Assembly: GCF_000150275.1 (NCBI RefSeq)
Contig: NW_002060947.1
Coordinates: 356,695 to 420,694 of the forward strand
Source: Trichoplax adhaerens
Lineage: Eukaryota > Animalia > Placozoa
Direction: 5' to 3'
Length of the DNA stretch: 64,000 bases
Shown here: positions 1 through 64,000 of the stretch, piece by piece
Numbering within the stretch: position 1 is the first letter of the stretch
Layout: the number at the start of each line of letters is the position of its first letter
Made by a program: the position numbers and the translations under genes
The notes under the pieces: model-generated
Told to the model about the DNA's origin: nothing
The model's database searches: none
Seen by the model: the letters and a program-made list of their open reading frames with translations, nothing else

Positions 1-1509
1 CATAATCTTCATTCTAAATGAAGTATTTAATGCTGCTTCGGTTACTTTGCTGATGAACTTTATAATTGCAATTTAGCAATTTTGTATCGCACTGACAAAA
101 ATCTATCTTTTAATTCTCGGTAAACAACTTCACTCTATCTTCTTTCTGCCAAGATAATAGGGCTCATTAGGAATGAGGAACAAATTACTGATGTGTAAAG
201 TAGAAAAGGAGATATTATTATATTTTCTGTATAATTAATTATTAATCCTATTGGAAATATACTCGAGATGTACTGGTATCATCATTTCACTTGAATACAG
301 ATGAACACTACCGTTTTTAAGTGAACGATTAACTCAAAGTATTCGTAAATCCCTTTTATTCAAGTTTACATTTTGAGAAGCTATCGTTGCGGAGTTGGGT
401 AAACAAAACCTAACACTATTCTCCGCCGCTAATGATGCTTAATATATGGTAATATAAGTAATAACATTAAGTATTCAAGAACTTAAGACAAAACGAAATC
501 AAACGCAGTAAAATACTCATTTAGTGAAGTATCCAATTAGATTCTATTAATAAACAGTTTATAAAGTGCAATAAAGTGTATTCAAAATATTAAAACTAGA
601 ACTAGTGTTGCAGGTAAATTTCACTTTATTACGTAAAATTGGCTCACCTAAATCTGTCGAAGACTATCTACCTTCAGTCTACAATTGTCTCGCCTATTTC
701 AAATAAACGTATGAATTATATTAAGTTGGTTATACTATCTGCCATAAATATCACCTAAAAATAGTGAAGATACCAATAAAAACTTATAACCAATGGTATA
801 ACTTGGGCTATTTCATACAATCTTATAATTCTGGCCTTAAGCTAACTCGAGGCTGCATTGCATGAAGTCTAGAATTATATTTTCTATAAACCTCGATTTT
901 ACTTAATATTTAAAAATGCACTTAGTTGTTTTTAATAAGTGCTTGCTTTAAGAAAGCTTTCAATCATCTTAATAGAATTGATTCTTTTAGTTGTTTTCTT
1001 AATTTATGCACTCTTTTTTAAATAACTAATCATCCCTTCTCCAAATCCTGTTTTAGTCGATTTCAGACGCTTAATCCATTAATTGAAAGCAATTTATTTA
1101 CTTTCTACAAAGATCACCGTTAATCTATTGATGAATAAATCAAATCCTTTTCTTACTAACAAGGATACAGTAGCTATTACTCCAGAACACTACAAATAAA
1201 TAGCCCACTGTTACGGTGTTATCTCACCATTTGAATAGATTTACGTAATCTTAGCTAATATGGTAGAACTGATGATAACTTGATGTTGTTGTTTACTAAT
1301 TATTGTCGATATATGACCATATTATGTTAAATGGATTGTTTGACAGTATCGGTAATATGTAATAATGATTACTATGACTTAATAGAATAATCTTATACTA
1401 TCTCTTAATCGTAATCATGTGTAATGAGGTATCGAAGTTGTTCTTGTTATTGTTACTAGTGCAAACTCCCGTCGCTTTACTGACGGTTTACGATAATGTG
1501 CTCATTTAA

Positions 1510-1622
1510 CAGAGATTCAGTAACTTTATACCGTACCGTGTAGACCTGTCAGAGGTTCAGTAACTTTATATCGTGTACTGTGTACAGTACTGTACTGTAC
1601 TGTAATGTACTGTATGCTGTAC
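1510..1622. repeat. 25-bp direct repeat (40-bp period) followed by a (TACTG)n-like microsatellite
   Basis: cagagattcagtaactttataccgt (1510) and cagaggttcagtaactttatatcgt (1550), then gtactgtgtacagtactgtactgtactgtaatgtactgt. A similar tacagta-rich tract lies at 4440-4530. Confidence 0.8.
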
Positions 1623-3377
1623 AAATGCACGGTATATAAGTCGTCTTTACGTAAAATAAAAAGGGCGTTTAAGTTATAAGTTTGCTTAAGGACTTTTATC
1701 TTGCGTTTCCTTGCCACAAGCAATTCCGGTTTGTGACACCCACATATGAGTTTATTGGCAAGTTTATACCAGTACATTTACTCCTGGAATATGGATATCC
1801 ATTTCGCCTTCATGAAATTTACTACGAGGAAGTTACCGAATGATCATCATCCTTAGTCGTAGTTGTTAATTTTAATACTTTTGATCGGTAGAATGATATC
1901 AATCAAAAAGATTACTAGAAAGTCATCGGTAAACATTCTTTAATCTAATTTTCTGTTTAAAAGATACTTGAGCCACTCTAGCGTAACGATTAACTCAAAT
2001 GTTACAGTAAGTAATTCTGGATACTGAAGATATGATAAATGGATGCCTGTATTTTCGAAAAAAGGTCCCGCGTAATTTATTTAGAAACAGACTTCCATTT
2101 AATATTTTTTAACAGGAGCGATTTAGTATAGTAAAAATAGGGGCATCCGATTAATCTTAATGAATGATCAGTTTAAGTCAAAGTAATTCACAAACTCCTT
2201 TGATTGTATACAGATAGGCATCTGTGCATTTGGTTTTTAATAGAGTACGAATGTCGAGAGTTTACTATTGTGAATGATTGTCTTTAAGGGTACTCGAAAA
2301 TATTAAGATTTATGTTCCATAAAATCTTTTTATTGGCTTCAGGCTTTACATTTACGAGTACGTATTAATAATTCTAATTTGTTCTAATGCTGTTAAAGAT
2401 GCCACAATACATAACGATTAATCCACATCAAATAATTAACGAGCATCCGGGTATTAGTTTGTCAACGAGATATAAAATAAATCTTTGAAAGTAAACAGAA
2501 CTGCAGATTAGCTTCGTCTAAAATAAGTCCTTTCTATACGTGAATTACATTTATTGAATCATTCCATCGAGACCATCATGGATGATTGATGTGAATAATT
2601 CCTAATTATTGCACGTACTGTACGACATATTTTAACTTTTATTCATAATTATAATAAAGAATTGATATTTATTTTCGTAATTACTATTACGCTATGACTT
2701 GACAAATATTAATAATGTCCTCTGAAAGAGCTGCTATATTGAATAATTCCTTGGCTTATAAAAGACGCTATAAATGATCTCTAGTCAGAGTACGATTTTG
2801 TAGTATAATAATATAATAGTATAGATGGAAATAATAATATCCATAGTTGACCATCCATAATCTCATTATTTTATCTAAAGGAATACAATGAAAGCTGTGC
2901 TTATAAAGTAGAATTTCGATGCTCTTCATCACTCTTGCATTCTAACAATATCAACATATTTCAGACTGAATACGATTTTCCCCAATCTTTTAACAACTAA
3001 GTTAATTTAAGGCCTACTGCAATGAAAGTACATGTTGCATTTTATTACAAATAATGGACTACACTAATTGTACAAGAAGACTACTAGAAAATTGGACGTG
3101 TGCTTCCTAAATAAAGTCTTTAAGATTCATAGTTGCTGAATTCAATCCAAGGTATTCTTCCATGGTATCAAACATAACAGTCAGTCAAATCATATACTGC
3201 AGGCAATAAAAGTCAGACAATATCTTGACCTTTACTGCGCAAAGTTTGAGTACATACTAAGTTGTTGTTTGTAACAATGCATGAAAGTACAATTAATTAA
3301 TTGTCAAATACTTTTTAGTTTTTACTATTTTATAGTATAATCTATAGTAGTAAAGGCTGTAGTGTACTTTTATAATT

Positions 3378-4194
3378 TTATTTACAGTTGTCACGCAAGT
3401 CTTTCAACTCTTGAAAAAATTTAATTTTATCCTTTGCTGTTGGAAATGAAGCTGTTCGTGGTGAAGTTGATGGCATGACATAAATGTTGCAAGTTAGTGT
3501 CTTTCCCAAGACCGTTACATTATCTGGTTGCAATCCGTAGTTGCATTTCGATCCGGAAAAGATTTCATAAATACCTACAGTATAGTGATTCAATTAATTA
3601 TTGGATGGACCGAGCTAACGTAAGAACGAGGTCTCTTTAGCGGCATACTGGATATAATTTCGAGATAAACTAACCTTTACCATTAAAACATACAATTCGG
3701 GGTTTAAATGCTATAATCTTGTTTAATAAACCATCGATTCCATCTTTAATTTCTGTTCGGGATAAGTCAGCGTAGCTAGGTGTCGTTCTGTCAACTATAT
3801 TAGTAAATCCAATGCCAAATTGGAGGCAATCAGCATCATTATCGCAAGTCAGCTTTTGGTTGATTAGTCCAGATTCAGAAAGGCAGGGCCAAAAATGATT
3901 CCTAGGATTGCCATAGTGGTGTCCGTAGGCTGCGGACCAAACACCAGGATTGATACCTACAAATAGTAGGTCTAGATTTTGTGCTAGATAATCCGGCAAT
4001 TTTAGCTTTAACACATCATCCAATGGCATACCAGCTACTGTACGAGAACGCTGCGTTTTCTTCTTCGCTTTGACAATAGCCAAGTTGGTGTTACCTTTCC
4101 GAGAAGTTGACTTTCCTTCGCCATCACTACTACATTTAGTCTTTGACGGGAGAAAGTATGGACTAACAACGACACCTTGACTCTTCTTGCCCAT
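3378..4194 (-). CDS. TDG: G:T/U mismatch-specific DNA glycosylase (TDG/MUG, UDG family 2), 2 exons (4194-3675, 3574-3378), ~238 aa
   Basis: Family motifs LPDYL..NLDLLFVGINPG, GHHY..PRNHFW, GIGFTNIV.RTT, KPRIVCFNGKG|IYEIF and YVMPSTSPR are present. A 100-nt phase-1 GT..AG intron joins the two ORFs in frame. Confidence 0.93.
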
Positions 4195-7100
4195 CCAAAT
4201 CCAACGATCGAGAAGCGAAACTTCAGCCCAGTCTTTGTGCCAGTGATCTTCGCATGAAGAAGAAATAAAGCAAATTAAACAGCCATTATCCTACAATGAT
4301 GTATGGAGATTATTCTATTATAGTAGCGTAAAGGAAAACGTTCGATAAGCTACCTCAATACAAGATTAATTCAAAGAAACTAGTTCACACTTTAACCAGC
4401 CATTTTGAATCCCGGATTCAACAAGCAAAACGCCTGCATGGCTGTACTGTACCTACAGTACTTTACCGTACAGTATCATGGACCACAGGTGACTGTACCC
4501 TTTACAGTGGATAGTTCTGTACAGTACTTTGCATCAGGCCATGTCCGGCTGTCTGTATATCAAAAGAGGTAGAAAGAAAAATCTCTATAATATGTCGTTG
4601 TCATCGTTATGTCTGTTTGCCTGCAAAGATGTCATAAAAATACTACCGTACGGGATATATTCTAATATTTATATGATTAATGGTGGTCAAGTAGTATGAT
4701 GACTAATTGTACAGAAAGCTTATAGTATAAGTATGCTTATATTCTTGTTGAGGCAGAGCTTGTAGAATGTTTTAAAAAGTACTTTTTACTCTACTGGTAG
4801 TTCTTGGTAAAAGGAGTGGGATAACCAACGACTCTTTGTTTGTTGCTAAAACTGATCAAACTTGACTATTTTTCTTTTTTATACAGGTCTTTTTACTCTG
4901 CTAGAAGACTGGAATTATGCAGCTGCATACTGATATATTAATACCTTTTAAGCCATTAATGTATTAGTATTGTGTATTTGTAATAACTGCTAATATAGGA
5001 TTTTTATAAAAGGAAAGACTACTAATACACAAAATCATAAACCCAAACTTGATTGCAAAATCAGCCAATTTACTATAATCTTACATTTACACAAATAGTA
5101 ATGATAAGTATACAGATAATATTACAAAAATTGTATAATTATCTATAAAGAAATATGCAAAAATTTAGAGGTAAATAATTTAAATTATAATATTTACGGT
5201 GGTATACGTATATCACTACTGCAACGCTTGCTGTATCATCTACTGATATCACATATTTCACACTACGGCAAAGACATATCGCTTTGATGATTACTTTGGT
5301 GTAGATAGTTTCTCATTGCTCTTAACAATTAAAATCATATAAAGTCAAGAATGGATATCAGTAAGTAACGAAATTGCCAATTATAGGATTCAAGTTGTTA
5401 ATAATTATTTCATTTTTTTCCACTGCTTGCCCTATCATTAAACCAATCTGCAACCCAGTCTCATTTGAGATACAGGCAATCTATGTTGAAATCCTGTCAA
5501 TAAATTTATATTTATTAAGCAGCCTGTATTCTGTTACTTCGGTGCTATACATTACTACCCCTTATAATCATCCATTTTGCTGGTATGGATACTTGATTGG
5601 CTGATAGCGCTCATTAATAGATGAGGTATGCTAGATGTATACTACAATTTATGCACTAAGATCAACTTTGATGGCAAATCCAGTTCCATTTTTTGCTACA
5701 TTTGTTGCAATGGAATCAGTTTGCTATCTTGTTATTCAGGATAGTTTCAGAATTATTATCGCAATATGATTACAAAATTGCAGCTTCAACCAAAAAAAAT
5801 TGCCATACGTACTGATCTAACCACTAAGACAAAACCGCATATCAATATAAAACAAGGACTATTTTCATATTATTTTACGAAAGCATGATAGCAGATCATG
5901 CTATAATACCCTTTCTTAAGCGAAATAGCTTTGATACCTATTTCGTAGTACTAAACATTTTAGCACTTCGCTTAGAATTGTAATTAGCTAACGCGAACAT
6001 GTTTCATATTTAAGAATAAATATTAAACTAGAGATCTAACCAAATATATTGTAAAGACTTACAGGTACGGTGTAGGTTATAAGGAAATAAGATATCGTTA
6101 TGGGATTGATTTATTCCAAAAAGAAGGTCAGTCAGTAAGGTGAAATGAAGAAGAAGCATAAGCATCAGCAACGATTTTTTCTAAATAAATAACTTAGACC
6201 TTAAATTTATTAAAATTTGCAGCTTCAAGTTCGAGTGAGCTATTTCCATTTTTGTTTGCGGCAATGACGTAATAGAAATAATATCGAAGAACTAATGATC
6301 TCTTTTCTTCACATTTCTTTAATGCCTCAACCATTCTATAATAGGAAATAATCGTGGATATTGAATTATCTTTTCTCATTTAATGATAAAAATTAGGTCG
6401 TATATTCTTCTAGCCGATCAGCTTAAATACACTATCATGCGTAGTAACATTAGCTATTTCGATTAAAGTGGTATAGCGTATAAGAACAGCATAAAAATAG
6501 AAAATTTTTGATATTTCCGAATTCTTATTATGATATCGGTTTTGATATCCTTTAAATATAAAACTATTTGTGCGGTCTATTGCTGTATGATACAGTTTGT
6601 GTAGCTACTACGTGCTTACCATTTAAAATTATCTTACGTTGGTTTCAGATTTACATGCGATATAATACACTGGAAAAGTAAACTCAGTCGTAGTCGCTTA
6701 AAATAAAATTTAATTTATTACTGAAGTATTTAAATTGTTTTATCTCTTATCTACGTCTAGTTTCTGTTAGAGGATTTAGCTGTACTTCATGAAGATCTTT
6801 TTAACGTTTCCTATGCTTCCTAGGAATTCAACACAATTATCTAGTTCTAATAGAATTTCAATGTAAATTGACTCATTTCTGATTTGTTAACAAAAAAATT
6901 CGTTTGTGGTATTAAATTAGCACCTATATTTGGCGCTATTGCAACAATAAATGTTAGTATAGCTTATAACTTGATGATGTTAATGTAGTACGTACCATCA
7001 ATAATATTTACCTCCCAACTTCATCATAAGGCAGGGGAACACTTTTATAACAATTTTCGTTATAATATAACCATCTTCCATATAATGTTCTATCCATTGC

Positions 7101-8666
7101 AATATCGAAAAACTGTATTGAAAATTATTTACCGCAAAACATTTCAATTAATACTTATAAGTCTCAACAATAAATTTATAATAAATTAGAATATGATAAG
7201 CGGCATTATATCTGTAAGTTGTGTTTCAGATTTTTTTATGGACGATAGAAGGAAAAACACGGTAAGAAAATTTAGCTTGTATTTAGAAAACAGTCAGATA
7301 TAGCTTAAATTGATTGAGCCGCCTATTTTTAGCTTACCAAACGATTTCATTTATTTATTTTTAGTAAATTCGTAGTAAAAAAAAGGTTGGTGTTAGCCTC
7401 CAGCTATAGTTTGAATGTACTGATGTCTTTCGTTTGCTAGATATTGGTCGAGATTTTGACGTAGATCCTTTAGATGTAGCATACTTAGTCTGCCGTTCGG
7501 TTATAACCTGCGGTAGCTGGATTAAACAGTTATCATAAACGAAGCTGAGAATAATTGAGGTGGTATAAGTTGACTGAGAATAGCACAATTATAGGTTTAG
7601 ACAAGCAGAGTGACGAATCTATGAAAACTAGATCAATGAGATCTTTCTTTAGTAGTCCTTGATGAGACTGTAAGTGATACAAATCTCTGAATGTAGATAT
7701 TAATCAAAGGAAAATAATCAAATAACGTCCTCTTTATCCTACTGAATACTGCATACTTAGAGTGTATTGGCACAATAAACTTTATATTCCGCTATTACGT
7801 AAACTGCAAGACATGAGCTTTCTATTAAAAGCACCCAACAAGAGGGTTATGTTAAGGGACATAAATATGTATTAGCCAACTTTATTATGGTACCGCCTGT
7901 ATACTGTATATGAGCACAACCGTTTCTTCTATACCTTTATGTCACAACCAAGTTTGCAATACAAAGATTGGCGGGATTCTTTCCTCTAAAGTAGTCTTAA
8001 CCATCCAAGCAACTAACTCTAAGGCAAGCTCAGTGATTTTAACTAACTATAGGTTTTAATTTCATTAGTATTGGTTAAAATTAGCACTAGTTTGACAATT
8101 TTTATCCTAGCCTTAGTTGAAAGGATTGATTCATCAAGATTGTAGCATTAAGTAGCTGTAGCTCTTTATAATTTCATTAAGTATGGATCCCTAACCACTA
8201 ATTTCTGATCTTCAATCTCCCTTAATTGTTTTTATTTCAAAGTTTTTGGTTTTTACGACTTTAAAGTTGGCTATCATTGCTTGTATTGTAATCAAGATGT
8301 TATTAAATTCATCATTGGTAATTTAGTAATCACAGTACCATTGGATACCTGATACAACATTTGGGTTAATAAAGAACAACTGATGAAAAGTTAATTTAGC
8401 TATTTAATTTTCATAACAATTAGTCTTTCACGATTATTTAGCCAATCACCAGTCGTCTTTTATTATATTGACCCCGTACATTATTTAAGTTGTTTCGCAA
8501 TTGTTATTCTACTCTAAGAGATGGTACTATAGTTATTAAAAGCTGTTTATTAACAAGTCAATCTTATAATTGACAGCTCCATTTTTCCTGATTACTTCGG
8601 AACTTTCATAATCCATTTGGACATTAATTTACTGAAATACTTATTGGAACAGGAATAGAAATCAAA

Positions 8667-11600
8667 ATGAAGTATATTACTGCTGCTTGTATCCTGCAAT
8701 CTATACTTTGTACCCTAGGTAAAATGTATGCGAACTCATAGATAACACAGAGTAATTCTATTTCAAAAGTCGATCTAAAAGAATTGACGATAACATCTTT
8801 AATAGTTTAAGACATTGTTATTTTACTAGGAAGCCGCCATGCAGTGTTGCTCTACAGCCACATTTCTAAGCAGATTCTAAATTTTAAATCATTGCCATAG
8901 CTCTTTGTAAGAGATATTAAATAGCAAGATAAGCTTATATAGGCAGTTTACTAAATCGATGATTTTGTAGTATGGCGCGCTTAATAGAAAACTTTAGAGA
9001 ACTGAACGGTACCATACCTGTTGCTTTTAGTGAAGATCAAGAAAGAACACGGAGACACACAGATCATTGCATTTAATAACATCGTAAATCTAGCTGCACA
9101 ATCTTTAGTATAATTTATGTATTCATTAAATACTAACAGGCCTTTTATTGCCACCGGTTTTCAGTAATATAAAGCCAAGTTTTTAGAATAATTTTTTGAT
9201 ATCTAATCTATTTGATAGTTTTTTATCAAAAATCCAATTGTTATGATCGATCTAAAATATATAATGATAATAGTATATTAATCTATCCCTTGGAATCCTC
9301 ATGACTTGATCAGCTACTATAATATTCTTATTTTTAAAGTTGTTAACACTGCTTCAGTTGATCTAAGTTACCTTAAATTTATAAAATTAAATCCCAGTCT
9401 ATTTCTCTCTATAACAGTTTATACTCAGTGCCCGACTCCTTGCAAATGTCCTGATTCCAAAACAATCGACTGTTCATCCACTAACAGTATACCGCGCCCA
9501 CCTACGAAGCTTACTCAGTATACCAATTTGTAAGTTTATTTTATGTTCAAATTATTAACTGGAAAACGATCTCCATTCGATACTATTATTGATAGTATTC
9601 CGACTAAAAATTAATCATACTGTCACAAAACAGCTTTGCAACAAGATAACGCAATATACGATCAATAAGTCAATTCCTTGAACCACGTATCAAGGAACGA
9701 TATCTGCACTATCACGAACACTTTTGCTCTACTAGCAGACTACACAAAGACTTAAACGCCTCGTATTTTACGTTAAACACTAAGTTGGAGAATTCACTTT
9801 ATTGCACGATATACTGCATTTATATACTACTTCTCAATAGTTCATGAGTCATAGTTAATACAATTAACCTCGGAATCATTTACTGAATTAGATATTAATT
9901 TTAGCTGCTGCTCCCTTAATGCAGACAACAGTATTTACAAACATAGACATGTAATGACTAATACAGAATAGTCAGATTACGATATGTCCTATCACGGAAT
10001 ATTTCCATGATAATTTACAGTCTACCATAAGTAAATTACAATCACAATGATTCAAACTGTAAGTAGATGATTTGCATTCCCCATTATAACTATTAATTTC
10101 AGTATGTGTATAAGTGTCACTGTCATAAAAAGTCAGTGCTATATTAAAACACAGTATATCCAAATTAGAAGTTAACTAAATAAGGATAGTCTAATAGAAT
10201 TATCCTAACATAGTTATTTCTACTGCAACACAGTATTCAACACTGTAACACATACGTATGTAAGTTCTAATTTTGATACAAAATCTTGATAGATATACAG
10301 TACAAAGATCACAGTATAGTCATTGAAGATGACAGTAGAGAATATTTATAACTCTTCTACTCGGATTTACTGTTGTCGATAAACGTAACTTATTTAATCG
10401 AGAAAAACCAATGAAAATAGTTTTATAAGCACTATTTATATCTGGACTATTTTTAAGCAATCTTTTAAATTTTATGAAGAAATTTCTGATTAAAATATAT
10501 TCGTTCTTTGCCAAGATTGTTTTTGCTATGAAACCTCTTAATAATAATAACTTAAATTCGAGGTCGTTTATTTATATCATACCAACTTTGGATTGGAAAG
10601 TCATCATTCGTTGTAATTTAATTCTATTGACGATATATATTGCAAAATGTAGCCTTTCAATAAATTAATTGCCGCTAAACTGGATTTAATCGGTTTACTT
10701 TGATAGCATAATGAGAGGGACTCAATTATCCAATATTCCTTATAATGCTTTTGAAAACTATCCTTCCTTACTTCATATGTAAGACATCCGTTCACTATTT
10801 AATCAGATAAAGTATTAATATAATTAAATTTCAAATTATTGTATTTATGATAGTTTAAATAATCATTAATAATTAATCGAACGAATGCGATAATAATATT
10901 TTAATCAGCCAATCTAATTTCAATTTGGGATTACTCTTATGCCTTAAAGTTATAGTTGGTATAATCTAATATTCAATAAATTGATATAAAAGTAGATTAG
11001 CTTAACACCATCTGTAAATAAAGGCATCATCGTAAGTGTGCAGATTCTTTCTAGCAAAGTTTTAACATCAAAACTATATAATCAAAAATTATAGAGATAT
11101 GAAGCAAAATCAAATCAGAAGTGTATCCTCTCAAGCCTTTGATAAAATCCTCTTTCTATCTTCGCTGTAACTATTTTACAATTAATTCATGTAAAGTGGT
11201 TTTATGAATTTGATTCTAGAGTACTTAATATGCCGATATAAGATTCTTAAAATGCCAACAATAACATTAGATTATATAGTTTTACAGTACTAAATCCATA
11301 TACTAACGCTATGACGATTTATGACTGTTTTTTTGATATTATTCTTAAGTGATCTGTCTAATAACAAGTTAACAGCCATGCCCGGTAATTTGTTTGTCAG
11401 AATAAGTACATTAGCAGAACTGTAAGTACTTTGAACTAAAATATCGATCAATTTCGTTGTTTATTTTTATTACAGTTAGACATTTTACGAAACTTGCTAT
11501 GATTTGTATATTGTATAAGGGTAAGCTGCAAGTCATAACTGTGCAATTAACAATTCTTTAGATTCTTGAGCAATAACAACATTCAAACAATCGATAGTAA

Positions 11601-14600
11601 CGCTTTTAAGAGTTTAGATTCCTTAAAAATACTGTAAGTAAGCTGTAGCTTTCCTTCACTACATTAACTTAAGAAAATGTAAAACTGATTGAATTTACAT
11701 ATCTTTCTTCAGAAAGCTTGATAATAACGCCATCACTAAAATCCCATACAATACCTTGAAGAATCTAAAGCAGATCTCAACATTGTAAGTAGATATTTCG
11801 AGAAGAGTTTTTGTTAGCAATGATACTTCAACTTTATAAATCTCCACAACAAATTATATTGTGTCCCAATGCAATTATAATTATAAATTTAATTTAAGAA
11901 CTGGACGAAATAAATTTTTCTAAACCATAATATCTGTTATTATTGAAAAAATGTGCATATAGGAATTTGAAAAACAACTCTTTTTCTAAAATTGAAAGCA
12001 ACAACTTCAATTTACCAACATTAAGTATATTGTATGTGATAAATTGTATATTTGGAGAATTCTTCAATGGAAAATTTTATTTGCAAAACTATCAGTCAAC
12101 TTTGTGAAAATAGATTTGAAAATTTTGTACCTACTGATTAATTAGATGAAAATGAAAGCTGATATAGGAACTACTTCATTTGCAGGTATCTTAATTTTAA
12201 TAAAATTAATCAAATTCCGGACAGCGCATTTACTGGAGCTATTAATTTAAAAATCCTGTAAGAATAATCTATATCAATTTTATTTGACCGATGCATTCGT
12301 AATTATCGTATAAACTTAATTTATACGCTTAATAAAGTATAGGTGCTGTATTTATTCCTAATAATTTCGATTGTTACAAAAGCCTGAAAAAGATTTTTTA
12401 TAAGCAACGTAAAATTTAAATCGCTCAAACAGTGCATTTAATAATAATTACTATTGATCTTTACGTCTCTTACGAAGGGATTTACAATCAAATCGTATTG
12501 CAGCCATTAGCAAGAATTTATTGCAGCCTGCTAACTTATTAAAATTGATGTAAGTCAAACTGGATGTGTTAGGTAATAATCTGCAGATATAAATGGCGTG
12601 TACTGTTACCATGTACTATATATTTGGGGCTGATAAGGATACGGAATTAACTCAAAGAATTGACATAGGGCTTATCATACCATCCCTTATACTTTAACAA
12701 TTTGCAATAGCGTATGATACTCAGTGACAATATAAATTAAATTTTAACTTTTTCAGCTCGCTAAACAGAAATCGTATCACTAACATTGAAGATGGCTCTT
12801 TTAATTCCAATCTTATGCTGGAACACATGTTAGTATCTTCAGGTTTCTTCTAATAGAAATAGAATTTTTATTTACTATATACCTTATGAAACTGTGCATA
12901 TTAAAGTATGCCATTCTTGCTCTAATGGATATCTTCTATTGCTTTAATGCCATAATACCACTTAATTTGGTCACTATAGTGATTTAAATGGGAATATGTT
13001 GACCAAAATCTCCAAGAAAACTTTTGGATCTTTATCGAAGCTTGTAGAACTGTAAGAATATAACTAAAAGCTTTAAATAGTTACCGTATATTGGCTAAAA
13101 GAATTCAAATAATATTAAACTCTAACCATTCAACTATTTTTAATTTGAGCATATTGCTATATCAAATTAAACGAATCAACAGTATACTCGTATCGATACC
13201 GGTAGTCACTTATCAATCAGTCAGGAAATCGTAAGCCACTTAGCTAGAAATTAAATAGATTTTGACTATCATTTCCAAATCATAAGTTACCTAGAAAAGA
13301 ATCAAATCCATTCCATCGCCGATAACGCATTTCAGTCATTGACTGCATTGCAAACACTGTAAGTTTTTTTATTTGTTTTCAGTAGCATACACGATATCTC
13401 AAGAGGCGCTGTGTTGCCGTTAAGTCACTTTCGTCTACACTCAAAGATTGCTTCAGTAGTTACCGAAATTCTTTTCAATTTTTGCAATGATTATACTCAT
13501 AGCCCAAATAATCGCATGTTCCTTTTAGCGACTTGGGGTATAATGCAATTAGCAGCATCTCAGCCAAAACATTCGCCAATTTGAAGCAACTACAGGTTCT
13601 GTAAGTAGGTTTCATTGTCTATGCTTTCGCTAGTTTGAGATCATTTTACAGCGGCTAATAATTGATTTGACGTCATTTTATTGCATAAAAGAAATGTTGC
13701 TAGATTTAAAAGTATTCTCTTTCAGAATGTTGACCTCAAATTGCGTTACAAGTATCACTGACAGCGCCTTTAAAGATTTAATGAGCCTGAAGACCTTGTA
13801 ATAGTTTTAAAATTGCAGCATACTTTATTAGAATAATTGTGTCACATTTGATTTTAAAACTCTCATATACATTAAATTTTATCCCATTATGTGTTAGCAT
13901 TTTCCTCCTTATATCTCAGTTTATGATGTAAATTAAATCTGATAGGCTGCTGTCTTCTAATCGCCTTACTGTTATTAAGGACAATACACTTAAAGGCTTG
14001 AATAATCTCGTCTTCATGTAAGGTTTACTTTTTCATTACCGAAACTATAAAATTACCTAATGTCTAAAATAATTCCAAGTAACTACGCGAACTTAATTTT
14101 AGTACAGCTAACTGATCAATTTGTGTAATGGTTTTATTTAGAAATCTATTTAATAACTATTTAGCCTGTACTTCATCTAAGGCGTTTACCAGTGCTACTA
14201 AGCTGCAAACTCTGTAAGCTTCATTTATAACGAGAAAAAATGATTTAGTACAATTGTAAAAGTAATGATTCGGTAAATTATTTAACATGCAGACATAGCA
14301 ACTTTTCTAAAGCCTGCTGTGGCATTCCAGCATCCGTTACTTGCATGCCACGCGTGCCTGCCAATTGTGCGGGAAATTCTGGGACTACATGTTTAAATGT
14401 TATGGCAACTCCACCGCCAGCATCTGGAATGTGCAGTAGGAGGTAATATAAAATTTAAAATAGCTTCCATAACTTAATTAATTAATAAACTTCATACTTT
14501 AAGTCTGCTAACGTCATAACTATAAACTTCAAGTGCGGCGTAAATGGCAGTCAGTAATATCATATCAGAAGGCACACTTAGAACATTCGACATCATAATC

Positions 14601-14776
14601 TTCCAATTTAATGTAACATAAGTTTCATTAACGTTTCATTTTTAATTCAATCATATCAAAGCATACCTCCAACTGGTACAACCAACAACGCCGTAAGGAC
14701 GGAAAATAAAGCAAATCAAATCATGATCTTTGCTATTTCAATTGCTATAACTCTATTATCTACAATGTCTGCATAA
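8667..14776 (+). CDS. Extracellular LRR protein 1 (signal peptide, LRRNT, 15 LRRs, 6-Cys cap, short stalk, GPI-type tail), ~501 aa
   Basis: Manual splicing. Signal peptide 8667-8718 (MKYITAACILQSILCTL). LRRNT 9418-9529 (QCPTPCKCPDSKTIDCS). LRR exons start at 10707, 11095, 11350, 11562, 11713, 11963 (69 nt), 12186, 12478, 12757, 12980, 13287, 13529, 13726, 13946 and 14142; all others are 72 nt, bounded by AG and GT, phase 2 (e.g. FLSNNNIQTIDSNAFKSLDSLKIL). Cap 14293-14442 (HSNFSKACCGIPASVTCMPR...GMCSR). Terminal exon 14662-14776 (IPPTGTTNNAVRTENKANQIMIFAISIAITLLSTMSA*). Confidence 0.88.
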
Positions 14777-16624
14777 CCTGGTAAAATATGTTTGCAATTC
14801 ATTCATTTATAACGAAATGATAATTGACTACACCTTTAAACCTTTCATAAGTTTATATAATACTCTATGTATGTATACCAATGGAAATTACGGAGAAAAC
14901 TTAACTCTGCCGAACAGAAAGTTTAAACTCAAAGCGAACCAATTCCGTTCAAAGTTTCTCCTAACTAAATTAACTCTTCTCTTCTTTATAATATGACAGA
15001 CTAATTATTGACCGTATCACGCATTTTAATAAGCTCCTAAAATTCAGGGCTTTATGGCTGCATTGATTATTAGTAGAACAGCATAATTATTACAATTAGC
15101 TGTTCAAATATACATCATCATGTAGATACCTCTTCTAAATCACTATCCAATGACCTTAAGTGCAACAGTAGCTCCTAAAAGAATTACGAAATGCGCAATT
15201 TACAGTTAAATTAGAACTAAATTTTCAATTATAACTAAATTCTAACTAGGTAAAATATTTTCAATGTAATGGTACTTTTCATAATTTTCATTAATAAACA
15301 GCTTTTTAATAACAATTAAATAATAAGCTTTAGCAGCTGACGAATTACGTCAAATATTTGAATCATAACGTCGGAGCATAAAACGAACGGTAAAAAATAA
15401 TACAATTTGTAATTACCTAAAATTAGAATACATCTGCAGTGGCTTCGACGAATGATATTACATAATATGAAGAGTTATACATTAGCTGCAAGACAATGCA
15501 GACGCAATCTAATTTTATGCTACGATATTACGTCATCTTATTTGTGTTTGAAGCTATAAATTGAGAATATTAACTCACTAGGATATTATATATTGCAACT
15601 AAAAAAGTCTTAACAAGGCATTTTGAGAGAGATCCTCATTGAAATTAGATAAAAGTCTCTTTTAAGTTTTTGAGGTTGAAATCTCACGGGGGTAGTCATA
15701 ACGTGCTTTAAAAGGTTAGATTAAAATTAATTTATAGAAACGAGGTGCTCTATCAATGACTGCCTCTTTCAGGAGTACCGTGCTAACCGGTATCATCGTC
15801 TGAAAAAAACGTTAAAAAACAGTCAAGCTTTTACTCAGGTATATATATCTTAAGGACAAAATCATTCTTAGGAATGGCCGTAACATATATATATATGGCT
15901 AGTCCAATTCATATCCTGGCATATAATTAAAGCACGTCATATAATTAATACACAATTTGTTGATTCCAATTTAAATCTTTTCAGATACCCAGGATGCTAT
16001 TTTCGTATTGATAGATAATTTGACATTGATAAAGCAGCAAGCCAAATAATACTGATAACTACCAAGAAATGCGATTATAAATCAGCGATCATTAATATTC
16101 TAAAATTGATACACTTCAAAGAGACCATATAAAAGTACTTGTTCTATATTAAGTTGATCAATTTGAGAGTCCATTCTCCTGAGTACACAATAGTGACAGG
16201 TGTAGCACAATATTAACTGTTATCACAATTTTCCATTAATAGCGGCCTGGTAATTTCCTCCCAAGTAGTAATTGCAAAAGCTGCATTTCTAAAGGTTCTT
16301 TAATCTCCTCTGATGATAAAGTAACTTGAGTCACATTTACATGCCTTTGACACTAGAGATTAAGGTTAACCCTTGATCACAAACCAATTATTATTTTAAT
16401 TTTATTAACAATATCTCATCGATTTAGAAAAGAGTATTGTTGACACAAGCGACTTAAATTAAAGAATTTAATTTAATTCTATTGTTATCCCGTTATTAAT
16501 ACTGTTGCATAATGTATTAATTATATTTATGTTAATAAACTTCTTTCCTAGCAATCATTTCTGACCTCGCCGCGGAATTTATCCACTGAAGGATCTATCC
16601 AAGCACGAAAATATAATTCTAAAA

Positions 16625-19600
16625 ATGAAGATCAAAGCCATATTATTCATCATTTTGGTAGTATACCCCTCAGCAGGTATTCCTTTTGGAAGATAGGTTG
16701 TGCTGATACTTATTAATTCCTATTCAACTCACTAATCAGCCGTTACTTGTTTAAATGTGCATCGCCAAATTGATCGCTGAACCGAAATCGATCAATTTTT
16801 TATTAATATCGACAATTATGGACCTAGCGATAAAGTCGTAGGATATTGAAGTATATCAATATCGAAGTTTTATTACCTTACCCTACTTTTACTTTATCAG
16901 ATAATACATTTCCGAAATTTTAATATCAACAGATGGTCCTTAAAACTCCTTCCACTATTCTCTCAATAGGATCCTCGAACTTTTATCTTTCATAAAAATC
17001 CGATTTTTAGATCTAAAGAGAAAAATTACTAGAATGAGCGATAAAGTTTAATTCTAGCTGTAAAGTACCGGTACAAAAAAAATCGAATATGAGCCCTGTC
17101 AATTTTAAATATCATAGTGCACAAGTAAATGCTATAATTTTTCCCCTGAATATCGCTGGGATAGCCTGCAAATGTGAACTCCGCTAGTCATTGTAAAACC
17201 TATAGAGATTTACAGTTACAGTTTGTCTCTAAATAATCTAATCAGCATCAGATAGCCGCCCAGAAAACTAAAATATCGATAGAACTAATTATCATTAGCC
17301 AGCAAACCTTGCTAAAGTTAATTATTTAAGCGAAATTGTTGAATCGACTTAGTTCCACTTAATCGTTTCAATATACTTTAGCCATTCGTATCGCATTATA
17401 TCGCCAATAAAATTTTTCTCTGCTTTATTTTATGTAGAGAGTAAATTTCTGCACTACCCTCTATAGTTCATTTTCTTCAACAAGATTGATGCATTGTTTA
17501 GACTTCTTGCTAACTAGATAATATCTTTCATTTAATAACGATGCATAGTGTTCCTACAATGTCTACCTAACTGTACATGTCCTAGCAAAGCAACCATTAT
17601 TTGCAAGGGATCTCAGATAGGTCAAATACCAATGCCTAACACATCCATGTCGCAAGTCACTACCTTGTATGTAAAAACTCTTTTGTTTCGTTACAGCGCA
17701 CTACATCAGACTCTAATGTATATCTAGAAATAATATAATCAAAGTTATTTTTTTGGATATTAGTACATTGCAAAACACAGCAATTAAATCTGTGCCAGCC
17801 TCTGCTTTCATTAATTTTCCCAATGTCGCCCACATGTAAGTAGAAATAATCTTGCGACATTATCAGTTTGTTAAAGATAGAGCTTATAATATGAGCAAAA
17901 TAAGATTATCGCAATTATTTTAAATGCAATTTACAATCTTTAGAGTTAGTTACAGCAATTTATTTTATCAATACCATTCTAAACATTTTATAAAATTATA
18001 TAAAATTGCTTTATCGATTACCTTGGCAAATATCATGTTTGTGGGATTGACCTGATTGTTGGGCAGAAATATGAAGGGTAATGCTATCAATACTATTGCA
18101 GTTGGAGCCTTTAGCGGACTAACTGCCGTTTCATCTATGTAAGATATTCTACCTTTTAATTTCATACTACTTTACGACGAGGTAAAACTGTTTCTTTCTA
18201 TAAAAGGATTAAAAATCTAATGATGCTCTTAAATATAACGTTTTCTAGAGATTTAACTCATAATCAACTCTCAGTTTTGAAGAATAACACGTTTAAGACT
18301 CTCAATCATCTTACTGAATTGTAAGCTCTATTTGCATTTCATTCTAATGATATACAGTACATATCTTTTTCTAATGTATAATATGAACGTGACCGACTTC
18401 GCATACGGTCACGTTCTATATATATACTGACTTTCATAAGCTACCAATATATATTTAAATCGATCATTTACCCAAATTAGGATTTTGACTTCCAATCAAA
18501 TTTCCAGCGTTGAAAACAACGCATTTGCTGGACTAGCTGCTTTAACTAATCTGTAGGTTTTTATACTTGATTTCTTTTAATTCAAAATTACAGCATAAAC
18601 TAATCTACTATATATTATATCTTTACGTTACTTGAAGAACTCATGTATTACAGTAATTCTTCATGGTGCCATATTTATTTAGCTAAAGCTTACGGTAACT
18701 TACCGAGCATGGATTACTAACGCAGAAAACTATAGTCAATTTATCGAGTAAATTAAATAGCAGAAGTTAACACAGGCAATAGATGTATAACTATAGTACA
18801 TTAGTATTAGAATTTTAATTTCTAGCTAAGGCGTTAACATCAACAATTTGAATTGTATATTAGTTCCTTTTCTTAGTGTCGTATTTTTAGCGCTTATAAG
18901 GTAGGTAAGCATACTTGGATTACAATCTTTAGTTGTAGTATTGATTTAAATAATGAAATTTTCAAAATTCGAACTACTGTTCCGATGCCGCTGGCAAATA
19001 GTTGAAATTAACACCTGAGATTATGCTATGCTATTTAATTTAATAAGTCGAACGTTATAGTAGTGTAATGGTTATTCTGTTTTATATTAACTTTTCGAGG
19101 CGACTAGATGATAATAAACTGAAGACTGTACCGAAAATTCCTTTGAAATCCTTACCAAGTCTTACCAATTTGTAATTATTGAGCAATCATCTTTATAGTT
19201 ATCGAACTTATCAATTATTAACGAAATGTTTAAGATGATCATTTTCATTAGAGTTACCCTACATTAAAATATGGGAAAATACTCGTATAGAATTTTATCT
19301 GATGTTCAGAATAGCTATATTTTATATTTAAAAAGTTAAGATTATCATTTAAAACTTACCGGTACTTAATTTAAAAGTATGTATTATTAATCTGCCAACA
19401 TTTTCACTGATGCAGTTCCTGTTATGAATCGTCTCCAGTTTACGAAAGTATATAACACAAAATGCAATCCAAATTTTCGCCAGTGACTTTACTATAATTC
19501 GTTTAACCCAATCTCTTCTTTCAGCAAGTCTTTAAAGTGATCTACTCTCGTAGATCGAAACTTTATCGTAAATATCGCTCCTTCCAGATTAGTTTATCTA

Positions 19601-22600
19601 GCGTCTTTGCAAGATTATAGTACCTTTTCAGCTATCTCAAAGATATCGTGTAATACTCCTATCTTATATAGAAGGAATAATCACAGCTATAGCAAATTAC
19701 GATAGATAACCATACTCTCTAGCTAAGTGTAATCAGTTTATGATATCGCTGCTAAGTCACTTTTTCGGAAGAATTTATGAATCATGAATTTAAAACCCTT
19801 AAATCTCAAACCAATACATTTTTTCCATCAATTTAAAATCGCTTTAAGAACATAAAATTAAATGTGATGGCTAAGGTATGAATACGTTAGCAATTATATT
19901 GTATTATAAATTTGCTAATACTGCTATAAAACATTTTTAGGAATTTAGCTGGAAATTCATTATCCGCCCTCACGCCTGGAAATTTTCAGCTCCCAAAAGT
20001 CACTACTCTGTAAAGTTTTCTAATTTTTTTCTAAAAAAATTCAATGCACCTTGCAAGGAATAGGACTTTCAAATAATAAATCATTTAGATACTCTAAAAA
20101 ATTGTTATTGCTTTAATTATATTTAAATCTTGGCCCTGAGTAAAATATTTTATACTCAATTCGGCTAGCATCTTATCCAATAATGCCATCGCCAGCATTG
20201 CAGATGACACATTCAACGCTATGTCAATGCTTCAGATTTTGTAAGCATCCTAATTGTATTCATGTGATAAATTTTGGCATGAAATTTTACTAACTTTCGA
20301 AGCCTGATGTGTTAATAATGTATAATGTATATGCATGGTTAATCCATATAATTTTTTGCCTCTAAATTTAGACAGCACATACTAAGAGAATATTTTAAAT
20401 TAATAACGTTGTCAAATTTAGGCAATTAGACAAAAACCAAATCCGTGCTCTACACGATAGAACATTCACATCCATACCAAAATTACAAAAATTGTAAGAA
20501 ATAGATTTATGAACTGTATTTAATTTTGTATATCATCGCTGTAATTAATTTCTTAACTTTAAAATCTTAAGTACACATTTTCAAATATCAAGTGATTTTC
20601 TCGCCACTTATTCTGTTCTAAATCAATCATTTTAAAACTCTCAAAGCACTAAACCGAGTAATCCTGCATTTTAAATTGTATTAATTAAATCTAGAAATTT
20701 AAAGAATAACGTGATTACTACACTATCATCCGGATGCTTCAAGCCCATCAATCAGCTGAATTACCTGTGAGTTATGCTAAAATAGAAGCACAAAGCATAC
20801 TGATATTAATTTAATCGATTGATAATAAAAAACTTACATAATTTAAAATATTAATTAATCAATGAACTATCAATTAATACTATTGTATTTTTCTTTTTTC
20901 AAATTGTTAAGAAATCTGAACCAGAACGCTTTAACAGCAATTACCTCTACGACTTTTTCTGCTCTAACTCAACTAACAGACTTGTAAGACTGAATTTAGA
21001 TGCGTACGCACTTTCGTTAGCCTAAACAGTCAAAATTTTAAAGATTACAACCCAATTAGTTACTATAGCTTACTCTTTGAGCTATCTACATTTAGCTATT
21101 CTACTTTTATAATATTTGTTGGACAGGATTATGGCGGCCAATCATATATCTTCGGTAGCTCCTGGAAGCTTTCAAGCATTGACCAAGCTACGAAATCTGT
21201 AAATTATTGTAACAGAATCTTTACAGTCAATTAGTATTTTTAATTAACTTCGTACATTTACTAATAGCTGCAGCGTTCATAATAACGCCAATATACGGAT
21301 ACGTTTTATTCGGATGAGGACCATAACTTTTCTTCGTATATTCCCATATAGATTTCTAGACGGAAATCGATTAGAATATTTATGCAGCAATACGCTTAAA
21401 AACGTTAACAATCTGGTGTACTTGTAAGTATTACTGGTCGAGAATTGATTATTTCAGTTCAAAAAAAACAAAATTTAAAGATTGACCAGCAATAAATTAT
21501 TATTTTTAAGGCAGGCGTATTCAGATGTATTAAATAGATATATCTTCAGAAGTAGGATAGTGCAGTAGCTATAAACCATCTTCTCTTTCTGCCAGTTTTA
21601 GTGATGTTGTATCATTGTGATAAAATCCAATCCTAAAAACCCCAAAGTTGTAAATAATTAGAACTTTATCAGATCTAATACAAAGACTAGCTACAAACAG
21701 CTCTACTCTAGCCGAATACAACTACGGAAAGACTTCTAGAAAGAACAATCAGATAATCTAATGTCTTCTGCTTTTATGCTCTCCGAAGCTTTCGCAGTTA
21801 CTTTCAGCATTGCAGCATTCTATCATATTTTACACATATTCAACTTATTATTAGTCACAATGTTAAATAGTGAACCATCATTAATTCAATATAGAAATGA
21901 TGACATAATTTTCGTAGATATTATTCCTACCTCTTAAAGTACAATGAACTAAGCGTATCATAACATATGATTTACAATTCTATTTCTACCTCTAACCTTA
22001 TTAGTAGCTCAACACCTTGCTTTATTTAGTCATCTGTACTCTAGCATAGAGTCTATCCTTACTGTCGATAATTATGGGCTACTAAATATATCATAAGATA
22101 AATATAGAAAAGACACTACCGTATATCATACTAAGATGGCTAATAGTCTACAATCATAATACTAAGTTACTTTACAATCATTTACATAGTATATATCTGC
22201 ATTCTATTATTCAGCTATAAAATAACGTTCATGATGAAAATTAATTATGATCATTGCTATAAGGGGTCTATCTGCAAATGGTCTGTTAGCGATTGCTGAT
22301 AATGCCTTTAGCAGCCAGGGAAAAGTAACTGATTTGTAAGTCAATAGAAGCCTTATGTTTTATAATAAAATTACATGATTCCTAGTAATTTGATAATGCA
22401 GTATTATATTTACTTGGATTGCTGAAATGGCTGATTAAATTGATTACATTTAGTGAGTGTACTTTACGAGATGAGGAATTTTGCTCAAGATATAAAACAG
22501 ATTTTAAATTAATGTCATAAGTGCAAATAATTACGAATAGATTGCTTGACTTCAATCAACTCACTGCTATTGGTGATAAGACTTTTGCGGGCTTGAAAAA

Positions 22601-23337
22601 TCTTTTAGACTTGTAAGTTTAAATCTACATCATGTACTTCAGTCCTAGAATAAATTGAAAATGTAGATATTGTTTGTCTTTAGAAAATATTTAATGATCT
22701 AGAAAATTCATCTTCGAAACATATACGGGTAAGCTATTAATTCCATACTATTATTTTTGCAGAAATATTCAAAGTAACAAGTTATCCTGTGTCTCGGCAA
22801 ATGCATACGCCAGCACACCTAAGTTAAAGAGGGTGTAAGTCTCTAGATTCAAATTTATTAGAGCAGTAAAAGAGAAATAACCCTAACTGGTAACATTATA
22901 TAATAGGATAACTACTTCTGCAATTGCGTGCTGTAATAAACCATCTACAGTAGTATGCTTGATGCCACGTGCAGGATGTTCTAATCAAACCAGTACAATA
23001 ACATGTACTAATGTACTACCGCAAATACCGTCTGGTAAATGCTCGATGAGGTCAGACACACGCTCTATTATTATAAAATATTATGATCGCACTATAAATC
23101 TTATCATTAGTAGAATTTAGAACAGTATCGAATATTTATAGCGAATAAAAATAACGGAGTGCTAACATGAAATATTTTCAATATTGTAGCAATCCAACTA
23201 GTAATCCTACTAGTGGGTCAAATACTAAGGCACCCACTCCCTCTCATATAACTGGGGCTGCAAATACTATAAGAGCTTGGACGAACCAACTAACCTTATT
23301 TATATGTTTGGTCGTTATGTTAACTTTATGGGCATAA
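16625..23337 (+). CDS. Extracellular LRR protein 2 (signal peptide, LRRNT, 15 LRRs, 6-Cys cap, S/T/P stalk, GPI-type tail), ~512 aa
   Basis: Signal peptide 16625-16676 (MKIKAILFIILVVYPSA). LRRNT 17549-17666 (QCLPNCTCPSKATIICK). LRR exons start at 17764, 18067, 18249, 18481, 19100, 19941 (69 nt), 20169, 20422, 20695, 20912, 21127, 21352, 22264, 22541 and 22763. Cap 22907-23050 (AIACCNKPSTVVCLMPRAGC...GKCSM). Terminal exon 23190-23337 (NPTSNPTSGSNTKAPTPSHITGAANTIRAWTNQLTLFICLVVMLTLWA*). Confidence 0.88.
18385..18416. repeat. Perfect 11-bp GC-rich inverted repeat (hairpin) in an intron of LRR gene 2
   Basis: GAACGTGACCG-acttcgcata-CGGTCACGTTC. Confidence 0.85.
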
Positions 23338-24989
23338 TAGGAATTTATTAGAACATAGCAAGCTCATTAGATGCACTGAAGAAAATGAGGAAGTTATTTT
23401 AATTTAGGCTAGGATAACTGATCAGATAATTCAAGTACAAAATTAGGAAATCTAAGTAACGAAAATAGATGTTAATTAAAGTTAGTTTAGGAAATCTTAT
23501 ATTAGTAGACAGATCTAATCTTGATGATTATGATCATGTTATCGACCAACCATGTATAAGAAAATATTATCAGCTACTCTTATGCCCACACCAGAGAATA
23601 GATTGTTATAGAAAGTACATTAGTCTCAGAAGTACCTGATGCTGTACGAATTATTCTCCGTTAATACTGGATACACAATAATTTGCAATAAGAAGCTATT
23701 ATTTTTATAGATGCTTCAACTAGATTTGATTTCTAATATGTTAGGTACAGTTAAGCTATGAGGAAATGTACCGTCATTTCTAATAATTATATTTTCTCTG
23801 CATCTTCTTGTAAAACTTTGGCATCGATGGTAAATAAATTTAAGTGCTTGCTTAATGCTTAGTAATAGAATTGTAATAGAGTGACTTAAAAGTGTCATGG
23901 TGAATACTACGCCACATTTTTAGATTTAATTAAAATTAAAAATCAAGATAGTATTCTTCAATCTTGCTGGCGAACAGATGTATGAAGCTGATATAAACTG
24001 AGATGCATTCAAATATTAAAATCTTCTTAACATATTATGACTTATAATCCATCTATGGGAATTTATGCACCTAGCATTAGCCTAAATGGAGCTTTTACCG
24101 CCCATTGATTTTTGTATGTCATTAAAAGGAAATTATAGTAGGATAGAGCTAATTTGTACGACAGGCAGAGCATTATCAATGGGACAGTAAAGATGATTTG
24201 TAATTCATGAGATAATCACAATAAACCGCTTGATCATTGACTAATTTCGTTATAATGATAATGTATTGAGCGAAGGAGGCCATCCGGCAATAAAATCCTT
24301 GCAGTAACAGAAGAATTACTGTTGTAATAGGTATTATTCTAGTTACAGTAAGATTGTATGGTTTAGATATGTATACTAAATAACTGATAACTGTATAAGA
24401 GGTTAAAAACAGACGATTCGGTGATGAATATTTTATACGAGCACATTATTTAGATACGCATTTCAATTATCTATAAATAAATTCTCTACCTACCGTATTA
24501 TTAGACTACCTACGTCATTTATTGTGGTTGAAGTTAACAATTACCAGTTATTTTTAGGGGTCATTAATATTCTCTATACTTAGCGGTATGCTATTATAAA
24601 ATCTTTACAAGTACTTGGAATAATTAGCATTGTCTAAAATGTAAATTTTTCTATAGATAATTACATTAATATGTCAATATGTCAAGAGGGATGATATCAA
24701 ACAAATGAAATTCTATATCGAATAACAAACCAATTAAGCAATTTAATTTCCGCCTTTTAAATAGTTAGGCAATTTAGATTCAGTTAATTAATATAAGTTA
24801 ACTACCTGTAACACCACTATGTATTGAGATTGTAGACTAATAGCCTTGTTTAGTATGATGTGCGATAGCATGACTTTTTGTATTTATCTTAAGAAATAAT
24901 TAGTTACTTATGACCATAGACTGTTGTGGGAAATCAGTAATATATCATTCTACCATAGCTCGCTTCAGTTGCTTAAATATTCCTTCAAA

Positions 24990-27900
24990 ATGAAAACTGT
25001 CCAGTTAGTTATTCTACTAATTTTTTTCCAAGCTCAAACAGGTAGCACAATCTTTGCAAAACTAGATAATAACTTTAAAATCATCAACAGAGTTTTAACC
25101 TAAAGGTAGTATGACATACGAATAATATGCTTAATGAGACCTAGTAAAACTAATTAAAGAATTACCGCACCGTATGATTCAGATCAGAAAGAAAGAAAAG
25201 AAAAAATGTGGGAATAACTTGATCAGAATACATTAGTAATTTAGGGAAATGTGAATAAACTAGACTATTAAATTTTAATCTTTTGTTATAATTAATTTAT
25301 TTGTTGAAAGCTGGCGTAGAAGTTCAAATCAGAAGGATACAGTACTTTAACTTGCCAAATAGAATAATTTTTCTTCTAAGTTAGCCATGACTATTATACG
25401 GATAGCAAGACAAGCCGCAATCTTTTCATTGCTCAAAAGGATTTATTTGGTTTGTGGAAGCACCTCAGCAGTAATTCGAGCGGTAACATTGCAGTGATTA
25501 AATCAGTAGCATTTGAAGTCTAAGGTTAATTTATGCATTATTATACTATGAAATTTTCTAACTTGAAACTTTATTAAATTCAAATCGTGCTAAAATATAA
25601 ATCTCAATGCATTCCTTTAACGTATTAACGAAAGTAGGAAATTTTAATCTATTCCGCACTCTTACTCGTACATCAAAATGATGCGTTTGAAATGACTTCC
25701 CTGTTCACCACTATATTCTTCAATAAGCTTTTAAGAACATTTTGATGCATCAATTATTTCAAGAAACATAAATCTCAATGGATTCTTTTAATGCATTAAC
25801 GATATCAGGACGTTTAAATCTATTACGAGCTTAAGTATCAAAAAGACATCTTTGGAATGTCTTTTTTATTCACTTCCTCATTCTTCGTTAAACTTTTAAA
25901 AACATTTTGAGCGATCCCTTCATTCTTGCTCAACTAATAGTTTAAAACATTTTAAAGCAAATAAACCTATAAGTTTTCCAAAATTAGCATAGATAGACAG
26001 AGATGTAGTTATACCCCTTGAAAATTTAGTCAAAATATACCATAATCGCGCAGTTTCAAATCGAAATAATCTTACTTTTCCTTCAATTACAGCAATTTAC
26101 CAAATTCTTCTTCCTCTATCATTAACTGATTTATTCAATTAGGGAATTATATAACTATAGATCAATATAGTGTAATCTTGACGGAATCTAATAGAGATCC
26201 AGTCTACCTATTATTGACCTACTCTAATTTCTTAAACATTAGTGATGAAGATTTTGTAAGATTTATCACTGCCTATTTTATTATCAAGGACAGAAACAGA
26301 TTAAATACCACTATAAAGTCGCCTTCGTATCTCGCATCTAAATTTTGGAACATTTGAAAAAGATTCAGTACAAAAACATAAATTTTAGTAATTTCTGCTT
26401 TGCAAGATCATATATGCTACATATAGTCAAATTCGTTTCAATAAAGCCGAATGATTATCGCTAATTAACGAACAAATATCAAGAGCATTCTATTAGATAA
26501 TTACTAATTATTGCAGGCCAGGAGCCTAAGAACAAAACCTAAAATATCCTACATCAAAACATAACAGTGTGATTATGTCATTGCTGTATCCATTTATTAA
26601 CATCAAAAGTTCAAAATTAAGAAATAATCATGCATGTTATGGAGAATTATATTTCGGTACAGTACTTTCGCGGTCTTAATGGTATCGTAAAAGTACTTTG
26701 ATCAAATAACATAACTTAGTAACTACATTGATAGCCTAAAATTAATGACAACTTCTAAATTGTAAATAAATTAGTTAAGTAGCTAATTGCATTTTTTAAT
26801 TAACAATTATTTCTCCTATTCTACATTGCAGTACTTTCTCAGTGTCCTAAAAAATGCAAGTGTATCTTTGGCCAAGTATCTTGCTCCGGGGAAGGAATAT
26901 CAATACCAAAGCCAGCATCACCGAGTTTAGATATTCAGCAAATGTAAATGAATATGAAGCTTAAGCGAAGATTTTTCATTTTAGAGCCTTTAGTTTGTCT
27001 TATCCAGATAAATTGATATGAGCGAGCTTAAGATACATTACCATACAATTAAATATTGAGAATGCAAGATTAAGCTGAACGTAGAGAATTTAGGAACTTT
27101 GCCGAAATAAAATTTTATTTCAATTTAATCATTGTTTAAATTTTATATTTAAGTTCGGTATCAATGGTTGGATTAAAAACACTTTCAGCTAATAGCTTCA
27201 TTAACTTTCCCAACCTTTTACATATGTGAGTCTTCAATTAGATGATCATATATTAATGTTTTTTGTAATTTAAATTGCTGTGAGGTATACTCAAACATTG
27301 CTATTAATTAGCAGCTTAAATGCGTTTATACCCAAGGTAAATTAGAAATATTTTAACATCAATTTCCTGGTCAATCACTCTGTTTAGAACGTTAAAAGAC
27401 AATACCATCAATAATATTGAAATAGGAGCATTTAATGGTACGAACAACCTGATTTCACTGTAAGAGCATTAAAAGTATCTATTAAATTTTACTGAAACAA
27501 AGACAAACGATGTTACAATATTAAATAATTAATTTTCAGTGTATCTTCGATAATAAAGGTTGGCTGATACCATTAATTTATCAACTTCTAACACCAGATT
27601 TACAAAAACTTTTATACTTGCTATTATTGCAGAGATCTATCAGGTAACCGTTTGATAACACTAGGAAATAAGATTTTCGAAAATCTAAATCAACTTACAG
27701 AACTGTAAGTAAATTGTGTATAATTACAATATATATTTCATCATGGAAAAATTTTCCTAATCCACCCACTATATCAACTAAATACAATATCACTGATTGT
27801 CATCAAATTTAAATAACGATCGAAAATTTCCATCTGAAACAGGAACTTGAAGCATAACAGAATTTCAACAGTAGGCGATTATGCCTTTAAAGGTTTAAAT

Positions 27901-30900
27901 TCACTACTAACTCTGTAAGCATCATATTTTAATCTGATAATTTACTGATATTTTCATGGCTGTATCCAATTTAAGAAAATTTCAAATAGCCAAAGACATA
28001 AATTTAACGTACAATTTAAATCGGTTTCGTGATAATTAAGATCAACGTAACAAAACGTGAATAATGATGATAGTTTATGCAATTGAAGGTTAATTCAATA
28101 TCGGTGTAGTAATTTTCTGGATAATTGCTTAATCTATAAAATTGACCTGCGTTTCAATAGGGATTTAAGCCAGCAATTTATCAAGACCTTACCATATACT
28201 GCATTAAAGCCAATGACTAAACTATACAGTACACTGTAAGTTATCAGAGTATTATGAACTAACGAAGATAGCGTTTGTTATGGTAATCTTGGGTAAAATA
28301 TTAGAATTCCTAATTAAATGGTTTCGCGCATACATTTTTAAATCCGATTTTATTGATTATCATCATCTTCAACTGGAATTAACTACAGAAATCTTGAAGT
28401 TAATTCCATTACATCCCTTGGACAAGGCCAGTTTCAGATACCAAGTTTGCAAATTTTGTAAGCTTATATTGAGTAACATTTCATAATTTTTTATCCTAAT
28501 TAGCAAATTGTTTTATTTAAAGCTTTTAAGTAATATGACCTAACATTTACTTCTAAATTCATCAAGGTTAATGAACAGTAATAAACTCTCCTCAATTAAT
28601 AAAGCTGACTTTAAAGGGCTACCTAAACTACAAATACTGTAAGTATACATTTACAGTTTTAGGAAATACAATAACCTAATAGATATGAAATGCTATTTAC
28701 CATCCGTACTATGGTACAACAAGCTAGAATATCAAATATTACCTGTGATAACTACCAGTAAAAATTTTAAAGAATTAAATACTAATCACATTTACATGCT
28801 CTCAGAAACTTAGATTTTAATCAAATTGTCAATATCGGAGAGGCAGGGTTTAATGCTCTACCTGTACTAAATCAATTGTAAGTCATTCTTGTAATGTTGT
28901 ATTTTTACGATCCCTATAAGAACTTTATTTTATAAAATGCCTGACTTGCGAATCAGAAGCTAATGTAAACAATAATTGTGATTATTGAGTAAAGTATTTT
29001 AACCTAGCACCTATTTACTAATAACTAATTCTTTCAAATAGACGAATAAGTCACAATGCTCTTCGCATGATTCCTGCAACTTCATTTTCTAATTCTCCAA
29101 ATATTCAGTTGCTGTAAGTTAACTGCTTGTTGATTGGATTCAACATGCTCTAATCTTTACGAAGACGACAGGCTACTAGCTTATGTAAAATACTAATGCC
29201 AGAATTATATTTCTAAAATATTAAATATGTAGATCAATTTTAAAAAGCAAATCTTATATCTAAAGACTACAATATAATATACTACAATTCCTCCTTTAAA
29301 TTTCTTCCTTTGTGTAGCGATTTAAGCTATAACTACTTTGGAGGAAGCCTTAGCTTAGCTTTACCATCTCCAAACAATATTACAAAGCTGTAAGAGCATT
29401 TCTAATTGTTGATAACGTTTAAAACTCCTTTTATCGTATCGGAATATTCTCGAGTGTATAATATCTATAAGTTTCTAAATTAGAATAATTGGAAAATACT
29501 TGATAATATATAACGAAACTAAATTTGACGATAATAGAAAATATAAACCAATGTAAAAAAGGAAGCAACCATACTAATTTGTCCTATTCCTGGATATAGA
29601 TATCTGAATGGCAATTATTTCAATTCCATTCATAAAAATACTTTCCAGCATATGGCAAAGTTAATAAGCCTGTAAGCATTAATTTAATGCTACTTCTAAA
29701 TGTATACTTGTGTGTGTCTGCTAGTTCTAATGATAGTAAGAAGGTCAAAATTGTGACATACGAATATATTACAGTCATGCTATGATTTCATGATTTTATT
29801 TCATAATTTAACTTCAGCTTGTGAATTGACTCAATCTATTTACGGAATTGTAATATTAGGGACATATCATCTAACTGCATCGATCAAATTGCAGATGATG
29901 CATTTTCAAATTTGAAGAGTCTTATATCCTTGTGAGTACTAATATAAGCAATTATCAAATTCAATTTACAGATGATTTTTGAGGCATATAGAAGTGAAGT
30001 TGCTTATTTAGGATAGGTTTCAGTTGTAGATTTCGTAAAATCGTAAATAACAATTCCTGATGATTTTAAAATTTAATTCAGCATTTCAGACAACGCTAAC
30101 TTGTATATTGCATACAGTACCAACTTATTTTTTAAGTTTAAGCTTAAAATCTAATCATATTCCAATTACTAAGCTTGTATTACGAAGTGATGAGAGCAAT
30201 TTAATATTAAAGCAAACTAATTGATTCGAAATATCTACTAGTGTCGCAAGCTGATATCAATATTTCCTTTCTACGAAATCTGAACTGACTTAAATTGCAT
30301 ATTTTCACTGTCAATCGGATTCAATGTACCGTTCTCTTTGCATACTAGTACATAAATCTATCACATATTCAATATAATAGCAATTATTTTAAAGTAGAAT
30401 TACATCTTTATTAGTGATAACCGATATGAGAAGACGAATATTGATCTTATATTTTGCTATTTTGTAAAGAAATTTAATGAACAATGCTTTGAATGCTATT
30501 CATTCGAACACATTTAATGGCTTAAATCAATTGCAAAATCTGTAAGTTGGAAATATAGCAGCGATTAAATATGAATCTGAAGCTATGTCTTCAATGGGAA
30601 ATCTCATGTTACAGTAAAACAAAACAATTCCAATTGCTATGCGCTTACGATATCTTTAGTTGCACCAATTAATGGAATATATTGATTACACAATTAAGTA
30701 ATCAATTTTTTAATTTAGCTGCTGTGTAAAACTATTTAATCTTAAAGTCCCATTTCAATCTGCATTCAAAAATTTAGCAAAATTGAAAATAATCCACTAG
30801 CTTGTGTGCCCGCTCAAGCATTTTTGAAACTATCACAATTATCGATTGTGTAAGTATTGCAATATAAACAAAAACAGAGCTTCGAAAGCTAGTTCCATCT

Positions 30901-31100
30901 TTTCCGCTTATCGAACGTAAAATTTCATGTTTAATTCAACAATTAGTTATACGACATTTTATCAAGTCTGCTGTCAACTCCCAACTACTGTAACTTGCGA
31001 TTATGTTGGCGCCTTTAATTGTTCTGAACATCAACTGCCAAATTCTTGTGCAGGCAATAATTCTAATGCAATTCTATCTCGTTGTAAACTATTGAGGTGA
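24990..31100 (+). CDS. Extracellular LRR protein 3 (signal peptide, LRRNT, 14 LRRs, 6-Cys cap; terminal exon uncertain)
   Basis: Signal peptide 24990-25041 (MKTVQLVILLIFFQAQT). LRRNT 26832-26943 (QCPKKCKCIFGQVSCS). LRR exons start at 27154, 27388, 27633, 27843, 28161 (75 nt), 28389 (69 nt), 28567, 28806, 29042, 29318, 29600, 29860, 30470 and 30778. Cap 30947-31096 (FYQVCCQLPTTVTCDY...SRCKLL). Read-through of the last donor gives AGG TGA (stop ends 31100). No clean in-phase stalk/GPI exon was found downstream. Confidence 0.82.
25590..25935. repeat. Degenerate ~170-bp tandem duplication in intron 1 of LRR gene 3
   Basis: ataaatctcaatgcattcctttaacgtattaacga...aatctatt...cttttaagaacatttt versus ataaatctcaatggattcttttaatgcattaacga...aatctatt...cttttaaaaacatttt. 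Confidence 0.75.
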
Positions 31101-33131
31101 GACTGCAGCCATGAAAATACTAAAGGATCGCACTTAAATCATTGCAAGTTTCAATCTAGTAGGAAGACCTTATCCAATCAATTTACTTATTTATATCGTA
31201 AAATCTATATACTATTGTAAATCATATAGCGAGCGCCATTTTCTTGAGTATAGTGGTTACAATCTCGGAAATCTTGTATCTTAAGAAATCAATCTTACAT
31301 TTAAATATTTCAATTAAATTTACTTATCACAGTGGCTATTTATACTTTGTAGATAAAGCCTAAAATATCTACATCAGCTTTTGATTTTCATGCATGAAGA
31401 ATAGCAGGATAAATTTGATTTTAATGCAGTCTAGATTGCTGCAATTTTGATCAGGGAATTATTCTGCTTGTTTCATTATTTGCGCATATCCATTTTTATT
31501 TTACATGGCTGATTCATTAAATGAAGTTGATCGTACCTTATTTGTATGGCGATAGTAAACTGCCTCATATAATTTCTAAAAATAATTTATCTATATTTTC
31601 CTTACCGTTTTGAGAGTCCGTTTATTGTACACTCAAGCTATCTAATACGAATGAATAGCGTTTCTTTTGGTGATACAAAATCGAAGAGTTGATTTACGAA
31701 ATATGATCTAAGTCAACAAAATCGAACTTTAGTAGTGTAGTAAGTAGTCTTCGATAGACCAAATGACTCTTAGAAAGAGTAGATGAAACTACTTTTGGCA
31801 AGATCTCTGAGCTAACCCTTATAGGTAAATGGTTATCAACAGATTCTTACGTATGCTCTTTCACGTAAACTTTGTCACAGCAGCTACTTTTAAAATTATT
31901 CTGGAACAATTCTACTTCTTCATTTATTTCAGGCTTATGCATCGTGACGCAATTTGTCATTTTTCTTATTATTCTTGTTCTTTAGACTGTATTATAATCA
32001 ACACTAACCGAAGTAATATTTGATAATGTTAATCCAATCTATTGACTATTCCTATTGCAATTGATACAATTTATAAGGACAACAGCAATTAAAGTAACTA
32101 AACTCGATAGCAAAGGAAAATTACTATATTTACCTTTAATGTAATCTATTATAGCTGTTATTAAGCCAATAGCTGATTCTAACCACTGTAAAGTTAATTA
32201 TCGTGCGATATTATAGCAATATGACTAGTGCAAAATGATAACGTGGTTACAGACAAAATAGAAAGCTTTTATACTAGAAACTGAAAATTAACCATCATTA
32301 ATTTAGTTGAAGTCTTCCTTTAATCCTGAAATCTATAAGAAATACTACAAGCTATCGTTTATGCCATTAAGTAGTGCTATAATTCATCAGATATCTTTAT
32401 TCATGGATTTAAATTTTTAAATATCGTTAAAAATTGAAAAATAATCTCGTATAATTTAGCATTATCACTTATAGATGCTGTTTACTTTATTATTCTTACA
32501 AAATATAGTGTGCGGTATATTACGTAAAACTCATATCCAGAGACAGTTCTTTTTTATTATCTACGATGTCGTGAAGTGTCATTTTTATCTTTCTNTATGA
32601 CGTGAAATAATAATAAATATCACTGTNTAAATTTTACAGTATTAAAAAACATAGCTAAGGCTAATTAAATCATCACAGCCAATAAACATACTATCCATAA
32701 CATAAAAACATCTATATGCCATGAAGCGTTATTTTTATGATTCATTTTGATGTAAAATAACAAACATCATTGTTTAAATTCAGCAGATGGGTTAATTAAA
32801 TACTTCAAATATGATAATACTCAATTATTTTAATAATGATATAGAAGCTGCTTCATCGATAGTCTGTATTAGAACAATGCATAATGTCAGATAGCGACGT
32901 GTCATTATGATACCATTATACAATGGAAATGATTATGCCCATATCAATTCAAGAACTAATTAACAGTTCAATTCAAGGTATTCCATCTGTGACTACTAGA
33001 TGTTAATATCCAGTACTAATTATTAATTGTCCCCTCAACGATAATATCAAGCACTCATTCAGGACATGTTACCAAGGCTTCAATTGGTATAAGTGATTTA
33101 CAGTCTAGCAGTCCCAGACCTACATCTAAAA

Positions 33132-36100
33132 ATGGCTGTCATATCTATCCGGAAGATTGCTGCTATCATCTCTTTCATCGTGTTATATCTATCGTCAGGT
33201 TATCTATTAAATGTATATCGTAGAAATTTTATATCCGATACTATCATCACCCTTTACTTTAAGATTGAAAGTTTTTACTGCGACATAATTGATTGTTAGA
33301 CCTTTAAACGCGACGGGAAGATTTTGGTGTGCTTTAAGAAGTATTTATGATAACAATAATAATGCGTATACAGTAGGGTTTCGTTCACGTATCATTTTTG
33401 TGTCAACTTACCGATGTCCATCAGCTTTATCACGTAGAATTGTACGTATTGATTTTACAAATAGCGTTATCTGCTTTGAAAGATTTGATTTATTCACTAT
33501 GCTACCCTGGAAAGGATAATTTAAGAAAAACAAAATGGTTAAATCTAATACAGATTAATTGAATATTGACCAAGAAATTTATAATTGCGCCCAACTTGCC
33601 ATGCTTAATTTTCTCTACCTACTTTATAGTACGTCACTTTTCAATCAAATAGCGAGTGCTATAATTGATAATATAAACCGTTAAAGCAAAGTTGAGGATT
33701 ATATGCTCCTAAAATAAATTTGGTTCAATTTTAGCACTAATGTTATAATAAAATATTCTCAATACATAATTCGAGGAAATTGAATCTACCTATTTCATGA
33801 TTTGAAATACATAATAATCCTATCAGATATGGAAAATTTTAACATTTTTATCCGGTATCAAATGGTTACTCGATAAGAAATGACGATATACCGGCATTTA
33901 AGTTGATTTATTTGAATCAATCCAGTTTATCCTAAAATCAGTAAACTATCTACTCGACAGATTAATATTAATCACCGCTATGGCACAGTTGTAAATATTT
34001 CTGGGAGCTTGAATTAGTACAGAAGATCTTGCGATTAAAACTTAAATTACACTAAGAAATATCATTGTACTTAAAATTAGAATAGAATATGGAAAGTGAT
34101 AATTGATTTAGACAAGATTATGCGTCCCTTTACACTTCATGGCAGGCAGTATCATGCTGATTATTATTCTATCCAGGGATTCTGATCGTCTTGTCTTAAT
34201 TATTGTTGAATCTTCCTCCTGTACTATCAAATGTCATAAAATCGATTTCCTTAAGTCCAATTTAGGGAGTTGGCTATGCTACCTGTCCGACAAACTTCTA
34301 CTCTTAACTCTATTCTGCCTTTCACTATCTTACTATCTCACGTTGTTCTCATTCTATACTGTAAACTTATATGTATTTTCCTCTATATTGACTTCATTAA
34401 AACTGCTACATACTCCGGACTTTTCAGCACAATTCCTTGCTGATGTAGCGGAACTACAATATTCACAAGCAATAGCATCCAAAAAATATATACACTGTAC
34501 TAACTTCTAGACTGAAGTATCACACGGATGATATTTAGAAACTGCAATCACAGACTGTCTGTCTGAATAAGTATTTCTTGCGCATTCAACGAGTATTTGA
34601 TGCCCTTGACAGAGGCGTTTTTAATCATTAGGGTGTTATTCAGATCTACTATATAAATAAATAAATACGAGATAGTTTAAGTTATAATGATCAATACTCT
34701 TAATATAAATGTAGTAAAGCCAATTCTGAAGGGTCCACAATAAATCAGTTGTCACGGTAGTGAATCTACCGTGATGAATGATAACTTACTTAATTTAGAC
34801 ATGTATATGTATCACGTTACGATAGTTATTAATTTGGATATGTACACGAATTATTTTATGACTTAATATGGCCGATACAAACCTATTCCTTAATACAGGT
34901 TAAATTATACTAAATATGGTACATGAATTGTCAATGGTAAATTCTATATAAATCCTATTAATTGTAAGCTAGGGCCAACATAAAGTTAATCTATAGTAAT
35001 ATTAAAAATTCATTGGATTAGACTAGGAATAATTTAATGTATTCATGAAGTCTTATTGGTCGAAATATATCACACATCGTAAACTGGTTTTATTGCTAAA
35101 AAAGCTATTTAAATGATTGATTTTGAATATTAAATTAGACTTGCATTTTCTAGAATAAAGATATAGTTAGAAGATTCTGAAAGTGCATTTCTCAGTTATT
35201 GTTACTTATATTCATTAATTTACAGCCAGAATAATCACGTGGAATAAAATATAGTTCTCCTCGATTCCATATTCCTAGCGCATATAAATGTGCGATTTTT
35301 CACAATTTCTACGAAATTTGCTGCATCTATTGTTACTCAAGCATAAAAAGAAAACAAATTATTTTAATAAAGATAATAAATTTACTTATTTGATCGAACC
35401 ACGTTCACAAGATTTCTATCTCCAAGTTACCTACGAAGCTTTGTCATACTACGAAAGTACAGTTCCTATTTATTTTATTACTTTAGTATATAATATAATG
35501 ATTTTGTCGATACTGTTAATAATATCATACCTACAGTAGTCATTATCAATCGAGTCCATCTGTTATTCTTTGACCTATACAATAAAATTCTTCGCGTTTA
35601 CTTTCCTGTAGATTTGATACAGCCTATTAACATATCAAGTCAGATCTTTGTACAATAATATGAAGCCAGACGCAATCTTATTGAGTAATAATAATGATAA
35701 TAGTAGTGAATAGCCACATTAAAACCATTTCAGTAACGATTTTTGAATCATGAGATCCATCGATACAATTTGAAAATTAAAAATTTTAAAAATCTTAATT
35801 ATAAATCTTAGTAAGTTACAGTATTATCGTCTAGAGGTAAATACAATATTACTAAGTTCGTATTCAGCCTTGCTAATTACGTAATTAGTCTAAAATCTGA
35901 CATTTAGCCACCCTATCCTTATCAAATCTCTAATTCTCCCAACTAAAATAAAGTGTTAATCAATAACAATCTCGGTACTTTGCCATGATTTAGACGTAAT
36001 CTTTCTGCTTTCCGGCCATACAGAACATTTAAACCTAGTATTATAGAACTAATATATACTAAGACCGGCCTTCAATATCAAGGCCAAGTCATACAATAAA

Positions 36101-39100
36101 GTAACTAAAGCCTACTTAAGTATGTTGAAGACTAATTGCGTAGCAATATAGTGGATTGATTTAAGTGTATAGGCTTTATTAAACTTAATGCAAGCTGATA
36201 TTGACTTCTGGCTATAGCAATAATTCACAAATCTTTTCATAGTAGATGATCCTGAACTTGCTAATTAAATTTTGATGCATTATCTTATCATCTATATCAA
36301 GTCAAAATAAATATATAAATTACCTTCTTCATTCTATGCAGTGCGTTCACAATGTCCAGCTTCCTGCCACTGCAACACCACTCATGTAGTTTGTTCTATA
36401 GTTAAGGCAGTACCGATACCAAAGCAGAATATGTCAACAATTCAAGTTCTGTAAGGCAATATATCTTGTGTACTTATTCCTACAGCAATCATCGCTTAAT
36501 TAATAATTATACTGCGTTATAATAACATGAACCAACAAAATAAACATGAAATTAAAACACACTTTTCAAATTTCCTTTCGCCAATTTAGATCAATTCCTT
36601 TCTCTTCTATTGCCTACGTTACTCAAGACAACTTTGCCAAATATTCAAATTTACAAACTATGTAAGAAATTTGTAAATAAAATAAATGGAACATTAAGTA
36701 AGCAATAAATGATAATATCCACTGCAATGGTATTCGATTTTCTGTAGGAGCAAAAAATACGTACTTAAAGCTTATCTCACGAACATTCTGCTATTCGTAT
36801 TGCTGCAGAAATGATAGAATTATTATAATTAATTCTCAATTAAATAAATAAATAAGTGTAGTTTCTACAAAATTCTACTTATTGTCAGCTATTACTCAGC
36901 AATCAACATTTCAATACGTAATATTTTGAAATAGAAAGCTTTAACTTTAGATCTGAATCTTGTGACGTATAAAAAAATACTATTTTTATTCTACTAAACT
37001 AAAGCTGGCACATTTTGGCCTTGTTTAATATCGGAAACTGATTAGTACAATTTAATATTCTTTAAGAGATTTAACCGGAAATCAAATAACCAAAATTGAA
37101 AGTAATGTCTTTTCTGGATTGCATTTATTGACTCGCTTGTAAGACAATACACCATTTTTTCAAGATAAACTTTTTAACATTACAATTAGCATATTCCCTT
37201 AGTGACAGTTGTTCACTCTGTAGTATTATATAAGTATCGATATAATATTATCGACAGAATATTCTATCGATACAATGCGTATTACGTTTATTTCTTGATC
37301 TTAAGGCATAATTGATATGAAAAAAATGAGTAAGAAATTAAATCCTTTGCTATCAAAATTTAGAAATTTAGGAAACAATGAAATAAATTCACTGGAAGAT
37401 GGAGCATTTACCGATTTGGCATCTCTAGTAGTTTTGTAAGTAAAATTAAATGCATTTTAAGAGAAAGATAAATGCAAAGGCATATAGTACAATTAATCTA
37501 CACGATAAGAAGGCTATCAAATAGCAATTATTTTAATATTTATTAGTGATAGTCAATTTTAAAATATGACTTGGTATTATGACATAGAATTCTGAGAACT
37601 AAGTCAGATTCAGCTACTATGATCTCATTGATATTCGATTCTGCTTTAAGAAGAATAAAATACTCCTTATTAAATAAAATGCATATATAACATAATAACA
37701 TAATTAAAGCAGATTTCGAAAGAATCTATCAAGAAGTGATGTTACAACATTTTAATACCACAAGCTTCTCTAATAACTCAAGAGCAACTGAGATATAAGG
37801 GAAAAGTTCGTAGTAGCAGTACATATAGAATAAAATATGTACACTTTTACAAGGTATTCAGTAAATAAGTCTTACAAACGATGCCTGAAGTTGTTTTGAT
37901 TAATCATAGTATTTTCGTAATTTCTGTACTCTACATTTTCCATTTTTCTTGATAGTAAAACTGACTGCTTTGCTAATCCTTGATTTTGTTTTTGAGAATA
38001 AACATAATTAATTACATCATAATCTTTATAAGCAAATTCATTTGAGATATTGGTATTCATTTAGCATTTACTGTATAGCAAAGAATAGTTGACCAATTAT
38101 CCAAAATTTTAGGGATTTATCTTTTAATTATATCACTACGATATCCGAAGCGAAATTTAATCTACCAAATTTGCGCACTTTGTAAGTTGGTCTTAAATAA
38201 TTATGTTTTAATTGCAAATTGTATGAGCGTATAATTAATTATTCCCAAAAAATTAATTTTAAATTAGACTGTAGTATTAGCATTAAGGTTGAAAATCTGC
38301 TAGTACAGCAATTTGAAATTCATAAACGATTCGAATTTATCTTCTGCAAGCATCTTATTTCCAAATGATCGTTTGCATAAAATCTAATTTTCTTCTAGAT
38401 ACCTAGCTATCAACAATATTACTCATGTTAAGAATGATTCCTTCGCTGGATTACCAAAGTTAAGGCAATTGTAAGTCACTTTTATTGGCCATAATGATTG
38501 TTACCTAAATACTACAAAATATTTTTTATTATAATGCTTGAGTAAAGGATCTAAAATGTACAACTTATGCTCATTTCAAGATCTTGAATTAATTCATGAT
38601 GTGGCTTTCGTAATAATATGCTACAGCTTATTCTAAGTGTTTATTCAAACCCAAAATTGAAGGGTTCAGTTTCAAATTTTAATTTATCTCAGCGATAGAC
38701 ATCTCAACTCTTGAAAACCTACTAATTATCGCCAATAAATGCAAACTCTAAAATTTTACATCATAACACCCTGTATCTATTACTGCTGCGATGAAATGTG
38801 ATATTAATTCTGTATATTAAACGACATTGAAGATTATATAATTCTTAAGAAATTAATTTATCTAGTGTTAATATCTAAAACTGATCAATTTCGGAATTAA
38901 GGTGGTTTCAGAATTACATTAAACATTTGCATGTGCATTAAAAGTACATTAGAACAATTCTACCTTTTTAAAATTTTATCAAACCTATCTTTAAATTTTT
39001 AACCAGGCATTTACAAGGACAATTGCTAGGGTTGCCAGAAATACCATATATTGCGTTGAAATCACTAGAGAATTTGCTAACGCTGTACGGACCTAAAGTT

Positions 39101-42100
39101 AAACACTCTTTCCCGCATTTAGCTACAATATTCTATTTTCACTTTATGCGTCCATATTAAACTGTAATATTCTATTTGTTCTTCATACCATAGACATGTA
39201 CTGATAGTGTGATGTATATCTCATTTTTATATCTTATATCTTATATCTTACCTTACTCTTATATATATTATACTTACATCCTGATAATTATAATATCCTG
39301 TTCACGTTCAGTTTTATTATTAAATTACTCTTCATTTAATGATCTGCATATATCTAAGTTAATATCAAAGTTGTTATCCTTTGACAACGTATATAATATT
39401 ACAATCTACTTCAAATTATTTAGAAATATTGGATTTAACAATATCCTTGCATTAGGGGAAGGAAAATTGAATTTATCCAATCTGACGGTATTGTAAGTAG
39501 TATATTTAGAGTTTTTTAGAGTTTTTCCGTAAACAATGTACTGATAAGTAAATTAATTCTATAACATCCTGAAAGAGAAATCTACAGTACAAGAAATGAG
39601 ATAAGAACTTTTCTTGTATTTTAAAGATATAAAAAGCATTTATTCCATATTACTTACTTTTGATTATATAAAAGACAAACTTAAACTTTAAATAAGAAAA
39701 TTTAGTTTGTGCGTTATTTTTTTGAATCTGCTGTAGGAATATCGTCAATGGGCAGCTTACAGCTATTAAGAAAAGAGATTTAATTGGTATTTCAACTATA
39801 CAGAAACTGTACGTATTAAACCTCAAATTTTTCTTGCATGTTCATTGCATTGACTATTGATACAACGTACGATGGGATTAAAATTTTATTGCAATCCTCT
39901 ATTGATACGAAACTATCCTTTTCATAGCAATTTGGAATACAACAATATAGCCTTCATCGATAGCGATGCTTTTAAATCCTTGATCAAGTTAAAAGAATTG
40001 TAAATAATATTGATATCACTAGTTTTCACGATAGATTACATAATTGCTGATTTTTTTAATTATATAGTTGATATATTATTTCTGCCAATAGAAATCTAGA
40101 GGGCAACAATCTTAAATCACTTCCTAGACACCTTTGGTCAAGCTTTAATAATCTGAAAATCTTGTTAGTATCACAGTTAATAAATTATGGATAAAGCTTT
40201 TAATCACCACTTATTAATTTAGTTGCCAAGAACTGCTGCAAGTTGAAAGTACTACAATATCTATATTATGCAATTGTAATATAGTATAAGGCAATTTAGT
40301 TAGATCAAAATACTGCCAGTTCGGCAGTTTGTACGTCATTCATTTTACTACTTTACGTATAATTTTATATCGGCTTTCTTTACTATTTTAATTAGAAACC
40401 TAAATACCAATCAATTGAACGTTATTTATGCACAAAACTTTCATAATTTAGCATCACTATCTAACCTGTAAGTGAAGTTAAATATGCTAATACCCCTTGC
40501 TTTACTACAAGATATCGTAGCATTGCACAGGAATCCGAGTAGATAATGTTCTTTAACATATTTTGATCGTTCATTCCCACTATAACAGCTATTTAGCGCG
40601 CAATTTCATTTCCTGGATTGAAGACAATAGCTTTCAGGACCTCACTAGTCTACAAAATTTGTAAGGAAATGAATTTACCTTATACATGACAGTTATAAAA
40701 TCTATGTTAGAATGAGATAATAATTACTGGAGCATGATTTAATTCCTATTATTCGATACTTATTTAAAAAAATGTATAATACATTTTCGTTTACGTTACT
40801 AATCCAATTCCTTTAAATCCATTTCTAACTAAGAAAATACTAATACCCTCTTAAATTTGAGTTTATCTTACGAAATTCCAAGATCAGAAATTAATTTATT
40901 CAATTTCTTCCAAATTGATATTCTAGAGATTTAAGGCATAACACTATACGAAATATAACTAGAAACACATTTTTCGGTTTACGTGGACTGCATATACTGT
41001 AAGTCATAGCATCATATTTATCTTATTTTATAATAAGCTGAAATGTCTTTAAAATTAGTACTAATAGTGTTGGACAGCATTTAAATATAAAATATCAATT
41101 TTGCTAATTTACCAATACGAAATGATAACCAGTTGTCTAATAGCTGTAAAATTTGTTGCTTATTAAACGAATACAGAACTCTAACCGAAAATTGTATTAA
41201 GATCATCTATGAGGATGCATTTATTGCGCTGGAAAACCTGACATCCTTGTATGTAACTGACATAATAGAATAAGCAGATTTGATTTTAATAACAAATAGC
41301 TATTTCTTCTCAAGGTATCTCAATAGTAATGCCTTACAAGCTATCCATAACAATAGCTTCAACGGATTAAAAAACTTAAAATATCTGTTAGTGTCTGATA
41401 TACATTTTCTCCTTCGCATCTATTTTACATTTAAATCCTTCAATTCTTTTTTTATCTATAAATGCAACATAAATTATAGGGCCATTGAATATAATCCTTT
41501 ACGGTGTATCTCTTCAAATTCATTTTCTAATATGACAAAATTAAAGACATTGTGAGTACTATTGATTCAAGAAGGCATTTACTTGCGCAACTATAATTAT
41601 TTTCCAGAATCAAAAACCAATCGATAGTAACTTATTTTAGAAGTACCAATTTTCCAACATCGTGCTGTCAGCTATCACCCAAAGTTGCATGTATTACTTC
41701 ACAAGCGACGAATTGCTCTCAATCTATTCCAACTGCCTGCAACATTTTAACAACACCAAATTCTATCCAATCTGGTCACTGCAGAGTCAGGTAATAGTAT
41801 GTTTTTGGCTGTATTGACTACAAATCTAGAGTAAACTAACAGTACTTGACTTGACCTTTAAGTTGTTTTACATTTAATCTGGGACTAGAAATTGCTAAAC
41901 TAAAATTCTCAAATATAAATCTAATGTACAAGTACATAAGTGCTCTATTTAGTATTTTTCAAATACTTGATTAACTGTAAATTGTAAAGTGTATTACTTC
42001 TATCTTATTATTTTTATAACCATTAAGAAGATCTTACTTTATTCTACTAAGCTATTTTATTTTTTATAGCGTTCCTTCTACTCATTTTCCTTCAACTCAA

Positions 42101-42229
42101 AATACAGTATCACCAACAACAGATGACGCAATTTCGATCATATCGTTTGCCAATTACATTAGTATTCTATTTTCATTTTTGCTTTCCAGGGTGCTAACAG
42201 CGCAAGATCCAATTCATATTTCGTTGTGA
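33132..42229 (+). CDS. Extracellular LRR protein 4 (signal peptide, LRRNT, 16 LRRs, 6-Cys cap, stalk, hydrophobic tail), ~545 aa
   Basis: Signal peptide 33132-33198 (MAVISIRKIAAIISFIVLYLSS). LRRNT 36342-36450 (QCPASCHCNTTHVVCS). LRR exons start at 36590, 37067, 37364, 38113 (69 nt), 38399, 39007 (78 nt), 39424 (69 nt), 39737, 39928, 40092, 40396, 40589, 40927, 41177, 41315 and 41480. Cap 41641-41790 (STNFPTSCCQLSPKVAC...GHCRV). Terminal exon 42070-42229 (VPSTHFPSTQNTVSPTTDDAISIISFANYISILFSFLLSRVLTAQDPIHISL*). Confidence 0.86.
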
Positions 42230-45033
42230 GGTAGCTTTATTTTCGAGCATAAGATTCGATGTCTTGAGTAACATGATTGAGTATCCGATTAGCACTACCT
42301 AAATCACTTTCATCATTATTTATGCCATAACCATAGCTAATGTATAACTTTTTCTGACAATAATTTATTTAGTGTTGACTTTCTTAAAGTAATTTCATCT
42401 CTTCATACGGTAAAAATTTAGTTATCAGGCCATAACCAATCTTAAAATGTATTACATGTACTGGTATATCATCCCGCTCATAGTAATCTCTTTCCCTCTG
42501 ATTTCTTTATAGCTTTCCATAACTTAATATCATTTATATCCTAATATAGCGAGCATATTACCGCTATGAGGTTAGAAATTCAATAATAACGATACTGCAA
42601 TCAGCTATAATACCGTAGACTAAATAGAGTCTTTTAGACATTATGATGATTTCATATGTGTCAAATATGTAACCTTAATTTTCAGAGTACTCTTCTTATC
42701 TTAATACCTTCCATCAATATCATAGAATTAATAAACAAATACAAATAATAATTATAAAGGCATAATAATGCATTCCATTTCTATTATCATTGACCTAACA
42801 CTATCTTGAAAAGCAAGAGATAGAATAGAATTTCCTTCGGTTGGCTTGAATTTATAGGACTACTGTATGCTGCATAGGTATTGATAATTTTAAGTTTAGT
42901 GATAGCATACGCCACAACTACCCTTATGACACAAGAAACGACTTAGTGCTTCTAGTGAATTTTACTTTAATCCGTAAGACTACTTCCCTAGCCTACGGTA
43001 CAGTAACTGAAATCTTTGTGAAGTAAACACACTAACCCACATCATAATGTAACATAAGTCTCCTTGTTCTTTTCTTTTTTTTGATTACTATTCTACTTAT
43101 ACACTTTATCAGTCGCAGTAAACATGTTTACTGTGCTATCGGCATAACTTTAATAACAATAGTGTTATTACGATTAAGTAATCATACTAATTCAATTCTA
43201 GTCAGTCAACTCATCAGGGTTGCAGTTAGTAGTTGCCAGTTATCGGCAATCATAAGTAACTATAATTGCTTGAGAAGTCTAAGCATCATCGTATCCGCTG
43301 TTTGATTTAGTTACGTTTAGTAGTTAGATCCATCGTGATCTATATTGCCTCAGTTAGACCGTAAGGTCAAATAATATTCAACGCCGTTTTGGATCACTAC
43401 TTGGTCTCAAATAAAGAGTAACCTAGAACTAATAGATATCGGTCAGGTATCGATTATTTGTGTAGAAGTAGTCCAATTAGTACATTAGTTGAAGTACCTC
43501 GAGAATTTCCCACATCTGTGGATGAATTATGTCTCATACAGTACGTTAAATATACTGAACTGTAACACTCTATCAAATTCTATATCGCTAATACCTACTG
43601 GAAACATTTACTATTCCATCACAATATCATAAGTTCTTACTTTATCGCTAGCAATAACAATTCCTAAAGAAGTGCTTTATATTTCTAAAGAGCTCCAAAC
43701 AAAATGTTATCCCAAACTATGCATCTATACTTAAGTAATTCTCACGACTGTGGCATCATAGTTTTCGCTTCTTTAGGAAAAGGTTAATAAGATTGCTATT
43801 TAATTTATTCCAGCAAAAATATTCTTGCCGAGATGGGAATGTTATCGTTAATTAAAATGTCAGTTCGTCTAAAATAAGAAATTTCATGTTATTAAGAAGA
43901 TTTCGACCCTAGCTTATCAATAATTTCTATTGAAACATATATGCTACCAGCTATCCATTTCTTTACGAAGTCGCATGAGGCACGCGAGTCAAAATAATAT
44001 AACTAGTAAACTAATACTAAAACTTAATTGCCTTTATTGATTAAAATTTTAATTTTGCGTTATATTCTTCTTTCGTGATCAAACCAACCAATCTGAAATT
44101 ATCTTTTCACTAGAATTTTCTGTTAACTGTAGCTGTAACTCAATAAGATACATAAAGATTCTTTTTTGTGGTCTTGCATCCTTTGCATACGTATATGGAG
44201 CCAATATTAGCATCATGATGTTGCAGTACCAAGTTTCTTTAACAGCTTGAAATGATCAAAGAATCTTATCATTGACTAGATCTGAAATACTGCTATTTAG
44301 TCTATATTGTAAAGTCTATTTGTTTAATGAAATAAAAGATAAATTTATTATATTTAAGTGACACAGATTAAATCAAAGCTCAGCTTTGGTCGAGTGGTAC
44401 ATCAACTTACAAGATGCTTTTAGCTTATAACAATTATGAAAAAAGACTTCTAGCATCGACAGATATGAGATGATAATCAGTCTCGTAAAATAATGTGAAA
44501 AACAAGAAATTAATATGCCAGATGTTCCTAATTACATCTCTAACACATGCTAGAATAGTTACTAGCAAACGAGCGTAATTACTTACCAACAATAAGTTGC
44601 TCTTCCTCTACGCTAGATTCTATCTTAATTTCAATCCATGGTTCCTCTATCTTTAAATCTTTATCATTCTTATTGCATTGCATGAATCTTTTATTATTTA
44701 AAATAATTTTCTACCTTGATTCAGTAAACTTAAATCATTAATCGTGATTATATCGGTATATATAAAATGGGAGATAATTACCCTATATCCGTTACGGGCA
44801 GACGTCTGATCAATTATCATTAACGATAATGCAATCTAGAAATTTCTTTGAGATCAATTCAACCTAGGCCAAACGAATTAAATAAATTGCTATCATAAGA
44901 TCATGCCTGCTTTGATAATTATCTGATGCCATATAAGTACTCTTGCAAGCATTCCCTTGGATTAAAAATATCAATTTCAGTTTAAAATATCTATCAGCAT
45001 TTATTCTGAAACATAGCTTTTGACTGTCACGGA

Positions 45034-48000
45034 ATGAAGTCTAAAACATCCATCCTGGTATTATCTATGATATTTATTCAAGCCGGTAAGGAGTATAGCC
45101 TAAACTATATCCTGTCATAAAATATTGTCTGGAAATATTCGAAAAAATGTTCTAAAAAATCGACTTGCACCGATTAAGTAATTTATTGTTATGGAAAAGT
45201 TGATACTGGTAAGACAGCAAAGACAGGTTATTGTTATAACTTTAAGCCAAATTGGTATAGGGTAATGTCGTTAAAATGATGTTAATTGGATAACTAAAAT
45301 CACTTCGACGATTCTATAATCCTTATAATTCGTGTGATTATCTATGACGATTCACCTTCAATACCGAACATTTATAAAAGCGCACATTTTTAGGAACTTC
45401 ATCGATCAGTCAAACTGTGATAGTCAGGAAATGATTTAATACAGTACAGCCATTCAGTATTTTATTATAGCGGTAAATAAGATCATATCGATCGAACTTT
45501 CGCAAATAGCATCCATACTCGCAACATTTCGACTGCATTAAAAACATCTTGTAATTCGAAAGCGTTCTAATACGATTTCAATCCGTTTTCGATACACAAG
45601 AAAACAACAGCTGTTAGCGGCGATCATTAATTTAAAAAATCAAATCAAGTCTGCATAAAACATTTCATGATCGAAAAAATCAGTTAATTCAGCTAATAGT
45701 TATTCTATATTCGTGATTTTATTGCTGATTGCAGTCTAGTTTGCTGTAGGGAAGTGACTTTAAGTCATATTGATGCTGATATTAAGTTATACAGATGTCC
45801 AATAATTTAGTGAGTACATGATGATACGGTCAACTAGAGTGCGTGCTGTACTAGTGTAAAATTTAGACTCATGCTACGTAAGAAATAACTTAGGACCTAG
45901 CATAATAGCGCAAGCTATTACACCGGTAAAGTTACGAATTTGCATTTGGAAATTGCCATTTTGATAGATTTGAGTTAGTCTTATCCGAAGAATACTAGCT
46001 TAAAGTCGAGTAATAATTTGTCAATTTGACAGTACTACTATCAATTCGTCCACCTTTTCTAGAGTAAGGAAATTGAGAAATAATGCAGTATTCTTTATGC
46101 GACTCCGTTAAGATTCCCTTCTCTGTCGTAAAAGCAGCTCTAAAAAAATTCTTTCTGTATTTACTGTTTCTTGGGTAGGAATGATTGTTTAAGGCAAAAA
46201 CTGTTGCCGATTGTCTAATTAATTGAGATCTAGTTTCTGTTCCGAACACTTATTGTTACACACATCAACTAGTTCCATATTACAACATTTGTAAATCTTT
46301 CATTATATTCAAAAATTTTAGCTTTGATCGCCATAACAAAAGACTAAATTTAGCGTAGCTTACGATCTATTCTTGCTCTAATGGTCCATTACAATCGAAT
46401 TTCAGTATTCCGTATCGAGTTACAAATAATATCTATTATAAGCACGATAGCAGAAATAGAAAGTAATTTTAATTAATAATAAACGTCAAACTAAATTGTT
46501 GATTTTCTAAATCAATCGTTAATTTTAATAAGGATAGTGTGAAAAATACTATGATGTCCAAGTAAATATATGTCTAGGATCATTTTGATCACTGAGAAGA
46601 TATTAGCTCAAAAAGTAATCACTGAAATCTTTTCACAAGTGTGAGAATATTCGAAAATGGTATTTAAAGCGGCCTAGCTTCGATAAAACGGCTCATATAC
46701 TATTATTCTCCTTTCAATTTTATTTCGACAAAAATGCATAACACATCAGTGTCCTCGCTTTGAATTTTGTAATATTATTAAGTAAGAGCATTTATTGCTG
46801 CGATATAAATATCATCGACAAATACTAAGAATTATTTTCAATTTTTCTCAGTTATTCGTGTGATGGCAGATGGTAGATAATTTGACTTGATTACAAAAAA
46901 TTAATAAGATAACGCTTAAATGTACTATAATAACATTTGAAATGTGTTTAATGGCGAATAAGATACCAAAGTTACAGTTCGCTTTGTGCCATCATGTGAT
47001 TGTAAGTGTAATTAGTCCACTATAATCTGGATGATTAACAGTTTCAAAACACCTGCTGCAAGATTTCTATTCAAGAATTTGATAATTAACGATATTAAAT
47101 GCATAAAACAATAAACTTCTTGACGTTTATTGCTCAAGAACAATAAAATCAAGCCATGCTTCATAAATCATAAGAATGAAATAAACAAGTAAACACTTGA
47201 AGAATGATATTATACCACCGAAGAGAAACGGATAAAAAAAATATGAAACTTAGTTAATTTAAATTTTTATAAGGTTGTAAGAAGGATAGTACATAAAGTT
47301 CAACATCAACTTTAAATGCCATTGTTATTGTCTAATCATGAGTTCAATAAAGCGTTTTGGTAGATATTGAGTACTTATTTACCTTATATATATTCAATTC
47401 ATCCTGAAAACCGTAGAACATTTGTTCTACAATAACAATTATACTCTAAAAGGAATTAATCTCCATCGCACGGTAATAAGTTAATTCCATTAACGTTTCC
47501 TTGCTATGGATTAGGATATAAACAATATATAATGGATATGCAATGCAAATAATTACGTTTCATATTGCATAATAATCTAAAGAATGTCTTACTAAAGTCA
47601 AAGAATTATTTCTCTACAATTGCTACAGTATGCACTTTCGGATACAGATTAATATTGCAATAACTTCTACAATAGTAACTGTCCATAAAAGAAGACTAAT
47701 TCTATCTACACTACGCTGAGTATATAGCGTAAAATTAGATCGATATTTATAGCGACCCATCTATGGTAATTAAAGATTTCAATAACATCTTAATATAACA
47801 ATAAATAGTTTATCTACTCTAACTTTGTTCAAATTAATGAAACGAATTTACTGGGCCGCTTCAATTTTATACTTAAACTTCTGTTTCCTTATAATTCCTG
47901 CATGCTGAAGAAATTCTTCTTACACTTTATTCGCTAAACCTAAAATTACTCTTGCCATACCTATATGTTCACGCCAATCTAAGTTCTAAAAATGTTATGA

Positions 48001-51000
48001 AATAGGTATTAACTAATTATAGAGGGTAGCCCTTTATTACTAGAGTAACATTATCTTAATGTAGCTACAGGACTTTCTTCACTTACTTTGCAACAAATTA
48101 GATCTAAACTAGAACAATAGCCAGGTCAAATTACTGCTATAAATTTTTTAATATCATATTTTTACTTAACGCACTTTGCTTGTTGCGATAAAAGTGCCTC
48201 ACAATAACTATCTTAGTCAAATGGTATTTTAAAGAAGGCTTTTATTGCAAGGTAGTAAGAGTTGTAGAGCAATAATTAATTACTACAAGAATCTAGATTA
48301 AAATCTAAAGTATTCCGAGCTCAAAGCAAAGTGAAGTCTCTTCTCTCCGGTAAGCTCATCTCAGCACTTCTTACGTACATTTCGTTAAATCTATTTATGA
48401 CGACTTGATTAACGTACAATCAGACATGGGTCATTAAACGAAATGCTTTTCTCAAATAGTACATCATTATCTTCTACAACGTAAATTATTCTACTTAATA
48501 TGTCGCCACTATTCTATTAATGTCTAGCCCCTTCCTTCGAAGGGCATCTTAACAATTACAGCGTTTCTAGCCACATAAATCTTATATCTTAATTAGTAAA
48601 CAGTCTAATATTAGTCATCAGGAATTTCTAATACTGTACTTAGCAATCATCTAATATTAGCTTCACGACAATATTTATTCAGGGTAACCCAACTATATCA
48701 AATATAGCTATTAAAAAAATCAAATATAGCTATCCTTACAATCAAATGTGGGTGCATCACCACACTAATATACTCGTGTATGTTAATAGACGTTTTATAA
48801 AAATAATTTGAATTTCTTATAGCTTTTTAGTTTACATGCAATGCCTATGGATATTTCTCTGCATAATTGGTAACGTAACTTGTTAATAAAGTTTTACATA
48901 GAAATAATTCGAATTTATTTTTGGGTATTAGCTTATTCACAGTGTCCATCGATGTGCCTTTGCAAAATCAACAGCGTAACCTGTTCATATGCAAATCAGA
49001 TACCTAAGCCTAAGAAGCCTATGCCTACAGTCCATAATTTGTAAGTCGTTACGCAGTAAATTCAGTACTGTACAATGATATAACTATCACTACTACAAGT
49101 TTAACCTAATATATGTTTATACCTGTAGCTCTAATTAAAAGGTGATTTAATTTTAAATAGTAAAGAAAAAATTTTTTTCATTTGATAATCATCTAGAACG
49201 GCAAGATTTACCGAAATAGCTAACATCAGCAAAGATGATTTCATTAACTATCCAAGCTTGCTGCATTTGTAAGCACTGTAGAGATAAAACATTATATTAA
49301 TTATATATGTAAGTATTGATATAATATACTGTACAGTATAGTAAAATATGTTCACTGCCGGTACTGTTACTATATGCAACACTCTGCTCTAGCTATTAGA
49401 TACTGAAAAAGCTTTAATTAATGCTGTAGTTTTATATCTTACTGCATGAGCTACAGTGAGATTGAGGTAGAATCACTAGTCTCTAAACAAATTTTGTTCT
49501 ATTTCCTAATCTTTAACCCAAGTAGGCTATAAAATAGAAAGCACTTATTGTTGCTATTAAATATTTCTAGAAATCTTCAAAATAACAAAATTGACAACAT
49601 TGAAATAGGAGCTTTTAATAGAGTAACGTCACTTATATCCATGTAAGTACAGATATATGAATGGCTCTTAGTTATTATTCATTTAAACCTTAATGTATAA
49701 ATAAGATATTTCATGAAAATGGTAAATCCATTCAATGACTAATTATATAACATACGCGTATATTAAGTGATATTAGGACTGTAGCAAATACTGTATAAAT
49801 CTATATATAACATTGAGCAAAGCAGTAATTTCGACAATTAAAATATTAACTTGTCTTATAAATTTAATTAGAAATTTGTCAAATAACCGCCTAACAGTAC
49901 TAAAGAGCGAAAGATTTGAAAGCCTAAGCCGATTAGTAAATTTGTAAGATGTGTTCTATGCTATAAAAATTTTCTCATACTAATCTAGCAAAGGCTATTT
50001 GAGATAACAATCAAGGTCACATTATCAACTTTGAATAAAAATTCTTCGACGACTCGTTAGAAATTTGATATTTAATCGGATTGAAATCATACAGAAGGAT
50101 GCTTTTCTAGGATTATCCACCATATTTTCAATGTAAGACACTAGTTTATTTCATATTAAATATTAATCGATGGGGTTAAACGGTATTGGTAAATAACAGC
50201 AACAAACTGATCAACTTATGTAGACAATTCGCATCTAAAACACTAATCCTTGTTTGGATTTTCTATCCTCTCAATTAATGATCAAATAGCAACTGTCATT
50301 GCTATTACAGTCCGATTCTTGTATTTATCGGCAGTATAAATTCACTTTTAATATTATTTACTTGCTTCATTATGAGATTGTGTATTTCTAAATTCGAATT
50401 TGAATCATCATAAACGTTGCTTATGTAGTATTAAGATATTCCTAAGTTCATTTCTTGCCTTATGATTTTAATCATAATTTATTGGCGGAACGAATGCATA
50501 CCACATACCATACTTCGGTATCTAGTAAATTGCAAATATTTCCACCTTGAAAACTTTGGCTTTATTGTAGATTATGTTATATTTTCTTTAGTAACCACTC
50601 ATACTAATTTCTGTAGACTTAAACATTATTTCCTAACAAACTATTTTATTGAATAGTTTCTAAATATGTAAAATAAATTACCCTTAGTTTATATGTTACT
50701 ATCATATCGTGAACGAAAACGCTCAGTTTTTCCATAATATGGGGAGAGATACATCTTTTATCATTATATTGGAGTTGAATCGTTTTCAACTCATTTATAT
50801 CAATTACATCGTATGAAAATTAATTACAACTGCAAAGACATGAATAGTTGTCATGAAAGTATGCCAGTAATGCGTAGTATGAATGTGTAACTAATCTAAA
50901 AACTGCCTAATTTCAACCGATCACGCTATATTCTGTATATGTTATCGCTTTTTAAGATATATGCCACTTTCGAAAGGAGGATACTAAAAATTGGATAATT

Positions 51001-54000
51001 TTCCTAATTTTAGCGATTTACGTTTCAACTATCTCACCTCTATTACAGAAACTAATTNNNNNNNNNNNNNNNNNNNNNNNNNNNNNNNNNNNNNNNNNNN
51101 NNNNNNNNNNNNNNNNNNNNNNNNNNNNNNNNNNNNNNNNNNNNNNNNNNNNNNNNNNNNNNATTTCTTCTTCATAACATTATCACATAATATCTGTAAG
51201 TCTTAACATATGGTAACATTCGTATTAAAGAAATTGTTTTAATCCACAAACATCTTTACTCTACTTTATCTTTAACCATAATAACTAGTTATATTCTGAG
51301 TTTAATGCAATAGTTGGAGCTTAATTAACTAAAAGTACGATCAAGCATTGCAGCACTAATATTTGCAAAGGTTAACTGCATTCACTTGACTAATTTCAGA
51401 CATTTGTTAGCTAATAACATATCCATCTTTAATAGCCGCGATTTTAAGGGGATTCCAAATCTGGAACATTTGTAAGTCTCCATAGTTCTAATAAGCTAGT
51501 AATCGCTACCGTTTTAATCTATTCACCTAGTATATATCGAATTAATCGTTGTTATAAAATCTACAAATCAAAAGGATAGTAGAAATTTAAACTCTGTGCG
51601 TTACAATTTAGTAGCAAGTTCTGATTAATGCCGCATTTGAAATATGACAATAGTACTTCAGTGATGTCTATAATACGAGTGTTAAATAAAAAAAATAGCA
51701 GTACAGAAATATTTTAATATTTTTTAAATGAGATTGCTTTACCAACAGAAGACTACGTTTTAACTATGTCTAGTCAGTTAATTGTTTCATAAATAATGTT
51801 GCTATCATGCAGTTCAAATAAAAAATTATCGACGTAAGTTTTTACATATTTTATCCTTTTTAAGCATTTATTAACTAGTTAAATAAAATAACGATATACA
51901 AATTCTACAAAAATGTTTTATTGCTAGAGATTTACAACATCAGCAGCATGCAATGTCTGCAATATCCTATGATGAACTTAAATCTTTAACTAAATTAACC
52001 CAACTGTAAGTAAAGGAATCCTACAAATGACACGAGTGAGAAAGTTATTGAAGTAAGATAGGTTAAGCTATTGCCATATATATTTCCGTAATAGGCAAGC
52101 CATTATAAATATACGCCTAAACTATAGCCGAATATATTCTTAATAAAGAACAATTCAATAGTATCCTGTTTAAATTAATTAACTAGCAACTGAATAAATA
52201 TTCTATTACAAAATCTGTAGAAAACTAGGATACAATGCTATTAAGACTCTTGGAAACGGCGAATTAATGCTCCCAGCTTTAAAATCACTGTAAGCTGTAA
52301 ACGAAAAAGCAATTTTTTTTAAAAATAAAGGCTAAAGAATTTCTTGGCATTATGCTACCCTCCTTAAACTGAATAGCCTTAAACTGAACAAAATTTGTGC
52401 TTGCTGTTTTCGTCAATAAATTTTGATTGCCTAATCATTTATAGGAGAATAGAGAATAACAAACTGAAATTCATATATCAGCACGACCTTGATGGAATGC
52501 CCAATTTAGAAATACTGTAAGTATGCATTTGACGTTAGGAGACTAAAATAAAATGGCTGTTTAATCATCCGATGCATTAGTATTTGATTATAGACAGCTT
52601 ATACGAGTAATATATTTGTCCAGTAGCTTAATCATTAGTCAACGCCTATCAAACTTCTGATCATTAGTATTTCATAATATTGAAATCAAATTAATTCTAG
52701 CATCAAAGAAATAACTTGGTTAATAACTATTTAGTTACAAACTACTAGTATCATTTTTAACATAAATAATGTCATGAAAACAAATTATTTTCTTAGTAAC
52801 ATGAACTACAACAAAATTACAAAAATCCAAGATAGCGCGTTTAAATTGACGACAAAGCTGCGGTTTCTGTAAGCATGAATTAACTCTTTCAAGTCAATAC
52901 AACCTTTATTGTTCGAGTATTCATTATTTTAATTTAACAATAGCGGCTATACTAAAATGTTTTACATGGTATCATTTGCTACCTAGATATGTTGCATCAT
53001 CACAATTTATAACATTGAATGCGGTGCTTTAATTGGATATATATGCCATCATAGCTTTAAGAATTTTTTCTAGCGTCATATTTAGTATGTATAGTTCATA
53101 TATACGTGTATCCAATTTAGGCAGCTGTCTACAAATCGTATTAATTCATTGCCTGATAGCATATTCTCAAATCTGGTTAAATTAGAAGTCATGTATGTAT
53201 CGCAAGATTTTAGTAGAAAATCGCCTTTTATACCTCATATTGATACTTAATCTATAGTTAGAACTATTTTCAGCCAGAAATTGGCTTTCCTAGCTCATTA
53301 GCATATTATTTGATCTTTAACTTCAAAAGTATAACGCCGTAATTCTTGATTCATATTAGGGATTTAAGTAACAATCAGTTACAACATATTTCCCATTTAC
53401 ATTTTAAAAAATCGAACAAATTGCAGCAGCTGTAAGTTAATAATGAGTCCTACCGAATGATATCTGTTTAAGTTTTTAGCTAAGAATAAATGCAACCACA
53501 TGGTACATGTGGTAAATACTAGCTTTCACTGTTAATTGGATATGCTAAAGTTCTATTTATTCCACTCTTTCAGCTACTTAAGTACCAATAATATTCATAC
53601 CATCGATAATTATAGTTTCCGAAATTTAAATAAGCTAAAACGCTTGTAAGTAAAAGCCTAATAACAAACATACGATAATTATATATAAATATTGGGGTGA
53701 AAACAGATAATAATTCGTAAGTAATGAATTTTATTGTATATATATATATATATATATAGGTTACTTACCAATCTGAACTGTTAAAATAAGTTTTAGTGTT
53801 ACAGTCACATACAACTACAAACTTACAGCTTACGGAACGAAGTAACAGTGCAGTTTATTATTTTCACCCTTTTTTACTCTTGACGTTTAATCATCTCATC
53901 TGCAACAATACTATGCGATAATCTTACCCCTTTTAATTAACTTCAGTTACTACCTTCTGCAGAGCTTTGAACATGAACGCGATAAGAATCATTACCAGTC

Positions 54001-55722
54001 AAACATTGATTGGATTGAATTCCCTGGAATCGCTGTAAGATTAGTTATTTCATTTTTGTATTAGGCGAAGCTTTACCGGCGTTGAGTGTAATAAATTAGT
54101 AACTAGCACTAATTTCACTCCATTAATCATTCCAGCTCTTTATCGATGAATTGCTTGCAGAATATCGAAGATAATGCTTTTATAACACTTCAAAGCTTAA
54201 CGTCGCTGTAAGTAAATGCATACATACGCGTGTGCTTGTCTTATGGCCTACCAATTAAAGTTCCTATATTTTATAGCATTTTAGCGAGTACATCAGTGTA
54301 GATGGCGTAATATTAAAAAATAAATATTTTGCCTTTATAAATTAAATTTAGCTTAGATATCAAAAATGAGCTCACCATCATAATAACTACGGTATTAGAG
54401 ATGATAACCTTGCGTTAATACCGATTTCTTCGTACACTTTGTCGACACTGCTCGGAAGTGTTCGAAAAATGTACAATGACGAGATCAAATTTACTGTACA
54501 TCCTACGAAGTCACAACTAAATTTATCAACTATATTGAGCGCATTACAGTGTGCTATTCTAAACCAACATATCACATAAAAATATCAAAGTAATCAAGAT
54601 ATTTCTATTTTTCTATATTTTAGAAGAATTAGTAACAATATGTTAACAACTTTAAGAAAAAACACATTTACCGGATTACGACAACTACAGTTCTTGTAAG
54701 ACTATTTATGGTGACGTAGACGTAATACTTACACAACCTGCCTTTAGTAAATTTGTTACACAAATAGCATATAAACTACATATGTATAGTAAGTAATTAA
54801 TGTATTCGTTATTATAATTTAAACTTTAGGGCTTTGCAGGATAATTATTTACAGTGTGTGTCATCCAGCGTATTTAGGCAACTTCCACAATTATTAATAG
54901 TGTAAGTTTCATTAAGTACTATTAATAAATTTATTTTTAGTTTATAAAGGTAATTTTGTCACCATAGTTTGCTAAACTAGCTTATCAAAAACTGTGCTTA
55001 CAGGGGTACCAATTTTACATCCATATGTTGTATGTTGCAAGCTAACACCACATGTTATTCTGTCGGTAAAGCTATTTGTCCAAGAAATATTAACTCATCT
55101 TCCTGTAATGTTACTATTCTACCAGCCCCTTCTATTCGATGTCCGTATAGGTAAATGATGTCCTCCTAATATAATTCTGACTATTCTGCCACAAAATTTT
55201 AGTTCTATCAAACCATGCTCAAATGTTTAAAAGCTAGTATAGGCTATGCAAATATTTATGATAAACTCGTAATATTATTCTGACTATTCTGCGACAAAAT
55301 TTTAGAACTATAGATGTTTATCAATGATTTTATATGCGCTAAACAAACATTTAGATATAAAATTTTGCTTAAACTATCAATATTAATATAATTTTTCCTT
55401 GTTAGAAGTAAACCTGAATCAACTAGCATCGATTATAATAGCAACATGATTGCCTGACTTTTTTCGCTATAATAATAGGATATCAACGTCTCCTACCCCA
55501 GCATTACAGGCATCATTACCGACCAATTCAACGCCCATTTATACAATGAATCTTACTGCAACCTTTTTCACTCCATCTACTACTAATAGCACGACCATAC
55601 CATATACTACTCATCCATCAACTTCTAGTAACGGAAGTGCCATATCTATGGTACCTATATTTCATCAGCTCAAAGTAATGGCTACCTGTATAGCAGCTCT
55701 GTATTTAATAAGTACCATTTAA
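45034..55722 (+). CDS. Extracellular LRR protein 5 (signal peptide, LRRNT, 17 LRRs, 6-Cys cap, long mucin-like stalk, GPI-type tail), ~590 aa; one exon crosses an assembly gap
   Basis: Signal peptide 45034-45085 (MKSKTSILVLSMIFIQA). LRRNT 48932-49040 (QCPSMCLCKINSVTCS). LRR exons start at 49197, 49571, 49872, 50061, 51014 (interrupted by Ns), 51400, 51928 (78 nt), 52221 (69 nt), 52445, 52797, 53121, 53360, 53574, 53963, 54136, 54624 and 54830. Cap 55004-55150 (GTNFTSICCMLQANTTC...IRCPY). Terminal exon 55479-55722 (ISTSPTPALQASLPTNSTP...STSSNGSAISMVPIFHQLKVMATCIAALYLISTI*). Confidence 0.85.
51058..51162. other. Assembly gap (105 N) inside an LRR exon of gene 5
   Basis: Run of N. The exon DLRFNYLTSITETN... 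runs into it, and a CT|GTAAG donor follows at ~51195. Confidence 0.98.
53737..53758. repeat. (TA)n microsatellite
   Basis: Intronic run of about 11 TA units. Confidence 0.9.
55167..55310. repeat. ~42-bp imperfect direct repeat in the last intron of LRR gene 5
   Basis: taatataattctgactattctgccacaaaattttagttctat (~55167) and taatattattctgactattctgcgacaaaattttagaactat (~55270). Confidence 0.8.
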
Positions 55723-56615
55723 GCTATTTTATAATATCTATAAAATCCATTTAATACCTATTGCCAGTTATTAATGTTTACCAGAAACACAATTTCTTTA
55801 AATTAATTAAAAAACCGGCAGAGATATGAGAGAAATATCCATTAGCTTTTAAAATTGTTTACGTTCGCTACTAGACTAGACTATAAACTAGCTAACATTG
55901 ATTTATAATGTAAGTATTATTATATTAGATAAAGCATTTTTATAACTTTACATAGGCCCTCGTATAGAAGCTGGTAAATTTAAAGCATAATATTTATTTT
56001 ACTTATTTCCATAAATAGCTGGTATTAGCATTAAGGACGATTGAAGATATAATAAATAATAATCTAATGCAGTACTTGTAAAATTTAGTAGATTGGCAAG
56101 ATGATGATTATCTCTAAACAACGCGGGTAGTTTTGGATGATATTACTCATCCAGATACGCCTATAATAATGGCAAACAACATATAATTTAGGAATAAATT
56201 GCGTATTTCAGAATCTGTATAAAGTAAAATCGCCATAATAATCTTTACCAGCTATCATCAAGGCAGTATATCGATGGCACTTGAATTTCCCTATTGTTGT
56301 AAACTATCAGTACTGAAACTATGATAAAGTATCGTAACATTCACTTCCTACGCCTTGAACGTATGCCATATTATAAATAAGCCATAGATTTTAGGCAAGT
56401 TTTATTTCGTAAGGTTTTTACAGTATTTCCCCTTAATAGATTATTCACTGAGCATTATTAATGCTATCTAATTAATGTGATGTTCATACATAGCTTATGT
56501 CAATAAAGACACTGTTATTCGTAAAATTTAGAATAAATTTTCCTTAAATCGCATTTACGAGTATAGATGTTTATATTCTATCTGACTCGTCCATGTTTGG
56601 CTTTGAAATCTTTAC

Positions 56616-59600
56616 TTATATGTCAATTTTTCTTAAAACATAATAATTCTTTCGGGAATCATTACAAATCATTAAATTTTGATCATCACTAAGTTTTAAT
56701 TTCTTTATCCTCTTCATAAGCTGGAAACAGAGCTGTTGCACGGGTTGTAATGTCTTTCGATGATAAATTCGAATTAAATTATCCTCTAATTCTAAAATAT
56801 ATTTTCCCTGCCAGCATTGGACAACATTTAATAATTTCATATTACAATGCATCCATACTCCTTGATATCCAATTGAAATTATGTACCAATTAGAATTGTA
56901 AATCTAGAATAAGTAGCAAATCATAATTTTGATATAGATTACATTGCTCAGAACATTATCTTTATGTTGTATCTTGTGTTAACTTTCTTATGCTTATTTT
57001 AATATAAGTGTAAAGTAAAGTTAGAATAGAATTTAAAGCGAAACCAGAAATTAATCTCAAAGATCTATAACAATTGGGGCAGTATTCAGTCTTGAAAAAT
57101 TTTTATTGAATTGATACTACTGGAATTAAATTTTAATCATGGTTAAGATATTAATTAGAATAACGTACCACGTAATTAGTCCCGTACTGTACAAAGAAAT
57201 AATCACCATTGATTGAATTGATCGCACCCTGATATTTATAATTGTAAAAATTCCTGAGGATGAATCATTTCATGTTATAACAATATTATAATGACACCTA
57301 CTTCTAAAATTTTGTAGTTAGAAACACCCAATTCGGCACTAGCAAGTTTTAGATCCATCGGCCTGCTAATATTTATACTGGATCCGTCAGTAGGAATTGA
57401 GATTTTTGAAATATTAATATGACTGGTGGATGGCTGCTTTCGTGTCTGTTGTATAATAGAGTTATTATCCAATCTATATACCTATTGCAAATTGTGCACA
57501 ATAAACGATTTTTCAATTTATGACATTTTGATAGCAATAGCCATAGTATTAAAAGCAAATTTAATGTAAAATAAGTAAATGCATTTAATTGTTTAGGCTA
57601 CCGCTTTTTAACCGCTTAAAGCTTCTTAAAAGCTCTAGCTGGTAATTATGTTTTTATACAAAAATTATCGATGACATAAGACATTCGATCAGTTGCAAAG
57701 ACTATTCAGCACCTTCAATATATGTCCGAATTGATGAGTCCAGCTATGAACAAGCATGTGATGATCATCTTCAAATATGAGAACTTTTCTCTTACATAGC
57801 GGATCATATTCTTGAAATACCTTGACTATTTGTCCATCTAAGTAATTTATCATGCTAATGATAAGACCATACGAATACTGTTGTAAATAATCAGAGATAA
57901 AAATAGAATTAGCAGAGTAGACAAAGTTCAAGGCTAGAATTATCAATTTAAACTTTAATGTAACCTCTGAACTAGTCAGTATAGCAAATTTTTGCGAACG
58001 ATTGTTATTGAATATTAATTATAGAAATAAAATACTGACATGAAATTGTTCTTCGTCATATTTCCAAGTAAAAATAAATTTATGGTCAAACTTCCGATAG
58101 TTCATTTTCCATAATTGCAAATTATAAGCTACAAAAGTTTGCTCTGTTTCCCATTTCACACGCCTAGGATTGTTTACTTCTCGTAGCTAATTAGAATGAA
58201 TGAAACTAATTAACAAATCACTCTATTGGGCACCAATAGCTTGATATAGCGAAGTAAAATTCAATTAAAAACGATCAGTAAGCTCTTTAACAACGGCTAA
58301 TGAAATAGAAGTGATTTAATCTATAAGTTCCTAAGATTTCAAAATTTTCAGTATAAAAGGATGTAATCTCAATATAGCTCCTAAAGAAATAAGAGAGCGT
58401 ATTCAGGATACAAACTAATTCGCCAAAATCTTATACACGGACTGACTGATTGCATATCCACTTTTTTGGGTATTCACACATAGACTAAATTTCAATGTAA
58501 TAGATCTACATCATATATTTCACGTGTATTCGCGATAATAAGAGAATCATCAATTATCAATTTCAGCTAACAATTTATAAAAATTTTCTTACTAAATATT
58601 TAATAAAAAGATTAAGGACTCTATAAAATCCTACGATATATTTAGTTTCATTGGAATTAATTTGACTAAGATGAGAACTCCAACGCCTTTTAATTAATGT
58701 ACATGTATAAGCTTCATAAGTAAGAGAGCTCTCGGGAGGTCATACTAGATCTGAGTACTAATGATAATAAAATAGTAGTACCTAATAGTCACCTAATCAG
58801 TAAAATCTTACTTGAGTAATTACATGCGAATGCATAGAATGTGACGTTCGCGAATTAGAACAACCACCGTTACATTCATATTTTTCTAATATAATAAAAT
58901 CATGCAGATTTTGGAATAAGCAAATATTCCATTCTTGTAATGGTTTACTGTTGGTCCACCCCCCAACACGATTAGAAGATACTTGTTCCAGGGTTTCTCC
59001 TTTGTAAATCTAATATGTGAAATGTATATATATAATGTCAAACATCCTATTTTTAATTAATCTCATATATTGCTATTTCATTGAAGTATTCGTTTTTAGA
59101 ATTAATGAATAAGGAAATTGCACTGCGTCTTCCTTGTTTAACATGCTTTTGCCAGCATTTAGTAAGATAAACTAATGCTAGTAATTAAGGCACATTAGCA
59201 GGGCCATTTTCCGAAATTCGCATACTTTGTAACTTACATTTAACGTCAGAATTTGATCCAATAACAAAATAATAGCCAAAATAGGAGTTTCATTTATAAA
59301 ATTATAATCTATCGCTAAAGATTTCCAGTTTCTGTTTTTTTCTACATTGTAACAATAATGTTCGCTTCTAATGATGTTCATATCACTTCTAATTATGTTT
59401 ATATCTTGAGAATGTGGTCGGTATATTAATAAATCTTGCATTCCAGGAATAAAACGAACGTGATAAATAGGCCATTGAAAGTGAATTAATCGACTAGGGA
59501 TGATGCCATCATAATTCCATTTTATAATCTATGGAATTGATATATGAACAATCAGATGCCATAGTCCTCTAATAATATTCATTCAATCGCTGATACTATG

Positions 59601-62600
59601 AGTAAATTCTTATTAGATCTATTAAATGCCTGGAGATTTGACATATTTATTCGAGTATGAAATTACAAATACTTGTGTACTGAAATATAATAATAAGAAG
59701 GAGGAATTTATAATCAAATTTCTAAGCTAATTTACAAACCAGGAGATCTTCCGAATTTGCAGACTGAAATAAAAGCAGCTGACAATCATATGAGGTTGAT
59801 AAATGCTTGTATCCATATTCTAATTTGTAGCATGCTCTGAAAAGGTTCTTAAATTCTTTACGTACATCTATCGTATTATTTTCATTTTGCTCGAGTAAAA
59901 CATATCCCAGAATGCAGCCATATTGGACTAGTAATGCATTTTTGAGGCCATCATATGATAAATTATGTAGCAGTAGTGTTTTATTTTCACGAACACTTTC
60001 TTTCGTGGTAGAGTAGTCGTACTTTAGTATCAATCTAGGTAATCGAATACGCCAGATACGATAAACATCTTCGATATTCCAAACCTTTAGGGAATATGGT
60101 AAATTAGTGATTATATAGCAACATCGATGAACTAAAGCGTTATAAATAAGTAAATACATTGCTGGTAATTAAAATTAAAAAATCACATCAATTTGGCATT
60201 TATTCCATGTCGCTGCATGGTATTTGATATTTTCCTCCAAATTTTGTTTCGTCCAGAACAAAAGCATAGATTTGCTTACTGCAAACTGTTGCCATGACAC
60301 TAAATTACTTTCAACAACAATTCTTTCCTTACAATATGCGCTAGTCTCGTAAATCTGCCAAATCTAAATAGAAATAATTTTGTTAAATTTATTCCAAAAG
60401 TGTAGCAAATACTCTCTAGAACCTTTTCAGGTACAATCAGGACTAGATGTAGTGATCAAGGTAACTAGTTGTTACATAGAAACTAGAATTTTAACTATAC
60501 TTTTACAAAGTACGCATCTTAGACTACATTGCTGTGATACTATACTGTAATTTTATTACGCTACAAGATAGCTCTATTGCTATTTTTTTCATACTTAGCA
60601 CACGTACTTTAATGATAGACTTTCTACTCCTTACATCGATAGTAAAAGCTATATGAGCTATTTTAGGAGAAAATTCTAACTGACAATCAGCACAATCAAC
60701 GATATCAGCGTTGGAATATTGAACAAATTGTAGTCGTTCATGATTATCCGCCAACCAAATTTCCCATTTGTGATACATATTGCTATTAGATAAATTCACA
60801 TCGTCTTCGCATCCTATAAGTACGGTTATTATACAGCTTCGTTAACATACTCAAATTTATATTTTCTGAGCTACAAAGTTCGTTACAGAAATACTATCAA
60901 AACATATCTATTTATTTCCTGTGCATTTATTGATAAGAAAATGAATCTTCAATATTTAATTAATGAATTGGCTATTATTCCAGCCCTAGAGCAATAAGCA
61001 TATATCCAAATACCTTTATCATTTCTAGCAAATGTGTTGTAATAAAGCGCATCTAAACCTGATAGTCTTGGCTATAAACAAAACAAAAAAATTTTATCGT
61101 TACTGCTAATACGCTGAAGATAATCAACTAACATAGTTAAAACTAGAAAAATTTAGGATTTCCTTATGTTAAGTGAATCAAAAAGGTTACAGCACATGAT
61201 GCAAGTATTATAGAAAGCATATGGATTAAAACAATCAGGTTCGTAATAAGTATCAAAGTTAAAAAATTTTTTAAAGATAAAAAATAAATACTAAATTTAT
61301 CAAAACGAATAATAATTCTTACTGGCTCATGATATTTCAGGGCTATAATACTTCCATCAGCGCTTATTTTGATCGATTTAATTTTAACGTTCATCTTAAT
61401 CCAATTGGTTACAGAGTTTCCCTTATCATAAATTAGCGTCTGCGTAGTAGAATATTCAAGTAAAATATTTAAAAAGGATGATAACATCAGGTAAACAGCA
61501 TCATTATTTTCATTCAACTTTATTTGGATTAAGTAAATCAATACGGAATTTACAGATTCTTATTATCATTCAAAGGTATCAGATATTGAGGATAATTGGA
61601 AATTATTGTAATTTTTTTTTATCGATTACAAAGAGTTCCTTACCGTAACTTTACTTTTCATGCCATCATTTTCACATAGTACAAATTTTAGTTTTGAGAG
61701 TGAAGGATTTGAACAAGCATAAACCGGAGAAGAGCTCTTAACTCTTTTTGTAAAAGATTTAGCAGTGATTTTGTTCTGTTCCTCACTAATTGCATACCAG
61801 CATCTTAAAAATATATCATAAACAATTACACTTAAAATATTACCAACTTTATCAATATTTTAACAGACCACGAATAAATATCGCATCATGTCATTAACGA
61901 GAGCTCTGGTACCGTAATTTGGAATAGATGGACAGTTTTTCTACTGTTCGTGCTTTAGCAATTGCAAGTGCTTTATTAAATATCTGAGTGGTTTCATCAC
62001 CAAAGAAAAGGATAAACTGCACCAAATCGATATTTTGCATGTTTAGATACTGCCCAAACTGTTTCAATATATGAAACAGCTCGGCATTGCCATACTTTAT
62101 TCGCTATAAATATATTGTCCATTAAAATGCAGTCCAATAAACCAGCTCAGTATATTCAAATAGTGGTAGTTAAATATAAACTTTTAACTATTATCAAAGT
62201 TGACCATTTCACTCTTTAGCAAATAAATATATATAAAAATTCTTCTTTAATAAACTATTAACTGTAAGCTTAAAAAGGTTAACTCGTTACAGTTTACCTA
62301 CAATTATATATAATTATTGGTTATTACTCTTTATACGCAGTAATTAAACTCGTCACCTAAAGTTTCTGACTTTAGCTTAGTGTAGAAAATAATGCAGTTA
62401 AGCTTAATATACTGTATACCCGTATTGATTCAAATCATTCTTAGATACAGTTACACCTAATATACTTCATACATGTATATTTATATGAAACATATAATTA
62501 TATATTTATACGCATATATGTACAATTGCTTAAACCATGATTATCAAGTTACCTTTGCTTGAAAGTAAGTTTCACAACATTTCATATCTAGATAGATACT

Positions 62601-64000
62601 CGAAACGGCTCTTGTAGCTCTTAGTTTAGTTTCTGTCCATTCAATGTCATCTATTAGTCTTACTAAGGTATCGGTAGCTTTAGCATCTATTATATGTTCG
62701 ATGATATAATGATAGAAGTAGCCATCATCTTTATGTTGATTCCATAAGCTACCATACTTCCAATAACAGCTGTCAATAAGTTTAGCGTGCAAATTTATTT
62801 TATGATCACAGATATCAGGACCTCGTTCACATTTATTGTATTGCATTCGCAGAAAATCGACAACAGCAGCGTTGATCTGGCAAAAATATCTACAGTATGA
62901 AACCGAAATTTTGAGAATTATTTATCTCAACGATACCTTAACAGAAAGGACTTGCTTCTTATAATAGCATCGTACTAAAAATATTTACTTTTATTTTATA
63001 ATCACTACTTCAAAGCAACAATCATGTACATATAATAAATTATCTCTACCTGAATAATTAGAATTATAACTTTATTCATTTAAAATTAATTATGTAGCTA
63101 CCTCTCTTGGTAATTCTTATGTACAGTAAGTAAATATCGCCCTTCTAGTTCTTTTAGTATAGCCAATGTATTGCAAAAAGATTTTCTCCATAGCAACATA
63201 ATCATGGTCACAGGAATTCTGACGCATTTAAATATGCTTAGATCAAATAGCCTTTGCTTAAAATTACTATCTAAACAGTCAACAGTCATCATAATTACTG
63301 TTTGAACATTAGACATTAAATTTCTTTTTTTATTTATGACTAGCCTATTGTATTCTATCATTTTTAACGCTTTGAAGCTTCTATTTATGTCGTCAAGATA
63401 TGAACTAGAAATTAACGTAACATTTAATGGTAAAACGCAGGAAACATCAATTAAGTCTCCAGTTACTTACTCAGTGATTGTAGTTTTCGATTTATTTTTA
63501 TCTAATAAGCGTAGAAACTGTGCAATATCATCAAATTTCCAAGCAGCCTAAATAGTGTTGTTGTTGATTGTTATTAGAATGCGAGAAGAAAATATTTATT
63601 TAATTATTTTAAAATGAAGGTTACCTGTACCATAATTTGATGGAAAGAATCGTCAATTGGACCATCCAAATTGTGTGTAGTCACAACTGCTTTATCAGCA
63701 AATGTAAAATAATCCATAAATGAGAGATTTCGAACATCGTCAAATATAAAAAGAGGACAAGCTCCCTTTATATTATCTGTTGCGCAAATAAATGTAAGTT
63801 TTAGTATTAATGCACTTTTTACTGATTTAGTATATTAATTTTCTGTTATGCGAATATCTCAAAAATGTTGCTAATATGTCTTGAAGTTTGAAAGTGACAT
63901 TATCTGTATTACCATGTAGATAGTATTGAATGCAATCTACCACTTCTATTAGATCAGTAGGTGACTGCGTGATAGCAATTCCGGCATTTAATCGATGGTA
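56616..64000 (-). CDS. APAF-1-like NB-ARC + helical domain + divergent WD40 protein; 5' end beyond the window; one in-frame TAA at 63467-63469 (possible pseudogene or splice-rescued allele)
   Basis: Exons: >64000-63913; 63776-63625 (Walker B PLFIFDDV, sensor-1 AVVTTH); 63547-63102 (VLPL; LFDLSIFKCVRIPVTMIMLLW, winged-helix-like); 62889-62553 (VVDFL; GYFYHYIIEHI; IEWTETKL); 62103-61913 (NIDLVQF...IFNKALAIAK); 61803-61644; 61439-61323 (IKISADGSIIA); then further beta-rich exons ending IKKLKLSDDQNLMICNDSRKNYYVLRKIDI*. Motif order is colinear with vertebrate APAF-1 as I recall it; no alignment was run. Confidence 0.82.

What the first reader, a model, noticed from the sequence alone, without database searches (positions are those of the whole stretch)
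8667..55722. Hidden tandem array of five VLR-like, GPI-type LRR receptor genes
Seen: five head-to-tail + strand genes, nearly invisible to the ORF track. Each encodes a signal peptide, a CPxxCxC LRRNT, 14-17 ~24-aa LRRs, a Cys-rich cap and (4 of 5) an S/T/P stalk with a small-residue omega site (NNA, GAA, DDA, NGS) and hydrophobic C-terminus. None has a TIR, kinase or 7TM domain. The paralogs keep the LRR framework but differ strongly at non-consensus positions. Established: SP-LRRNT-LRRn-LRRCT-Thr/Pro stalk-GPI is the domain order of lamprey/hagfish variable lymphocyte receptors. Inference: a germline-encoded, diversifying family of surface recognition receptors in an early-branching animal, convergent with VLR architecture.
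Basis: partly seen in the sequence, partly recalled or inferred. Interest (0 to 1): 0.85.

Follow-up and report, generated by a model that had tools for sequence, protein, structure and literature searches.

The report
Tandem placozoan surface LRR-only genes

Summary
The window (Trichoplax adhaerens, contig C1410) carries five head-to-tail + strand genes. Each has a signal-peptide exon, an LRRNT exon, 14-17 single-repeat exons (mostly 72 nt, AG/GT, all phase 2), a six-cysteine cap exon and a tail exon. For gene 5, RNA contigs from three public runs confirm 14 predicted junctions and a last exon that runs unspliced through the stop codon. The assembly gap lies inside one LRR exon. A DNA-like contig, RNA contigs and the Trichoplax sp. 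H2 genome all replace it with 23 bases, in frame. The genome holds seven such genes: these five and a pair on contig C1389. The cap matches no Pfam family and was found only in placozoan sequences. Three window tails (genes 1, 2, 5) and both C1389 tails fit GPI-signal rules; gene 4 is ambiguous and gene 3 unresolved. The VLR reading holds for domain order only, which Nogo receptor shares. Nothing indicates diversifying selection: concave and convex variable sites diverge equally, and orthologue comparisons show purifying selection. Kamm et al. 2019 (PMC6321704, Table S1) probably already list three of these genes as LRR-plus-TM candidates for a bipartite TLR-like receptor. Public gene models are mis-spliced. 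The scan had not reported this family on other DNA.

The parts
8667..14776 (+). Gene 1 (G1): 19 exons, 501 aa, 15 LRR
   Evidence: The frame stays open across all joins. No RNA was laid on this gene.
16625..23337 (+). Gene 2 (G2): 19 exons, 512 aa, 15 LRR
24990..31096 (+). Gene 3 (G3): 17 exons found, at least 440 aa, 14 LRR; tail unresolved
31234..31363 (+). Candidate last exon of G3 (TM-like, no stalk); unconfirmed
   Evidence: This is the only phase-2 acceptor downstream of the cap that opens a frame with a 16-residue hydrophobic stretch, followed by a KK-led tail of about 26 residues. It would give about 483 aa, close to the 488 aa of the probable H2 model.
36342..42229 (+). Gene 4 (G4): 19 exons found, at least 523 aa, 16 LRR; exon 1 not found
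   Evidence: The H2 neighbour gene of 543 aa ends at this stop region.
45034..55722 (+). Gene 5 (G5): 22 exons, 591 aa, 17 LRR; RNA-confirmed from 50061 to the stop
   Evidence: The junctions are in runs X12, X5 and X6.
51058..51193 (.). Assembly gap (105 N) plus 31 nt of doubtful sequence, inside a 69-nt LRR exon of G5
   Evidence: The X1 contig, the RNA contigs X5 and X12 and the H2 genome at L006:12223-12245 all replace this stretch with 23 nt. The exon then reads in frame.

Best explanation
These are five of the seven members of a gene family so far seen only in placozoans. The genes encode secreted, glycosylated proteins made of LRRs alone. A signal peptide directs each protein into the ER. 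An LRRNT cap, 14-17 typical 24-residue LRRs and a family-specific six-cysteine C-terminal cap form a curved solenoid that binds a ligand. A short to long Ser/Thr/Pro stalk holds it off the membrane. In most members the C-terminus looks like a GPI-attachment signal: a small-residue triplet, a spacer of about 9-12 residues, and 13-18 hydrophobic residues running to the last residue. The mature protein would then be lipid-anchored with no cytoplasmic part, so it would have to act through a partner in the same membrane or as an adhesion or ligand-presenting molecule. Shown here: the gene structure, the splicing and 3' end of G5, the family size, the absence of signalling domains, and purifying selection. 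Inferred: the signal peptide, the GPI anchoring and ligand binding. The array grew by tandem gene duplication. LRR number changed by gain or loss of whole exons, which stays in frame because every LRR exon is symmetric (phase 2 at both ends).
For: Exon anatomy and closed frames. Spliced RNA for G5, with the last exon unspliced through the stop codon. LRR_8 scores 122 bits on the public partial model P0001, and 4 of 5 LRRNT exons give weak LRRNT hits. Seven cap exons are found in the genome and none elsewhere in it. The cap is found only in placozoan sequences among 1.84 billion representatives. The tail pattern (small triplet, about 9 spacer residues often ending N/D-Q, then a hydrophobic end) recurs in G1, G2, G6, G7 and in the orthologue on L005, with a looser 12-residue version in G5. 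The GPI transamidase subunit Gaa1 is encoded in the genome. Kamm et al. report SignalP 'SP', no TMHMM TM and a Phobius TM for the probable H2 orthologues, which is the usual behaviour of a GPI signal. The LRR part of the AlphaFold model is confident, and the best fold match is Nogo receptor, a GPI-anchored LRR protein. No TIR or 7tm_1 match lies inside the window.
Against: No GPI predictor and no biochemistry were available, so the omega sites rest on rule of thumb. In G4 the hydrophobic stretch is followed by 14 polar residues, which suits a membrane helix with a short tail better. The only tail candidate for G3 is also TM-like. RNA was laid on G5 only, so G1-G4 rest on frame closure and homology. 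Exon 1 of G5 is disputed and exon 1 of G4 is missing. Two public models end G5 differently: they use a donor just before the hydrophobic end. That donor fits the consensus, and a minor isoform cannot be excluded from contigs.
Confidence: 0.62

Rival explanations
1. The protein is the same, but it is held by a single C-terminal membrane helix (type I, with almost no cytoplasmic tail) and not by a GPI anchor, as Kamm et al. treated the H2 models.
For: Phobius calls a TM in the probable H2 orthologues. The G4 tail has 14 polar residues after the hydrophobic stretch, and the G3 candidate has a KK-led tail.
Against: In G1, G2, G5, G6, G7 and L005 the hydrophobic run is only 13-18 residues, reaches the very last residue, and follows a conserved small-residue triplet plus spacer. 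TMHMM finds no TM. The last codons of G4 drift freely between T. adhaerens and H2, including a stop two codons earlier.
Confidence: 0.25
2. One reading: this is a diversifying, VLR-like repertoire of immune recognition receptors, with variability concentrated on the ligand-binding face.
For: The domain order matches. Placozoans lack true TLRs (PMC6321704). The paralogues are only 32-39% identical. Protein-language features of the last LRR plus cap sit nearest VLR-B fragment clusters, but with a low shared-feature count that the tool rates as chance-like.
Against: The family has only seven genes. Concave and convex x positions are equally diverged. The orthologue pair is under purifying selection, with equal pN on both faces. 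G5 shows 4 replacement and 9 silent differences between strains or species. There are no partial cassettes and no sign of rearrangement, and the RNA is collinear with the germline. There is no canonical LRRCT.
Confidence: 0.08
3. These proteins are the ligand-binding half of a two-part TLR-like receptor. The LRR protein would pair in the membrane with a separate TIR- or SEFIR-domain transmembrane protein, as proposed for Hydra and for Trichoplax sp. H2 by Kamm et al.
For: Kamm et al. list TrispH2_009860-62 as tandem genes of 478, 488 and 543 aa. The H2 gene just upstream of the G5 orthologue has 543 residues and ends at the G4 stop. By sequence, the closest solved structure is the TLR13 ectodomain, but IGFALS, LRRC15 and LGR4/5 score nearly as well.
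Against: There are no functional data. No partner gene lies in the window, and no TIR match is near it. The similarity to TLR ectodomains is generic LRR similarity. Adhesion or guidance roles like those of Nogo receptor or LRRTM fit equally well.
Confidence: 0.15
4. The LRR arrays are ectodomain exons of LGR-type GPCRs or other receptors whose signalling exons lie downstream.
For: The genome holds many LRR-GPCRs (earlier notes). LGR4/5 ectodomains rank high in the sequence and fold searches.
Against: G5 RNA ends its reading frame in the tail exon, and contigs run on unspliced past the stop. The window has no + strand open frame above 123 aa and no 7tm_1 hit. The intergenic open frames have no Pfam match. 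Homologous tail exons with stop codons close G1, G2 and G4.
Confidence: 0.03

Closest known systems
Nogo-66 receptor (RTN4R) and similar GPI-anchored LRR proteins (named from general knowledge: OMgp, Drosophila connectin and chaoptin, CD14)
   Same: Signal peptide, LRRNT, a run of typical LRRs, a Cys-rich C-cap, a Ser/Thr/Pro stalk, a GPI-type C-terminal signal and no cytoplasmic domain. RTN4R is the top Foldseek match.
   Different: No orthology: the sequence similarity is generic LRR similarity. These genes have 14-17 repeats, where the Nogo receptor ligand-binding domain is shorter. The C-cap has six cysteines starting with a CC pair and does not match Pfam LRRCT. The family was found only in placozoan sequences.
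Lamprey and hagfish variable lymphocyte receptors
   Same: The order of modules and the stalk plus GPI-type end.
   Different: VLR genes are incomplete in the germline and are assembled somatically from flanking cassettes (established knowledge). These genes are complete, have one LRR per exon, and are transcribed collinearly. They have no canonical LRRCT and no concave-face hypervariability.
LRR-plus-TM candidates of Trichoplax sp. H2 in Kamm et al. 2019, Table S1 (TrispH2_009860-62, TrispH2_011248)
   Same: Probably the same genes: orthologues of G2-G4 and of a C1389 member. The match rests on the tandem arrangement, protein sizes and position next to the G5 orthologue.
   Different: That paper lists three tandem genes, read as TM proteins. 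Here the array has five genes plus a second pair, corrected exon models, a GPI-type reading of the tail, and a family-specific cap. The equivalence is inferred from size and position, not from sequence.
Ectodomains of TLR13, IGFALS, LRRC15 and LGR4/5
   Same: These are the best sequence matches among solved structures (E 1e-37 to 1e-27), with the same 24-residue typical LRR.
   Different: There is no TIR and no 7TM part. The matches cover repeats only, which is family-neutral similarity.

Membership tests
Variable lymphocyte receptors | Incomplete germline gene completed somatically from flanking LRR cassettes | tested here: not met
   All exons are present in order in the germline, and G5 RNA contigs join them consecutively.
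Variable lymphocyte receptors | Canonical LRRCT cap | tested here: not met
   None of the five cap exons hits Pfam LRRCT even at E of 1 or less. The caps carry six Cys with a leading CC pair.
Variable lymphocyte receptors | Sequence variability concentrated on the concave face | tested here: not met
   Identity is 17.7% at concave and 20.0% at convex x positions among the paralogues. pN is 0.245 on both faces in the G6 orthologue pair.
GPI-anchored proteins | N-terminal signal peptide | tested here: inconclusive
   Hydrophobic first exons of 52 nt (58 nt in G7) were found for G1, G2, G3, G5, G6 and G7. Kamm et al. report a SignalP 'SP' call for the probable H2 orthologues. No predictor was run here, and exon 1 of G4 was not found.
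GPI-anchored proteins | C-terminal signal: small omega, omega+1 and omega+2 residues, a polar spacer, and a hydrophobic run to the last residue | tested here: inconclusive
   By rule of thumb the pattern fits G1, G2, G5, G6, G7 and the L005 orthologue. G4 is ambiguous and G3 unknown. NetGPI and PredGPI were not available.
GPI-anchored proteins | Release by PI-PLC, or a lipid anchor on the mature protein | not testable with these tools
   This needs an experiment. The transamidase subunit Gaa1 is encoded in the genome.
Pfam LRR_8 / LRRNT extracellular LRR proteins | LRR_8 above the gathering score; LRRNT with four Cys | tested here: met
   LRR_8 scores 122 bits against a cut-off of 27 on P0001. 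LRRNT scores 13-17 bits, below the cut-off of 25.8, in 4 of 5 exons, but the four Cys are invariant.
LGR-type LRR GPCRs | Seven-helix domain after the LRR region | tested here: not met
   There is a stop codon in the tail exon and unspliced RNA beyond it. No 7tm_1 hit lies in the window.
Toll-like receptors | Cytoplasmic TIR domain | tested here: not met
   The genome has five weak TIR matches, and none lies in the window.

The most novel reading that the evidence does not exclude
The seven lipid-tethered LRR proteins are the missing sensor arm of placozoan TLR-type signalling. Each would bind a microbial or self ligand and signal by pairing in the membrane with a separate SEFIR- or TIR-domain protein, much as CD14 works with TLR4 or Nogo receptor with p75. 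This would be a two-part receptor design at the base of animals. A weaker add-on: because every LRR exon is symmetric, exon skipping could give in-frame variants with different repeat numbers.
Probability: 0.12. Interest if true: 0.75.

Novelty: new member of a known kind. Interest (0 to 1): 0.4.

Why it matters
Placozoans keep much of the downstream TLR pathway but have no TLR, so surface LRR proteins are the obvious candidates for the missing input. This work gives usable gene models for the whole family of seven genes. It shows that the public models are mis-spliced, including loss of the membrane-tether end in both public models of G5. It closes an assembly gap. It also replaces 'single TM' with a testable GPI reading, which changes what kind of partner to look for. 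Finally, it removes an attractive but unsupported claim of VLR-like diversification.

Tried and rejected
1. A contiguous LxxLxLxxN motif search found nothing, because introns split the motif. Re-registering the motif on the exon solved this.

2. I searched for the H2 models of G1-G4 with an alignment of the public protein P0004 plus single-exon rows. Only P0004 and P0001 came back, so the result is uninformative. The link to TrispH2_009860-62 therefore rests on size and position.

3. The first cap profile missed the seventh gene. An LRRNT search led to it, and the widened profile then found exactly seven genes.

4. A weak cap hit on C1406 has no LRR exons around it and is chance.

5. An alignment that mixed cap rows with last-LRR rows was misaligned and was dropped.

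6. The AlphaFold model of P0001 leaves the second half of the cap at low confidence, so the cap fold stays unassigned.

7. The idea that the CC cap is the LGR hinge motif came from memory. No other cap-like exon exists in this genome, which is rich in LGR-type genes, so the idea is not supported.

8. The Atlas look-alikes named VLR-B share few features and rate as chance-like.

9. Full-text search for the gene identifiers found no paper.

10. Joined spliced models were never sent to a search or fold tool. They were built only inside scripts, for frame checks, alignment and counts. Searches went exon by exon by reference, or through the public proteins P0001 and P0004.

Full report
Source and setting. 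Earlier notes of this scan name the genome as Trichoplax adhaerens. I confirmed this: the public protein TRIADDRAFT_56137 (P0001) is a model of part of gene 5. The window is G000:C1410:356695-420694. It has 30% G+C and very few long open frames.

Observation. A contiguous LRR motif search failed, because each repeat is split by introns between the two leucines of LxL. With the motif registered on the exon, the + strand shows more than 50 units against about a dozen loose chance matches on the - strand. As exons, they are 72 nt long (a few are 69, 75 or 78), flanked by AG and GT, and always phase 2: one base closes the previous codon and two bases open the next. A profile built from them scores about 55 + strand sites at 19-33 bits, while the best - strand site scores 9.9 bits. 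The units fall into five clusters. Each cluster is preceded by an exon with the pattern QCPxxCxC...C. Each is followed by an exon of 144-150 nt with six invariant cysteines that begin with a CC pair. Four clusters then end in an exon that carries Ser/Thr/Pro-rich sequence, a triplet of small residues, a hydrophobic run and a stop codon. A first exon of exactly 52 nt (ATG, 17 codons with a hydrophobic core, one extra base, GT) lies upstream of G1, G2, G3 and G5, and also of a sixth family member elsewhere. None was found for G4. Joining the exons inside a script gives reading frames without a single internal stop: 501, 512, at least 440, at least 523 and 591 residues, with 15, 15, 14, 16 and 17 repeats.

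RNA and the gap. Only one reads call was allowed, so I laid four runs on 49950-55949. X12 is recorded as RNA. X5 and X6 carry spliced contigs. X1 covers introns evenly and behaves as DNA. The RNA contigs show 14 junctions: 50132>51014, 51471>51928, 52005>52221, 52289>52445, 52516>52797, 52868>53121, 53192>53360, 53431>53574, 53645>53963, 54034>54136, 54207>54624, 54695>54830, 54901>55004 and 55146(+4)>55475(+4). They revealed a 78-nt exon (51928-52005) that I had missed, and they rejected a candidate at 54399-54470. X5 and X6 contigs then run unspliced from 55475 through the stop at 55722 to beyond 55949, and no loose end is reported near 55683. The gap at 51058-51162 lies inside an LRR exon that starts at 51014. 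X1 joins 51057 to 51194 through 23 letters. X5 reads 25 letters and then joins to 51400, and X12 agrees. The Trichoplax sp. H2 genome (locus L006, 98.5-99.3% identical to window 39178-64000) also has exactly 23 nt there. The resulting 69-nt exon is in frame and encodes a normal repeat. The 105 N and the 31 nt that follow them are therefore an assembly artefact.

Family size and spread. A profile of the cap exons finds the five window copies and one more on contig C1389. An LRRNT search then led to a seventh gene directly downstream of that one. A profile of all caps finds exactly these seven in the genome. G6 and G7 have the same exon design and the same kind of tail. Against 1.84 billion representative proteins, the cap profile hits only three sequences: P0001, a 54-residue fragment P0002, and an unrelated repeat protein. 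P0002 lies on a 2.8-kb contig of 29% G+C from another sequencing run. That contig carries six 72-nt LRR exons, the cap and a matching tail, but has no nucleotide-level match to T. adhaerens. It is most likely the G6 orthologue in a divergent placozoan. Pfam does not recognise the cap.

Public models and prior literature. P0001 (340 aa) and the H2 protein P0004 (502 aa, named LRRC15) are models of G5. Against the RNA they skip real exons, include a false one, and replace the hydrophobic end by an exon from beyond the stop. Kamm et al. 2019 (PMC6321704) searched H2 for LRR proteins that could form the outer half of a Hydra-like two-part TLR. Their Table S1 lists TrispH2_009860, 009861 and 009862 (478, 488 and 543 aa) as tandem genes, with a SignalP 'SP' call, no TMHMM TM and a Phobius TM. 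In H2, the gene just upstream of the G5 orthologue has 543 residues and ends at the G4 stop region. These three are therefore very probably the orthologues of G2-G4. Part of the array has thus been noticed before, in a supplement, as 'LRR plus TM'.

Anchor. In G1, G2, G6, G7 and the L005 orthologue, the last exon shows the same layout. A triplet of small residues (NNA, GAA, DGA, SGA, NGA) is followed by nine residues, most often ending in N/D-Q, and then by 13-18 hydrophobic residues that reach the final residue. G5 has NGS, a 12-residue spacer and 15 hydrophobic residues. This fits the established rules for GPI-attachment signals, and such a run is short for a membrane helix. The genome encodes Gaa1. 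G4 differs: 14 polar residues follow the hydrophobic part. Those last codons also drift between T. adhaerens and H2, which has its stop two codons earlier. G3 has only a TM-like candidate. GPI anchoring is an inference, and I put it at a little over one half for the family as a whole.

Selection. The paralogues are 32-39% identical and align repeat by repeat. They differ in repeat number by whole exons. Framework positions are 68% identical, concave-face x positions 17.7% and convex x positions 20.0%. For G6 against its distant orthologue, pN is 0.22 and pS is 0.81 (saturated), with pN 0.245 on both faces. For T. adhaerens against H2, G5 has 4 replacement and 9 silent differences, and G4 has 4 and 4. 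The RNA contigs give 4 replacement and 7 silent differences for G5. The numbers are small, but none points to positive selection.

What it resembles. By sequence, the repeats match TLR13, IGFALS, LRRC15, LGR4/5, LRIG1 and TLR3 ectodomains about equally. Outside placozoans the best full-length hits are podocan-type proteins at E 1e-12. An AlphaFold model of P0001 gives a confident solenoid and a half-confident cap. Its best fold matches are Nogo receptor, LRRTM2, LRIG1, NGL, LGR4/5 and VLR-derived repebodies. No TIR or 7tm_1 match lies in the window, and the intergenic open frames match nothing.

Verdict. This is a real, expressed, poorly annotated family of surface LRR-only proteins, probably GPI-anchored, found so far only in placozoan sequences. 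The domain order is that of VLRs, but equally that of Nogo receptor. The defining VLR features are absent and diversification is not supported. Function is open: a co-receptor or ligand-binding arm for a separate signalling protein is the most interesting possibility, and adhesion is the plain one.

Noticed in passing
window 56600-64000, - strand: An Apaf-1-like gene lies convergent to G5. An APAF1_C match sits at 62544-62846, and the H2 orthologue has 1418 aa with NB-ARC and APAF1_C. The X5 RNA contig that carries G5 runs about 1.5 kb past 55949 toward this gene, so the 3' ends may overlap.
   Followed up: partly
window 3670-4194, - strand: A 174-aa open frame matches the uracil-DNA glycosylase superfamily (UDG, E 3e-13). 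It is probably an exon of a TDG/MUG-type glycosylase.
   Followed up: partly
G000:C1389:498806-519614 (L001, L003, L007): A second cluster holds two more family members (G6, G7) in tandem, with the same exon design and GPI-type tails. The G6 cap is 57% identical to the G1 cap, closer than any pair within the window.
   Followed up: yes
window 51163-51193: The 31 nt after the N run are absent from the X1 contig and from the H2 genome. They look like an assembly artefact beside the gap.
   Followed up: yes
window 43363-43368 versus L006:4190-4506: Trichoplax sp. H2 has about 315 nt more than T. adhaerens in the G4-G5 intergenic region.
   Followed up: no
window 39178-55722, exons of G4 and G5: Silent differences between T. 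adhaerens and H2 are denser in exons (about 2% of silent sites in G5) than differences in introns (0.73%). Many sit at CG dinucleotides (TCG, GCG and CGG codons). The numbers are small and the pattern is unexplained.
   Followed up: no
window 42222: In H2 a C>A change turns the third-last codon of G4 into a stop. Two further replacement changes lie in the last five codons, so the extreme C-terminus of G4 is not constrained.
   Followed up: partly
window 55683 and 56019-56078: Both public models of G5 splice from a consensus-like donor just before the hydrophobic end to a short open frame downstream. The RNA contigs laid here do not show this junction. The acceptor lies outside the stretch that was laid, but no loose end is seen at the donor.
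   Followed up: partly
window 32595 and 32627: Two single unread letters (N) lie in the G3-G4 intergenic region, near one weak candidate for exon 1 of G4 (32475-32523).
   Followed up: no
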